Positions 1 through 64,000 of a stretch of 64,000 nucleotides of DNA are shown here, piece after piece; position 1 is the first letter of the stretch; every line of letters begins with the position of its first letter. Origin of the DNA: a candidate division FCPU426 bacterium (GTDB taxonomy: Bacteria > Oederibacteriota > Muellerivitia > Muellerivitales > Muellerivitaceae); assembly GCA_963719085.1 (NCBI GenBank), contig CAVRAL010000001.1, forward strand, positions 608,001-672,000, in the 5' to 3' direction. The position numbers were made by a program, and so were the translations under genes. The notes under the pieces were generated by a model. That model worked only from the letters and a program-made list of their open reading frames with translations, was not told where the DNA came from and made no database searches.

Positions 1-338
1 AAGTTAAAACAGCCTATTTTTTCATTTCTCATGATTTGAATGTGGTGGGTTACCTTAGCCAGAGGATTTTGGTCATGTATTTGGGCCGGATCATTGAATC
101 GGGTGAAACGGAAAGGGTTCTCAAAAATCCCAAGCATCCCTATACCCAAGCGCTTTTGCAAATCGGTCAAACCAAAGGGGAGAAATTAAAAGGGGAAGCG
201 CCAAGCCCGGTGCTCAGGCCTTCGGGATGCGCTTTTCATCTTCGCTGTCCTTACGCGGAAGAACGTTGCCGGCAAGAAGAACAGACATTAAAGGATTCGG
301 CGCCGGGATGGAAAGTAGCCTGTTGGAAGGCTCAATAA
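1..338 (+). CDS. Oligopeptide/dipeptide ABC transporter ATP-binding subunit (OppF/DppF-like), 5'-truncated by the window edge
   Basis: The frame is open from base 3 and reads VKTAYFFISHDLNVVGYLSQRILVMYLGRIIESG (H-loop ISHDL), followed by the oligo_HPY C-terminal motif PKHPYTQALL and GCAFHLRCP...C...VACW. Confidence 0.9.
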   Translation, partial: VKTAYFFISHDLNVVGYLSQRILVMYLGRIIESGETERVLKNPKHPYTQALLQIGQTKGEKLKGEAPSPVLRPSGCAFHLRCPYAEERCRQEEQTLKDSAPGWKVACWKAQ

Positions 339-522
339 CCCTTATAAAAGCCTGAAAGTTCAGCGGGGACGTTAAAACGGCCGATTTTTATAGTATAATT
401 TTCTAGATATAGGGCCTGCCCGTCCATTGAAAACCTAAATTTATTACTGAACTGACATTGTTATCGTAAGCGCCATAAGTCTTCCCATTCATTTTTGGGG
501 TAACCGCATTTGGAGGTGTTTT

Positions 523-2007
523 GTGAAAGTTATGATCGTTAATCCGCCCACCTGTACCGGAATGAAATATATCCGGGAAGGCCGTTGTGAGCAAAGGCTG
601 AGTTCTTTTCAATACGTGATGGTGCCCATCTCGCTTCCGATGATCGCGGGCGCCTTGGAGGCCAAAAAGCACGACGTGAAATTATTGGACTGTATTGCCA
701 ATGATGTTGACATCGAGGGGCTTAAGGCCGAAATCGGCAAATATGAACCCTCTCTGGTTATTTTTAATATGTCCACCGCCACTTCGGCCAGCGACATGAC
801 CGTCATTGATCAAATGCGTGAGGTGAGCAAGGCCCACTTTACGGTCATTGGAAACCATGCCACTTCTTTGCCCGAGGAAGTATTGCGGGGAAGCCAGTTG
901 GATTCGGTGATACGCCGGGAGCCCGAATTGACGGCTCAAGACTTGGTGGACGCGATTGAAAATAAAAGGGAGCTCCAGGAAGTTTTAGGCATTTCGTTCA
1001 AAAACGCCGCGGCCATCGTCAACAATTTGGACAGGCCTTTCAACGAAAATTTGGACGATTTACCCTTCGCGGCCAGGCATTTGCTCGATAATGCCAAATA
1101 TACTTTGCCGGTCATTAATGAGCCTTATACCCTAATTATAACCAGCCGGGGATGCCCCCATTCCTGTATTTATTGCACGGCTTATCAATATTACGGAAAA
1201 AAACTGCGGCTTCGCAGCGCCGTGAATGTGGTGGATGAGATGCAGGAATGTCTGGAAAAGCACAATCTGCGCAATTTTACCATGTGGTCCGATACCTTTA
1301 ACCAGAACAAAAAATTCGTTATGGATGTGTGCGGCGAAATCAAAAAACGTGGATTGGAAAAAAAGATCCGTTGGATGTCCAACAGCCGGGTCGATCATAT
1401 GGACGCCGAGGTTTTGAAGGAGATGCGTTCGGCGAATTGCATCGGTGTTTCTTACGGAGTTGAGTCGGGCGTTGAGGAAATTTTGAAGAACATGAAAAAG
1501 GGCGCCACTGCTGAACAAGCGCGGGTGGCCGTGCGTTTGACCAAGGAAGCGGGAATTGAAGTTCTGACCCATATCATTTTTGGATTGCCCGGCGAAACCT
1601 TGGAAACAATCAATGAGACGATTAAATACGTGAAAGAATTGGATCCGGATTACGCTCAGTTTTATTGCGCCATTCCTTTTCCCAAGACTGAATTGGAGGC
1701 AATGGGGAAAAAGAATGGGTGGATCACCACAGAGGATTACGCTAAGTATGAGCTCAACCAGCCCATCCTCAATATGCCGGGATTGTCGGTTGAGGATCTC
1801 CAAAAGGCTCGGACCAGGGCCTATAAAGAGTTCTATTTGCGCCCCAGCTATATCTTCAAAAGACTGCGTAAAATAAGGGGAATTAAGGATTTGGTGACCA
1901 ATTACCGCCAGGCCAAGGACTTTATTTCGAGCTGGATTTCGGATACTTCCACTGAAAAGACCCCTGTTTCTAAGGGGGCGGATATGGCGACGGCTCCTTC
2001 CCGCTAA
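523..2007 (+). CDS. B12-binding domain radical SAM protein (class B-like; HpnJ/BchE-like architecture)
   Basis: N-terminal B12-binding-like domain (PISLPMIAGAL, IGNHATSLPEE, IRREPE), SRGCPHSCIYC CxxxCxxC motif, YGVESG and IFGLPGET. GTG start with an upstream GGAGGTG SD. Confidence 0.88.
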   Translation: MKVMIVNPPTCTGMKYIREGRCEQRLSSFQYVMVPISLPMIAGALEAKKHDVKLLDCIANDVDIEGLKAEIGKYEPSLVIFNMSTATSASDMTVIDQMREVSKAHFTVIGNHATSLPEEVLRGSQLDSVIRREPELTAQDLVDAIENKRELQEVLGISFKNAAAIVNNLDRPFNENLDDLPFAARHLLDNAKYTLPVINEPYTLIITSRGCPHSCIYCTAYQYYGKKLRLRSAVNVVDEMQECLEKHNLRNFTMWSDTFNQNKKFVMDVCGEIKKRGLEKKIRWMSNSRVDHMDAEVLKEMRSANCIGVSYGVESGVEEILKNMKKGATAEQARVAVRLTKEAGIEVLTHIIFGLPGETLETINETIKYVKELDPDYAQFYCAIPFPKTELEAMGKKNGWITTEDYAKYELNQPILNMPGLSVEDLQKARTRAYKEFYLRPSYIFKRLRKIRGIKDLVTNYRQAKDFISSWISDTSTEKTPVSKGADMATAPSR

Positions 2008-2049
2008 GGGGAGGGTGGGGATAAAATTAGATTTATATTAAAATATCGC

Positions 2050-2078
2050 TTGACGAAAAATGACTGTTTGAGTATAAA
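2050..2078 (+). promoter_or_regulatory. Sigma70-type rRNA operon promoter
   Basis: TTGACG (2050-2055), 17 bp spacer, TATAAA (2073-2078). AT-rich UP-like tract upstream and C-rich discriminator downstream. Confidence 0.75.
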
Positions 2079-2270
2079 TACTCCCCCAGGCCAAGAGGCT
2101 TTGGCCACCCCTTCTCCTTGAGGCGGGGCGCAAAGTGGTTCTTTAAAAAGTTTAAAACCCATGACAATCGGAAGTTAAAAGTCTTCTACGATTGCGGTGC
2201 TCATCGCAGCGATGAGTTTTGTTGTCTCTTGTCATCGCTGAGATGCGCATCGAATGGATGTGCGTCTGTA

Positions 2271-2299
2271 ATTGGTCTTTGAAAACTAAATAGTGCATA
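2271..2299 (+). other. 5' strand of the 16S processing stem (boxA-like GGTCTTTGAAAA)
   Basis: ATTGGTCTTTGAAAACTAAATAGTGCATA is near-complementary to TATGCACTATTTAGTTTTAAAGGACCAAT at 3993-4021. A similar pair flanks the 23S (about 4438-4482 with 7567-7607). Confidence 0.75.
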
Positions 2300-2360
2300 C
2301 GAAATAAGTTTGGGTGCAAGTCAATAGTTGTTGAGTTTTGAGAGCCTTTAAAAGCTCTTT

Positions 2361-3920
<1,560 letters not shown>

Positions 3921-4097
3921 TGGAGAACATGGTAGAGGAACCCTTTTGAGGGTGCGCTCATACCGTAACTCCAAGTGGATACCCAAACGAGTTATGCACT
4001 ATTTAGTTTTAAAGGACCAATTCGGATTTGGTTCTTTCGTATGTCGAGTTTAAACTTTTGGGTATGGTTGTTTTCATGCCCTGCGCCGACCTGGAAT

Positions 4098-4174
<77 letters not shown>

Positions 4175-4208
4175 TTTTTGGAGTGGGCCGACTGGTGATG
4201 ATGGCGGA

Positions 4209-4284
4209 GGGGATGTAGCTCAGTTGGGAGAGCACCTGCTTTGCAAGCAGGGGGTCACCGGTTCGATCCCGGTCATCTCCACCA
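4209..4284 (+). tRNA. tRNA-Ala (TGC)
   Basis: GGGGATG/CATCTCC acceptor stem with the G3-U70 identity pair, anticodon loop TTTGCAA, GGTTCGATCCC, encoded CCA. Confidence 0.97.
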
Positions 4285-4515
4285 ATTTGAGGGCAACGGA
4301 TGCCCGGCAAAAGTTTAAGGTTGCTTGAAGATCTTGCCTGTTGCGGGGAATTCAAGGAGCTTTTCATCTTCGGATGAAGGCTTGTCGGCCAGACTGACCG
4401 AGCCGTTTCCTTTGGGGGGCGGACCAGTTCTTTGAAAAACGATAGAAATACTACTATGTAAGCTGAACCGAGTGCATTAGTGATTTGATTCTTTATGCGG
4501 TGGCAAAGATTCATG

Positions 4516-7543
<3,028 letters not shown>

Positions 7544-7651
7544 TATGTATCATTTCCGCCGCATCTTCACTAATGCCTCTAGTTCAAGAAGTGGTATTTC
7601 TATCGTTAACTAAAATGTCCAGTATTGGTTTTCAATATTGTGATTGATGTT

Positions 7652-7768
<117 letters not shown>

Positions 7769-7776
7769 TTTACCTG

Positions 7777-7813
7777 AACCCAGTTTCCTGAAAAGGGAAC
7801 TGGGTTTTTTTTT
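7777..7813 (+). terminator. Rho-independent terminator of the rrn operon
   Basis: AACCCAGTTTCC-loop-GGGAACTGGGTT hairpin followed by a T9 run. Confidence 0.9.
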
Positions 7814-7879
7814 GCCGAAATGGTGAAATTCAATGAATTATGGGCCGGTCGAGCGCAGAATAACGGTGGGGTGATCAGC

Positions 7880-8035
7880 GTGAAGGCGAAAAACAAGCTC
7901 AAAATAAAGATTTCGGCCAGCGCGGCCCAAATCCGAAAAGTCTGGAAGCTCAAGCCGGTGGCTCGAGTGAAACCTTCAGATAAGGTCAAGCTTCGCGATC
8001 GGATCCGGGCCAAAGAGCTGCGGGACGAGCGCTAG
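7880..8035 (+). CDS. Small, highly basic hypothetical protein (~51 aa)
   Basis: In-frame GTG at 7880 after GGGGTG; sequence MKAKNKLKIKISASAAQIRKVWKLKPVARVKPSDKVKLRDRIRAKELRDER. Fills the gap between the rrn terminator and the korA promoter. Confidence 0.55.
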   Translation: MKAKNKLKIKISASAAQIRKVWKLKPVARVKPSDKVKLRDRIRAKELRDER

Positions 8036-8065
8036 AACGTCCGCCACGGTACTTATTCAATGGAA

Positions 8066-8094
8066 TTGTTTTTTAAAGTAGAAACTCGTATATT
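8066..8094 (+). promoter_or_regulatory. Putative sigma70 promoter for the oxidoreductase genes
   Basis: TTGTTT, 17 bp spacer, TATATT, lying ~55 bp upstream of the ATG, which has a GGGAG SD. Confidence 0.45.
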
Positions 8095-8150
8095 TACAAC
8101 GAAGAATAACGTTTTCATCAGAGAATTTTTAAGGGCGGGAGCGGTCTAAA

Positions 8151-10019
8151 ATGAGAGTGGTTAATAATTTTTCCTGGATGATCGGGGGCCCCCAAGGCAC
8201 CGGAGTGGATTCCTCGGCGAATCTTTTCGCGCAGGCTTGCGCGACGGCGGGTGTTTGGGTTTTTGGGAAGCGGGAATATCATTCCAACATCAAGGGCAAG
8301 CATAGCTATTTTCAAGTGAGGGTTTCGGACGAACCGATCCATAGCCATGTGGACGATGTTCACATTTTGGCGACCTTCGAGGATTCCACGGCCCGGCTTC
8401 ACGCTCATGAGGTCGTGAAGAGCGGGGCGATTATTTATGACCCCACGAAAATTATGCTGGATGACCTGAATTTGAAATCCGGCGTCATTACGCTTCCCAT
8501 CGATTTCAATATGGTGCTTCGCCATGTGGCTGAAGTCACGGGCGAGGAATATGGAAAACTGGCCATCATGAAGAACGTGATCGCGGTGGCGGCTTCCATG
8601 GCTTTGCTGCGGCTTGATATTTCCCATATGGAAGAAACACTTTCCCGTTTGTTCACGGGTAAAAAAGCGAAACTGGTGCCCACCAACATGGCCGCGGTTA
8701 AAAAAGCTTATGAGGCCGTGGACGCTTTGCCGGACGAGATGCACGATCAATTTCCTTATCATCTGGAACCTCACAAAAACATGCCCAAACGTTTTCTTAT
8801 CAACGGCGCCCAAGCCGCCGCTTTGGGGAAATTGAAGGCGGGCTGCCGGTACCAAACCTATTACCCGATCAGCCCGGCTACGGACGAGAGCAATTATTTG
8901 GAAAGCCATCCCGAATATGGAATCGCGGTGGTGCAATGCGAGGATGAGATCGCGGCCATCGATATGGCTTTGGGCGCAGCCACTACAGGCGTGCGGGCCT
9001 CCACGGCCACCTCGGGCCCGGGATTTTGCCTGATGACCGAAGGAATGGGATGGGGCGGAATGAACGAAGTGCCGATCGTTGTTTTTAACTATCAACGCGG
9101 CGGGCCTTCCACGGGACTTCCGACCCGGCATGAACAAGGCGATCTTCTTTTTTCCGTTTTCGGCGGCCACGGAGAATATCCCCGCTTGGTGATGGCGCCG
9201 GCGACCATTGACGATCATTTTCACTTAGCTTTTGAGTCTTTTAATTACGCGGATAAATTTCAAACTCCGGTCGTTATTTTGAACGATAAGTTTTTGACCC
9301 ACAGCATTCAAACGATCACGCCATTTAAAGAAAGCGACCTGGTCATTGATCGGGGACGCTTGGCCACTACGCAGGAGCTGGAATCGGCAATCGCGGATGG
9401 AAAAGGTTTCCCGCGCTTTAGACCGGATCCCAAGGTCGGTGTTTCTCCTCGTCCTTATCCGGGCCAGGAGGGGAGCCCCTACTGGATGACCGGCGATGAG
9501 CACGATGATTACGGCCATATCACCGAAAATCCGGAAACCCGTAAAAAGATGCACGAAAAGCGGATGAATAAATACAAGCTGATGCTGGAACAGATCCCCG
9601 AAGACCGGCAGTATTTTATGCAGGGGGATCCGAACGCCGACGTCACCTTGGTTTGCTGGGGAACGACCTCGGGGGTTTTGCTCGACACGCTTTCGCCGCT
9701 GAAAGAAAAGGGAATTAAGGCCAATGTGTTGACCTACCGGATGTTGCATCCTTTCCCGATGGCAACTGAGAAATTGCTGAAGAAGGCGAAAAAGCTGATC
9801 TTGGTTGAAAGCAACCTGGGCGCGCAGCTGGGCGCCTTGATCCGCATGAGAACCGGTATTTTTATTTCGTCCCAGATTGTGAAGTACACGGGACGGCCAA
9901 TGTCGCTCAACGAAATCGTGGACGCGGTGGAGAAAATTCAAAAAAAAGAAGTGGCATCGGAGATCGATGGCATGATGGGAATGTCCGTGGAAAAGGTGGT
10001 GCTTACTTATGGTCTCTAA
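8151..10019 (+). CDS. korA: 2-oxoacid:ferredoxin oxidoreductase alpha subunit (fused gamma-alpha)
   Basis: IGGPQGTG N-terminus, YYPISPA (YPITP-like), [26 protein letters not shown] and GDEHD motifs. Confidence 0.92.
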
Positions 10020-10992
10020 ACTACAAACGCCGTTAACTGTCGCGGCTTATAAAAGCGATGTCCATAACGATTGGTGTCCGGGTTGCGGCGATTTCGGTGT
10101 TCTTCAGGCGGTTCAACAGGCCTGCGCTGAGCTAACTTTGCCGCCATGGGAAACCATGGTGTTTTCGGGGATCGGTTGTTCGGGCAAGGTCTTCAACTAT
10201 ATGGCCACCCATGGGGTGCATACCCTGCATGGCCGGGTATTGCCTTTCGCCACGGGCGCCAAACTCGCCAATCCCGACCTGGAAGTGGTGGCGGTGGGCG
10301 GGGATGGGGATGGCTATGGTATCGGCGCCGGGCATTTCGTGCACGCGGGCCGTCGTAACGTGGATATGGCTTATATCGTCATGACCAATGAAGTTTATGG
10401 ATTGACCAAGGGACAGGCCTCTCCCACGCTGGGCCGGGGCCAACAGACCAAATCCTTGCCGCTTCCAAACACCAACGACGCGATTCAGCCCTTGGCTCTC
10501 GCTTTAAGCGCCGGATATACCTGGATCGGACGCAGCTACGCTTTCGACGGCAAGCACTTAAAAGAGATGATCAAGCGCGCGATCGAGCACAAGGGTATGG
10601 CGCTCTTGGATGTGCTCCAACCATGCCCCACTTTCAACGATATCCATACCACCGAATGGTTCAACAAAAAGGTCAAGGTGGAAGGCGAGATCAACGTGTT
10701 GCCCCGGGTTTTCAACATCAACGAGGCGGGACACGATGGCGCGGTGAAAGATCCGACGAACATTGACGAAGTGAATGAGAAAAAAAAGAAGGCCTTCGAG
10801 TGGACCCAGTTCAAAGGGGATCGGATTCCGGTCGGCGTTTTTTATGAAATCAAGCTTCCGACCTATGTGGAGCGCATGCAAGCGCAAGCGCCCATGCTTA
10901 AAAAATATGTCCCGGCGAAGGCGCCCTATCAGGACGCCAGTCATTTGCCGACGACCGATTTGACCCAAGCTTACGAAGAATTTTTGTTCTAA
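10009..10992 (+). CDS. korB: 2-oxoacid:ferredoxin oxidoreductase beta subunit (TPP-binding)
   Basis: [31 protein letters not shown] motif, [11 protein letters not shown] and QPCPTFN. Overlaps the korA stop. Confidence 0.93.
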
Positions 10993-11004
10993 CGAAATTT
11001 TGAG

Positions 11005-11046
11005 AGCCCGAATCCTCCCGCAGGGAGGGATTCGGGCTTTTTTTTT
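11005..11046 (+). terminator. Rho-independent terminator
   Basis: AGCCCGAATCCTCCC-loop-GGGAGGGATTCGGGCT followed by a long T run. Confidence 0.9.
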
Positions 11047-11063
11047 ACCATCGTGAGGATCCT

Positions 11064-11846
11064 TTGACGCGATTAATCGCCGTTGTGCCCGTTTTCAATG
11101 AGCAGAAGACATTGGAAAACGTTTTGCCGAGGATTCATCGACAAGTCGATCTTTTGGTTTGCGTGAATGACGGGTCAGATGATTCTTCCCTGAAAATGCT
11201 TCGGGAGTTCAGCCGAAAATACAAAAAAACCTTTATCGTCGATTTACCCGCGAATGTCGGAATGGCGGGCGCTTTAAAAAAAGGCTTTTTGTTCGTGCTT
11301 TACCTGCGGCGCCGAAAACTGGTCAATGACAACGATGTGGTTGTCACGATTGACGCCGATGGGCAGCATAAACCTGAATACATTCGTCGTTTGGCCCTTT
11401 ATATGAAACGCCAAAAGGTCGACGTGGTTTTGACCCGCCGAAATTTTTCGGTTTATCCCCGCTACAAAATCCTGGGCAACCAGTTTTTGACCTGGACGAA
11501 TTCCCGGCTGGCCGGGTTTCAGTACCAGGATGTGGAGTCGGGTCTAAGGCTTTTGCGGGTCCGGGTTTTGGAAAAGATATTGGCTTATTACACGGGCGTG
11601 AAATATTCCTGCGCTCAGGAGATCGCCCTCATCTGCGCGCGGACGGGATGCCGGATCGATAACGATTATCGGGTGGATATCGCTTATTACCGGGCGGGGA
11701 CCACGGTCTGGGACGGTTTTATTGTTTTGGCCTTGAGCTTTTATACTTATATTCGTTTGCTTTTTCAGATGAAAGAAGGCCGAAATGAGGATTTGGCTTT
11801 AATGAAAACTTCTTTTGAACGCTCCAAGAAAAACTGGCGGAAATAA
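11064..11846 (+). CDS. GT2 glycosyltransferase, polyprenol-phosphate-sugar synthase-like (DPM/DPG-synthase family)
   Basis: VVPVFNE, VNDGSDD, NVGMAGAL, TIDADGQH and DVESGLR motifs; C-terminal amphipathic segment. Confidence 0.85.
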   Translation: MTRLIAVVPVFNEQKTLENVLPRIHRQVDLLVCVNDGSDDSSLKMLREFSRKYKKTFIVDLPANVGMAGALKKGFLFVLYLRRRKLVNDNDVVVTIDADGQHKPEYIRRLALYMKRQKVDVVLTRRNFSVYPRYKILGNQFLTWTNSRLAGFQYQDVESGLRLLRVRVLEKILAYYTGVKYSCAQEIALICARTGCRIDNDYRVDIAYYRAGTTVWDGFIVLALSFYTYIRLLFQMKEGRNEDLALMKTSFERSKKNWRK

Positions 11847-11976
11847 AAGTCCGTTTTCAATAGGCCGGCGGGTCAAGGAGCCCTAAAAGTTTGAATTTTT
11901 TTGGAGAAAGATGGGATATACTATTTAACGCTTTTTTATTATTGATCCACTTTATTCTTCCCAAGGAATCGTTTTC

Positions 11977-14900
11977 GTGAAAACAAAGAGAAACCCGTTG
12001 GGGGCGGAAGGTTTTTGGCGCAAACCCGTTTTGGGCTTAATGTTGTCTCTTTTAGTGGGCGGCCTTTTTCGTTTCTATAACCCGAATTGGGACTATGAGC
12101 ATTCTTTTCATCCCGATGAACGCAATATTCTGGGGCAAACGGCCGGCATTCAAGCTTCCAATGGTTTTAGAGTCCAGTTTTTCGCCTACGGCCAGCTTCC
12201 CGTGTTTCTGTACCGGGCGACGGGTGAATTGTTATCGACGCCGCAAGTTTTAGCGCAGGCCTTCGGGGCTCATCAAGGTTTTGCCCAGAGTTTCTATTGG
12301 CTTATTATTTTGGGGTTTTCAAGCCTTGGGTTTTGGTTTTTTAAAAAGGAAAAATATAAGATAGCCGCTTTTGGTTTGTCGGTTCTCTTATTTTCCCTGG
12401 CTTTGTTGTTGAAGTTTTTTCCTGTTTTCGCTATTTGGTTTAACGCCTTACAGGATTGGCCGGCAAGATTGTCCTGTTTTGGCTGGGTCACGGTCACAGC
12501 CTTTGTGGTTTCCGCGTTACTTTCGAAAATACTCGAGGCGGATTGGCTCGGAATCCCTTTTTACGCGGCCAGCGGATCAATCTTTTTATTTGGAGTCCTT
12601 CCTCTCTTTTTGCCCGACGCTTGGGGGCACACTTTTGGCGCGACCGCTTTTACCCTTCTCATTTTGGTTTTGGGCGCTTGGCTGGCCTGGGTCACCCGGT
12701 GGGGCAGGGTTCTTTTGGCCTTTTTGGCCTTGTGGACGGTTTTCGCTTCGCTTCAGCACGGCGGCATCCAGTACGTGGATTACGGCAGTTTGATGATTAT
12801 TGGCCGTGTCTGGGCCGCTTTCTTTTCAACCGCAACGATCGCCGCGCTTTATGTCTTGGTCAACCGGCTTTACGGTAAGCCCTGGTTGGCGCTTCTGTCC
12901 GCCGCTTGTTTCGCCTTTTCAGTGGTTAGTATCCAAGTCGCCCATTACTGCATCACGGAATCTCTCATCACGCTGATGCTGGTGGTCGTCGCCACACTTG
13001 CCTGCGACATCCGCGAGAATGGTAGTTGGAAAAGTTATTTACTCACGGGATCCGCTTTTGGCATTTCGATGGCGGCGAAAACCAGCTCCCTTTATTACCT
13101 CTTAATTCTCCTACTGGGGCACATTCTTTTTCTCGCCGCGAAAAGCAAAAAAGATTGGTTGAGGGAAGACCGCAAAAACTCCGATAACAAAGACATTTTC
13201 ACGATTCTGGCGGCGGCGGTTCCGGTGGCCACGTTGGCGGCTTTTGTGGTCGTAGGATACAAGCTCAAGGGCGTCGCCCAAGATCTTTTCTACAACGGCG
13301 ACGGCTCGGTCATCCCCCCGGTTTGGCTGGCTTTTTTTGTTCTGGCTGTCGGGGTGGGTTTGGTTTTGTGTTTTTGGGGTTTTGTTGAATTCAAGGTCGT
13401 GCGCGGACAGGCCCAATACTGGATCAAGCTGGTGGCGGCCGGTGCCTTATCTTTTTTGATGTTTTGTTTGCTATCGCCTTGGTCGCTTCTTGATTTTTCC
13501 GGATTTCAAAATTCGATGAATTATGAATGGCATGTGGTTTCCATCGCGGACGCTTGCTACGTTTTGCAGTTTAAAGATACTTTCCGTTACTTGTTTCATC
13601 TTCAGAACCTAATGTCGGTTGAATTGTGGTGGCCTTTAGGCGTAACGGTGATTTTGGGATCGATTTGGGTGATTGGGCGTTTCGTGCTTTCTTTGTTTCG
13701 GGTGTCCGAGTCTTACGTTTTGCCGGTTCCGTTTTTAGTCCAAAAGGGGATTTCGCCTTTTGTCCCCGATTTGATGCTTTTGATTTGGTTTATTCCTTAT
13801 TTCGGTTTCATCGGGGCGTGGAACACAAAGTTCATTCGATATATGGTTCCCTTGATACCGTTTTTCTGCATTTTTGGCGCCCGCTTATTGACGGAGCTCT
13901 TTGACTGGTTGAAAAAGACTCCGGCCTTGGCCAAAGGTTTTAAAATCGCCCTGCTCTCAATCGTATTAGGCGGAAGCCTATTTTATTCCACGGCCTATAT
14001 GCATGTGTATCGATTCCCGCATCCCTGGCTTGACGCTTCCGTATGGATTTATAAGAACGTCCCGCCGGGCTCGCTGATCTTCAATGAGGCTTGGGGTGAC
14101 GGACTTCCCGTGGATATGACGCCGCAGCAAGACGCCCGGCTCGATCATTTTATGAGCCCGAGCCTTTATCGCTCCCAAGACATCACGCCCTATGAAATGT
14201 TCGGTTATCCCACGGACGACAGTCCGGTGAAGCGAAATTACTACGCCAACACGCTTCAGCAAGGCGATTACATCAGCATTTCGTCCAAAAAGCTTTGGTA
14301 TACGCTGACCAATTGCACGCCCGAATTTAAGCGGACTGGTTTTAATGCTTATCCTATTACGTCCCGCTATTACCGGCTCCTGTGGTCCGGTTTATTGGGC
14401 TACAAAATGGTGGGTGAATTCCATAACTTTCCCTCGCTTTTTGGGTGGGAGCATCCGGACGATATGGCGGAGGAATCTTTCTCGGTTTACGACCATCCCC
14501 GGGTTTATATTTTCAAAAAGTTTGAAACGGTTCCGCCGGATCAAATTTTGAAGTTGTTGGACTCGGATGATTACGTGAAGGGAATCGACCGGGATGTAAT
14601 GCGAACCATCACGCCTGAAAATGTGGACGCCTTTATTGCGGGTCGGCAGAAATATTTATCCGACAACGGTTTATTACAACGGCTGGCCGCGGCGCCCGCT
14701 TCGACGGGTTCTTTGGCGCCGACACCCGTGGCAAAAGATTCCACCCCTCTGCAGAGGATTCTGACGGCAACCGCCCAACCGCCCAAGCCCGCCGTGCAGA
14801 AGCGGCTGGAATCATTGACGCCGATCCCAACGCCCGAACCGACGATCGTGGTTCCTTTGGGAGCGCCGGGACTTCCGCCCGCGGGTACGCTTCAGGTTTT

Positions 14901-17900
14901 AAAAAATTTAACCGATCACCCAGTGACGGAAACCGATTTAGCCGCTTTTGAGCAAAAACAACAATCCGACGAGACGCTGGGTTATCAAATTCGGGCTTGG
15001 CTGAGTTGGTTGTTGCTGATTATTTTCCTGGGCCTATTGGCTTTTCCCTTATCGCTCAAGCTGATGGAATCCATGCCGGCGGCCGCTTACTCCTTGAGCA
15101 AAATTTTAGGGATGATTCTTTTTGCTTGGTTGGTTTGGATTTCCTCGTTCAGTTGGAAGGTGTTTAGCTTCCATTTCAAGATTTTTTATTTTTCGACTTT
15201 CAATTGTTGGGCTTGGATTTTGTTTTTAACGGTTGGCAGCGGCTTGGGTCTGTTTTTTCACGGCAAAGGCTTGAAATCGATCTGGAGCCGGTGGCATAAA
15301 GTTTGGTTGATTCAGGACGTTTTTTTCATCGGGGCTTTCGCCCTTTTCACCTTGGTCCGTGTTTTTAATCCTCATATCCATGATCCCAGCGGTTCTGGCT
15401 ATAACGGCGGTGGGGAAGCGGGAATGGATTTAGGCTTTTTATCCTCCGTGGTTCGCGGGGACAGTTTCCCTCCACAAAACATGTGGATGGCGGGACAGCC
15501 GATCGGATATCCCTATTATTTCGGCCACATCTTGATGGGAATTTTAACCAAGACCCTGGGATTGGCTCCTGCCGTGACCTACAACTTGGCGATCATCACC
15601 CTCTTCGCCCTTATTTTTTCGGCGGCTTTTAGTTTGGCTTATGCCTTATCGGAGAAACTGAGCGGCGGGATCATTGCCGGGCTTCTTTGCGCCACCGCGG
15701 GCAATTTGGACGGCGCCAAACAATATTTGCGCGACATCGGTGATTGCCTATCGCGTAATGATTGGACTTTGAGCGGACTTTGGAACTCCACCTTCGATTA
15801 TTGGGGTCCCTCCCGGGTGATTCCGCACTCGATCAACGAGTTTCCATACTTCAGCGTGCTTTTCGCCGATATGCACGCCCATACCTTGGCCATGCCTTTC
15901 GCCATGCTTTTAGTCGGACTGATCATGTCTTTTTATTTCTCGAATTCCGCTGGAACCAAAATCAGGTTTGAGTGGCCCTTGCTCTTGGGAATGGGTTTTC
16001 TCTTAGGCGGCCTGGCTTTCTTAAACACCTGGGACACCCTGACATGGAGCGCGCTGCTGGTGATCGCGTTGCTGTTAAAGATGCTCGCGTCTTTTCCCCG
16101 TAAGACTTTGGTGGATGGATTTAAGATAACGGCCACTGTTTTTGGGGCGGTTTTTGTTCTTCTGGCCGCTATTAACAAAATCCATCCCTCGGATAATCCC
16201 GCCGTGCTGGGCGGGACGACGACAAACCTTGAAATCGGTCTTCTGGCGGCGAGTTTGATCTCCTGCTCGATTTTGTACTCGCGGAAAATAACCCAGCCCT
16301 TGTCGATTCAATTTTTAATTTGCGGATTGTTTTTGGCCGGTGTGGGTCTTTCGGCGCGGGTGTTATGGGATCCTTTCTTTTCCACTTTTGTTCCGCAACA
16401 AAGCAAAATTTTGTGGGTGTTGCCCTATATCCGAACCGCCTGGGGAAATTATTTCACGATTTACGGCGCGTTTCTCTCGGTCATGGTTTGGGGATTCTTG
16501 CTGGTTTATGCCAAGCCGATAGGAAATTGGATCGGCAAAGGCAAATGGAGAATTTCTTGGGATTTTGAGGGTTTTCTTGGAACTTGCGAGGTGTTTTTTC
16601 AGAGATTTTTTGAACCGCAAAACGCGGTCCAGGGCATGTTTTTCCTGGGGCTGGCTTTGTGCCTTTTCATTATTGGGGGATCTTGGATCCATTGGGTGGA
16701 TCCCCAGAATCGAAGTGTTTGGGCTCTGCTGTTGGCGGCCGTGATTTTTGGATTGTTGATTTTGCCGCTTTATCTGAGAAAAATTCCAGCGTTTGGGGCC
16801 GCGGCTGGGGTTTTAATCCTGGTTTGGGTGGGCCTCATCGTCACCGGTGTTTTCCCTTTATTTCACGACAGCCCGCTTTTTCTGGGTTTGGGACTTTTTT
16901 CCGCCATTTGGATATTGGGTTTCTTGAATCTGGGCTTGGCGGTCCAAGCTCAAAAAGATAAAAAGCTCTCTTTCGCGTTTATCCTCATTGGTCTCTTTTT
17001 CTTGGTGACGGCCACGCTGGAAATTTTCGCCATCAGCGAGTACATGGGCGACGAAAGTATGCGCAATAACACGCTGTTCAAATTCGGCATTGACGCCTGG
17101 ATTTTGGCGTCCATCGCGACCGGCGCCTTGGCGCCAAGACTTTGGAACTTCGCGTCGGAGTTGTTGAAGTCCGTTCGAAAGGAAACCAAACTGTCCGAAA
17201 TGGTTTTGGCCGGATTTTCTTTTGTGGTGATCTCCTGGCTGCTTCATGTTCTTTTGGACGAGATTCTTTTTTCTCGTTCTTCGAATTTGATTTATTTCAT
17301 AAATTTATTTCTTGTGCTGAGCATTTTAGCTTGGATCTTCCTGGAAGATTGGTTGGCGCCCTGGATCGTCTATACCCTCGGGGGCGTTTTATTCCCGGTT
17401 TTGATACTGCCTTTATTGCCCAACGGAGACTATACGTCGCTTTTATACGTGGCTCAGCGTTTTCTGGGGAGCTTTGATACCGGCTTTTTATTCCCGGCGA
17501 GTTTGGTGATTTTTGTTTTGATTGTCCTTCATTTATTTTTGGAAAATAAGAAAAACAAGGGGATGCGAATCGCCGTGGCGAGCTGGAAATCCTTGGCGGT
17601 GGTTTTAAGCGTGATGGTTTTGATTTATCCCTTGGCCGCCACCTTCAGCAAATGCCGGCAAGCCTCGTTTGGCTCATCCGATTCGCCCACCCTCAATGGC
17701 TTGACCTATCTGAAAATGGAAAACCCGGGAGACGCGGCCGCCATTCGTTTCTTAAATGAAACGGTCCCGGGCCAGCCTTGTTTAATCGAGGCGGTCGGGC
17801 TTGGGTATAACACCTGGGGTTCCCGTTATTCCATTTTCACCGGAATCCCGGCTTTAATGGGATGGGACGGGCATGTGCGGGAATGGGTGGGGAGTTGGGA

Positions 17901-18153
17901 AGACGCTGAGATCAGCCAACGCTATTCCACGACCGAGACTATTTTTAATACCCATGACGTCCAGTTGGCGAAAAACCTGATGGATGCCTATGGGGTTCGG
18001 TTGATTGTGATTGGACCCCTGGAGCGGGGCGAGGAGGATCCGCGCAAGCGTTACGATCCGGATGGCTTGGCGAAATTCTCCACCTTTTTACCGCTGATTT
18101 ATAAAAATCCGAAGGTTGAAATTTACTATAATCCACCGGCGGAAAAGTCCTGA
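11977..18153 (+). CDS. 2058-aa polytopic membrane protein: N-terminal PMT/ArnT-like GT-C module, Pro/Thr linker, and C-terminal DUF2298 (Chlor_Arch_YYY-like) module
   Basis: N-module: FHPDERNI, FFAYGQLP, IQVAHY, KFIRYMVP, NEAWGDGLP, AEESFSVYDHP. C-module: GGEAGMDLGFL, FPPQNMWMAG, YPYYFGH, SRVIPHSINEFPYFS..FADMHAH, LNTWD, RNNTLFKF, TGIPALMGWDGH, YGVRLIVIGPLER. Dozens of hydrophobic helices. Confidence 0.85.
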   Translation: MKTKRNPLGAEGFWRKPVLGLMLSLLVGGLFRFYNPNWDYEHSFHPDERNILGQTAGIQASNGFRVQFFAYGQLPVFLYRATGELLSTPQVLAQAFGAHQGFAQSFYWLIILGFSSLGFWFFKKEKYKIAAFGLSVLLFSLALLLKFFPVFAIWFNALQDWPARLSCFGWVTVTAFVVSALLSKILEADWLGIPFYAASGSIFLFGVLPLFLPDAWGHTFGATAFTLLILVLGAWLAWVTRWGRVLLAFLALWTVFASLQHGGIQYVDYGSLMIIGRVWAAFFSTATIAALYVLVNRLYGKPWLALLSAACFAFSVVSIQVAHYCITESLITLMLVVVATLACDIRENGSWKSYLLTGSAFGISMAAKTSSLYYLLILLLGHILFLAAKSKKDWLREDRKNSDNKDIFTILAAAVPVATLAAFVVVGYKLKGVAQDLFYNGDGSVIPPVWLAFFVLAVGVGLVLCFWGFVEFKVVRGQAQYWIKLVAAGALSFLMFCLLSPWSLLDFSGFQNSMNYEWHVVSIADACYVLQFKDTFRYLFHLQNLMSVELWWPLGVTVILGSIWVIGRFVLSLFRVSESYVLPVPFLVQKGISPFVPDLMLLIWFIPYFGFIGAWNTKFIRYMVPLIPFFCIFGARLLTELFDWLKKTPALAKGFKIALLSIVLGGSLFYSTAYMHVYRFPHPWLDASVWIYKNVPPGSLIFNEAWGDGLPVDMTPQQDARLDHFMSPSLYRSQDITPYEMFGYPTDDSPVKRNYYANTLQQGDYISISSKKLWYTLTNCTPEFKRTGFNAYPITSRYYRLLWSGLLGYKMVGEFHNFPSLFGWEHPDDMAEESFSVYDHPRVYIFKKFETVPPDQILKLLDSDDYVKGIDRDVMRTITPENVDAFIAGRQKYLSDNGLLQRLAAAPASTGSLAPTPVAKDSTPLQRILTATAQPPKPAVQKRLESLTPIPTPEPTIVVPLGAPGLPPAGTLQVLKNLTDHPVTETDLAAFEQKQQSDETLGYQIRAWLSWLLLIIFLGLLAFPLSLKLMESMPAAAYSLSKILGMILFAWLVWISSFSWKVFSFHFKIFYFSTFNCWAWILFLTVGSGLGLFFHGKGLKSIWSRWHKVWLIQDVFFIGAFALFTLVRVFNPHIHDPSGSGYNGGGEAGMDLGFLSSVVRGDSFPPQNMWMAGQPIGYPYYFGHILMGILTKTLGLAPAVTYNLAIITLFALIFSAAFSLAYALSEKLSGGIIAGLLCATAGNLDGAKQYLRDIGDCLSRNDWTLSGLWNSTFDYWGPSRVIPHSINEFPYFSVLFADMHAHTLAMPFAMLLVGLIMSFYFSNSAGTKIRFEWPLLLGMGFLLGGLAFLNTWDTLTWSALLVIALLLKMLASFPRKTLVDGFKITATVFGAVFVLLAAINKIHPSDNPAVLGGTTTNLEIGLLAASLISCSILYSRKITQPLSIQFLICGLFLAGVGLSARVLWDPFFSTFVPQQSKILWVLPYIRTAWGNYFTIYGAFLSVMVWGFLLVYAKPIGNWIGKGKWRISWDFEGFLGTCEVFFQRFFEPQNAVQGMFFLGLALCLFIIGGSWIHWVDPQNRSVWALLLAAVIFGLLILPLYLRKIPAFGAAAGVLILVWVGLIVTGVFPLFHDSPLFLGLGLFSAIWILGFLNLGLAVQAQKDKKLSFAFILIGLFFLVTATLEIFAISEYMGDESMRNNTLFKFGIDAWILASIATGALAPRLWNFASELLKSVRKETKLSEMVLAGFSFVVISWLLHVLLDEILFSRSSNLIYFINLFLVLSILAWIFLEDWLAPWIVYTLGGVLFPVLILPLLPNGDYTSLLYVAQRFLGSFDTGFLFPASLVIFVLIVLHLFLENKKNKGMRIAVASWKSLAVVLSVMVLIYPLAATFSKCRQASFGSSDSPTLNGLTYLKMENPGDAAAIRFLNETVPGQPCLIEAVGLGYNTWGSRYSIFTGIPALMGWDGHVREWVGSWEDAEISQRYSTTETIFNTHDVQLAKNLMDAYGVRLIVIGPLERGEEDPRKRYDPDGLAKFSTFLPLIYKNPKVEIYYNPPAEKS

Positions 18154-18191
18154 TTGAGTTTGGGTGTCTATTAATTTTGGAGGTTGAGTGA

Positions 18192-20699
18192 ATGGGTCCG
18201 CTTTTGAGTTGGTGGTTGCTGGTGGTGATCCTCGGATGGCTGCTCTTGCCGGTCACCTTTTTAACGTTTCGGCACCTTCCGGACAAAGGTTATGGCATCA
18301 GTAAAGTTTTGGCGTTGCTTCTTTTGGGCTATTTCACCTGGATATTTGGTTATTTTGGTTTTAGCAGCTTAACAATTTATTTTTCACTCTTAATTCTTTT
18401 ACTCCTTTCGGGCCTGCTCGTTTCAAAAACATGGGGCTCCATTCTCAAATTTTTTAAAGAACGATTGGGATACGCGCTGGTCGTGGAAATGCTTTTTTTT
18501 GTGGGTTTTTTAGCCGCCGGAGCCTACAAAATGCGTACCCACGATATCGTGGGTACCGAAAAGCCGATGGATTTCGCCATGATCAACGGCATATTGGCCT
18601 CGCCTTCCATGCCGCCGCAAGACCCTTGGCTTTCGGGCGGAAGCATCTCTTATTATTATTTTGGATATTTGATCATCTCGGTTTTGTCCCGGTTAACGGG
18701 TGTGTTTTCAGGGGTGGGTTACAATCTAGGCGTGGTTTTAATTTGGGCCTTGGCCGCTGTGGCGGCTTTTTCTTTAGCCTATAACTTAACCCAGCGTTAT
18801 CGTTATTCGGTTTTCTCAGCGGTTTCGGTGACTGTTTTAGGCAATTTGGACTATTGGCACAGGGCCCTTCAAAATTTTAGTTTGGGCGATCTTAGAATTA
18901 CCTATTATAACTTTCCAGCTAATCCGGAGGCCGCGACCGGGTTATCCGGTTTTTTTGGATTTCTATTCAGTCCCATCCAGCATTATTGGGATTACTTTCA
19001 AGCCTCCCGTATTATTCCGGTTCCGCCGACCGACAAGATGATCAATGAATTTCCCTCTTTTAGTTTCTTTTTGTCGGATTTACATCCCCATGTAATGGCC
19101 ATTCCTTTCGGATTATTGGCGCTGTCGGTTTGTTTGAATTTGATGAAGGCTCCTTTACCGAATTTGGGCCTATTTGGCGCCCGCTTCACCGAACAAATCC
19201 CTCAATGGATTTTGGTGGCGGTCATATTTGGCTCGGCCTCTTTCATGAACAGCTGGGATTTTCCCATGCTTCTCTTGTTGCTGGGACTCTGTTTGGCGCT
19301 CCAACAGCGCTGGGCCGCCCCGCGTTCCGAGGCCCAATGGTTTAAAGGTTTGAGTCTGGTGGGTCTTCCCATTGTGGCCGCTTGCTTCATTCTTTTCGCT
19401 CCCTTTTACGCGCGGTTTCAATCCCAGGCCAATGGTTTGGGCTTGGCCAAGGATCGGACCGATCTCTATTATCTACTCGTCATTTTTGGTTTATTTTTCC
19501 TGATTATTTTTCCCGTTTTGATCGCCCGGGCTTTACAGGCCTTTTCCGCTAAAGAGGCTAAAGGTAAGGCGTCCAAAGACGCCGGTTTGGTGTGTTTGGT
19601 TTGCGGACGGGAAAATTTTGGAAAAAAATTTTGTGGGCAGTGCGGAGGGGAATTGGCGTCGGTTTCCAACCAGGATGTCGTCCCGATTCCTTTTGAGCCT
19701 CTGCGCGTTTTTTTTCTGGAAGGATCCGAATGGCTGTCTTCCTTTTCAAAGTGGGGGAGGGGCTGGGTCTTTGCCTGCGGTCTTGTCCTTTTTCTGGGGC
19801 TGTTAAACTTAAGCCCCGTCCGGCTGTCGGTTTTCGCTTTATGTTTGATCGTTTTTATTTTTTCAATGGTTTCCTTGAGCCGCAAGTCGGAAAACCGGGA
19901 GATGATATTCGCCACGCTTTTGATCCTGCTCGCCTTTGGGCTTATCGGTTTTTGCGAGGTTCTGTACATTAAAGATCACTTTTCAGGCAGTTCGCTTTAC
20001 CGGATGAACACCGTATTTAAATTTCATTATCAAGCTTGGATTTTTCTAAGCGTCGCGTCGGCCCCCTGCCTTAAATGGCTGATGGAAAATCAATGGCCCC
20101 ATTGGTCGATCCTGAAGCGGTCGGTTTGGGGCGGGGCCTTTGGCTTGGCCCTGTTGGGGGCGGGACTTTATCCATTTTTAACGCTCTCGGAAAGGCTGGC
20201 GGGGAGCTCCATGGCTTCTTTAACCTTGGATGGAACGGATTATTTCAGCCGTACTTATCCGGGTGATTTTCAAACGGTCGACTGGATTCGAAATAATTTA
20301 AAGCCGGCAGGCAACAAGCTGCCGGTTATTTTAGAGGCTTGGGGTGGCTCCTACAGCGAATACGCGCGGATCGCCACGAATACGGGTTATCCGACTGTTT
20401 TAGGATGGGATTTTCATGAAGCCCAATGGCGGGGGGCCTGGGATAAGGCGGCGGTCCGCGGGGGGGATCCGACGGATACGATCCTGAACCGTCGCCAGGA
20501 TATTGATACAATCTATTCCACCACGGACATCACCCAAGCCAAAACCCTTCTTTTGAAATACGGCGTGAATTATGTTTATGTTGGCGGGTTGGAACGGCAG
20601 AAATACAAAGACCATTTGGACGGTCTGGCGAAGTTTGGTCAGTTGGGTAATCCGGTCTTTGTTTTTGGAGATTCGGCGCTGTACAAGTTGAATCCATAG
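18192..20699 (+). CDS. Chlor_Arch_YYY / DUF2298 (TIGR03662-like) membrane protein with inserted zinc ribbon
   Basis: GTEKPMDFA, PPQDPWLSGGSISYYYFGY (YYYxG signature), SRIIP..INEFPSFSF..DLHPH, MNSWD, RMNTVFKFHYQAW, TGYPTVLGWDFHEAQWR, KYGVNYVYVGGLER; CLVC..FCGQCG insert. Confidence 0.9.
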   Translation: MGPLLSWWLLVVILGWLLLPVTFLTFRHLPDKGYGISKVLALLLLGYFTWIFGYFGFSSLTIYFSLLILLLLSGLLVSKTWGSILKFFKERLGYALVVEMLFFVGFLAAGAYKMRTHDIVGTEKPMDFAMINGILASPSMPPQDPWLSGGSISYYYFGYLIISVLSRLTGVFSGVGYNLGVVLIWALAAVAAFSLAYNLTQRYRYSVFSAVSVTVLGNLDYWHRALQNFSLGDLRITYYNFPANPEAATGLSGFFGFLFSPIQHYWDYFQASRIIPVPPTDKMINEFPSFSFFLSDLHPHVMAIPFGLLALSVCLNLMKAPLPNLGLFGARFTEQIPQWILVAVIFGSASFMNSWDFPMLLLLLGLCLALQQRWAAPRSEAQWFKGLSLVGLPIVAACFILFAPFYARFQSQANGLGLAKDRTDLYYLLVIFGLFFLIIFPVLIARALQAFSAKEAKGKASKDAGLVCLVCGRENFGKKFCGQCGGELASVSNQDVVPIPFEPLRVFFLEGSEWLSSFSKWGRGWVFACGLVLFLGLLNLSPVRLSVFALCLIVFIFSMVSLSRKSENREMIFATLLILLAFGLIGFCEVLYIKDHFSGSSLYRMNTVFKFHYQAWIFLSVASAPCLKWLMENQWPHWSILKRSVWGGAFGLALLGAGLYPFLTLSERLAGSSMASLTLDGTDYFSRTYPGDFQTVDWIRNNLKPAGNKLPVILEAWGGSYSEYARIATNTGYPTVLGWDFHEAQWRGAWDKAAVRGGDPTDTILNRRQDIDTIYSTTDITQAKTLLLKYGVNYVYVGGLERQKYKDHLDGLAKFGQLGNPVFVFGDSALYKLNP

Positions 20700-20730
20700 G
20701 ATCATTTAATTTTTTGATTGGGAGGCGGGA

Positions 20731-21762
20731 ATGTTTAAGATCGGTGATTACACCATTACCAGTAAAGACCTTGTTTTGGCCTTCATTTTTCTTTTGGTGG
20801 GGGTTCTGGCCATCCTGGCGATGACGGGTTCCAAGCCCAAACCGGTGGTGCTTTCGGCGGCGGCACCGGGCGGTGAAGTTCTGCAATCCGGGGGCCAACC
20901 GGGAAACGGAAGCGGACAATTTAACTATCCGCGTGGAATCGCCCTGGACGCGAACGGTGACATTTATGTCGCGGATAGCCGCAACCACCGAATCCAAAAG
21001 CTGAACGGAAAGACCGGGAAATTCATGCGTGAGTTTGGTGGGTTCGCCAGCGTGAACGGCGACGCTAAAAGTTTGTCGGCGCTTTCTCTGGGAAAATTAA
21101 ATGAGCCCAATGGCGTTATGGTGGGGCCGGATAACCTGGTTTACGTGGTCGATACCTGGAATGAGCGCCTCCAAGTTTTTTCAACCGATGGAAAATTCAA
21201 GAGAGTCATCACGTCGGAAGACGGTTTTTATGGCCCTCGGGAAATTTTGGTGGATTCCAAAGGATCCATTTATGTGTCGGACACCGGCAAGCACCGGATC
21301 GTTAAGTTTGACGCGAAGGGCGCGCGGGCCGGAACCTGGGGCCAAAAGGGCGACAAGCCGGGCGAATTCAACGAGCCGATCGGCCTGGCTTTGGATCAGG
21401 CCGGCAATGTTTATGTGGCGGATCGCCTGAATTTTAGAATCCAAGTTTTCGATCCGAACGGGGTTTTCATCCGGCAGTGGCCGGTTCATGGATGGGTGAA
21501 AGACCAAGTGGATATGGAGCCGCATTTGGCCATTGATAAGGCCAAGGGTATTCTTTACGCCACCGACGGCCGGGGAAGCCAGATTTTATGCTATCAGTTG
21601 GATGGAACCGAACTGCCGACTATCGCCAAGGATGCCAGTGGAAACCCGATCGTTCAAGTCCCCATTGGAATCGCGGTAAACGCGGACGGGGATCTTTATG
21701 TCACCGATGCCAAGGCGGGGAAAATTTTCAAGTTGGCGGGCCAAGGAAAGATCGTCCAGTAA
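20731..21762 (+). CDS. Membrane-anchored NHL-repeat (6-bladed beta-propeller) protein
   Basis: N-terminal hydrophobic helix, then repeats such as GQFNYPRGIALDANGDIYVADSRNHRIQK and GEFNEPIGLALDQAGNVYVADRLNFRIQVFD. Confidence 0.9.
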   Translation: MFKIGDYTITSKDLVLAFIFLLVGVLAILAMTGSKPKPVVLSAAAPGGEVLQSGGQPGNGSGQFNYPRGIALDANGDIYVADSRNHRIQKLNGKTGKFMREFGGFASVNGDAKSLSALSLGKLNEPNGVMVGPDNLVYVVDTWNERLQVFSTDGKFKRVITSEDGFYGPREILVDSKGSIYVSDTGKHRIVKFDAKGARAGTWGQKGDKPGEFNEPIGLALDQAGNVYVADRLNFRIQVFDPNGVFIRQWPVHGWVKDQVDMEPHLAIDKAKGILYATDGRGSQILCYQLDGTELPTIAKDASGNPIVQVPIGIAVNADGDLYVTDAKAGKIFKLAGQGKIVQ

Positions 21763-21783
21763 GATCAAAAGCAAGGAGCCGTC

Positions 21784-22770
21784 ATGGCCAAGTCTAAAAA
21801 GAAGAAAAAAAAGGCAAAAGGCAAAAATAAGGGCTTGAAGGTTCTATTTACCTTTTTGGTGATGGCGCTATTGACGATCATCATTTATGTAACGATGAAC
21901 CAGCTCCACAAGGCCTTGTTCTTAGCCAAGACCATTGAGGTTCAGCCGGATTTGTCGGTGGGCGGGCCTGGCAGTTTGCCGGGGCAATTCCAACAGCCTT
22001 GGGATGTGGCTGTTGATTCGCGCGGGAATTTTGTGTCCACTGATTTCGGGAATCACCGCCTTCAGGAGTTCGACTCGACGGGTAAACTCGTTTTCTCAAT
22101 TGGCAAGGAAGGAAAGGGCCAAGGGGAGTTTGAGCAGCCCAGCGGTGTTTATGTCGATCCCCAGGACAACATTTATGTTTGTGACACCTTTAATTACCGG
22201 ATTCAAAAGTTTGACTCCAAAGGTCATTTTTTAAAACTATGGGAACATAGTTTTTACGGTCCCAAGGGAATTATGGGGGATGGCCATGGAACCATTTACG
22301 TGGTGGACACGGGCAATCACAAGGTTCAAGTTTTTGACAATGAGGGTAATTTTTTAAAGGAATGGGGCGGGTTTGGGTCCGAAGACGGAAAATTGAAGGA
22401 GCCCATTGGCGGCGTGGTGGATCCCCAAGGCTCAGTTTACGTGGCGGATACGGATAATTTTAGGGTGCAAAAATTTGATCCCGCTGGAAAGTTTATGGGG
22501 GCCTTTAAAATCCCGACTTGGCGGGGGAAAAACTCTGAGACGCCTTATTTGGCCTTTCAGAATGGGTTTCTTTGGGTCACGAACACGAGTGAAAATTCAG
22601 TCATGAAATTCACCCCTGGCGGGAAATTGATGGCGATCTATAAAGCCAAAGGAAACGGATTTGACAATACCTCGGGCGTCGCGGTGAGCCCGGAGGGTGA
22701 AGTTTACGTGACCGAGCGTAACGCGGGTAAAATCGAGCGTTTTTTACCCCCCCTGGCCCCGGTAAAATAG
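21784..22770 (+). CDS. Membrane-anchored NHL-repeat protein
   Basis: Lys-rich N-terminus plus a TM helix; repeats GQFQQPWDVAVDSRGN..TDFGNHRLQEFD and GEFEQPSGVYVDPQDNIYVCDTFNYRIQKFD. Confidence 0.9.
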   Translation: MAKSKKKKKKAKGKNKGLKVLFTFLVMALLTIIIYVTMNQLHKALFLAKTIEVQPDLSVGGPGSLPGQFQQPWDVAVDSRGNFVSTDFGNHRLQEFDSTGKLVFSIGKEGKGQGEFEQPSGVYVDPQDNIYVCDTFNYRIQKFDSKGHFLKLWEHSFYGPKGIMGDGHGTIYVVDTGNHKVQVFDNEGNFLKEWGGFGSEDGKLKEPIGGVVDPQGSVYVADTDNFRVQKFDPAGKFMGAFKIPTWRGKNSETPYLAFQNGFLWVTNTSENSVMKFTPGGKLMAIYKAKGNGFDNTSGVAVSPEGEVYVTERNAGKIERFLPPLAPVK

Positions 22771-22814
22771 CCGGCGGTGAAAATCTTTAAACCTATTGGA
22801 GGGTGTAACCTGAT

Positions 22815-23546
22815 TTGAAAAAAAAACTGAAAAATAAAGTCTTGATCGTTATCCCGACCTACAACGAAAAGAAGAACATTCAATCCCTCTATCTTAAAAT
22901 TCGGCAATATGTCCGAGACGCGCAGCTATTGATCGTGGACGACGGGTCTCCGGATGGAACGGGCGCGGTGGCGGATCGGTTGGCCAAAAAAGATTCTTTG
23001 GTCCATGTTTTGCATCGGCCCCGAAAAATGGGCTTGGGTACCGCCTATGTGGCCGGATTTCAATACGCGCTGAAAAAGAAATACCAATATGTCCTGGCCA
23101 TGGACGCCGATCTTTCCCACGACCCCGCCAATATTCCGGTCATGATCGATTTGATGAAAGACTATGATTTGGTGATTGGTTCCCGTTACGTGAAAGACGG
23201 GGGAATGGTGAATTGGGGAATGGGGCGTTTTCTGATCAGCAAATTCGCCAATGGTTTTTTAAAAGCGCTCTTAAACATCCGGCAAAAAGATTGCTCGGGC
23301 GGGTATAAATGTTATCGTTCGGATCTGCTCGAGGGCATCCGCTTGGAGCGGATATTTTCTAAGGGATACGCGTTTCAAGTGGAAATTCTTTACCGGGCTT
23401 TGCGGCTCGAGGCTAAAGTTATCGAGGTTCCCATTATTTTCGTGAACCGGCACGAGGGCGAGAGCAAGTTAAATTTATCCGAGTTGGTCAATTTCGCCAA
23501 GACGGTTTTTAAACTCAGGCTTTTAAGCTGGGTGGGTCGTCTTTGA
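22815..23546 (+). CDS. Polyprenol monophosphomannose synthase-like GT2 (DPM1/Ppm1-like)
   Basis: VIPTYNE, IVDDGSPDGTG, KMGLGTAYVAGF, MDADLSHDP, VIGSRYV.GG, DCSGGYKCY, GYAFQVE and R..GESK. Confidence 0.9.
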   Translation: MKKKLKNKVLIVIPTYNEKKNIQSLYLKIRQYVRDAQLLIVDDGSPDGTGAVADRLAKKDSLVHVLHRPRKMGLGTAYVAGFQYALKKKYQYVLAMDADLSHDPANIPVMIDLMKDYDLVIGSRYVKDGGMVNWGMGRFLISKFANGFLKALLNIRQKDCSGGYKCYRSDLLEGIRLERIFSKGYAFQVEILYRALRLEAKVIEVPIIFVNRHEGESKLNLSELVNFAKTVFKLRLLSWVGRL

Positions 23547-24367
23547 AACTCCCGATGAAATCCCGTGAAGAGTTTTTCAAATATTACGTTGTTCGGAACC
23601 CGATCGCGCATTCCCTTTGGCGCAGCTTTGAGTGCGAGCGTTTCGCGGAAGAAAAGGTGCTTCATCCGGTTTTAGATGTGGGCTGCGGGGACGGCTTTTT
23701 CACCCAGGCGGTTTTTAAGGAAAAAATCGATATCGGAATTGACCCCGATCCGGCGGAAGTCCGCCGGGCGGTTAAACGGGGGAACTATAAAAGGGTTGTA
23801 AACGCCGGCGTGGGGAAACTCCCTTTATCGGCTTCCAGCGTTCAAACCGTGATCAGTAATTGCGTTTTGGAACATGTGCCGGATATTGATCAGGGCTTGG
23901 CCGAAATCGAGCGGGTTTTAAAGCCCGGCGGGCGCCTTTTGATGACCGTCCCGAGCGAATACTACAATCGGGATTCTTTTTATCAAAAGCTGTTTAAGGC
24001 GGTTGGGTTTAATCAAGCGGCCCAATGGTATAACCGCTCACTGAACCATGTTTTCAAACACTACCATGTTTACGGAAAAAAACTCTGGGAGAAAAAATTC
24101 AAGGCCCATGGGCTCGTCTTGGAAAAAGCGGAATATATCATGTCCCGACGGGCTTTTCGGGTTTATGACCGCTTTTTGATCGCGGCGGTTTGGGGGAAGT
24201 TTTTAAAGGCCTTTTGCGGTCGTTGGGTTCTCATTCCCCGGTTTTGGCTGCCCAAGTTTCTTTTGCCGATTTTTCGGGATACGTTGAATGAGAAGGATCA
24301 AAGGGGAATAGTGTATTTCATGATTGTCCGTAAAAAGCGTCTTATACGACGCCCTAAGAAGGCCTGA
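23543..24367 (+). CDS. Class I SAM-dependent methyltransferase
   Basis: VLDVGCGDG motif I, ISNCVLEHVPD and RVLKPGG. Coupled to the upstream GT2. Confidence 0.88.
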   Translation: MKLPMKSREEFFKYYVVRNPIAHSLWRSFECERFAEEKVLHPVLDVGCGDGFFTQAVFKEKIDIGIDPDPAEVRRAVKRGNYKRVVNAGVGKLPLSASSVQTVISNCVLEHVPDIDQGLAEIERVLKPGGRLLMTVPSEYYNRDSFYQKLFKAVGFNQAAQWYNRSLNHVFKHYHVYGKKLWEKKFKAHGLVLEKAEYIMSRRAFRVYDRFLIAAVWGKFLKAFCGRWVLIPRFWLPKFLLPIFRDTLNEKDQRGIVYFMIVRKKRLIRRPKKA

Positions 24368-24369
24368 GC

Positions 24370-25359
24370 TTATTTTCGGACAATTGAAACCATGGTACCC
24401 AGGGGGTAATTGAAAGTTTTTGAGAATAAATTCAAGAGGTGAAAAGCCAGGCTTAGCAAAAAGGTGGGCAAGGGGAAAGAGGTCAGTTGTTGGAAAAAGT
24501 ACAATTGGATGACCGCTCCGCTGATGCGAGCCTGACTAAAGGAGGTGTTTTCCAAAAGCGCCTTCATGCTATGGGGACTATATTCGTATAAATGATAAGG
24601 CCGATTGAGGATGATCCGGTGATCGGGAATTTTTAAAATAGAAAGAAATTTATTTTTTTTCGGAATAACAAACTTAAACATTCGAGATAACCGGTAGGCG
24701 ATTCGAAAAGTAGGGGTATTGATGTAGGCGGGTGTTTTGATGATGAGGGTGCCGCCGGGTTTTAGGATTCTTTGGGTCTCTTTTAAAAAGGCAACGGGAT
24801 CGGGTACGTGCTCGAACACATCTCCCATCAAGATCGCGTCGAATGTATTGGGTTTGAATCTGGCCGAATAAAGGTCCTTATTAAGGACGTTTAATTTTCT
24901 TTTTTTGGCGAAAGCGACAGCGGCTTTGGAAAGGTCGAGACCCCAAACCTTCCATCCGCTGGCTTTCATGATATCCAGGAAAAAGCCCCCGGCGCACCCG
25001 ATTTCCAAAAAATTACCCCGGGTTCCCAGGCTGTTGAAGATATCCAACGCGTAGCGGTGTCTTTGAAGAATGGATTCCCGGTTCTCGAAATAAGAGCCGC
25101 TGGTGATGCCGCAGTCATAGTCCAATTCAAAATAATCGGGTAAATCATAAAGCTTGGTGATGGTTTTGTTGGAGGGCATGGGATTGACTTGAACCAAGCC
25201 ACAGGAAGCGCACCGAATCAAATCATACTTTTTGTCCTGAAATTGATACATGTTACGGACATAGAGTTTAAAACTTTTGCTTTGACAAGCTTGGCAGATT
25301 CCGGAAATGGGATGGGGTTTGACCGGGATAGCGTGAGGGTTCGTGGGTTGAGATGGCAT
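24370..25359 (-). CDS. Class I SAM-dependent methyltransferase with N-terminal CxxC..CxxC zinc-binding motif
   Basis: CQAC...RCASCGLV, LEIGCAGG, FDAILMGDVFEHVPDP, LKPGG and PYHLY; typical of glycan/LPS-locus methyltransferases. Start uncertain (ATG 25359 or ORF start 25437). Confidence 0.85.
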   Translation of the reverse strand: MPSQPTNPHAIPVKPHPISGICQACQSKSFKLYVRNMYQFQDKKYDLIRCASCGLVQVNPMPSNKTITKLYDLPDYFELDYDCGITSGSYFENRESILQRHRYALDIFNSLGTRGNFLEIGCAGGFFLDIMKASGWKVWGLDLSKAAVAFAKKRKLNVLNKDLYSARFKPNTFDAILMGDVFEHVPDPVAFLKETQRILKPGGTLIIKTPAYINTPTFRIAYRLSRMFKFVIPKKNKFLSILKIPDHRIILNRPYHLYEYSPHSMKALLENTSFSQARISGAVIQLYFFQQLTSFPLPTFLLSLAFHLLNLFSKTFNYPLGTMVSIVRK

Positions 25360-25467
25360 TTTCGCTCTTTGGGTGTTTTTAAAACGCAGAAGGTTAAATA
25401 TTACCCCAAAAAAGTCCATTCTGTTGATATTATTCAACGGTAAACGATGGTTTGTTAAGGCGGATAA

Positions 25468-25496
25468 TTGATCGAAGCGGCGCGGTCGGATATAAT
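25468..25496 (+). promoter_or_regulatory. Sigma70-type promoter for the third NHL / GT39 unit
   Basis: TTGATC (25468-73), 17 bp spacer, TATAAT (25491-96). AGGAGG SD before the ATG at 25605. Confidence 0.65.
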
Positions 25497-25604
25497 TCGG
25501 TTTTAATGTTTGGGGATTATATATAGCCTTTTATTCATGGGAATTCACGTTTTTTGGTTTTTTTCCTTAGCTCATAATTTTCAATCGAACTTTTAGGAGG
25601 ATGC

Positions 25605-26660
25605 ATGGCTCGGGGTAATGCGAAGAAACAAAGTAAGAGAAATAATCGGAAAACAAGCGTGGATTCCGCGGCGGCCGTTCCGCCGTCCCAGTCCGCGCCG
25701 GGCGCCCAAGGCGGGGGCTTCTTAAAATGGTTTTTCATTTTAATCGTGGTATTGATCGCCATTGACGCCTTTAATTCTTTCCGGTCGGGCAAAGCGTTGT
25801 TTTCCTTCAAGGGATTTGACAAACATTTTGTGGTTCAACAAGTGCTTCACTTAACCGGAACCGATACGACGGGTAAACCGATGTCAGCTAATGCGGTAGT
25901 GGTCGTAAGCCCCACCGAGTTTGCCGTGGCGGACACGAGCGGTTGCAGGATTTTAATCTATGACTTCAACGGGAAACTGATTCGTCAATGGGGAAAGTAT
26001 GGAAGCAAGGGCCCCTATGAATTGCACGAGCCCTCCTCGATTGTGACCGACCATCAAGGACACATTTTCGTCATGGATACCTGGAATGGGGCCATCAAAG
26101 GCTATGATTTAAACGGGAAAAGCATCGGAACTATCGATTTGAACCATTTCCAGTCTTTTTACGGTCCTAGGAATATTACGTGGGGCGGCAAGTTTTTTCT
26201 GGTTTCGGATGTCGCCAACTATCGCGTCGTAAAGTTGTCCTTGGACGGACAAATTATCGGAGCTTTGAGCGGAAAAGGCACGGGGAAGGGCCAGTTCATG
26301 GGAATCTGCGGGACCATTTTGGACAGCCAAGGCAATTGGTATGTGGCGGATTCGAGCGCCAATAATCGCGTTGAAATATTTGACGATTCCGGGAAAGTCA
26401 TTCGAATCATTAAGACCCATGTGCCGCCAAACGTTTTGGCCATCGACGCTCAAAATAGGTTGTTTGTGGGCTGTTGGGGAGCCGCATCGCAGGTATTTAC
26501 CGTGGATGGCAAGCATTTGGGGGATTTGGAAGACGCGTCCCAACCCGGCGTTCCTCTTAACGGCATTCTTGGTATGGATACGGCCCCTAACGGGCTTCTG
26601 GTGACTTCCGGCGGCGATCAAGTGACCATTTATCGGGTTCAAGACGAAAAGAAAAATTAA
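25605..26660 (+). CDS. Membrane-anchored NHL-repeat protein (divergent)
   Basis: Basic N-tail plus TM helix; FAVADTSGCRILIYD, ELHEPSSIVTDHQGHIFVMDTWN and GQFMGICG..DSQGNWYVADSSANNRVEIFD. Confidence 0.85.
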   Translation: MARGNAKKQSKRNNRKTSVDSAAAVPPSQSAPGAQGGGFLKWFFILIVVLIAIDAFNSFRSGKALFSFKGFDKHFVVQQVLHLTGTDTTGKPMSANAVVVVSPTEFAVADTSGCRILIYDFNGKLIRQWGKYGSKGPYELHEPSSIVTDHQGHIFVMDTWNGAIKGYDLNGKSIGTIDLNHFQSFYGPRNITWGGKFFLVSDVANYRVVKLSLDGQIIGALSGKGTGKGQFMGICGTILDSQGNWYVADSSANNRVEIFDDSGKVIRIIKTHVPPNVLAIDAQNRLFVGCWGAASQVFTVDGKHLGDLEDASQPGVPLNGILGMDTAPNGLLVTSGGDQVTIYRVQDEKKN

Positions 26661-26704
26661 ATCCCGTAACCTTTCGATTTTCATTTTAAGGAAAACGCTT
26701 TTCT

Positions 26705-29395
26705 ATGCCGCCTTCCAAAAAAATAAAACGGGTTGGAACGGGTAAAGTGAAACGAGTCGGGCCGGAAAACACCCCGGCTCATTCGGTGCTCAAATCCGCC
26801 GCATGGGTGAAACCCGGGCTGGAGAGCCACTGGCTTCCCGGTTGGTCTTGGTTTCTTTTTTTTGTTTTGCTGGCGACCGGCTTGTTTTTTTTGATTCGGC
26901 ATCAATCGGAGACGGCCTCGATTTTTTTAATCCCGGCCGCGGTTCTCGGGGTGTCCTTTTATTTTCCTTTGCGCAGGCTTGACCACGCGCTGGGTCTAAT
27001 CGGCTTCGGTTGGTTGTTGGTTCTTTTCTCTTTGGGAAGTTGGACGAACTTTCGTTACGCTTTTTCCGCCATCGGTGATTACAATTTGCCATCGCCGGTC
27101 TTTCACTTGGCCTTAGGGTTGGGGCTATTGTTGGCCTACTGGCGTTACCTTCCGACTCAAACCGCCCCCGGATTAATCTCGAAAAACTGGGGCCTGATTT
27201 GGTTTTGGGTCATTTTCCTGGCCGCCGTTTTCCTGAGATTTCAAAGAATCCATGAGGAACCGGGTTGTTATTGGGACGACCCCGCGGTTTGTATTGTGGA
27301 TCCTCAAGGCATCTTGAATTTCCATGAGCATCCCATGCTGATGCCCTTGGGGCAGCGGGAGCCCTTTTTCTCTTATTTTCTCGCGGGATTGTGGTCGCTG
27401 GCGCCGACCGCCCACGCCATCTTTATCCAGCGTCTTGGCGGCGCGATCCTTGATTTGACCGCGGTCTGGCTCTTTTATTTTTTGGGTAAAGAAGCCGGGG
27501 GAGTGACCGTGGGTCTGGTCGCGGAAGCCTTGGCGGCATTCAGCAAACCGATGATCATTGAGGATTTAATCGGCATGACCGCGGTGACGGTACCATTGGC
27601 GGTGGCACTGGTGTTGTGGATCACCTTTCGATTGTTTAAAAAACCAGATTGGGGCCGTTTCGCGCAATGGGGGCTGGCGCTGGGATTCGCTCCCTACAAC
27701 TACACGCCGATCCGCACTTGGCTTCCTTTCATAGTGACGAGTGTTTTTGTTTGGATTTGGTTTTATAAACGAAAAGACTCAAAACACAATCAAGGGCGTT
27801 CGGCGGACCAAATTTACGGGTGGGGAATTGTCTTTTTCTGGAATTTGTTATTCTTGAAAGTGAACAATTTTATACCCGTCAACTCGTTTTTGTTTAACTT
27901 GCTCAATTCTTGGTGGTTCTGGATTTCAGTCCTTTTGATTTATTTCATCCTCAGCGGTCTTCTTATTTTCCGGGGAGGGGGAGAAAAAGACGGTTATTTG
28001 AAGATCGCGCCCCGTTTCTTTTTAGGGGTTTTGTTGGCGGTGGCCATCATTTATCCTTTGGCTTCCGACCCTGAGATCGCCGTCCACCCCTCGGGCCTTT
28101 CCATTTTTCATGACCAGCAAACACGGACTTTTCATTACCAAGACACGGTTCCGTTCCTTCTCTTGCACAAGACCTGGGTCAGCATTGAAACCATGTTCTA
28201 CAGCGGACAGGATCGAGGCGATTTGAACCTGCCTTGGGACGCCTTTTTTGAATTTCACTTTGTTCCGCTGTTTGTTTTAGGATTTGTGGCTTTTTTATCA
28301 AGACCTTCATGGTTGAGCGGGTTTCTCTTGGCGGGAGGGTTTGTGGGCATCTCCACCCATGTGTTGTCCATCGATCCGCACAGCGCGAAACTGGTGGCCG
28401 CGATCGCCCCCCTCTCCGTTTTGGCGGGGTTGGGATTCCAACAGTTTTATTCGGCCTTGAAATCGTTAAAAACCAAAAATTACGCGCCTGTCTTTGGGAT
28501 ATTTTGTTTGGTTTATTTTGGCTGGGCGATTTGGGGAACCTACGACCGGGTCTGGACCCATTATTTCCGAGAGGAAAGAATCGATCACATTATTGGCGAT
28601 AAGGTCATCGAGCTGGCCCCCCGGAACCGAATTTATATGGCGGTTTATCCCGATTTTGGTTCCCCGCAAACTTTGGCGCTTCTGGACCAGGGTTTGGATC
28701 TTTATATTCTCGGCAAAGAAAACCCGATTTATTGCGGTGTAGGCCAGGCTCGGAAGGACGTGGTGGTTTTAATGCACATCGGGGATAAAAACACGCAAAA
28801 CTTGGTTCAGGAGCAATTTAAAAATGTTTCTTGGACCGTGGAATCCAGCAATCAAGAGGGCCATCCCGAGGTGTTGAGAATCGCCACGATTCCGGCCGCC
28901 GAAATCGGCGAAAAACCCGGAAAGCTTTTTTATTTTCAACCCGAACAGGGATTGGGGTGGTTTCGAGATTATTTCGCGGGTCGTTATGTGTTGGGGGCGG
29001 GCTTGATTGATCGAGAGGAGTACGTGGATTCCATTTACGCCCCGATTCCCGGTGACATGGGGGGAAGGATGGTACGAATCAGCGGCAATCTTAACCTGGC
29101 CGCGGATGAGACGATTTTGTTTAAAACCAAAGCCGTCAATGATGTCATTTTGAAGGTGGACGGGAAGGACGTTATCAATCTAAGGCCTTTTAACCGAACC
29201 TTGCAGGCGTCAAAAGAAATGACATTGGCCCAAGGGCCCCATTTCATTGAGTATGTTACCTATCTTCAATTTAGCAATGAGATCCCCGAGGTCGCGATGA
29301 CCGTCAATGGCCAGGATCAATTATTGGGCGAGAGTAAGAATCTGACGCCCGCGGCGTTGTCGGCGCTGCACAGTTCTTTCAATCTGGGCCATTGA
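26705..29395 (+). CDS. GT-C membrane glycosyltransferase (GT39/ArnT/PMT_2-like) with C-terminal PA14-like domain
   Basis: FLAAVFLRF..EPGCYWDD, REPFFSY, YFLGKE.GG..VGLVA, WGLALG..PYNYTP.R. The C-terminal beta-rich ISGNLNL..ILKVDGKDVI..MTLAQGPHFIEY resembles PA14. Confidence 0.75.
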   Translation: MPPSKKIKRVGTGKVKRVGPENTPAHSVLKSAAWVKPGLESHWLPGWSWFLFFVLLATGLFFLIRHQSETASIFLIPAAVLGVSFYFPLRRLDHALGLIGFGWLLVLFSLGSWTNFRYAFSAIGDYNLPSPVFHLALGLGLLLAYWRYLPTQTAPGLISKNWGLIWFWVIFLAAVFLRFQRIHEEPGCYWDDPAVCIVDPQGILNFHEHPMLMPLGQREPFFSYFLAGLWSLAPTAHAIFIQRLGGAILDLTAVWLFYFLGKEAGGVTVGLVAEALAAFSKPMIIEDLIGMTAVTVPLAVALVLWITFRLFKKPDWGRFAQWGLALGFAPYNYTPIRTWLPFIVTSVFVWIWFYKRKDSKHNQGRSADQIYGWGIVFFWNLLFLKVNNFIPVNSFLFNLLNSWWFWISVLLIYFILSGLLIFRGGGEKDGYLKIAPRFFLGVLLAVAIIYPLASDPEIAVHPSGLSIFHDQQTRTFHYQDTVPFLLLHKTWVSIETMFYSGQDRGDLNLPWDAFFEFHFVPLFVLGFVAFLSRPSWLSGFLLAGGFVGISTHVLSIDPHSAKLVAAIAPLSVLAGLGFQQFYSALKSLKTKNYAPVFGIFCLVYFGWAIWGTYDRVWTHYFREERIDHIIGDKVIELAPRNRIYMAVYPDFGSPQTLALLDQGLDLYILGKENPIYCGVGQARKDVVVLMHIGDKNTQNLVQEQFKNVSWTVESSNQEGHPEVLRIATIPAAEIGEKPGKLFYFQPEQGLGWFRDYFAGRYVLGAGLIDREEYVDSIYAPIPGDMGGRMVRISGNLNLAADETILFKTKAVNDVILKVDGKDVINLRPFNRTLQASKEMTLAQGPHFIEYVTYLQFSNEIPEVAMTVNGQDQLLGESKNLTPAALSALHSSFNLGH

Positions 29396-29448
29396 GGGCG
29401 AGGGCCGCATTAACGTTTCGAACAACAGAAATGGGTTCAAGGTGGAAA

Positions 29449-32097
29449 ATGCCAAATCAAAAAAAGAGTAAAAAAACGCCCATTAAAAATAAGCCGTTGA
29501 GATTGAAGGCAAATTCGGGGTTGAGTCCGGGGGACAGGCAAGGCGATCGCTCAAATTTTATCGCTCGGATTTTAGAGGCGGGGTTTCTCGACCGGTTCAT
29601 TTATGGAGTTCTTTTATTTATTTTTTTTCTTTCGGGGTTTTTATCGTGTTGGAAAGGGCTCTATCCAACCGGGATCGGTTTTATCGCCGGCGGATTGACC
29701 TTGGCCTTCGCCAAGTCGATTTTTAAAAATCTTCGAGCGGATATTCAATTCGGTTTGGCGGCTTTGGGCGCTCTTCTCATCGCCGAATCTTTTTCCGCGG
29801 TTCACGATTTCGCCGAAGTCATGCCGCAGGGGCTTCTTTTTAATCTGCCGAATTGGCATGGCTTTCTATTCATTGTTGGCTTTGTTTTAATTCTCATGGG
29901 TTCGCGTTTTTCATCCCGCCCGCCGTTTCAAGAACCGGAAGTGAAGTCTTGGCAAGTGGGATTAATACTTGGTTGCGTCGCGGCGGTGGCCGCTTGGATC
30001 GCTTTGAGCCATTTAAACGACCCTCCGGGTTTTTATTGGGATGACAACGCCACGGTCATTAAGGACATCCGAACCGTCAAGGAATTGCATTTATACGGCA
30101 TCATCATGCCGGCCAGTTTTCGAGAGCCGGCGATCACCTATTGGACGGCCATGCTTTGGTATCTTTTTCCGGACGCCACAGGCATTCAAATGCAAAGAAT
30201 CGGTCCAGTTTTCATGTTTTTGGCCTCGCTGGGGATGATGTACCTGCTGGGAAAGGAAGTCGCCGGGCGGAAGGTGGGTTTGATTTTCGCGGCGATCGGG
30301 GCCGTCAACAAGTGGTTGTTGACTGAAACAGTTTGGGGTTCGGGACTTATTTTGACGATGTTTTCCGTTTCGTGGTCTTTGCTGATGCTTTATCGAATTT
30401 TTAAAAACCCAAGCTGGTTTAATTTCATCTTGTGGGGATTGGCCCTCACGTTTGGGACCTATACCTATGGGGCTTACCGGCCCTATGACTTTTTAATGGT
30501 CTTGGTGGTTGGAATTTGGATATTGGCTGCGAGGAAAAAATGGTCCACTAATTGGGCAGGATGGTTTTTGGCTTTTTGGGTTTCCGGTTTTTGGCTCTCC
30601 TTCTTTTTGGAAAAAAATCATTTGATCCTCAATCGGGCCGGATTCGACCTCTTTTCTCAAAACTGGTTTTTGTGGGTTTATTTCGTCCTTTTCTTTTTGG
30701 CGCTTGTGCTGGCGAGTGTTGGTTTTTTCGAGAAGAAGGGGCAAAACGGGATATTTTTGAAATTAACGGCTGGCCTGTCCCTGGCCGCCATTCTGGTTTA
30801 CCCGTTGGTGACCCATCCCGCTTATGGGATGCGGGTCGCCGAGTTAAACGCGTTTCAAGCTGGGAATGATTTAGGCGCAAAGTTGGCCACTTTTTTAGTT
30901 AAATTCGGGAAAACATTTCGAGAGCTTTTTATGGGCGCCGGTTTCTGGGGAGATTCAGCGTTTGACTTTCAAGGCGCGTGGGTGGTTGTCGTCGGGGTGG
31001 CCGTCTTTTTGGCGAAACCGAGCTGGAAAACCTTTCTTTTGTTTGCGGCTATCGTGGTGGGACTGGTCCCACACGTCTTAACCCATGATGAGTACAACGG
31101 GAGAGCCCTGGCTTCGGTCACGCCTTTTCTTCTTTTGGGCGCTTTAGGAATCGAGGAGATCCGGGTTTGGGGCGGGAATCTTTGGGGCCGTAAAATGTGG
31201 AACCGTTTTTTTACCGCTTTATTTTGCCTTTTTTTGGGTTGGCAGGCCTGGGACAGCTATGAAATTATTTTTCAAAAATGGTTTTATATGACGGGGCCGG
31301 AAGCTTTGGTAAGCCGGGAGGTGGTGGAAGATTCGCCCGCCAACCGGGTGTATTTGACGGTTTTGCCGAATTGCTCCTCTCCCGAATGCCAGGGAGTCTT
31401 GGACGAAGGACACCCCCTCTATGTTTATCGCGACTCCAATCCTATTTATGTGAAGCCGGGTGAGAAGCCAAAAGACGTGGTGCTTATTTTCTTTCCGGGA
31501 GACCCAAAACTGGAAGACCGTTTGAAAAAGGAATTTCCCCTGGCCCAATGGACCAGTATCAACTTCAACACATTCCATTATCCTACGGTCCAACCGGGCG
31601 ATACGGCCACCCGTTTTTACCGAGTGTTTATACCCGCAGATCAAATTTCAACTAACCCGGCTCGGTCGATTTATTTTGCCCCGGGACTGGAAAATGGCTG
31701 GACAAGGGACTTTTACATCGGCTCCTATGGAATGGGGCATGGAGCCATCGCGGCCGAGGATATGGTCAAATCCTTACGACAGCCTTTTCCGGTGAACGAT
31801 ATGCATTCGGCCGGTTTTACGGGAGTTTTTCAAGCGCCGGTGGACGGGGATTATCAATTCTCAATGCGGGATCAAAATTTCGTTCTGCTCTGGATTGACG
31901 GCCATAAGGCGCTCGATGCCCGAGGGGCCAAACCCCAAGGGTTGACGGCGAGTAAAACAATTCATTTAACCAAGGGCGCCCATTCGATATATTTGGTTTC
32001 ATATTTTTTGATGAATCAATTGATTCCCAATATCGCGGTTCGGGTTCCCGGCGAGAATCAAGATCAAGAATTAGATGATTTTACGGCTTCCAAATAA
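29449..32097 (+). CDS. GT-C membrane glycosyltransferase (GT39/ArnT/PMT_2-like) with C-terminal PA14-like domain; paralogue of the upstream gene
   Basis: PPGFYWDD, REPAITY, YLLGKEVAG, WGLALTFGTYTYGAYR; PA14-like FTGVFQAPVDGDYQF..LWIDG..IHLTKGAHSI. ATG at 29449 follows AAGGTGG. Confidence 0.78.
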   Translation: MPNQKKSKKTPIKNKPLRLKANSGLSPGDRQGDRSNFIARILEAGFLDRFIYGVLLFIFFLSGFLSCWKGLYPTGIGFIAGGLTLAFAKSIFKNLRADIQFGLAALGALLIAESFSAVHDFAEVMPQGLLFNLPNWHGFLFIVGFVLILMGSRFSSRPPFQEPEVKSWQVGLILGCVAAVAAWIALSHLNDPPGFYWDDNATVIKDIRTVKELHLYGIIMPASFREPAITYWTAMLWYLFPDATGIQMQRIGPVFMFLASLGMMYLLGKEVAGRKVGLIFAAIGAVNKWLLTETVWGSGLILTMFSVSWSLLMLYRIFKNPSWFNFILWGLALTFGTYTYGAYRPYDFLMVLVVGIWILAARKKWSTNWAGWFLAFWVSGFWLSFFLEKNHLILNRAGFDLFSQNWFLWVYFVLFFLALVLASVGFFEKKGQNGIFLKLTAGLSLAAILVYPLVTHPAYGMRVAELNAFQAGNDLGAKLATFLVKFGKTFRELFMGAGFWGDSAFDFQGAWVVVVGVAVFLAKPSWKTFLLFAAIVVGLVPHVLTHDEYNGRALASVTPFLLLGALGIEEIRVWGGNLWGRKMWNRFFTALFCLFLGWQAWDSYEIIFQKWFYMTGPEALVSREVVEDSPANRVYLTVLPNCSSPECQGVLDEGHPLYVYRDSNPIYVKPGEKPKDVVLIFFPGDPKLEDRLKKEFPLAQWTSINFNTFHYPTVQPGDTATRFYRVFIPADQISTNPARSIYFAPGLENGWTRDFYIGSYGMGHGAIAAEDMVKSLRQPFPVNDMHSAGFTGVFQAPVDGDYQFSMRDQNFVLLWIDGHKALDARGAKPQGLTASKTIHLTKGAHSIYLVSYFLMNQLIPNIAVRVPGENQDQELDDFTASK

Positions 32098-32115
32098 GGC
32101 TTTTAAAGAGGGGTC

Positions 32116-32820
32116 ATGCGGCCGAAAAAGAAATTAACGCTTTCGATTATCGTTCCGGTCTTTAACGAGGAAAAAACCGTGGCCTTGATTTTGAAGACCG
32201 TCAACCGCCTGAAACTTCCGGGCGTCCAAAAAGATATTGTCGTGGTTAACGATGGTTCCACGGATGGAACGGCGATGGTTTTGAAAAAAATACGAATCCC
32301 GGGTGTCCGGGTGTTTCATCACGATAAAAACAAAGGGAAAGGCGCGGCCATTCGAACCGCGATCCCCCATACCAAGGGCGACTTTGTCATTATTCAAGAC
32401 GCCGATTTGGAATATGACCCTAACGATTATCAGAAACTCTTGGAGCCGCTCATCCATGGGCAGGCGGACGTGGTCTATGGGTCGCGGTTTTTAGGGGTTC
32501 ACCGCGCCTTTATGTTTTGGCATTCTTTGGGAAACAAGTTTTTAACTTTTGTCACCAATCTCTTGTACGACACCATTTTAACGGACATGGAGACTTGCTA
32601 TAAGGTTTTCCGCGGCGAGGTGATCCGCGGTTTGACTTTAAGGTCGAATCGGTTTGAAATTGAGCCGGAGATGACCGCTAAAATTTTGAAAAAGAAGTAC
32701 AAGCTGTTTGAGGTGCCCATTTCCTATTCAGGACGCAGTTTTGAGGAAGGGAAAAAGATCACTTGGAAAGACGGGTTCGGAGCCCTGGTCGCGTTGGCCA
32801 GGTACCGGTTTTTCAACTGA
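32116..32820 (+). CDS. GT2 polyprenol-phosphate-sugar synthase-like glycosyltransferase
   Basis: SIIVPVFNEE, VNDGSTDGT, NKGKGAA, IQDADLEYDP, VVYGSRF, TDMETCYK, FEIEPEMTAK and EGKKITWKDG. Confidence 0.92.
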   Translation: MRPKKKLTLSIIVPVFNEEKTVALILKTVNRLKLPGVQKDIVVVNDGSTDGTAMVLKKIRIPGVRVFHHDKNKGKGAAIRTAIPHTKGDFVIIQDADLEYDPNDYQKLLEPLIHGQADVVYGSRFLGVHRAFMFWHSLGNKFLTFVTNLLYDTILTDMETCYKVFRGEVIRGLTLRSNRFEIEPEMTAKILKKKYKLFEVPISYSGRSFEEGKKITWKDGFGALVALARYRFFN

Positions 32821-32840
32821 TAACCGAAGAGGGCGTAAAT

Positions 32841-32880
32841 AAAAAAAGGCCCGGCGACTTAAAGTCACCGGGCCTTTTTT
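32841..32880. terminator. Bidirectional rho-independent terminator between convergent genes
   Basis: A7-GGCCCGGCGAC-TTAAA-GTCACCGGGCC-T6, with A and T tracts on both sides. Confidence 0.9.
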
Positions 32881-32890
32881 GTTTATGGGG

Positions 32891-35251
32891 TTAATTGGCC
32901 GCCGGCTGTAAATGATGATGCCGGGTGGGCGACGGGGTTGGCGCGGGTAAAGGATAGTCCGTGGGGATGTCCGCCCGGTCCGTTTGGGTAAACCCATATT
33001 TCTGGGCCAAGTCGGGTTGTACCCACATCCGCATGTTGTAACTTCCCATGTCCGACCAAACTTCCCGGTAAAGAATCCAGTTTTTCAAATCGTTCCAATC
33101 CACCATATCGGTTCGAGGCGAGTTGATCGGGATAAAGTTTCGGAACAACCAATCAAAAAAGAGGTCCGAATTCATGTCGCTGGACGGGAACCCCTTTTTA
33201 AACCACGAGGGAACCCACCAAACCCGAAGTTTGTATTTTCGGTTCACGTATCCGGCTTGGCTGAGGATGGGATAAACCTGGGCGTCGGATTCGGTCGCCG
33301 TCAAAATGATCGGATTGTCGGCCGCCGTGATCACCGGGGGATGTCCGCGCTTTTGATAATCCCTTAAAAACCAGGCGAAGGGCCAGGAGCATTTATCCTC
33401 AATGGTCAAACCAATGTCTGTTCCGCCGGTTTCTCCATAGGATATTTTATCGATCCAATCAACGACTTCCTTCGTGTCCGGGCCGGACTGAACATAGACC
33501 AGGGGTTCCACAGGATTGGATTCATGGTAAAAGCTCAAAAGAACGGCCGAATGGATCGAATAGGTTAATAAAAGCCCGAAGAGCATGAAGGCGGCGATGC
33601 GGGTCGCGCGCCAGATTTGAAGCGCCGGTTTGGAATCCCATAAGTCCCCGATGAGGTAGGCGGTCAATAGCAGGGAAGGGAGAAGCGGATGAACAATGAG
33701 CCAGGGCATTTTTTCCCCGGCCCAGGAAAAGAGTGCCAGAGATCCCACGTACCAATAGCCTAAAAATAAGGGGACGTTCTTCCGGTTAAAGAGACTGTAA
33801 TAAACGAGAGCCACGCCCGAGAAGAAGAAAGAAACCATCTCATTGGCCGGTAATTGAACGAGATAATAGTACCAAGGTTCGTCGCCGCGATGGACGTCAT
33901 GCTGTCCCCACCAATATTCCAAACCGCCGAAGGCGCCGTTGTAAATGTCATAGACCAGGGTGTGGATCCGGGAAGAGAAATCGGTTTGGTTCGCGCCGAC
34001 CGTGAAAAAAGTCGTGTAAAGCAGGGTGAAGAGACCCAGTGAAATCGTGAGGGCTCCGGTTAAGGTGGGGGAGACGTTTTTCACCCAAAGCCATCCAAAG
34101 CGGAAAAGCAGCCCGAGATAGGCGACGAATAAAAGCAGGGTGAAGGGCCAAAAGTTTGAGATGGATTGAAAAAAGGATATTTTCAATGTGAGGATGGCGA
34201 TGATCCACCAGGCGCCGAAACCCAAAAGCTCAAACTGAACGCTCTCAAATCCTAGTTCACTGATGGCGGTCCAAAGGCCGCTTCCGCCGCCCGCGGCGAA
34301 ATGATTTTTCCAACCGACGTAAAGCCGGTAAAGCGTGTAAAGGAAAGCGGAGCCCACCAAGGCCAAAAAGACAGGCAGGCGCGTGGGATCCCCTTTGGGA
34401 ATAATCAACTGGGTCAAGATTCCGATTGTGGTAAGTCCGCCCGCCACCAAAACATCAAACCAAGGCAGGAGCCTTATAAACAAGTAAGTTCCCACCACGG
34501 CCATGGTTAGAAAAATGGATTCTTTTGTGCAGAAGGCGATCGTGAAGCCGATGGACGCGATCCAGAAATCCACGGGCTGTCTCGATTTGAGGTATCGGAA
34601 AAGAAAGACGATCATGGTGAAGGTTGCCCCGGCCATATAGGCGTCTTCCCGGCAGAAACGATCGAAGTACATAAAGCTCGGAGAAGCCACGATCAAAAGG
34701 GTGGCTAGGAAAGCCCCGGTCCTTCCTATAAATGGCCCCATCAACATGGCTAAAATCACGGTGAGGACGCCAAAAGTCGCGGCCAAATACCGGGAAGTGG
34801 CGTCTGAAACCCCGAAGAAATAATACATGAGCGCGTTACCGTGAAATTGGAAAGGCCCGTGCATCATGGGGTTGTATTCGTAGTCGCCGTCCTTAAATAG
34901 TTGGAAAGAATAAAAAGCGTGCATGCTTTCGTCGTGATGATGGGGTTTGTTGCCCAAATGATCGAAACGTGTAAACAAGGTTAATAAAAGCAGGGCGATG
35001 TAACCGATTTGCAGTAAAGACAGTTTGGAGGGATTTAAGGGTGTCGCCGCGATTTCCGGGGCGGGGGACGGGACGCTCTTTTTTTCTTTTGGATCAATCA
35101 TGGCGGGTTTGGGTATTTTATTAACCGCGGTGTTTGGCTTGGGGTTCTTTTCCGCGGCCATTTCTTGGAGTTTGGCGCCGCATTGCTCGCAAAAACTATT
35201 GGAGGCCGGATTTTTAGCGTTGCACTTTTGGCATATTTTAATCTCGGACAT
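32891..35251 (-). CDS. TIGR03663-family (Agl23-like, PMT-related) membrane protein with N-terminal zinc ribbon
   Basis: LFTRFDHLG.KPHHHDESMHA (DE), YNPMMHGPFQF (HGP), YFDRFCREDAY, TKES, GLEYWWGQHDVHRGDEPWYYY, AGEKMPWL, LVYVQ and WPFAWFLRDY. ATG at 35251 follows AGGAG; CQKC..FCEQCG ribbon. Confidence 0.9.
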   Translation of the reverse strand: MSEIKICQKCNAKNPASNSFCEQCGAKLQEMAAEKNPKPNTAVNKIPKPAMIDPKEKKSVPSPAPEIAATPLNPSKLSLLQIGYIALLLLTLFTRFDHLGNKPHHHDESMHAFYSFQLFKDGDYEYNPMMHGPFQFHGNALMYYFFGVSDATSRYLAATFGVLTVILAMLMGPFIGRTGAFLATLLIVASPSFMYFDRFCREDAYMAGATFTMIVFLFRYLKSRQPVDFWIASIGFTIAFCTKESIFLTMAVVGTYLFIRLLPWFDVLVAGGLTTIGILTQLIIPKGDPTRLPVFLALVGSAFLYTLYRLYVGWKNHFAAGGGSGLWTAISELGFESVQFELLGFGAWWIIAILTLKISFFQSISNFWPFTLLLFVAYLGLLFRFGWLWVKNVSPTLTGALTISLGLFTLLYTTFFTVGANQTDFSSRIHTLVYDIYNGAFGGLEYWWGQHDVHRGDEPWYYYLVQLPANEMVSFFFSGVALVYYSLFNRKNVPLFLGYWYVGSLALFSWAGEKMPWLIVHPLLPSLLLTAYLIGDLWDSKPALQIWRATRIAAFMLFGLLLTYSIHSAVLLSFYHESNPVEPLVYVQSGPDTKEVVDWIDKISYGETGGTDIGLTIEDKCSWPFAWFLRDYQKRGHPPVITAADNPIILTATESDAQVYPILSQAGYVNRKYKLRVWWVPSWFKKGFPSSDMNSDLFFDWLFRNFIPINSPRTDMVDWNDLKNWILYREVWSDMGSYNMRMWVQPDLAQKYGFTQTDRADIPTDYPLPAPTPSPTRHHHLQPAAN

Positions 35252-35309
35252 AAATCTCCTTGAAAAAACGATTTCGGATGGGAACAAATGACTGGAAAAT
35301 GAAGGGCTA

Positions 35310-35339
35310 AATATACTAGGCATTTCCAGTTCTTGTCAA
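35310..35339 (-). promoter_or_regulatory. Sigma70-type promoter for the TIGR03663 gene
   Basis: The minus strand reads TTGACA, 18 bp spacer, TATATT, ~60 bp upstream of the ATG. Confidence 0.55.
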
Positions 35340-35625
35340 TCAAGCCACTTTCGCGGTTGGGTTTAGTCTTTCACCTTTTTTTCCGTCTTTTAGATTACGG
35401 AGAAGGGTTTGCTTTGAGTTACCGGACGGGGAAAATAAAGCGTTTCAAACGGTGACAGGTTTATCGTAAAAAGCGTAAAAAAGATCGTTGTTGAACCCGG
35501 GGCGGACACTTCGGTTTTAAATCAAATTGCAATTTCAGCTAAGTTTGATAGACTCAAAATGTCCGTCATTCTTCGATACTTATTCCGACATCAAGACTTA
35601 AAATTCTTTTTTGAGGTGGCCAGTT

Positions 35626-36603
35626 TTGCATTCAAAACGATTTCATGTTTTGCTTTTCGCGGCTGTTTTTGGTTTTTTATGCGTGCCGGCTCTTTCTCGT
35701 GCCGATCAACCAGATTATTCCTCGGAATTATTATCCATTGGGGTTGGGGCCAGACCTTTGGCCATGGGCGGGGCCTTTGTGGCGGCGGCGTCGGACGCGA
35801 CCGCGGCTTATTGGAATCCGGCCGGACTGGCTTTGATTGATGATACTGAAATCACCACAATCCACGCGACCCAATCGTCTATTCAAGATTATGACTTTTT
35901 AAATATCGCTTTCCCCACCCAAGGGGCAGGCACTTACGCTTTGAGTTATATCCGCTTAAATGTCGGCGGGATTGATATTACGGGGAGCAATCCGACGGTT
36001 TTGGGGACGACCCAAGCCACCGAGCAAGCGGCCCTCATTTCAGGCGGCTGGATGCTGGGACGTGATCTGGCAGTCGGCGGAACGATTAAGTTATTAAAAG
36101 ATGATGAATACACGGCGTCGGCTTTTGGCTTTGGCTCCGACCTGGGCTTGCTTTATAAGCCCTTTAAAGAATTGGCTTTTGGAATCACGGCGAGGGATTA
36201 CACGGGCGGCTCAAGAATTTATTGGCAAAATACTCCGACGAATCCGGAGCAAGTCTTATCCCCCAGCTTGAAAATCGGGGTTTCCTTCACCAAAGAATTA
36301 GGGAAGCGCGTGAATGAAAACGGAGTCATGATTCCCGATAGCACCATTATGGCGAACTTTGACATGGACACGCTTTATATCGACAAGGGATTAAACACTT
36401 ATCATTTCGGATTGGAGTATTGGTACCGTCAATTCGTGGCGATCCGGGCTGGGTTTCAATCCAACGGATTCCAGTTTGACAGCGATAACTTGACCTTGTC
36501 GGCGGGCGTGGGCGTCTGGGTCTATTTGTTCGAGTTCGATTACGCCTTCGTCAATTATCAAATTTCACCTACCCAATACCTGTCCTTGATCACCCGCCTC
36601 TAA
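35626..36603 (+). CDS. PorV/PorQ-family (FadL-like) outer-membrane beta-barrel
   Basis: Signal peptide ending ALSRA, then the family signature IGVGARPLAMGGAFVAAASDATAAYWNPAGL, FGSDLGLLY, FGLEYWY..AIRAG and FEFDYAF. TTG 35626 follows GAGGTG (ORF track start 35611). Confidence 0.82.
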   Translation: MHSKRFHVLLFAAVFGFLCVPALSRADQPDYSSELLSIGVGARPLAMGGAFVAAASDATAAYWNPAGLALIDDTEITTIHATQSSIQDYDFLNIAFPTQGAGTYALSYIRLNVGGIDITGSNPTVLGTTQATEQAALISGGWMLGRDLAVGGTIKLLKDDEYTASAFGFGSDLGLLYKPFKELAFGITARDYTGGSRIYWQNTPTNPEQVLSPSLKIGVSFTKELGKRVNENGVMIPDSTIMANFDMDTLYIDKGLNTYHFGLEYWYRQFVAIRAGFQSNGFQFDSDNLTLSAGVGVWVYLFEFDYAFVNYQISPTQYLSLITRL

Positions 36604-36720
36604 ATTTGGCGGGTGAGGCTTGTTTTTTACCCCGGTGGTTTTAAAAAAGCTCCACATTCCGTTTGTTTTGTTTTATGATGCGGTTGACTTAAGCTATTAA
36701 TCATCCCCACCGAGGCATTC

Positions 36721-38769
36721 ATGCGATTTTTACCTTTGGCGGCCGTTTTTATATTCCTTCTCAACGCTTCCGTTTCTTTCGCTTTTTATGACGAATCTCC
36801 CGCTGTTCCGTCTTCCTTGCCCTTCTCGGTCCAAACTAAAAATGTCTTAAAACCGCTTTTCAACAATCGAACCATCGTGGGCGGTCAAATTATCGCGCTT
36901 AAAAATGATCCGCATAAAAAATTCGCCGGGAATTATTTGGATATCGGGGCCGATGGGGGAATCCATAAAGCGGATGTTTTCGCCGTTTTTACCCCGGATG
37001 GAGTGCCGGTAGGATTTTTGAGGATCACGGAAGTTCAAAACTATACCTCCGCGTTTGATTTTGTTGAGTTGACCGTGGACCCTTCGGAAAATTTGGTGGT
37101 CAAAAAAGTTCCGGATGAAGTTCGCCGCCGGTTGCCGGAAAATCAATGGATATTCCCGGCCGGATATCATTCGATTCGCGTGGCGGGTAAGAAAAAACTG
37201 CCGATGACGCCCCTGTTGCCGACTCAAACTTCATCCACTGTCGCGCCTCCTCCTTTGACGGTCGCGAATGGAAACGCAACGGCTCTGCCTCCTTTGCCGG
37301 GTCAAGGACCTTCGGCTTCCACGCTGCCGCCCTTGCCGTCTTCGACGACTATGCCGTCTTCGACGACACCGGGTGTTTCCGGCGATAACAGCGGTTTACC
37401 CCCGTTACCCAATCAAGGGACTGGAGCGATGACGGACAATTCGGGATTACCCCCTTTGCCCTCGGACGCGGCCATGTCTCCCGCCAGTCCTGACATGAGT
37501 GGATCGGGCGGTCTTCCGCCTTTGCCGGCGGATAACACCAGCCCGAACGCGGGTTTGCCGCCGGTGGGCAATGGCAGTGATGGTCTGCCGCCTTTGCCGG
37601 GAGATAATGGTGCGTCAGCGCCCGCGCTTCCACCCACTACGTCATCGGACGCGGGTGGTTTGCCGCCTCTGCCGGGTGATTCTTCGTCTCCGACCGGTGG
37701 ATCGACGTCACTCCCGCCTTCTTTGCCGGCGGCTGGGGATTCTTCGATGCCGGCCTTACCGACGGATAATTCCAGTTTGCCCGCGCTGCCCCCCTCGGCC
37801 AATCCGAATGATTCTTCTTTACCTCCGTTGCCCAGCTCAGAGCTTCCGGGCGTCAATCCATCCGCCGATATGGCGGCTCTTCCGCCGGATGTCTCGAATA
37901 ACTCATCCACACTTCCCGGAATGGATAACAGCCTTCCGGCCTTGCCGTCTTCGGGCGCTGACGCGATGACGCCGCCGGGACAAATGGCGGCCTTGCCGCC
38001 TTCGACGACGATGCCTCCGGATATTTCGAACGACTCGTCGACGCTCCCGGGAATGGATAATAGCCTTCCAGCCTTGCCGTCTTCGGGCGCTGACGCGACG
38101 ATGCCGCCGGGACAAATGGCGGCCCTGCCGCCTTCGACGACGATGCCTCCGGATATTTCGAACGACTCGTCGACGCTCCCGGGAATGGATAATAGCCTTC
38201 CGGCCCTGCCTTCCTCGGGCACCGACGCGACGATACCGCCGGGACAAGTAGCGGCCCTGCCGTCTTCGACGACAATGCCGCCCGATATTTCAAATGACGC
38301 GTCTCTGCCCGGGATGAATTCGAGCGATTCCTCGGTCGCCTTGCCGTCTTCGACGACCTTGCCCCCAAATCCTGACGTGGCCTCCTTGCCGGCTGTTCCT
38401 TCGACTGATAATTCGCTTCCGGCGGTTTTGCCCTCGACTTCGGTCGCCGAGCTTCCGCCCCCCGCGGCGGATAGCGTTTTGCCCCCGGGCATGGATAATT
38501 CCAATGCGCCGCCCGTCTTGTCGACGGATGTCGCCCAACTGCCGGCGGTTCCAGCAACTGGCGCCGTGGATCAAACCACCGCTTCCTTGCCGGGAAGCCC
38601 CGATTTAAACGGCGTGGGCGCGTTGCCGGTGGTCGCCAATTCAACGCCCGCTGGGAAACCAGTGGATCAGCTTCAATTAAACATCCCGTCGGTTCCTTCC
38701 AGTTCCTCAACCGGTTTTGTGCAGGATATCCCCACTTTTTCGTCGGATGAAAAAAAGCCGGCGGCTTAG
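36721..38769 (+). CDS. Secreted protein with small N-terminal beta domain (FlgT C-terminal-like) and ~500-aa Pro/Ser/Thr/Asp-rich repeat tail
   Basis: Signal peptide MRFLPLAAVFIFLLNASVSFA; YLDIGADGGIHKADVFAVF..VGFLRITEV resembles the FlgT_C pattern; many LPPLP/LPALP units. Confidence 0.7.
   Translation: MRFLPLAAVFIFLLNASVSFAFYDESPAVPSSLPFSVQTKNVLKPLFNNRTIVGGQIIALKNDPHKKFAGNYLDIGADGGIHKADVFAVFTPDGVPVGFLRITEVQNYTSAFDFVELTVDPSENLVVKKVPDEVRRRLPENQWIFPAGYHSIRVAGKKKLPMTPLLPTQTSSTVAPPPLTVANGNATALPPLPGQGPSASTLPPLPSSTTMPSSTTPGVSGDNSGLPPLPNQGTGAMTDNSGLPPLPSDAAMSPASPDMSGSGGLPPLPADNTSPNAGLPPVGNGSDGLPPLPGDNGASAPALPPTTSSDAGGLPPLPGDSSSPTGGSTSLPPSLPAAGDSSMPALPTDNSSLPALPPSANPNDSSLPPLPSSELPGVNPSADMAALPPDVSNNSSTLPGMDNSLPALPSSGADAMTPPGQMAALPPSTTMPPDISNDSSTLPGMDNSLPALPSSGADATMPPGQMAALPPSTTMPPDISNDSSTLPGMDNSLPALPSSGTDATIPPGQVAALPSSTTMPPDISNDASLPGMNSSDSSVALPSSTTLPPNPDVASLPAVPSTDNSLPAVLPSTSVAELPPPAADSVLPPGMDNSNAPPVLSTDVAQLPAVPATGAVDQTTASLPGSPDLNGVGALPVVANSTPAGKPVDQLQLNIPSVPSSSSTGFVQDIPTFSSDEKKPAA
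37882..38318 (+). repeat. Coding tandem repeat, 132-bp unit, ~3.3 copies
   Basis: CAAATGGCGGCC recurs at 37981 and 38113 and (as CAAGTAGCGGCC) at 38245, a period of 132. The unit encodes MAALPPSTTMPPDISNDSSTLPGMDNSLPALPSSGADATMPPGQ (44 aa). Confidence 0.92.
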
Positions 38770-38823
38770 TCCGGGCCTTTTCCCATAAAATTTCAGCAGA
38801 ACCCGGCCTATAATGTTTCCCCT

Positions 38824-40023
38824 ATGGAGTTCCCGGAAAAAGTCGAGAAACGGTTCATGCCTGTTTTAATCCGCTATTGTCTTTTATCCCTCGGACCCCC
38901 TTTTATTGTCGCCACCGTGATTACGCTGGGCGTTTTGGACCTGCTTTTTTATACCCGGGATTTCATCGATTATTTATTCGTGAAGCACGCGGGTGTCCTA
39001 AATTCTTTTCGGCTGCTTCTTTATATCCAGCCCAGCTTTTTGGTCCTCGCGCTCCCGATCGGCTTTTTGGCCTCGATTTTGGTTGTCTACGGGCGGTTGA
39101 GCGCGGATCGGGAATTGATCGCCGTGGAATCCTGCGGAATATCCCCTTATTTTCTTTTTTGGCCCGTGATTGGGTTTTCCCTATTGGTGAGCGTTTTTTT
39201 AGTCTTTTTTATGGATACCACCTTGCCCTGGGGAAATATCTCGTTCCTGAAATTGCAATATAAGATTCTTTCCGAAAGAACCTCGGTCGCGATCCATGGC
39301 GGGACTTTTATCAACGATTTTAACGGCTATGTCCTGTATGTGGGCGAGAAGGATGACAAGACCGACGTTTTAAAACGAGTGGTGGTACAGCTGGTGAACG
39401 AAGTGGGTTATCCTTACCGGGTGATTATTTCGCAGCGGGGAACGCTGGCCCAGGATCCGTCCACGGCGCATTTTTTGCTTCGGCTGGAAGACGGGACGCT
39501 TCAACAATTGGGGGAACACGCGAATCCCGATCCCCGGTCTCTGGTTCAAATCAAGTTCAAGGATTGCGTCCTGGATTTGGACACCAAGCAAATTCAAAAC
39601 GCTTCCGGGAATTTTGATGATCCGCGGAGCATGCACATTCAAGCCTTGGCGGCGCGGATTCGGGATGAGAAAGCGAAAAAGATGGACGCCCGTTTTGACG
39701 AGGTGGAATTCCACAAAAAATTCTCGATTCCTTTTTCCGCGCTGGCCTTCGCTTTTATTGGGATTCCCTTGGGGATGCGGACCCGATCGGGATCTTTTTT
39801 AAGCCCCGTCTTAGTGGTGATTTTGGTGGTGATTTATGAGCTTTTTATCATGTATGGCCAGGTGGGCGGACCCATGGGCACGATTTCGCCCTTTTGGGCC
39901 ATGTGGCTGCCCAACTTGTTTTTGGCGATCGTCGGAATAATGCTTTTGCCTTACTTTTTATCTTGGTTTCGTTTCCGCGGACGGGGCGGTGCTCCATTTA
40001 AAGATCGGTTCATTTCGAAATGA
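38824..40023 (+). CDS. LptF/LptG family LPS export permease
   Basis: LIRY.L, LALPIGFLASILVVYGRLSADRELIAVESCGIS, periplasmic jellyroll region, EFHKKFSIPFSALAFAFIGIPLG and WAMWLPN. Start may be ATG 38857. Confidence 0.88.
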   Translation: MEFPEKVEKRFMPVLIRYCLLSLGPPFIVATVITLGVLDLLFYTRDFIDYLFVKHAGVLNSFRLLLYIQPSFLVLALPIGFLASILVVYGRLSADRELIAVESCGISPYFLFWPVIGFSLLVSVFLVFFMDTTLPWGNISFLKLQYKILSERTSVAIHGGTFINDFNGYVLYVGEKDDKTDVLKRVVVQLVNEVGYPYRVIISQRGTLAQDPSTAHFLLRLEDGTLQQLGEHANPDPRSLVQIKFKDCVLDLDTKQIQNASGNFDDPRSMHIQALAARIRDEKAKKMDARFDEVEFHKKFSIPFSALAFAFIGIPLGMRTRSGSFLSPVLVVILVVIYELFIMYGQVGGPMGTISPFWAMWLPNLFLAIVGIMLLPYFLSWFRFRGRGGAPFKDRFISK

Positions 40024-42113
40024 AATTTCGCAAAGAAAACATACTTTTTGTTTTTTTCCTCATGGCGGGGTTGACCCCCGGCGCGCGGGCGGCAACTTCT
40101 TCGGTGGGTTCGGTTCATTTGCAGGCGGATCGGATCGAGTATCTGAGGGATCAGGGATTGGTGGTGGCCAAGGGCCGCGTTCATATCACGCAGGACCAAA
40201 CCACGCTCTTCGCGGACAGTATCCGCTATGACATTACGGCGCAGGAAATTGAGGCGACCGGCAACGTCATTTTTCAACAAGGCCCCCAAGAGATCGACGC
40301 CCAGGAAATGACCTTTAATACCGGGACCCAAGAGGGGCGCGCGACCAACGCGAAGACATTGGTGCCGCCTTGGATTTGCACGGGGGCCGTCATCGAAATC
40401 AAGGATAAGAAAATCGTCGTCAAGGACGCCCGGGCCACGACTTGCGATTACGCGCTCGACTACACGCATTATCACCTTCAGGCGGGAACCCTGACCTTTT
40501 ATCAAGATAACTATATGACGGCGGAAAACCTGGTTTTGTATATCGGCAAAGTTCCCGTCTTTTATTTTCCGTTTTTCGCCATCAGCACCAAACAAACCCA
40601 ATTGCCTTTTTCCATTTCGGTGGGGAGCACGGACTATTTGGGGAATTACGCATTAGTGTCGACCAGTTATCTTTTCAGCCCGGTGAATTACGGCGCGCTT
40701 TACGCCGATTATTTTTCGAACCGGGGAGTCGGATTGGGCGTTCGGCACGAAATCGCCTTGAATGATTTTTCGACCCTGTCCCTTTATGGATACCGGATTC
40801 AGGAAAAGGACACGGGGAATGTCCGGTGGGAATCCCGGATCCGGGGACTGTGGGCTTTTTCCTCTTCTTTTCAGGGACGGATCGAGGCGGACCTGCCGGG
40901 CGATGGTCTTTTCAGCCAGGATTACGCTGCGGCCCGCCGGGATCCTTCCCTTGTCTCCACCCAAAGGGAATATGATATTTCAGGGACCTACACCCAAGAC
41001 CCCTTCACCTTGGGGCTGTTGATCCGGCACCAGGAATTGGCGGTCCCCGTCACGGTGGGTTTGGAGGATCATTTCGTTGAAAGTCTGGACACCCTTCCCC
41101 AATTGAACTTCAGCGTGTTTCCGCAGCCCTTGATCGGAAGAAATTGGCTTAAATATGACCTGACTTTAAACGCGGACCGGACCTGGACCCAGGCGAACAA
41201 TTATTACGTGACGCACGCCAGCGGTGAATTGGGAATCAGCCAAACCATTCCCTTTTTTCAAACCCAAAGCCTTTATTCCCGGATCGCTTTCGATGACGCG
41301 TATCAAAACCTCTCGGATGTGGGGACGTTGGACGCGGGGGAAACCCGGTCTTACAGCGTGAACAATATTTATACTTCCCGCTGGTCCGATTTTTTCGACA
41401 CGTCTTTTAACCACACCTTCTCGCAAAAATTGACGAACCTTCAACCGACGGATCCGCCAGCCGGGGTGACCTCCAATTTATTGACCGGAATGGCGGAATT
41501 TACCGGAGGATCTTTTTTTAGGGCCGATACCACGACTTCATTGGATTTCGCGGCTGAGGTTCCGGACTTGGCCTCGCGTTTCAGCTATTGGCGCCAGGAA
41601 ATTTACCTCACGCCGTCCAATACGCTGGATTTTTACACGATCGCGGACTATTCCATTAAGGCGGACGCCTTGAAAGACTTAAGCACGCATCTTAGTGTGA
41701 CCAGTCCCCGGAATTTTTGGGAGTTCGTCATCGGCGCCAGCGTGGTGGATCCAAACGTGAGCAACGCCGGGTACACCATCACGGGAGAGCCCAAAAGCTT
41801 CAGCATGAGCGGGGAAGTGGACATCGCCCTTTTTACTAACTACCGGATGTCCATATTAGAGACCTACGATATGACGAATGCCCGGATGCAAACGCGCAAT
41901 ATCAGTATTTACCGGGATTTGCATGACTGGGAAGCGCAATTGAGTTATTCCCAAAATGAGGGCCAACCTGATACGGTGTTTTTCACCCTGAATTTGAAGG
42001 CCTTCCCGGGACGGCCATTGACCGTTTCGCAGTCAGAGCTGCAACAACTCAACAGCTTGCAAAGCCAGACGGCCGTTCAATTGTTGGAGACGACCAGCGG
42101 CCAATTGCAATAA
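40020..42113 (+). CDS. lptD: LptD/OstA-like LPS assembly outer-membrane protein
   Basis: Signal peptide; LQADRIEY..AKGRV..LFADSIRYD jellyroll; ATTCD..HY, LYIGKVPVFYFPF, ADYFSNRGVGLG and RDLHDW; alternating beta-strand C-terminal half. Confidence 0.75.
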   Translation: MKFRKENILFVFFLMAGLTPGARAATSSVGSVHLQADRIEYLRDQGLVVAKGRVHITQDQTTLFADSIRYDITAQEIEATGNVIFQQGPQEIDAQEMTFNTGTQEGRATNAKTLVPPWICTGAVIEIKDKKIVVKDARATTCDYALDYTHYHLQAGTLTFYQDNYMTAENLVLYIGKVPVFYFPFFAISTKQTQLPFSISVGSTDYLGNYALVSTSYLFSPVNYGALYADYFSNRGVGLGVRHEIALNDFSTLSLYGYRIQEKDTGNVRWESRIRGLWAFSSSFQGRIEADLPGDGLFSQDYAAARRDPSLVSTQREYDISGTYTQDPFTLGLLIRHQELAVPVTVGLEDHFVESLDTLPQLNFSVFPQPLIGRNWLKYDLTLNADRTWTQANNYYVTHASGELGISQTIPFFQTQSLYSRIAFDDAYQNLSDVGTLDAGETRSYSVNNIYTSRWSDFFDTSFNHTFSQKLTNLQPTDPPAGVTSNLLTGMAEFTGGSFFRADTTTSLDFAAEVPDLASRFSYWRQEIYLTPSNTLDFYTIADYSIKADALKDLSTHLSVTSPRNFWEFVIGASVVDPNVSNAGYTITGEPKSFSMSGEVDIALFTNYRMSILETYDMTNARMQTRNISIYRDLHDWEAQLSYSQNEGQPDTVFFTLNLKAFPGRPLTVSQSELQQLNSLQSQTAVQLLETTSGQLQ

Positions 42114-42195
42114 ACCGGGCCTAGGGTAGAAAAAAACGCGCCAGTTGGGATATAACGGGCCTCTTGCGGTTCGAACCGACGTCTGAAGGAAACCT

Positions 42196-45075
42196 ATGGC
42201 AAAAGATAAAATCATCGTCCGCGGCGCGCGGGAACATAACTTAAAAAACGTATCCGTCGAAATTCCGCGGGATCAATTGGTGGTCATCACGGGTGTTTCG
42301 GGTTCGGGTAAATCCTCTTTGGCCTTCGACACCCTCTACGCCGAGGGGCAACGCCGGTATGTGGAGTCGCTTTCGTCCTATGCCCGTCAATTTTTAGGCT
42401 TGATGGAAAAACCGGATGTGGATTTGATCGAGGGGCTTTCGCCCGCGGTGGCGATCCAGCAAAAGGCGGGCAGCAAAAATCCCCGTTCCACCGTGGGGAC
42501 CACCACGGAAATATACGACTACTTAAGGCTTCTGTTCGCCCGGGTGGGAACACCCCACTGCGTCAATTGCGGCCGGCCCATCAGCCGGCAGACCGCCCAA
42601 CAAATCATTGAGCGGGTGTTGCGGTTTCCCGAGGGCTCAAAAATTCACGTACTGGCGCCTTTGGCCTCGGGCCGCAAAGGCGAGTACAAAAAGTTGTTTG
42701 ATCAAATCCGCAAGGATGGGTTTGTGCGGGTCCGGTTGGACGGAAAAATTTTGGACCTGGATGACGATATCCAATTGGAAAAAAACAAAAAACATGATGT
42801 GGAGATCGTTGTGGACCGCCTGGTGGCGAAGGCCGATATTAAAAAGAGATTGTCCGATTCCGTTGAGACGGCTTTGAAACATGGGGACGGGATCATCAAA
42901 ATATTGCTGGGCGACAAGGGAAAAGAAGAGGAGTTCCTTTACTCCGAACATTATGCTTGCGTTTATTGTGGGCTTAGCATGGAAGAGCCGGCTCCCCGCA
43001 GCTTTTCGTTCAATAACCCCCATGGAGCCTGCCCGGCTTGTACCGGGATGGGGCATAAAATGGAAGCGGATGAATCCCTGGTCGTTGATGTCGAGAAAAG
43101 CATCGCCGAAGGCGCGATTGAGCCTTATGACTCACCCAAAGCCCTTTATTACCAAAATCTTATCGAGGGCGTGTGTCAACACTTTGGCGTCGGGCAGGAT
43201 ATTCCTTTTCACAAACTGCCGAAAAAAGTAAAGGACGCCATCCTTTATGGAACAACCGAGGAGATCGAGTTCAAAATCAAAAAGGGAAGCTACCAGCAGA
43301 AATATTGGGGGACTTTTGAGGGCGTTTTGCCCAACCTGGAGCGTCGTTTTCATGAGACCGATTCGGAGTATATCCGCGAGGAGATTGAAAAATATTTGGT
43401 CAGCAAACCCTGCCGCGCCTGTAAGGGAACGCGGTTAAAACCGGAGAGCCTGGCGGTCACCATTGACGGTAAAAATATTATTGATGTGACGAAATTTTCG
43501 GTTAAAAGATCGCTGGAGTTTTTTGAGAACCTAAAATTGGACGAAAAGTCCAAAAAGATCGGCGAGCAAATTTTCCGGGAAGTCAAAAGTCGGCTGGTTT
43601 TCATGAAGAATGTGGGGCTGGATTATTTGACACTCGACCGAATGACGGCTTCGTTGTCGGGCGGGGAAGCCCAACGCATTCATTTGGCCACCCAAATCGG
43701 AAGCGCCTTGGTGGGCGTGCTTTATATTTTGGATGAGCCCTCCATTGGGCTTCATCAACGGGACAATCTGCGGCTTTTGAATACCTTAAAGCGCCTGCGG
43801 GATATTGGGAATACGGTCATCGTGGTCGAGCATGATGAGGACACGATGGAAGAGGCGGACTATATCGTGGATATGGGTCTGGGGGCCGGCGTGAACGGCG
43901 GCGAGGTGATTGTGGCGGGTGACTTGAATAAAATTCTCGGGGACCCCAAATCGCTCACCGGAAAATATCTCTCGGGGAAATTGTCGATCCCGGCCCTTTT
44001 GAAAAGCGAAAAGCCCCTGGACAAACGGCTGGTACTCAAGGGCGCCACCATGAATAACCTGAAAAATTTAACCGTTGAGTTTCCTTTGGGCGGGTTGGTC
44101 GCCGTGACCGGGGTTTCGGGATCGGGGAAAAGCACCCTGGTAATGGAGACCCTGTATCCGGCCTTGATTCACAAACTTTATCATTTGAGGATGAAGCCGG
44201 AAGGTTATGAGTCGCTGGAAGGCGTTCAACATATCGACAAGGTGATCGAGATTGACCAGTCGCCCATCGGCCGAACGCCCCGCTCCAACCCGGCCACTTA
44301 TACGGGTATTTTTACCCATGTGCGCGATCTTTTCGCGCGATTGCCGGACGCGAAAGCGCGGGGTTACAAGGAAGGTCGATTCAGCTTCAACGTCAAAGGC
44401 GGCCGCTGCGAGGCTTGCGAGGGGGATGGGGTTATTAAAATTGAGATGCATTTCCTGCCCGATGTTTATGTTCCTTGCGAGGTGTGTAAGGGGAAGCGCT
44501 ACAACCGGGAGACTTTGGAAATTCAGTACAAAGGAAAAAATATCGCGGATGTCTTGGGAATGAGCATTGATGAGGCGCTTCCTTTTTTTCAAGCGATCCC
44601 CAAAATCAAAAAGGTTTTGGAAACCTTGGGCGACGTGGGATTGGGTTATATCAAACTGGGACAGCCCGCCACCACGCTTTCCGGGGGGGAAGCCCAGCGC
44701 GTGAAGCTTTCAACGGAATTAGGCAAACGCAGCACGGGTAAGACGGTTTATATCCTGGATGAACCCACGACGGGACTTCATTTCGCCGATGTGGACCATT
44801 TGATCAAGGTCTTGAAGCGGCTCGTCGACGCGGGGAACACGGTGATCGTGATTGAGCATAATTTGGATGTCATTAAAACCGCCGACCATTTGATTGATTT
44901 GGGGCCCGAAGGGGGCGAGGAGGGCGGTCAAATTGTGGGGGAAGGTTCGGTTTCCGAATTGGCGTCGAATCCCAAGTCTTTTACGGGCCGCTATTTGGCT
45001 GAAAAAATTAAAAAAGACAGGGAAAGGGCGCAAAAAGGCGTCCGACCCAAGGTCGCCGATCGAATTGCACGTTGA
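42196..45075 (+). CDS. uvrA: Excinuclease ABC subunit A
   Basis: [38 protein letters not shown], two LSGGEAQR signatures, zinc fingers and [17 protein letters not shown]. Confidence 0.98.
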
Positions 45076-45100
45076 CGCGTAATTTAGGCAGGGTTATAAT
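45072..45100 (+). promoter_or_regulatory. Near-consensus sigma70 promoter overlapping the uvrA stop codon
   Basis: TTGACG (45072-77), 17 bp spacer, TATAAT (45095-100). Confidence 0.75.
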
Positions 45101-45130
45101 TTTCCTATAAATTACGGGGGTTTATGTCAA

Positions 45131-46099
45131 TTGATCAAAATTTCCAGCCGCGTTAATCCAATTAAAACGCTCGTTTTTATGGCCGTGATATCGATTTACT
45201 GCGCGTTAGGTTCAAGTCTTTTCGCCGACCCGGGAACCACCGGCGCGGTGGAACTCAAGATTCCCGTGGGGCCCCGGGCCATTGCCATGGGGGGGGCTTT
45301 CGTGGCTGTGGCCGATGACGCGAACGCCATCTATTGGAATCCGGCGGGCTTGCGCCAATTAGGCGGAACGGCTTTGACAGCCCAATATACCGACTTCATT
45401 GATACCGTAAATTACAACTATTTTGCCGCCGCTACCCCCTTGGGAAATGACGCGGCCATTGGTTTAGGAGCGAAACTTTTAACCACCGGCAATGAAGAAG
45501 TCGTTGACTCAAATGGGAATTTAACCGGCGCTTCTTTCAATGAAAACTACATGGATATTGATGTGGCGGCGGCCTTGAAAATTAACTACTTTTTGGATGT
45601 GGGGATAGTCGGCAAGTACATTTCAAAATCTTTGGCCTCAACTACGGCTTCGACTTTCGCCGTGGATCTAGGGGTTCTGTACCGGACGCCCATCGCCCAT
45701 CTCACTACCGGGTTGAACCTTCAGAATATCGGGCCTGGTTTAAAGTTCGTGAATGTATCGGATCCTTTACCTTTCAACGTGAAGGTCGGGGCGGCTTATA
45801 AAATGTTCGACGATAACTTCACTTTGGCGATGGATTTTAACTTTCCCACGGACAACGATCCTTCCGTCAGCTTGGGCGGTGAATATTGGTACATGAATAC
45901 CTTAGTCGGACGGTTTGGTTATGAGTTGCAAGGCTCTTTTGACCAGAATCAATTGGGGAATGGCGCTAAGGCGGGGCTTTATTTAGGCGCCGGGGTTAAA
46001 GTGGCCGCTTTCAAAACCAATATCGGCCTGGATTACGCTTGGTCTTCCCAGGGGTTCTTGGGAACTTCCAACCGGTTCGCTTTGAACGTTTATTTATAA
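45131..46099 (+). CDS. PorV/PorQ-family outer-membrane beta-barrel (second paralogue)
   Basis: Signal peptide ending SLFA; ELKIPVGPRAIAMGGAFVAVADDANAIYWNPAGL, FAVDLGVLY, NLQNIGP..DPLP, GGEYWY and LDYAW. Start approximate. Confidence 0.85.
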   Translation: MIKISSRVNPIKTLVFMAVISIYCALGSSLFADPGTTGAVELKIPVGPRAIAMGGAFVAVADDANAIYWNPAGLRQLGGTALTAQYTDFIDTVNYNYFAAATPLGNDAAIGLGAKLLTTGNEEVVDSNGNLTGASFNENYMDIDVAAALKINYFLDVGIVGKYISKSLASTTASTFAVDLGVLYRTPIAHLTTGLNLQNIGPGLKFVNVSDPLPFNVKVGAAYKMFDDNFTLAMDFNFPTDNDPSVSLGGEYWYMNTLVGRFGYELQGSFDQNQLGNGAKAGLYLGAGVKVAAFKTNIGLDYAWSSQGFLGTSNRFALNVYL

Positions 46100-46211
46100 T
46101 AAGGGCTATTTCTTTCTCCTATCCCGCGTGCTAACTTATTCGCGCTGAACATCTGCCTTAGGCTTCACTTTGCGCCGGTAGCAATAATGTTTTCATCATC
46201 AGGGGTCATCC

Positions 46212-46868
46212 ATGAGCACCGAACAAGAAATTTTTGATAAATGCGGGCGTTCCTATAACGGCAACGATTCCATTTTCCGCGAGGGCGATATCGGGAATGA
46301 GATGTATATCATCCAATCCGGAAAAGTCAAAATCACGAAACAGCTCAAAAGCGGCGAGGAAAAGACCCTGGTCATTTTAGGCCCCGGGGATTTTTTCGGT
46401 GAAATGGCGGTCATTGATAAGGACGTTCGTTCGGCCAATGCCACGGCCCTGGAAGCTTCCCGTTTGATCGCGTTGGACGAGGAAGTGTTCGAGATGCACA
46501 TGCAGTCCAACCCCAAGATCGTCAAAAAAATCCTGAAAAACCTGACTTCCCGGCTGCGGGATGCCAATCAACAAATCGCGAACTTAATGATTAAAGACGC
46601 GAACCGGCTGGTGGCCAACACGATTCTTTTGGTCGTCCACAAGCACGGCGAAGAGGGGCCCGATGGAATCACCATGGACATCCCCTTCACGATTTCCGAG
46701 TTGAGCAAAATGTGCGGTTTGGAAATGTCGAAGACCCATGAAATTGTCGATAAGTTAATGAAAGCCAAAGTCATCCGTTTGAGCGGCGAGGCCATCACGG
46801 TGAACAGCCTGGATAGCTTGGAAAAGTTCATTAAATACCTGGAAATGAAGGAACAGTTCGGGGAATAA
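46212..46868 (+). CDS. Crp/Fnr-family cNMP-binding transcriptional regulator
   Basis: IFREGD.G.EMYIIQSGKVKI, LGPGDFFGEMA..RSANATA, and a C-terminal HTH-like FTISELSKMCG. Confidence 0.85.
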   Translation: MSTEQEIFDKCGRSYNGNDSIFREGDIGNEMYIIQSGKVKITKQLKSGEEKTLVILGPGDFFGEMAVIDKDVRSANATALEASRLIALDEEVFEMHMQSNPKIVKKILKNLTSRLRDANQQIANLMIKDANRLVANTILLVVHKHGEEGPDGITMDIPFTISELSKMCGLEMSKTHEIVDKLMKAKVIRLSGEAITVNSLDSLEKFIKYLEMKEQFGE

Positions 46869-46881
46869 CCAAAGAAGTCGT

Positions 46882-46912
46882 AAGCCCCACGATGCCGTGG
46901 GGCTTTTTTTTT
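46882..46912 (+). terminator. Rho-independent terminator
   Basis: AAGCCCCACG-ATGC-CGTGGGGCTT followed by a T run. Confidence 0.9.
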
Positions 46913-46959
46913 GCTTGCTTGATTTCCGTCCTTAAACTCCAAATACTGTCCATTAAATT

Positions 46960-47952
46960 TTGACCGAGCGGGGAAGTGTGCGATTAACCGAATTGACGGG
47001 GCCAATCCAAGGGGAGCTTGATCGGGTCGAATCCGCCATCGGATCGGCTCTCAAGAGCGATAATCCTTTTATCCAACAAATGGTCGATTACCTCGCCCGC
47101 ACCCAAGGCAAACGAGTTCGGCCGGCCTTGGCGGTTCTGGCGGCCCGTTTTTGCGGGACCGTGCCCTCCGAGACGATCGCCCTCGGGGCGGCTTTGGAAA
47201 TGCTCCATGTGGCCACCTTGATCCACGACGACATCATTGATAATTCCTCCATCCGCCGGAAACAAAAGACCCTTAATTTTAAATGGGGGAACGAGGTTTC
47301 GGTTTTGATGGGCGATTATGTCTTCGCCTCCTCCTTTTACCTGATGGCCAAAAACCTGCCCAAGGATATCCTGGGAATTCTCGCGGACACCACCAACATT
47401 ATTTGCCGGGGTGAAATCTCGGAAACCGGAAACCGCTTTAATGTGGGCTTGACCCAAGACGACTATGAGCTGATTGTGCGCGAGAAAACGGCTTGTCTTT
47501 TCGCCGCCAGTTGTGAGACCGGCGCGCTGCTCGCGGGCGGGCCGGCGGAAACGGTGGAACGCTTCCGGCGTTTTGGAATGGGCATCGGTATGGCTTTTCA
47601 AATTATCGACGATACGCTTGATTTTGTCGGCCGCCAAAAGCGCGTCGGGAAACCCGTCATGAGTGATTTGCGCGAAGGAAAGCTGACCTTGCCGGTTTTG
47701 ATTTGCCTTGAGAAGTCGTCGGCGGCCGAGAAGAAAAAAATTAAGACAATGATCCTCCGTAAGGTGAAGACGGCCGCCGATTTTAAGTTTTTGTCCCTTC
47801 TTCTGAAGAAGACGGACGCGATCCGCCTTTCGGTGGCCCGGGCCCAAGAATGGGTGGAAGAGGCGAAGGGCGCCATCGGGCCGTTGAAGGATGGACGTGA
47901 CAAAAACGATCTTATTAAGTTCGCCGACTTTTTAATCGGCCGCGACTTTTAG
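46960..47952 (+). CDS. Trans-polyprenyl diphosphate synthase (IspB/HepT-like)
   Basis: GKRVRP, first DDxxD motif HDDIID..RR, VLMGDY, EKTACLF, second motif FQIIDDTLD, and DLREGKLTLP. Confidence 0.93.
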   Translation: MTERGSVRLTELTGPIQGELDRVESAIGSALKSDNPFIQQMVDYLARTQGKRVRPALAVLAARFCGTVPSETIALGAALEMLHVATLIHDDIIDNSSIRRKQKTLNFKWGNEVSVLMGDYVFASSFYLMAKNLPKDILGILADTTNIICRGEISETGNRFNVGLTQDDYELIVREKTACLFAASCETGALLAGGPAETVERFRRFGMGIGMAFQIIDDTLDFVGRQKRVGKPVMSDLREGKLTLPVLICLEKSSAAEKKKIKTMILRKVKTAADFKFLSLLLKKTDAIRLSVARAQEWVEEAKGAIGPLKDGRDKNDLIKFADFLIGRDF

Positions 47953-48037
47953 TTTTAGGTTTTCCTTGATATTTCGGGGTCGATCGTGTTTATATTGACC
48001 CGTTTACCATTCCGTCATTTGCCCGAAAAGGACCGTT

Positions 48038-48418
48038 ATGCTTGAACAATATGGGACTGTTCTCGTGTTTCTGGTGGCGGGGATTTTTTTCATTTTGATG
48101 GCTTTTTTAACCGCTTGGCTGGTGGGCGCTAACGGGCTTCTGGGCTATTCCCAATCGCATAATTTGGATGTTTTCGAGGATACTTACGAAAGCGGCGTCG
48201 AAACCATCGGCACGTCCTGGGTTCGTTTCAATGTCAGCTTTTATCTCTATGCCTTACTTTTTCTCATTTTTGATATTGAGACGGTTTTCCTTTACCCTTG
48301 GGCGGTTTCGTTCAAAAAGATGGGGATGTTCGGATTTTCTGAAATGATCATTTTCATCGCCATTCTGTTGGTGGGTTTGGCCTACGCCTGGAAGAAGGAG
48401 GCTTTGAAATGGGAGTAG
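48038..48418 (+). CDS. nuoA: NADH-quinone oxidoreductase subunit A
   Basis: [26 protein letters not shown] and [10 protein letters not shown]. Confidence 0.93.
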
Positions 48419-48951
48419 AACTGAAGGGTTTGACAAGGGCCGATCTCCGGGGCCTGGAGAGCGAAAGCGCCATTCCGGGTCTTTGGACCTTGGAAAAGGC
48501 CGTTGGGTTTATTTTTAAATGGGCTCGAAAAAACTCCCTGTGGCCCCTGCAATTTGGGACGGCTTGCTGCGCCATTGAGATGATGGCCACGGCCTCCGGA
48601 CGTTATGACTTGGCCCGTTTTGGCGCGGAGGTTTTCAGGCCCTCGCCCCGGCAGGCGGATCTTTTAATCGCCGCGGGAACGATCACCGAGAAAATGGGAT
48701 ACGCGCTCAAGAAGCTTTACGACCAAATGCCCAAACCCAGCTGGGTCATCGCCATGGGCAGCTGCACCATCGCGGGAGGGCCCTATTATTACGATTCTTA
48801 TACGGTGGTGAAGGGAATTGATTCTTTCATCCCGGTGGATGTTTATGTCCCGGGTTGTCCACCGCGGCCGGAGTCCTTGATTCACGGGTTGATGGCCATT
48901 CAAAAGAAGATTGAAGATGAGCCGATTTTCCGCCGTCGTCGGGTGGAATGA
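48409..48951 (+). CDS. nuoB: NADH-quinone oxidoreductase subunit B
   Basis: [22 protein letters not shown] and [12 protein letters not shown]. Confidence 0.95.
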
Positions 48952-49006
48952 CTGAAATTAGTCTGATCCTCAAGTTGTAAACTAAGACCCGGGAGCTTTT
49001 GAATCC

Positions 49007-49480
49007 ATGACGCTGGATGAATTAAAGGCTAAAATCGATACGGATTTTAAGGATCAGGTCCTCACTTCGGCCGTGAGCCCGCAAAAAGAACTGATCGTCA
49101 CCGTTAAACCCGAGGCCTATCTCTCGGTTTGCTCCCAACTGCGCGATCAACCGGACTTCGCCTTTCGGCATCTCTCCTGTTTAACCGCCGTTGATTACCC
49201 CAAAGAAAACAAGATCACGGTCGTGGATCATTTGTGGTCTTACGCCCATTCGCACCAGGTGACGGTGAAGGTGGACCTGCCCCGCGACAATCCTAAAATT
49301 CCGACCGTCGAGAACATTTGGAAAAGCGCCAATTGGCTGGAACGGGAAGTTTACGACCTTTATGGGGTGACTTTTGAAGGGCACTCGGACTTGCGCCGGA
49401 TCATGATGCCTGAGGATTACAAAAAGTATCCCTTGCGAAAGGACTTTTCCGATGACGGATTTATTATTAAGCCAAATTAG
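49007..49480 (+). CDS. nuoC: NADH-quinone oxidoreductase subunit C
   Basis: LTAVDY and [31 protein letters not shown]. Confidence 0.93.
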
Positions 49481-50597
49481 GGGCGGCCAAGAGTCCCAAT
49501 TTGGCACGGATGAATACGTCGTCAATTTGGGCCCCCAACATCCTTCCACCCACGGCGTCTTAAGGCTGGTGGTTCGTTTGGACGGGGAAACGGTCAAGGA
49601 AACCACGCCGGTTTTGGGTTATCTGCACCGCTCGATCGAGAAAATTTGCGAAAACCGCACTTACCCCCAATGCATCACCTACACGGACCGGGTGGATTAT
49701 GTCTCGGCCATGAGCGTGAATTTCGCGTTCGCCTACGCGGTGGAAAAACTGCTGGGTGTGGAAGCCCCGGCCCGGGCCCAATGGCTGCGGATGATCATGG
49801 TGGAGCTCCAGCGCATCGCCAGCCACTTGTTATGGATGGGTTCTTTCGGCGGTGATTTGGGCGCCCTGACGCCCCTCCTTTATGGCATGCGGGAGAGGGA
49901 ACGCATCATCGATCTTTTTGAGATGACCTGCGGCCAGCGCCTGACTTATAACTACATCCGCATCGGCGGGGTGATGATCGATATCCTGCCCGAGTTTGTT
50001 CCCAAGTGCCGGAGCTTTTTGGATTATTTTGAGAAGCGCGTGGATGAGTACGAGAGCCTGCTGACCTACAATCCCATTTTCCTCGAACGGACCAAGGGCG
50101 TGGGCGTCATTACGCCGGAAGTCGGGATCAATTGCGGCGTGACCGGGCCGGCTTTGCGCGGTTCGGGGGTTTCCTGCGACGTGCGCAAAAAACAGCCTTA
50201 TCTTTTTTATGACCAAGTGAAATTTGAGGAAGCCTTGGGGACGGACGGCGATTGCTGGAGCCGCTACCGGGTGCGCATGGACGAGATGGTCCAATCGGTT
50301 TCCATTATCCGCCAATGTTTGGACCGCCTGGAGCCGGGGCCGGTGGAAGCCAAACTGCCGCCGGTTTTGAAAGTGCCGGCCGGGACCGAGGTTTACAGCC
50401 GAATTGAGTCCTCCCGGGGGGAAATGGGAGTTTATTTGGTGGGAGATGGCACGGCCAAGCCCTGGAAATGCAAGTTCCGCTGCGCTTCTTTTAATAATGT
50501 TTACGTTTTGGATCAGCTGACCCGGGGTTGGAAATTGGCGGATATCATGGCGGTACTGGGCAGCATGGATATGATCGTTCCGGAAGTCGACCGGTAG
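49452..50597 (+). CDS. nuoD: NADH-quinone oxidoreductase subunit D
   Basis: [38 protein letters not shown] and terminal EVDR. No NiFe CxxC ligands. Confidence 0.95.
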
Positions 50598-50624
50598 GCA
50601 TTTTTTAATTAAGGAATTTGGATC

Positions 50625-51683
50625 ATGGGTGAAAAAATCGTCGAAGGCGTAGGCGGCGCGCTCCATTGGGTTTACGCGTTGTTGCGCCTTTCGGCCTGGA
50701 CCAATATTTTGGATACGATCGTGGTCGCGGTCGTCATGTTCGCGCTTGTGGCGGTTTTCGTCATGTTTTTGGTTTGGATGGAGCGCAAGGTATCGGCCCA
50801 TATGCAAAGCCGGATCGGCCCCAATCGGGTGGGCCCCTTGGGACTTTTTCAAACCCTGGCGGACGCGATCAAATTGACCACCAAAGAAGACGTGAAGCCC
50901 GTTCACCGGGACAAGATTCCTTACTTCATCGCCCCCATCGTGGCTTTCGTGGCCACCTTCATGGGGCTTGTGGTGATTCCCTTTGACCAGGGAATGGTGG
51001 TTCAAGATTTGAACGTGGGCATTCTTTATGTGATCGCGATCACCGGTTTTACGGTGGTGGCCATTTTGACGGCGGGATGGAGCTCCAATAACAAATACGC
51101 TTTGCTGGGCGGGTTTCGCTCGGCGGCCCAAATTGTCAGCTATGAAATTCCTTTGGTCATGTCCCTGGTCCCCGTCATCATGGTGACCGGTTCCTTGAGC
51201 CTGAAGTCTATCGTGGAATATCAACATCAGGCGGGCTATTGGTTCGTGTTTCCCCAAATCGCGGCTTTCGTTATCTTTCTCATTTCCGCCACGGCGGAAG
51301 CCAACCGGGCTCCCTTTGATATTCCGGAAGCTGAGTCCGAATTGATCGGCGGGTTCCATACCGAATACTCCGGCGTGAAATTCGCGATGTTTTTTTTGGG
51401 CGAATATATCGCCATGGTGGTTTCGGCTTCCGTGGCCACGGCGGTTTTCCTGGGCGGCTGGTTGCCGGTGCCTTTCCTGGCGTTTTTACACCTGCCCGGA
51501 TTTGTTTGGTTCGTTTTGAAAATTCTATTCATGATTTATTTGATTATGGCTTTCCGATGGACTTTTCCCCGCTTGCGGGTGGATCAATTGATGGATTTTG
51601 GCTGGAAGGTTTTGATTCCGCTTTCGATTCTCAATATTTTGGTCAGCGGCGCGGTTATTTTGATGTTGGGGAAGGGGAACTGA
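50625..51683 (+). CDS. nuoH: NADH-quinone oxidoreductase subunit H
   Basis: ERKV..MQSRIGPNRVGP, ADAIKL..KE, SSNNKY, SYE and NRAPFDIPEAESELIGG. Confidence 0.95.
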   Translation: MGEKIVEGVGGALHWVYALLRLSAWTNILDTIVVAVVMFALVAVFVMFLVWMERKVSAHMQSRIGPNRVGPLGLFQTLADAIKLTTKEDVKPVHRDKIPYFIAPIVAFVATFMGLVVIPFDQGMVVQDLNVGILYVIAITGFTVVAILTAGWSSNNKYALLGGFRSAAQIVSYEIPLVMSLVPVIMVTGSLSLKSIVEYQHQAGYWFVFPQIAAFVIFLISATAEANRAPFDIPEAESELIGGFHTEYSGVKFAMFFLGEYIAMVVSASVATAVFLGGWLPVPFLAFLHLPGFVWFVLKILFMIYLIMAFRWTFPRLRVDQLMDFGWKVLIPLSILNILVSGAVILMLGKGN

Positions 51684-51684
51684 C

Positions 51685-52194
51685 ATGGGCGTTCTGAACT
51701 ATTTCCTCGGAATCTTCAAGGGTTTTTGGAACCTATTGTCGGGCCTGTCCGTGACCATCCGTTATTTTTTCAAAAAAACCAATACCCAGCAATATCCGGA
51801 AGAACGGCTCCCGCTGCCGGAGCGCAGCCGAAGCATGATCAAGCTGATCTATGACGGTGAAAAAGACATGTTCAATTGTGTGGCCTGCCTCATGTGCATG
51901 AAGGCCTGCCCCAACAGCTGTATCAAGCTGGAAGGGGTGAGGATGCCGGACGGGAAGCGGCGCATGACGACCTTCAAACTTGATTTTTCAACCTGCATTT
52001 TTTGCGGCTATTGTGTGGAAGCCTGCGGGTTCGACGCTTTGACTTTCGTGTCGGAAGAATATGAGAACTCGGTTTATAAACGCGGAAGCCTTTTGCAAGA
52101 CGAGAACGCGATGAAGTGGGTCCGTCCCGCGCAGCCTGTCTTAGCGCCTCTCGCGTCCGAAACGCCGGCCGCCGCCGCGCCGCCGGGAGTTTGA
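51685..52194 (+). CDS. nuoI: NADH-quinone oxidoreductase subunit I
   Basis: TQQYPEE and two 4Fe-4S motifs, CVACLMCMKACP and CIFCGYCVEACG. Confidence 0.92.
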   Translation: MGVLNYFLGIFKGFWNLLSGLSVTIRYFFKKTNTQQYPEERLPLPERSRSMIKLIYDGEKDMFNCVACLMCMKACPNSCIKLEGVRMPDGKRRMTTFKLDFSTCIFCGYCVEACGFDALTFVSEEYENSVYKRGSLLQDENAMKWVRPAQPVLAPLASETPAAAAPPGV

Positions 52195-52196
52195 CC

Positions 52197-52781
52197 ATGG
52201 CCAACACAATTTTTTACGTCCTCGCCGCGGTTTCCCTGTTTTCGGCCCTGATGGCCGTGACTTTGAGAAACTTGTTTCATTGCGCTTTGTTTTTAGTTTT
52301 GGCCATGTTTGGAGTGGCGGGCCTTTTTCTTTATTTGAACGCGGAGTTTTTAGCCGCCGTCCAAGTCATTATTTATGTGGGGGCCGTGACGGTTTTTATC
52401 TTTTTCGGGATTATGTTTACCCGAAATGTGATGGATGAAAAAATCAACGTCATGAACCGGCAGTTTCTGCTCGCCTTGGCGGCGGCCGTCTTTTTTGGCT
52501 GGATCAGCTTTAAAGCGGTCCATCAATCCTCCTTCGCGAATTCCGAGCATCCCCTGATTTTAACGGCTCAGGCATCCGCTAACGCGGCGGGGGACACCGT
52601 TACGACAGTGGCCTCCTTGCCGAGCTCGGGGAACGAAAACTCCGACGTGGATGTTTACGCGTTGGCCACCGATTTGCTCAATCCGGCCCATGGATTCGCT
52701 TACGCTTTTGAGTTCGTCTCAATTCTTTTGCTGGCCGCGCTGGTGGGCGCCATTGTGGTGGCGCGAAAGGAACCCTCGTGA
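52197..52781 (+). CDS. nuoJ: NADH-quinone oxidoreductase subunit J
   Basis: LNAEFLAAVQVIIYVGAV and AFEFVSILLLAALVGAI. ATG 52197 lies directly after the nuoI stop. Confidence 0.92.
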   Translation: MANTIFYVLAAVSLFSALMAVTLRNLFHCALFLVLAMFGVAGLFLYLNAEFLAAVQVIIYVGAVTVFIFFGIMFTRNVMDEKINVMNRQFLLALAAAVFFGWISFKAVHQSSFANSEHPLILTAQASANAAGDTVTTVASLPSSGNENSDVDVYALATDLLNPAHGFAYAFEFVSILLLAALVGAIVVARKEPS

Positions 52782-53092
52782 GCACCATTCCGATCGCCTA
52801 CTTTTTATATTTCGCCGTTCTTCTTTTTGGCATCGGGTTGTTCGGCGTTTTAGCCCGAAAAAACGCGATCTCGGTCTTGCTGGGTGTTGAGTTAATGCTC
52901 AACGCGGTCAACATCAACTATCTGACTTTCGCCAAATATTGGGGTTGGGACCATTTAACGGGTCCGGTTTTTGTCATTTTTATCATCACCGTCGGCGCCG
53001 CTGAAGTGGCGGTGGCCTTGGCGATTGTCATCTCGGTTTACCGCCAGTGGAAAACCGCCAATGTGGACGAGGTTCGTTTCTTAAAAGGCTGA
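52778..53092 (+). CDS. nuoK: NADH-quinone oxidoreductase subunit K
   Basis: LFGIGLFGVL.RKN..VELMLNAVN and AAEVAVALA. Confidence 0.93.
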   Translation: MSTIPIAYFLYFAVLLFGIGLFGVLARKNAISVLLGVELMLNAVNINYLTFAKYWGWDHLTGPVFVIFIITVGAAEVAVALAIVISVYRQWKTANVDEVRFLKG

Positions 53093-53140
53093 GTCGGTGG
53101 AAGAGCGGTTCCAAGTCATCTTGAATGAAGGATAGGGGCA

Positions 53141-55009
53141 ATGATTCAGTATTCCTGGCTAATCCCGGCGCTTCCGGCCTTGTCGTTTGCCGTCATCGCC
53201 CTTTTGACCCGGCGGTCGAAAGGACTTTCGGCGGGGATCTCCATCGCCACCATGGCGATCTGTCTTTTGTTTTCAACGGTCGTCTTTTTTCAACTCTTGG
53301 GATTGGACTCAAGCCAAAGGTTGGTTTCCTTGAGTTGGTCCTGGCTCGCGGTTCCGCCTTGGGAAGCCCATGTGGGAATTCTGATCGATCCCTTAAGCGT
53401 CAATATGCTTTTGGTGGTCACGCTGGTTTCCTTGTTGGTTCAAATTTATTCTTTGGGCTACATGCGGGATGATGAGCGGTTTTCAACTTATTATTCTTAT
53501 CTCTCCCTTTTCACGGCCTCCATGCTGCTCCTGGTGGTTTCCAACAATTTCCTTCAAATATTCGTGGGTTGGGAATTGGTGGGCGTGAGTTCTTATTTAT
53601 TGGTCGGCTTTTGGTATTTCAAACCGGAGGCCGCGGAGGCCGCGAAAAAAGCTTTCGTGGTCAACCGCATCGGGGACGTGGGTTTTCTGATGGGAGTAGC
53701 CGCCATCGGCATGACCTTTAATACCTTTGATTTCGCCCAAGTTCAGGATTTGGTGGCCCATGGGGTGGCCAATGGGACTTATAAGGCCAGCTTTATCGCG
53801 GTCATCGCTTTGCTTCTTTTCTGCGGCGCGGTCGGCAAGAGCGCCCAGTTTCCACTGCATGTCTGGCTGCCGGACGCCATGGAAGGCCCCACGCCGGTTT
53901 CTGCCCTGATCCATGCCGCCACCATGGTGGCCGCGGGCGTTTATATGGTGGCCCGCACCTATTCGCTTTTTTCAGCTGATCCCATCGCCATGACCGTGGT
54001 GGCTTATGTGGGCGGATTCACGGCTTTGTTCGCCGCTTCCATCGCTTTGGCGCAAGACGACATCAAGCGGATCCTAGCCTATTCCACGCTATCCCAATTG
54101 GGTTACATGATGTTGTCCTTGGGGGTTGGGGGTTATACCCCGGGGATGTTCCATCTGACTACGCACGCTTGTTTTAAGGCCCTGTTGTTCCTGGGGGCGG
54201 GAAGCGTCATTCACGCGGTTCATTCCAACGACATTTGGAAGATGGGCGGCTTGATCCGGCCAATGAAAATTACGGGCTATACCTTTCTCATCGCGGCTCT
54301 GGCGATTTCGGGGATTCCACCCTTGGCGGGTTTTTGGTCCAAGGATGAAATTTTTTCCGCGATTCAGGCCAGCACGGTTCCGGGCCATGAACTGCTTTTA
54401 ATCACCGCGATCTTCACGGCGTTTTTGACCGCCTTTTATATGTTCCGTCTTTTCTTCGTGGTCTTCCTGGGCGAAGAGCAAGGGCACGGCGCCCATGAGT
54501 CCCCGGCGGTGATGACCGTTCCTTTGATGATTCTGGCGGTTTTGTCCATCTCGGTGGGCTGGCTGAATTGGCCGGGTTTAGACGCTTTCTCGAAGTTCCT
54601 TTTTTACGGGCCCGCGCCCCAGGTGGAAAGCTTTGACTGGGTTCTGGCTTCGGTCTCCAGCTTAATCGCGATTTTAGGGGTTTTACTTTCCGGGCTTTTT
54701 TATTATTGGAAAGTTTTCTCGGCCGAGAAAGTTTCCGCGACCTTTCGTCCGATTTACCTGCTGTTGAAGAACAAATATTACGTGGATGAGTTTTATGGAT
54801 GGCTGGTCAAAAAGTTTATATGGGGCTTGGCCGCGATTTTCAATTGGCTGGACACGCAGGTGATCGACGGGGGAATCGTCAACGGCTTCGGACGGGGAGC
54901 CCAACGGGCGGGTGGACTGCTTCGCCTGACCCAGACCGGTCTGGTTCAAAATTACGCCCTGGTGGTGTTGGTCGCGGTGGCGGTCATTTATCTCTTGGTG
55001 AGTTTCTGA
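53141..55009 (+). CDS. nuoL: NADH-quinone oxidoreductase subunit L
   Basis: GWELVGVSSYLL, KAFVVNRIGD, KSAQFPLHVWLPDAMEGPTPVSALIHAATMV, GFWSKDEI and QTGLVQNY. Confidence 0.96.
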   Translation: MIQYSWLIPALPALSFAVIALLTRRSKGLSAGISIATMAICLLFSTVVFFQLLGLDSSQRLVSLSWSWLAVPPWEAHVGILIDPLSVNMLLVVTLVSLLVQIYSLGYMRDDERFSTYYSYLSLFTASMLLLVVSNNFLQIFVGWELVGVSSYLLVGFWYFKPEAAEAAKKAFVVNRIGDVGFLMGVAAIGMTFNTFDFAQVQDLVAHGVANGTYKASFIAVIALLLFCGAVGKSAQFPLHVWLPDAMEGPTPVSALIHAATMVAAGVYMVARTYSLFSADPIAMTVVAYVGGFTALFAASIALAQDDIKRILAYSTLSQLGYMMLSLGVGGYTPGMFHLTTHACFKALLFLGAGSVIHAVHSNDIWKMGGLIRPMKITGYTFLIAALAISGIPPLAGFWSKDEIFSAIQASTVPGHELLLITAIFTAFLTAFYMFRLFFVVFLGEEQGHGAHESPAVMTVPLMILAVLSISVGWLNWPGLDAFSKFLFYGPAPQVESFDWVLASVSSLIAILGVLLSGLFYYWKVFSAEKVSATFRPIYLLLKNKYYVDEFYGWLVKKFIWGLAAIFNWLDTQVIDGGIVNGFGRGAQRAGGLLRLTQTGLVQNYALVVLVAVAVIYLLVSF

Positions 55010-55049
55010 TTTTAATTTGATGAAGCGATTCGACTCGGAGGAGCGCAGG

Positions 55050-56627
55050 ATGCTTTCAGTATTGACCGTGATTCTTTTACCCTTGGCGGCGGCTTGGGGT
55101 CTTTTCCATTCGCCGGTTCAAGGGCCCAATGTCCTGCCGGTTTTGACTTCTTTTATTTTTATGCCGATCATGGCCGCTTTCCTCACGTTTTTCACTCCCG
55201 GGGAAAAAGCGAAATGGGTCAGTCTTTTTTTCGCTTCCGCCCAATTGGGGCTGGCCCTCAAGGTTTTTTTCCTCTATCAAACGGTTTTGGGCGGTTATCA
55301 GTTCACCGAGCAATTTCCCTGGTTGGAAGGCTTGGGCATTCATTACGCTTTGGGCGTGGACGGGCTGAGCGTCCCCCTGCTGATTTTGGTGGCCGCGGTT
55401 TATTGGGCCGGGGTTTTGATGTCGTGGAATGTGGCCGTTCGTCCCAAAGAATATTTTGTTTGCTTTTCCTTAATGGCCGCGGGCGCCGCGGGGGCTTTTG
55501 TGAGTTTGGACCTGTTCTTTTTCTTTCTCTTTTATGAGCTCGATATTCTGCCCATGTTTCTTCTGATTGGGGTTTGGGGGAGCGGGCGTAAACAATACGC
55601 GGCCACCAAATTCGCGCTTTATCTGGTGGGCGGTTCAGGTTTGCTTTTGGTTGGTTTTTTGGCGCTTTATTTCACCTCGGGCATCCATAGCTTTGACGTA
55701 AGGATTCTGGGCGACTTAAACCAAACGGGTTTTGGTTTGGCTTTTCAAAAAGTCTGGTTTCCGTTTTTGGCGGTAGGTTTTGGGGTTTTACTGGCGTTGG
55801 TCCCGTTTCACACCTGGTCGCCGGATGCCTACGCCTCGGCCCCCACGGCCGCTTCCATGATGAACGCCGGGGTTTTAAAAACCTTAGGGGGCTATGGATT
55901 GCTGCGGATCGCGGTGCCCGCGCTTCCGGACGGCGCCAAGGAATGGCTGCCTTTCTTCGCGGTTCTGGCCGTGATCAATATGCTTTATGCCGCTTTGGTG
56001 GCCTTGAAACAAAAAGACATCAAATATGTGGTGGCCTATTCTTCCGTCGCCCATTGCGGTTATTTGGTGCTCGGCATCTGCGCGCTTCAAACCACCGGGT
56101 TCAGTGGGGCGGTGATTCAAATGTTTTCCCAAGGGATATTAACGGCTTTCGCTTTCGGTTTGGTGGGGCTGATCGAGACCCGGACGGGAACCCGTCAATG
56201 GGATCAACTGGGCGGGCTTTCGGCCGCGGCGCCGCTTTTGGGCGGACTTTTCATGATGAATACCATGGCCAACGTGGGTCTGCCGGGCTTCAGCAGTTTC
56301 GTGGCGGAATTTATGGTTTTTTTAGGCGCCTTCCGCAGCGGGTTTCAGGGCGGTTTTCCGATCTTTAAAATTTTGTTTCCTTTGGCCGTTACGGCCATCG
56401 TGATCGGCGCGGTCTATTACCTGCGGTTAGTCCAGAATGTTTTCTTTGGGCCCCCGCGCCCTTCGCCGTCGGGATTAATCCTGAAAGATGTGAACGCGAT
56501 GGAGATTCTGCCCCTGGCGTTTCTTTTGGTTCTTTCCTTATGTGTCGGGCTTTATCCCAAACCCTGGGTGGATTTGGTGAATTCCAGCGTGGTTCCCCTG
56601 ATTGACCATATCGGAGGATTCAAGTGA
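55050..56627 (+). CDS. nuoM: NADH-quinone oxidoreductase subunit M
   Basis: LGVDGLS, FFLFYE...PMF, PFHTWSPDA, AYSSVAH and GLPGFSSFVAE. ATG 55050 follows GGAGGAG. Confidence 0.92.
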   Translation: MLSVLTVILLPLAAAWGLFHSPVQGPNVLPVLTSFIFMPIMAAFLTFFTPGEKAKWVSLFFASAQLGLALKVFFLYQTVLGGYQFTEQFPWLEGLGIHYALGVDGLSVPLLILVAAVYWAGVLMSWNVAVRPKEYFVCFSLMAAGAAGAFVSLDLFFFFLFYELDILPMFLLIGVWGSGRKQYAATKFALYLVGGSGLLLVGFLALYFTSGIHSFDVRILGDLNQTGFGLAFQKVWFPFLAVGFGVLLALVPFHTWSPDAYASAPTAASMMNAGVLKTLGGYGLLRIAVPALPDGAKEWLPFFAVLAVINMLYAALVALKQKDIKYVVAYSSVAHCGYLVLGICALQTTGFSGAVIQMFSQGILTAFAFGLVGLIETRTGTRQWDQLGGLSAAAPLLGGLFMMNTMANVGLPGFSSFVAEFMVFLGAFRSGFQGGFPIFKILFPLAVTAIVIGAVYYLRLVQNVFFGPPRPSPSGLILKDVNAMEILPLAFLLVLSLCVGLYPKPWVDLVNSSVVPLIDHIGGFK

Positions 56628-58093
56628 TCCAATACAGCGCTTTCTTCACCGAGATTTGGCTGGTCCTCACGGCGATCGTGGTTTTGTTGGTCGATCTTTT
56701 TTTTGAGTTTGAGAATAAAAACAAGGCCTTAAACGGCATCGCCTTTTTGGGAGTCTCCTTGGCGCTTTTGACCCTGCCTTGCGCGGGAAGCCTTTGTTGC
56801 TCCGGGGTCTGCGCTTTAGGAACCCTGCCTGTGGAGGCTTTCAACGGATCCTTGAAGACGGATGGACTGGCGATTTATTTTAAACTGATCATTCTTTTGG
56901 GGACGCTTTTCACGCTATTGGCGTCTTTCCGGTATTTCAATAGTCAGGCCATCCGGCATCGGGCCGAATTTCTCGCGATCCTTCTTTTCGCCGCGGCCGG
57001 GGCCACCAGCTTGGCTTCGTCCCAAGAAATTATCACGCTTTACGTGTCCTTGGAAACCTTGACCATCAGCAGTTTTCTTTTGGCGGCGTTCCTTAAAAAG
57101 GATAAAGCCAGCAACGAGGCCGGATTGAAATATCTTTTGATGGGCGCCTTTTCTTCCGCCATCCTGCTTTTTGGTTTTTCCTATCTTTACGGATTGACGG
57201 GAACGACGATGATCGCCGAGGTGGGACAGCGGCTGGCCACGGTGCCTTCCAGCGCCATTGAAATCCTCGCCGTCATCCTGGTGGTCGCCGGGCTGGCCTT
57301 CAAAATCTCATTGGCGCCGTTCCATATGTGGACCCCGGATGTTTATGAGGGTGCGCCGACGCCCGTGACGGCTTTTCTGTCGGTGGTTTCCAAAACCGCG
57401 GGATTCGCGGCCTTCGTGAAGCTTTTTTGGGAAGGGTTGGCGGCGCCGGCGCTCACGCCGGTTTGGGTCGGGCTCTTTTCCGTCCTGGCGGCGCTCAGCA
57501 TGGTGCTGGGCAATTTAGAGGCCCTGCCCCAATCGAACCTCAAGCGTTTATTGGGTTATTCCTCCATCGCGCAAGCCGGTTACCTCATGGCGGGTTTTTT
57601 GGCGGGCGGCTCTTTAGGGTTAACCGCGCTTCTTTTTTATCTGATGGTGTATCTGTTGGCCAATATGTCAGTTTTTTTAACGGTGGTCATTGTCTCCGCC
57701 AAAACCGGAAGCGAGCAAATCGTGGATTACGCGGGTTTGTGGAAGCGGGCGCCCCTCTTGGGGGTGGTCTTAACCGTGAGCCTCTTTTCGTTGGCCGGTC
57801 TTCCGCCCTTCGCCGGATTCGCGGGGAAGTGGTATTTGTTCAGCGCCGCCGTTTCCAAGGGGTTTGTCTGGCTGGCTTTGACCGGGGTTTTGTTCAGCGC
57901 GGTCTCGCTTTATTACTACCTTCAAATCGTTCGCCAAGCGCTTCTGGTGGAACCCAAGGATTCTTCATTGATTGGGGTGGGGCCTTATGAAAAAATCGCC
58001 CTGGGGTTAAGCGTGGCGGCCTTGATTGTCTTCGGTTTTTGGCCGGCTCCGCTCATTCAAATCGCGCAAGCCGCCGCCGCTTCTCTTTTCTAG
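56624..58093 (+). CDS. nuoN: NADH-quinone oxidoreductase subunit N
   Basis: EAGLKY, FKISLAPFHMWTPDVYEGAPTP, KRLLGYSSIAQAGY and SLAGLPPFAGF.GK. Confidence 0.95.
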   Translation: MIQYSAFFTEIWLVLTAIVVLLVDLFFEFENKNKALNGIAFLGVSLALLTLPCAGSLCCSGVCALGTLPVEAFNGSLKTDGLAIYFKLIILLGTLFTLLASFRYFNSQAIRHRAEFLAILLFAAAGATSLASSQEIITLYVSLETLTISSFLLAAFLKKDKASNEAGLKYLLMGAFSSAILLFGFSYLYGLTGTTMIAEVGQRLATVPSSAIEILAVILVVAGLAFKISLAPFHMWTPDVYEGAPTPVTAFLSVVSKTAGFAAFVKLFWEGLAAPALTPVWVGLFSVLAALSMVLGNLEALPQSNLKRLLGYSSIAQAGYLMAGFLAGGSLGLTALLFYLMVYLLANMSVFLTVVIVSAKTGSEQIVDYAGLWKRAPLLGVVLTVSLFSLAGLPPFAGFAGKWYLFSAAVSKGFVWLALTGVLFSAVSLYYYLQIVRQALLVEPKDSSLIGVGPYEKIALGLSVAALIVFGFWPAPLIQIAQAAAASLF

Positions 58094-58113
58094 CCATCGC
58101 TGGAAAACAACGC

Positions 58114-58149
58114 AAACCCCGGCTATCCTAGCCGAGGGTTTTTTCTTTT
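58114..58149 (+). terminator. Rho-independent terminator after the nuo operon
   Basis: AACCCCGGCTA-TCC-TAGCCGAGGGTT followed by a T-rich tract. Confidence 0.7.
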
Positions 58150-58189
58150 CAGGCCGCGCCCGCTAGGCGCTACTCCCAAGGAGGCGTTT

Positions 58190-59011
58190 ATGGGTTGGTC
58201 GGATTTCATTTTGATCGGCGCGGTTTTGGCTTACGGGATCGGTTGTGTCCAGTCCTTGCGCTATTTGGCCGATTTTGATCCCGCCTTGGAAAGATCCGCT
58301 TCGCGTTATTTAGTTTGGGGAATCGGATTTCAAGTTTTGTTCCTGGCTTTTTTGTGGATTCGCGAAGGCTATGCCCCCGTTACCAATCTTTGCGAGATAT
58401 TGGCGGTTTTGGCTTTTTGCCTGGGCTCGGCCTTGGCGTTGGGACGGCTTCGAAGCCCGGTACCGCTGCTTAGCTCTCTTTTTTTACCCTTCCTATTTCT
58501 TCTATGCGCCTTATCCCTAATCGCGGGGCTTCAGTTCAAAGGTCCCATGTCGGCGCTTTTGACCGATCCCTTTATCGCGACTCATATTTTTCTCACCCTG
58601 CTGGGTTACGCCTTCTTTACTTTGGGATTCGGGGTGGGAATCACCTATTGGCTTCAGGAAAGCCAGATCAAGCGCCATCAAATGCGCAAGTGGGCCAGTC
58701 TGCTGCCGGCCCTGGACCTTTTGGATGGATTGACCGTTTTTTACACCGGATGGGGATTTGTTTTTTGGACCGCGGGATTGAGTTTGGGAATTCTCCAGGC
58801 CGTGAAAGTTTGGGGAGGTATTCCCTGGTTCGATCCAAAAATTCTGGGTTCCTTTTCGGTTTTGGCGATTTACGTGGCCTTTTTCCTTTGTCGTTGGGGT
58901 CTTTCCATGCGGGGCAAAAAAACCATGGTGTTGATTCTGGCCGGTTATTTTTTAGCCCTCTTCACCTTTTTGGGAGTTCAGATCTTCCTGAATTCCCGCC
59001 ACATTTATTAA
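58190..59011 (+). CDS. Cytochrome c assembly family membrane protein (CcsA/HemX-like)
   Basis: About 8 TM helices, ATHI heme-ligand motif, LPALDLLD and PWFDPK (WxxDPK); immediately upstream of hemA. Confidence 0.82.
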   Translation: MGWSDFILIGAVLAYGIGCVQSLRYLADFDPALERSASRYLVWGIGFQVLFLAFLWIREGYAPVTNLCEILAVLAFCLGSALALGRLRSPVPLLSSLFLPFLFLLCALSLIAGLQFKGPMSALLTDPFIATHIFLTLLGYAFFTLGFGVGITYWLQESQIKRHQMRKWASLLPALDLLDGLTVFYTGWGFVFWTAGLSLGILQAVKVWGGIPWFDPKILGSFSVLAIYVAFFLCRWGLSMRGKKTMVLILAGYFLALFTFLGVQIFLNSRHIY

Positions 59012-59035
59012 ACCGTCCATCACGAGAAGGATCCG

Positions 59036-60298
59036 ATGAAATTCCAGGTTTACGGACTTAACCACACGACGGCCCCGATTTCGGTCCGGGAAAAATACGC
59101 GCTGGTTCCCGACGCGGTGAAGTCTTTTTTAAAGGAATTAAAGCCCTTGGCGCCCGAGGCGGCCTTTCTGTCCACTTGTAACCGGGTCGAGTTCTATTTT
59201 CTTTCCGAAAACGACGAGCCGGTTTTAGAAAAAATTAGAAAAGGATTGAACCGGCATCACCGCCTTCAAGCCTCGGAGGCCCGTAAGTATTTCTACCGGC
59301 GGGAGGGCATTGAGGCTTTCCGGCACCTCTTCAGGGTCGCGGGCTCACTGGATTCCATGGTGGTGGGGGAATCCCAAATTTTGGGCCAGGTGAAGGACGC
59401 CTTCCGTTTTTCGATGGAATCGGGCATGGCGGGTTCCACCCTGACGGGAATTTTTAACCGGGCCTTCGCGGCGGCCAAAACCGTGCGCAGTCAAACCGAA
59501 ATCGCCCGGATGCCGGTGAGCGTCTCCAGCGTGGCGGTGAATTTGGCCGGCAAAATTTTTGATAGTCTGGAAGAAAAAAAGGTCCTTCTTTTGGGCGCCG
59601 GTGAAATGAGCGAGTTGACCGCCAAGTATCTGGCGGACTCCGGGGTCCCGGATTTTTGGGTGGCCAATCGGACCTTGGACCGGGCCAAGGCCTTGGCGTC
59701 CAAATTAAAAGGCCACGCTTTTTCCCTGGAGGATGGCATCCGTAAAATGGGGGAAGCGGACATCGTGGTGACCTCGGTGCAGGTCGACCAGCCGCTGGTT
59801 TCGACCGAGGCGGTGGTGACCGCCATGAAAGTACGCAAGGGAAAGAGGCTTTTTATCATCGACATTGGCGTTCCCCGCAATGTGGACGCTGAGGCGGGGA
59901 AGCTAGATCAAGTCTACCTTTACAACATTGACGACCTGTCCTCGATCGCCCAAAACAACCAGGCGGAGCGGCAAAAAGCCATCGCGGCGGCGGATGAGAT
60001 ACTGGACGGCGCCATCGGGGAGCTTTGTTCCTGGCTCAACAACCTGGAATTGGTTCCTACGATTGTGCGGCTTCGGGAAAGTTTCGAGAAGATCCGGGAA
60101 GGGGAATGGAATGATTTTTCCCGCCGGCTGGCGCATTTAAACGACAAGGACCGGGCTTTGGTGGAGCGCCTCAGCCGGGATTTGACGGCCCATCTTTTAC
60201 ACGACCCATTAGTGACCTTGAAAAACCTGCCGGACGCCCGGGAACGGTTTGAATACGCCAAAATGCTGAACGATCTTTTCAAGCTCTGGAAAGGCTGA
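59036..60298 (+). CDS. hemA: Glutamyl-tRNA reductase
   Basis: GLNHTTAP..VRE, STCNRVE, DSMVVGESQILGQVK, GAGEMS and DIGVPRNV. Confidence 0.96.
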   Translation: MKFQVYGLNHTTAPISVREKYALVPDAVKSFLKELKPLAPEAAFLSTCNRVEFYFLSENDEPVLEKIRKGLNRHHRLQASEARKYFYRREGIEAFRHLFRVAGSLDSMVVGESQILGQVKDAFRFSMESGMAGSTLTGIFNRAFAAAKTVRSQTEIARMPVSVSSVAVNLAGKIFDSLEEKKVLLLGAGEMSELTAKYLADSGVPDFWVANRTLDRAKALASKLKGHAFSLEDGIRKMGEADIVVTSVQVDQPLVSTEAVVTAMKVRKGKRLFIIDIGVPRNVDAEAGKLDQVYLYNIDDLSSIAQNNQAERQKAIAAADEILDGAIGELCSWLNNLELVPTIVRLRESFEKIREGEWNDFSRRLAHLNDKDRALVERLSRDLTAHLLHDPLVTLKNLPDARERFEYAKMLNDLFKLWKG

Positions 60299-60300
60299 CT

Positions 60301-61233
60301 TTGAATCCTTTCTTTTTAGGAACCCGGGGAAGCGCTTTAGCCCTGGCCCAGGCCGAGCAGGTTCGGCTTCAAATGGCGGCGCTGCTTCCTCAAACTTCCA
60401 TCCAGCTGGAGGTCATTAAAACCAGCGGGGATCGTTTTTCCGCTTCCAACGCCCCCGATAGCGCCCTGGACATCTCCATTCAGGGAATATTCACGAAAGA
60501 ATTGGATGAGGCGCTTTTAACGGGTAAGATCCGCACGGCTATCCACAGCTTGAAGGATGTACCGACGGTTTTGCCTCAGGGGCTGCGCTACGGCGCCTTT
60601 TTAAAAAGAGAAGACTGCCGGGACGCGCTGATTTCCCGTGATGGCAAAAAATTCAGCGAACTGCCGCTAGGCGCCCGGGTCGGCACCAGTTCGCCCCGAC
60701 GGCAGGCCCAGCTGATGGCGGCCCGGCCTGATTTTTCGGTGACGGCGCTTCGAGGAAACCTGGATACCCGTCTTCGCCGCTTAAACGAAGGTCAGTTTGA
60801 GGCCGTTGTAGTGGCCGGGGCGGGTGTGAGGCGTTTGGGACGGGAATCCGAAATTACGCAGTGGCTGGACCCTCATCTTTTCTTACCGGCCCCGGCCCAG
60901 GGGGTTTTGTGTTTGGTGATAGGTGAAGGGGATGAGGAATTGACCCGGGCTTTGGGCCCTTTAAATGATAAAACAAGCCAGTTGTGCGCCACCGCGGAGC
61001 GTTCGTTTCTTCGCGCCCTACAGGGCGGCTGCCGGGTGCCGGTGGGGGCTTTGGCGAAAATCGATGGTCCCAGTTTGGTTCTTTCGGGATTCGTCGCGGG
61101 GAAAACCGGCCAAGCGCTCCAAAACCAATTATCAGGTCCCCTCGATCATCCCATGGAACTTGGCGTGGAACTGGCCCAACTTCTTCTTTCCCAAGGGGCG
61201 GGGGAAATCCTAAAAAATTATGGTCGACCCTAA
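60301..61233 (+). CDS. hemC: Hydroxymethylbilane synthase (porphobilinogen deaminase)
   Basis: GTRGSALALAQ, FTKELD, HSLKDVP, GTSSPRR, RGNLDTRL and GGCRVPVG. Confidence 0.96.
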   Translation: MNPFFLGTRGSALALAQAEQVRLQMAALLPQTSIQLEVIKTSGDRFSASNAPDSALDISIQGIFTKELDEALLTGKIRTAIHSLKDVPTVLPQGLRYGAFLKREDCRDALISRDGKKFSELPLGARVGTSSPRRQAQLMAARPDFSVTALRGNLDTRLRRLNEGQFEAVVVAGAGVRRLGRESEITQWLDPHLFLPAPAQGVLCLVIGEGDEELTRALGPLNDKTSQLCATAERSFLRALQGGCRVPVGALAKIDGPSLVLSGFVAGKTGQALQNQLSGPLDHPMELGVELAQLLLSQGAGEILKNYGRP

Positions 61234-61271
61234 TATTCGCCAGCTTCAAGCCATGGGGTCCACGTCCCAAA

Positions 61272-61300
61272 TGGACAAGTTTTTCCGTTTTCGCTAAGAT
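61272..61300 (+). promoter_or_regulatory. Putative promoter giving a near-leaderless transcript for the TPR-barrel gene
   Basis: TGGACA, 17 bp spacer, TAAGAT ending 9 nt before ATG 61310; no SD visible. Confidence 0.5.
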
Positions 61301-61309
61301 TAAGACACC

Positions 61310-62395
61310 ATGACCCCATTCCTCTCTAAAGCCTTGGACCCCCGTCTCTGGGTCTTGGTTTTTTGGCTGGCCGTTTTTTCCCCGGCGCGGGCCCAATATT
61401 TGGCCCAGGCGGTTTCCCAGGTGAACGCGGGCAACCAGGCTTTCCGAGCGAAGGATTATGGCTCCGCCCTTTTAAACTATCAGGCCGCCACCTATTCGGA
61501 TCCCCAATGTGGACCGGCTTACCAGGGAATTGGAAACAGTTTGTGCCAATTAGGGCGCTATTCAGGAGCCTTGAGCGCTTATGAATCAGCCTTGGCGTTA
61601 AAGCCGCAAGACCCCGGGTTGTTGAAAGTGATCGGCCAACTCGACGCCAAACTAGGATTAGCGACGCCCACACCCGCTCCGGCCGCCATGCCGCCGCCCC
61701 CGCCGCTTTTGGCCATGGCCGCGATTCCAACCCCCGTTCCGGCTGCCGCGACACCAGCCCCACTCGCGCCGTCGCCTTCACCCACCGTGGTTGTGTCCGC
61801 GCGGACGCCTTCGGGGGATGGCGGGCGATTTGCCTTGGTACCCCAGGGCGGCGGTGCCGGGGGAATTGGAAATCCATTTGGCGTAGGGTTGGGCGGGGGA
61901 GTTGGAGTGGGTTATTTTTTAAGCGATGATTTTTGTCTCAACGCCGGTTTTACCGGGTACCTTCTCAAGGATTTGGCCCATCTGACTTCGCCCAATACTA
62001 CGGGTCTAGCCAATATTTTAGAAACAAGCCTTGAAGCCACTCTGGGGTTTAAATACCGCTTGGCGCCGGGGGATATCCGTCCTTACCTCATGGCCGGGGG
62101 AGGGATTTCTTACTTGGTGACTTCAGCGACCACTTCCGGTACCTATATGGGCAACCCTTTCAGTGTTTCGAATCCCGCTTTAACCCGGATAGCGCCCCTG
62201 GTTCAGGTGGGGACGGGACTTGAGTTTATGGCGGATTCCCGCAGCAGCTTCTTCGTCCAAGTCCAGTGCGATATGATTTTCGACAATCCCGGGAGTTCGA
62301 CCGATATCAGCCCCAATGTAACGGCTACCCTAAGCACGGGGGGCGGAGTACTGGTTTATGTCCCTGTCCAAGTCGGATTCAACTTCTATCTTTGA
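61310..62395 (+). CDS. Secreted protein: TPR repeats, Pro/Ala/Thr linker, and probable outer-membrane beta-barrel
   Basis: Signal peptide ending SPARA; TPR motifs (AGNQAFRAKDYGSALLNYQAA, AYQGIGNSLCQLGRYSGALSAYESALALKP); ATPTPAPAAMPPPPP linker; barrel-like strands GLGGGVGVGYFL, LGFKYRL, PYLMAGGG and VQVGFNFYL. Confidence 0.72.
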   Translation: MTPFLSKALDPRLWVLVFWLAVFSPARAQYLAQAVSQVNAGNQAFRAKDYGSALLNYQAATYSDPQCGPAYQGIGNSLCQLGRYSGALSAYESALALKPQDPGLLKVIGQLDAKLGLATPTPAPAAMPPPPPLLAMAAIPTPVPAAATPAPLAPSPSPTVVVSARTPSGDGGRFALVPQGGGAGGIGNPFGVGLGGGVGVGYFLSDDFCLNAGFTGYLLKDLAHLTSPNTTGLANILETSLEATLGFKYRLAPGDIRPYLMAGGGISYLVTSATTSGTYMGNPFSVSNPALTRIAPLVQVGTGLEFMADSRSSFFVQVQCDMIFDNPGSSTDISPNVTATLSTGGGVLVYVPVQVGFNFYL

Positions 62396-62425
62396 TGTCC
62401 GAAGGCTCCTTAAGGCCTTAAGAAG

Positions 62426-62686
62426 TTACTTTAACTGTTTTGAAAACCCAATAAAAAAGGCTTTTTTAAAATCAAGCTGGGCAAGCCTTGGGTGATGAGG
62501 CGCTTTGAAACCCCCGTTTCGGATAGTCGGTGATGAAAAGGCTCCCAAGGCGTCTTGGACAAAGTTGGGAAGCGTTTCTAAGCGGTTGGAGATGGGTTTA
62601 GAACTGATGGATCCATTCTGTGACTCAGTTGATTCCGGATTGTTTTTAGCGCTTTTGATGAAGGTCCGATGATTGCTCCCCTTCAT
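62426..62686 (-). CDS. Possible small hypothetical protein (86 aa)
   Basis: ATG-started ORF in an otherwise unexplained region; no recognisable motif and a weak SD. Confidence 0.25.
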   Translation of the reverse strand: MKGSNHRTFIKSAKNNPESTESQNGSISSKPISNRLETLPNFVQDALGAFSSPTIRNGGFKAPHHPRLAQLDFKKAFFIGFSKQLK

Positions 62687-63011
62687 TTATCTTTCAAAAA
62701 AAACAGGTTTAAATGCAAATTCGGCTCATTTCGCGCATTTATTTTTGAAAGAGTCAGGAATGATCGCTCAAAAGGAATCCGCTCGAAGTCAATTCGCGAT
62801 TAGCCTGAAGAATAACAACTTAGCGCGTCAGTCCTTCAGAAGGGCCGGTTTTGGTTGATCGAAGAGCTAAATTTTAAGTGCGTGGGTTCTGTGGGAAATA
62901 GAATCGATTCGAAATAGAGTGAAAGCATGGGAGTCGCCAAGAATCCTGTTTTCGACGAAGATGGATGGGCCCAAAATGAATTTCATATAAGGTGAAAGGA
63001 ATGGATCAGGA

Positions 63012-64000
63012 ATGACTCAAAAAGGCAGGGTGTACCTCGTGGGCGCGGGACCGGGAGACCCAGGATTATTGACTTTGCGCGCCCGGGAAGTCTTGAGCCG
63101 GGCTGATTCGGTCATTTATGACACCCTGGTCAGTCCCATGATCGTCAATTTGGCGCCCCCGACGGCCCAAAAAATATTCCGCGGCAAGCGTTCTAAGCCC
63201 GGCGCGTTAAGCCAAGCGGCGATTAACCGGCTTCTGGTAAAGCTGGCCAAGCAGGGTAAACAGGTAGTTCGCTTAAAAGGCGGCGATCCTTTTGTGTTTG
63301 GGCGGGGCGCGGAGGAAGCCCAGGCTTTAATCAAAGCGGGTTTGGAATTTGAGGTGGTTCCAGGAGTGACTTCGGCCATCGCGGTTCCGGCTTATGCGGG
63401 CATTCCGGTGACCCATCGGGACTTAAACTCCAGCTTTACCGTGGTTACCGGCCACGAAGACCCGACCAAGCAAAGTCCCATAATCGATTGGATGAATTTG
63501 GCCCAAAGCCAAGGTACCTTGGTTTTCCTCATGGGTTTACACGCCCTGCCGAACGTTTGCGGCCGGTTGATCATTGAAGGAAAATCGCCTTCAACCCCCG
63601 CCGCCATTATCCAATCCGGGACGACCAGCCGGCAAAAGACAGTGACCGGCACCCTTCAAACCTTACCAGGATTAGTTTTAAAGGCCCAATTGAAGCCGCC
63701 GGCGACCTTGGTGGTGGGGCCGGTGGTGTCGCTTCGGGAATCGCTTCAATGGATTCAACGACGGCCGCTTTTTGGTTGGCGGGTTTTGGTGACTCGGGGA
63801 AGGCTTCCTTACAATTCTTTGTCGGAGCTTTTAACCCAAAAGGGGGCGGAAGTTATTCAAATCCCCACGATTGAGCTCGCGGCGGTCAAGTTAAGCGCCT
63901 CTCAAATCAATCTGGCGCGGCAGGCTTCCGGTTACGATTGGATTGTTTTTTCCAGTGCCAACGCCATCGAGTTCTTTATGGCGGCCCTTTTAGGTGAAGG
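63012..64000 (+). CDS. cobA: Uroporphyrinogen-III C-methyltransferase / uroporphyrinogen-III synthase fusion (CobA-HemD), 3'-truncated by the window edge
   Basis: Not in the ORF track because it runs off the end. ATG 63012 reads MTQKGRVYLVGAGPGDPGLLTLRA..ADSVIYD; RLKGGDPFVFGRGAEE, VVPGVTSA..AGIPVTHR and TGHE follow, then the HemD start PLFGWRVLVTR and YDWIVFSSANA. Confidence 0.93.
   Translation, partial: MTQKGRVYLVGAGPGDPGLLTLRAREVLSRADSVIYDTLVSPMIVNLAPPTAQKIFRGKRSKPGALSQAAINRLLVKLAKQGKQVVRLKGGDPFVFGRGAEEAQALIKAGLEFEVVPGVTSAIAVPAYAGIPVTHRDLNSSFTVVTGHEDPTKQSPIIDWMNLAQSQGTLVFLMGLHALPNVCGRLIIEGKSPSTPAAIIQSGTTSRQKTVTGTLQTLPGLVLKAQLKPPATLVVGPVVSLRESLQWIQRRPLFGWRVLVTRGRLPYNSLSELLTQKGAEVIQIPTIELAAVKLSASQINLARQASGYDWIVFSSANAIEFFMAALLGE

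Follow-up and report, generated by a model that had tools for sequence, protein, structure and literature searches.

The 13 genes at positions 11064–35251 of the analysed window (the whole stretch of 64,000 nucleotides) very probably encode some form of GT-C pathway acting on the outer face. More specifically, and with a confidence slightly below even, they are predicted to form part of an uncharacterised extracytoplasmic glycan-assembly pathway that O-glycosylates exported Thr/Ser-rich proteins. All 13 ORFs of the original prediction lie inside this interval and are real. ORF and profile searches confirmed three GT2s, three anchored NHL propellers, two methyltransferases and six GT-C-type modules, and the profile searches agreed that wzx, wzy and ligase genes are absent from the 13. 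No dedicated flippase (GtrA or MATE) was found among these genes by profile search.

The core of the locus begins on the plus strand with GT2a (11064–11846), a soluble polyprenol-phosphate sugar synthase-like GT2 of 260 aa that is usual but not constant, being missing at the corresponding place in genome G005. It is followed on the same strand by a 2058-aa fusion of an N-terminal PMT_2-type GT-C and a C-terminal YYY/DUF2298 module (11977–18153; assigned from sequence), an 835-aa YYY/DUF2298 protein (18192–20699; assigned by TIGR03662 and a predicted model), the N-anchored NHL beta-propellers NHL1 (20731–21762; Pfam NHL E 1.6e-45) and NHL2 (21784–22770; E 1.5e-37; order conserved), and GT2b (22815–23546), a dolichol-phosphate-mannose-synthase-like GT2 without a TM domain. 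The last core gene encodes the 786-aa TIGR03663 (Agl23 family) protein on the minus strand (32891–35251), with an ATG start at 35251 behind AGGAG and divergent from a PorV-family gene.

The 13 genes are not a single unit: gene-order comparison of relatives places six of them in a variable cassette. These are MT1 (23543–24367, plus; Methyltransf_11 E 6e-18; patchy in relatives), MT2 (24370–25437, minus; N-terminal Cys cluster), the divergent N-anchored propeller NHL3 (25605–26660, plus), a PMT_2-type GT-C with YWDD at 189–192 and a probable C-terminal PA14 domain (26705–29395, plus), its tandem paralogue, also with YWDD and PA14 (29392–32097, plus), and GT2c (32116–32820, plus), which is AglJ/DPMS-like. 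Both methyltransferases are class I SAM enzymes without a TM segment, and MT2 had the lowest G+C among the genes measured (0.44). Two of the 13 genes (24370–25437 and 32891–35251) are on the minus strand and the locus is therefore not one operon. Between 10900 and 30000, a scan for promoters and terminators counted 15 promoter-like sites (18.2 expected) and 49 terminator-like sites (39.9 expected) and was not informative.

The original prediction also called for a GT-C fold and acidic residues on the outer face, and structure prediction and alignments support this for YYY (E123) and TIGR03663 (D107-E108), with the membrane side taken from helix count and charged loops; the other four modules are assigned to GT-C by HMM or homology. 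Against TIGR03662 (Chlor_Arch_YYY; curated cut-off 300.25 bits) the YYY protein at 18192–20699 scored 515.5 bits and the C-terminal module of the fusion 375.8 bits, and against PF10060 (DUF2298; cut-off 27.8 bits) the two proteins scored 354 and 259 bits. Foldseek ranks 1–22 for the predicted model of 18192–20699 (pLDDT 92, pTM 0.94) were exclusively GT-C enzymes, with DPY19 first at E 5e-7. VIA Z-scores were 13.6 for AglB (rmsd 6.9, 462 aligned) and ALG12, 13.4 for STT3B, 13.1 for ArnT and 12.7 for Pmt4, values around 13 being modest for a helical protein although every top row was a GT-C. Residues 684–834 aligned with the AglB C-domain (3vu0) at Z 11.4 (rmsd 2.5, 117 aligned), and the same C-domain fold occurs in the ALG12, AftA and ArnT matches that extend to residue 835. 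A motif scan for WWDYG found no WWD in either YYY protein, and the YYY sequence profile had no match below E 1 among solved structures. On the predicted model, YYY is thus a GT-C fold with an oligosaccharyltransferase-like C-domain that lacks WWDYG.

Across 100 aligned sequences, E123 in the first large outer loop of YYY is invariant (100/100), as are the Y and G of the YYYxG motif (Y154-Y155-Y156-F157-G158) and H742, E743 and W746 of the C-domain. The module in the fusion carries YPYYFG in place of YYYFG and has E1147 in GGEAGMD, and the separate protein has DxHxH at 296–300 and a cytoplasmic zinc ribbon at 468–486. An Atlas search on YYY with DUF2298 clusters excluded returned only DUF6541 clusters at 0.88–0.89, where the lead threshold is 0.9. 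The C-domain and its invariant residues, the DPY19 top match and the absence of an STT3 match in this genome (PF02516, E 0.001; four archaeal controls positive) could indicate that YYY glycosylates proteins at N or C as a non-canonical, OST-like or DPY19-like transferase. This is considered very improbable, given that neither YYY protein has WWD and that the C-domain fold is shared with ALG12, AftA and ArnT. YYY resembles STT3/AglB/PglB and DPY19 in having a GT-C membrane core and a C-terminal globular domain, but differs in the absence of WWDYG and of an STT3 Pfam match, in its 9–13 % identity, in three extra N-terminal helices and in its YYYxG, DxHxH and GWxxHE motifs.

The TIGR03663 protein scored 240.8 bits against its family profile (cut-off 126.25) and also exceeded the PMT_2 and PMT cut-offs (PF02366, 30.1 bits, cut-off 22.7); the PF02366 profile spans ArnT-like enzymes too and the PMT match leaves the acceptor unfixed. 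Its predicted model (pLDDT 89, pTM 0.86) gave Z-scores of 28.8 for ArnT (rmsd 3.7, 437 aligned), 27.5 for STT3B and ALG12, 27.1 for Pmt2 and 27.0 for AglB, and the best non-GT-C row had a Z of 7.5. MOP and GtrA flippases were absent from the listed fold matches, unlisted families being beyond the reach of the search. D107-E108 (HHDE) is invariant in 100/100 sequences, as are H131, R198, R201 and E244, and the DE pair was present in 10/10 archaeal proteins inspected. When the family profile was compared with structures, propellers ranked first and ArnT matched at E 4e-7; the alignment contained NHL fusions. The protein also has an N-terminal zinc ribbon and a Pro/Thr-rich C-tail. Both the YYY and the TIGR03663 models are accordingly read as GT-C folds with predicted outer-loop acids.

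An alternative is that TIGR03663 is a lipid-P-sugar flippase, with sugar transfer left to the other modules alone. In NCBIfam the family bears the name 'flippase activity-associated protein Agl23', and the available text of PMC11182771 describes Haloarcula hispanica Agl23 as rescuing a yeast rft1 deletion, the purified protein moving M5GN2-PP-Dol in liposomes; the lack of a GtrA match in this genome and of a flippase in the locus is consistent with this. The clear GT-C fold and invariant residues argue against it, as does a separate flippase-like gene, which lies beside YYY in methanogen-type loci, occurs in 10 of the 80 loci compared and is present in this genome. We regard the flippase reading as unlikely, and it is possible that one TIGR03663 protein has both activities. 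The DE motif of H. hispanica Agl23 itself is deduced from family members. The Agl22/Agl23 pathway of that species resembles the present system in its TIGR03663 family member, recognized by curated HMM, and in its lipid-P-hexose donors outside the cytoplasm, but Agl23 is described there as a flippase (PMC11182771, in the text available), whereas the member here, from an LPS diderm, combines a predicted GT-C fold with an invariant DE pair and a zinc ribbon and has NHL partners and two YYY modules close by. On structural grounds, calling Agl23 a flippase deserves a second look.

Among the remaining GT-C modules, the N-terminal part of the fusion matched PMT_2 at 33.5 bits (cut-off 26.1) and carries HPDE (D48-E49), [HQ]PDE being present in 36/38 fusion proteins; a Pro/Thr-rich linker separates the two modules at about 900–965. 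The protein at 26705–29395 had no Pfam match alone, PMT_2 matching 9/13 members of its alignment; Atlas placed it with PMT_2/PA14 clusters at 0.99, this lead being the support for its PA14 domain. Its paralogue at 29392–32097 matched PA14 at 25.5 bits and is about 30 % identical to it (E 3e-91). Alignment of the PMT-PA14 and TIGR03663 families by hhalign was weak (probability 9.9 %, E 0.003).

The GT2s, predicted earlier to be lipid-phosphate-sugar-synthase-like, are homologous to DPMS, GtrB and ArnC, with Pfam GT2 matches at E 2.5e-20, 6e-32 and 7e-34. GT2a, the first of these values, is closest among solved structures to GtrB sll0501 and ArnC (E 3e-7 to 8e-6), GT2b matches Pyrococcus furiosus DPMS (5MLZ) at E 2.5e-34 over residues 8–242, and GT2c matches 5MLZ at E 4e-17 and TIGR04182 at E 8e-38, below the cut-off. 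In each NHL propeller a basic N-terminus is followed by a single hydrophobic segment. TIGR03663-NHL fusions (15 ORFs) were found among the 80 loci, and NHL1 was the best of the three propellers against 12/15 of them (local match to Chloroflexota fusions, 33–44 % identity). An uncontrolled complex prediction for TIGR03663 (76–752) with NHL1 (12–334) scored 0.00 against a mark of 0.32, which counts neither for nor against an interaction. A paralogue of NHL3 lies beside another PMT-PA14 and GT2 pair (G000:C4:164603-170381).

The locus is one instance of a widespread system and is not unique. In the archaeal sample (n=101), 40 genomes had both YYY and TIGR03663, one had YYY alone, none had TIGR03663 alone and 60 had neither; the corresponding numbers in Chloroflexota (n=201) were 132, 4, 2 and 63. 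Presence or absence thus agreed in 100/101 and 195/201 genomes respectively, confirming the predicted co-occurrence as tight. PRK07233 was found in 40/41 archaeal and 135/136 Chloroflexota YYY-positive genomes. The diderm setting had been taken as special, but YYY is present in 26/31 genomes of the host phylum and the order fusion-YYY-TIGR03663-NHL is the Chloroflexota arrangement in the 80-locus comparison. A claim that the system is unique to one diderm was likewise rejected, as other lineages of the host phylum carry it. Gene order in G012, G027 and G030 is incomplete, ORF calling having lost genes under long antisense frames. One locus labelled Methylomirabilis (L066) clusters closely with a record labelled Goldiibacteriota, shares its gene order and was not counted as an independent diderm lineage; it may reflect transfer or mis-binning. 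The uncharacterised clusters of Chloroflexota and Halobacteriota have identical families, fusion and order, and differ from the present locus in its separate NHL genes, remote donor operon and inserted PMT-PA14 cassette.

Methanogen-type loci have the order TIGR03663-PRK07233-GT2-UPF0104-YYY. The set that flanks YYY there, a UPF0104/PplT flippase-like gene (TIGR00374), the PRK07233 flavoprotein and a GT2 (a fourth in this genome), forms an operon here about 560 kb from the 13-gene locus (G000:C1:1205191-1208418). The original description of the locus as self-contained is therefore not upheld; the genome also has 19 PMT_2, 5 LPG_synthase_TM, 4 Wzx-like and 7 Wzy_C matches.

For the proposed pathway, strong homology suggests that soluble GT2s would attach monosaccharides to polyprenol phosphate on the inner side of the membrane. 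Gene order and co-occurrence suggest that the UPF0104/PplT flippase-like protein would carry these donors across, with PRK07233 probably modifying either the sugar or its lipid carrier. Sugars would then be added successively in the periplasm by four core GT-C modules (TIGR03663, the PMT-like part of the fusion and the two YYY modules) via their predicted outer-loop acids, with NHL1 and NHL2 as putative accessory outer domains of TIGR03663. The swappable cassette of GT2c, two PMT-PA14 enzymes, NHL3 and the methyltransferases may add lineage-specific decorations. As the original prediction proposed, NHL and PA14 domains might recognise acceptors and the methyltransferases might act on sugars.

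The predicted outer membrane of the host was borne out by LpxC and Omp85 in the genome and by LptF/G, LptD and two PorV-family genes adjoining the locus. Together with ArnT as the top structural match of TIGR03663, LpxC and the Lpt genes would fit a cluster that decorates LPS or O-antigen in the periplasm, in the manner of Gtr, ArnT or GT136. The core is, however, conserved in archaea and Chloroflexota, which to our knowledge do not make LPS, and a UbiA query had no match in this genome. In distant members of the phylum, the fusion is preceded by a decaprenyl-phosphate phosphoribosyltransferase and the NHLs are followed by a Wzx-like gene, an arrangement comparable to the three-component Citrobacter system (PMC11127046, in the text available). 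That GT136 system and GtrA/GtrB/Gtr share with the present one a donor synthase, a flippase and a GT-C, with the same UbiA-type donor synthase and Wzx-like gene in some relatives, but in such systems a single GT-C adds a side chain to O-antigen, whereas several coupled GT-Cs are found here, conserved in LPS-less organisms, and this genome has no GtrA match. LPS decoration is considered improbable for the cluster and plausible for the variable cassette.

With regard to the acceptor, at least eight Thr-Pro motifs were present in 74/2620 called ORFs of this genome, 69/74 having a hydrophobic N-terminus, and their tracts were 42 % Thr with just 28 N-sequons. This genome also has other candidate enzymes for such tracts, among the 19 PMT_2 and 7 Wzy_C matches. 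In the host phylum, four near-complete genomes without YYY also lacked PRK07233 and the TPTxTPTxT pattern; this co-absence covers two families and is perhaps one loss. The Thr-Pro pattern was present in 47/65 YYY-negative Chloroflexota genomes, with up to 224 matches, and its density in size-matched Chloroflexota (65 vs 51 genomes, 1.8–4 Mb) showed no difference (4.4 vs 3.3 per Mb, p 0.72). Thr-Pro load was therefore rejected as a strict marker of the system, as was PGF-CTERM, which occurs in 100/101 archaeal genomes compared with 41 for the system. For a Methylomirabilis species, the available text of PMC8671808 reports an S-layer protein in which no glycans were detected.

The same enzymes could instead have a non-protein acceptor and make or lengthen an outer-face glycolipid or envelope polymer, in the way of the PIM/LM/LAM or GPI pathways. 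The distribution does not track Thr-rich proteins, and the fold matches include ALG12, ALG9, AftA, AftB and ArnT alongside protein-acting enzymes; AglB, ALG12, ArnT and AftA score alike and fold matches cannot separate protein-acting from glycan- or lipid-acting GT-Cs. Several GT-Cs in series are typical of lipid-anchored glycan extension. The partners also hint at lipids: phospholipid translocation has been proposed for UPF0104/PplT (bioRxiv 2022.03.11.483950, in the text available), and PRK07233 is similar to flavoproteins that act on isoprenoids (HpnE, E 3e-27; phytoene desaturase 5MOG, E 9e-16). Set against this, the hosts (archaea, Chloroflexota and an LPS diderm) differ in lipids and envelopes, which would make a common lipid acceptor hard to name, and the published work associates Agl23 with glycoprotein glycans (PMC11182771, in the text available). 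A non-protein acceptor is thus a real but minority possibility, and O-glycosylation of exported proteins is retained as the preferred reading. The YfhO-family GT-C system is similar in combining a GT2 lipid-P-sugar synthase with outer-face GT-Cs, for the same proposed kind of acceptor, but the system here has four to six modules, from the DUF2298, TIGR03663 and PMT_2-PA14 families, and a coupled flavoprotein, with an acceptor that is only proposed.

The literature searched assigns no function to the large DUF2298 family, although these families could already be listed in supplementary tables of proteomics and annotation papers on archaea or Chloroflexota. A 2018 review states, in the text available, that no components of archaeal O-glycosylation had been identified (PMC6098224), and the YYY-TIGR03663-PRK07233 set is a candidate for this pathway in archaea. 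As a joint claim, held only tentatively, YYY, TIGR03663, PRK07233, the UPF0104 flippase and GT2 would be one pathway common to archaea, Chloroflexota and this diderm phylum, assembling O-glycans one sugar at a time at the outer face; YYY would found a new GT-C family whose C-domain is OST-like, Agl23 would in fact be a transferase, the set would be the missing haloarchaeal O-glycosylation machinery, and here it would coat some 70 Thr-Pro stalk proteins of a mucin-like, T9SS-type secretome. Because three orphan families are coupled almost obligately, the question of archaeal O-glycosylation comes down to a short gene list in genetically tractable hosts. Haloferax volcanii and Methanosarcina acetivorans, two of the 14 control genomes, each carry YYY, TIGR03663 and PRK07233.

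All 13 genes of the cluster at 11064..35251 were found in the window as the original prediction had described them. Both members of the YYY family (TIGR03662, DUF2298) scored above the curated cut-off, the 2058-aa fusion (11977..18153, + strand) at 375.8 bits and the 835-aa protein (18192..20699, + strand) at 515.5 bits, as did the 786-aa TIGR03663 protein of the Agl23 family (32891..35251, − strand; 240.8 bits). The N-terminal module of the fusion matched PMT_2 above cut-off, and the two 900-aa paralogues (26705..29395 and 29392..32097) were judged to be of PMT_2/PA14 type from family members and Atlas neighbours. GT2b was nearest to P. furiosus DPMS (E 2.5e-34), and the nearest relatives of GT2a and GT2c were DPMS, GtrB and ArnC.

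A COG title names the YYY family a predicted membrane glycosyltransferase. Its 835-aa member was modelled from a 100-sequence alignment (pLDDT 92, pTM 0.94). Foldseek ranks 1–22 were GT-C enzymes only, led by DPY19 (E 5e-7), AftA, AglB and STT3, and VIA-align ranks 1–23 were all GT-C enzymes, their domains or a GPI transamidase subunit of GT-C fold. The Z values of the model (AglB and ALG12 13.6, STT3B 13.4, ArnT 13.1, Pmt4 12.7) are modest for a helical protein, although the top ranks are all GT-C; residues 684–834 aligned with the AglB C-domain at Z 11.4 and rmsd 2.5. GT-C enzymes use lipid-phosphate sugars as donors at the membrane's outer face, and their catalytic acid sits in the same loop position as E123 of YYY, which stands after the fourth helix in the model and is the putative equivalent of that acid. 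Invariant in 100 YYY sequences were E123, D144, E286, D296, H298, H300, R604, H742 and E743. No WWD motif was found in YYY, and we regard N- or C-glycosylation as highly unlikely.

The TIGR03663 model (pLDDT 89, pTM 0.86) aligned with ArnT (Z 28.8), STT3B and ALG12 (27.5), Pmt2 (27.1) and AglB (27.0), the first unrelated row falling at Z 7.5, and Foldseek was in agreement. D107-E108 was invariant across 100 sequences, and DE was present in 10/10 archaeal members examined. Agl23 is reported to act as a flippase (PMC11182771); that TIGR03663 is purely a flippase, a reading that concerns this one gene and overlaps the others, seems improbable. That the cluster as a whole is an outer-face GT-C pathway of some kind is very probable. 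CxxC..CxxC zinc ribbons are carried by the YYY protein (residues 468–486, window 19593-19649) and the TIGR03663 protein (residues 7–28, window 35168-35233), in both cases on the predicted cytoplasmic side, and Pfam zinc-ribbon matches occur in a few YYY relatives.

Thirteen relatives from the host's family or order were compared for this neighbourhood. The fusion, YYY, NHL1, NHL2 and GT2b genes and TIGR03663 were kept in the same order on one contig in 9/13, the set was interrupted by contig ends in 3/13, and in the last (G012) the TIGR03663 gene lay far from the rest. Because TIGR03663 directly follows GT2b in four relatives (G005, G009, G010 and G016), the cassette of MT1, MT2, NHL3, the PMT-PA14 pair and GT2c represents dispensable inserts; other relatives carry differing subsets, and a paralogous PMT-PA14, GT2 and NHL3-like set is present elsewhere in the host genome (G000:C4:164603-170381). 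In G009 the TIGR03663 gene is tandemly duplicated (contig C49, locus L173; two 801-aa copies). Most family relatives have a DUF6941 gene of ~125 aa between GT2a and the fusion (L013:3373-3753; G003, G005, G010, G012, G013, G016), where the window has 130 bases only. Distant members of the phylum (L018:6603-7475, L027:15591-16877, L032:999-2246) have a decaprenyl-phosphate phosphoribosyltransferase gene before the fusion (283 bits, above cut-off) and a Wzx-like one behind the NHL genes, which hints that these lineages use a pentose donor; a UbiA query found no match in the host genome.

At least 599 YYY loci were found in named genomes; in the best 80 of them, mostly from Chloroflexota, TIGR03663 occurred in at least 34, the fusion N-module in at least 27, NHL in at least 20, methyltransferases in at least 14 and GT2 in at least 4, these counts being lower bounds because 38/80 loci were shorter than 15 kb. 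The same best 80 held at least 15 ORFs fusing TIGR03663 to NHL, and NHL1 was the nearest local propeller for 12/15 of these fusions.

Within the 31 genomes of the host's own phylum, YYY was present in 26, TIGR03663 in 27 and both in 26. The Chloroflexota sample (201 genomes) had both in 132, YYY alone in 4, TIGR03663 alone in 2 and neither in 63, and the archaeal sample (101 genomes around a Methanosarcinales-labelled genome) had 40, 1, 0 and 60 respectively, counts that ignore kinship among non-independent related genomes. Archaeal co-occurrence includes genomes in which the two genes are far apart. PGF-CTERM was found in 100/101 of these archaeal genomes, so the pair has a patchy distribution within a single phylum.

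Methanogen-type loci have the order TIGR03663, flavoprotein, GT2, LPG_synthase_TM and YYY; in some of them GT2 is fused to the flippase-like domain. The host genome has the same trio as a separate operon of a TIGR00374 flippase-like gene, the flavoprotein PRK07233 and a GT2 (G000:C1:1205191-1208418; L168:1192-4419), in which PRK07233 scored 503 bits (cut-off 252). PRK07233 was found in 40/41 YYY-positive and 2/60 YYY-negative archaea by protein query, and in 135/136 and 14/65 Chloroflexota respectively, and in 27/31 genomes of the own phylum, being missing from four near-complete genomes without YYY; of 14 controls, all three families were present in H. volcanii and M. acetivorans alone. The co-occurrence data and the remote operon indicate that the pathway reaches beyond the 13-gene locus. 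PRK07233 is an unstudied equivalog tracking YYY in three phyla, and its reaction is pivotal. The computational results, namely family membership, predicted folds, residue invariance, gene order and co-occurrence, suggest a mechanism in which the GT2s would make donors, the UPF0104 protein would flip them, the four core GT-C modules would transfer sugars serially and the cassette would add optional decoration.

In three Methanomicrobiales-like loci (L151, L154, L159) housekeeping genes surround the set, with TIGR03663 directly after EF-1alpha and S10 genes and YYY before ribosomal L7Ae. A quick YYY gene tree (62/106 single-module proteins, Chloroflexota thinned to 26) placed the protein of a same-phylum genome as sister to a Ca. 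Goldiibacteriota-titled record, which suggests such a neighbourhood for the host on the strength of a single gene tree. The YYY of a Methylomirabilis-titled locus (L066) is very close to a Goldiibacteriota-titled record with identical gene order, which may reflect transfer or mis-binning.

Candidate acceptors were sought among Thr-Pro proteins of the host genome (3.04 Mb, 99% complete). At least eight Thr-Pro motifs were present in 74 proteins among 2620 called ORFs, with a hydrophobic N-terminus in 69/74 compared to a background of 921/2149; the tracts sum to 17,189 residues, of which 42% are Thr, and contain 28 N-sequons. These proteins (such as C4:81959-101118, C4:998042-1054023 and C1:482638-493190) account for 1.9% of the proteome as called; many end in a T9SS-type tail, and the N-terminus is signal-like in most. 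TIGR04183, the T9SS sorting tail, matched at 18 places, and 12 PorV-like BLAST matches were listed. The tract pattern was missing from the same four near-complete relatives without YYY. A strict link to YYY was contradicted by the wider Chloroflexota comparison, in which the pattern occurred in 131/136 YYY-positive and 47/65 YYY-negative genomes, and Thr-Pro densities in size-matched Chloroflexota were alike with and without YYY (p 0.72). The host also has further candidate enzymes for these tracts. The tracts are a plausible, unproven candidate acceptor, and protein O-glycosylation can be proposed tentatively as the job of the pathway, at somewhat less than an even chance; a glycolipid or polymer acceptor is possible and rather doubtful. 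LpxC and two Omp85 genes identify the host as an LPS diderm; LPS decoration is considered very unlikely.

No description of the combined gene set was found in the literature under PRK07233/UPF0104, GT-C, COG/arCOG or host glycosylation, most subscription papers lying outside this scope; there was no mention of TIGR03662 and one unrelated listing of TIGR03663. One paper tabulates DUF2298 among the neighbours of PMT2/PA14 genes (PMC8756737), UPF0104 is equated with a flippase-like AglD domain (PMC5898192), and O-glycosylation is covered for streptococci (PMC11092751) and, as O-linked Glc-1,4-Gal, for H. hispanica (PMC9943897). Further sources were PMC12488501, PMC8671808, PMC6098224, PMC11127046 and bioRxiv 2022.03.11.483950; PMC11407970 and PMC7031533 contained nothing relevant. 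The gene set is real, coherent, uncharacterised and widespread, and is a variation on the known lipid-P-sugar/GT-C design. The analysis contributes counts for the coupling of the three families, the remote donor operon, the division into core and cassette, and an acceptor test that was negative in part.

Within the window, the cluster is preceded by a radical-SAM gene, a complete rRNA operon (16S, tRNA-Ile, tRNA-Ala, 23S, 5S; 2361-7768) and a 2-oxoacid:ferredoxin oxidoreductase pair, and followed by PorV-family, LptF/G, LptD, UvrA, complex I and haem genes. Cluster G+C (0.44–0.53; third position 0.53–0.63) was close to that of flanking genes, MT2 being lowest within the cluster. Between PorV and LptF/G, a 682-aa ORF (36721-38769) without Pfam or NCBIfam matches keeps the same place in the family, 34–62% conserved. 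A single LptF/G permease gene adjoins an LptD-like gene (38824-42113); UvrA and another PorV-family gene come after them, an order kept across the family.
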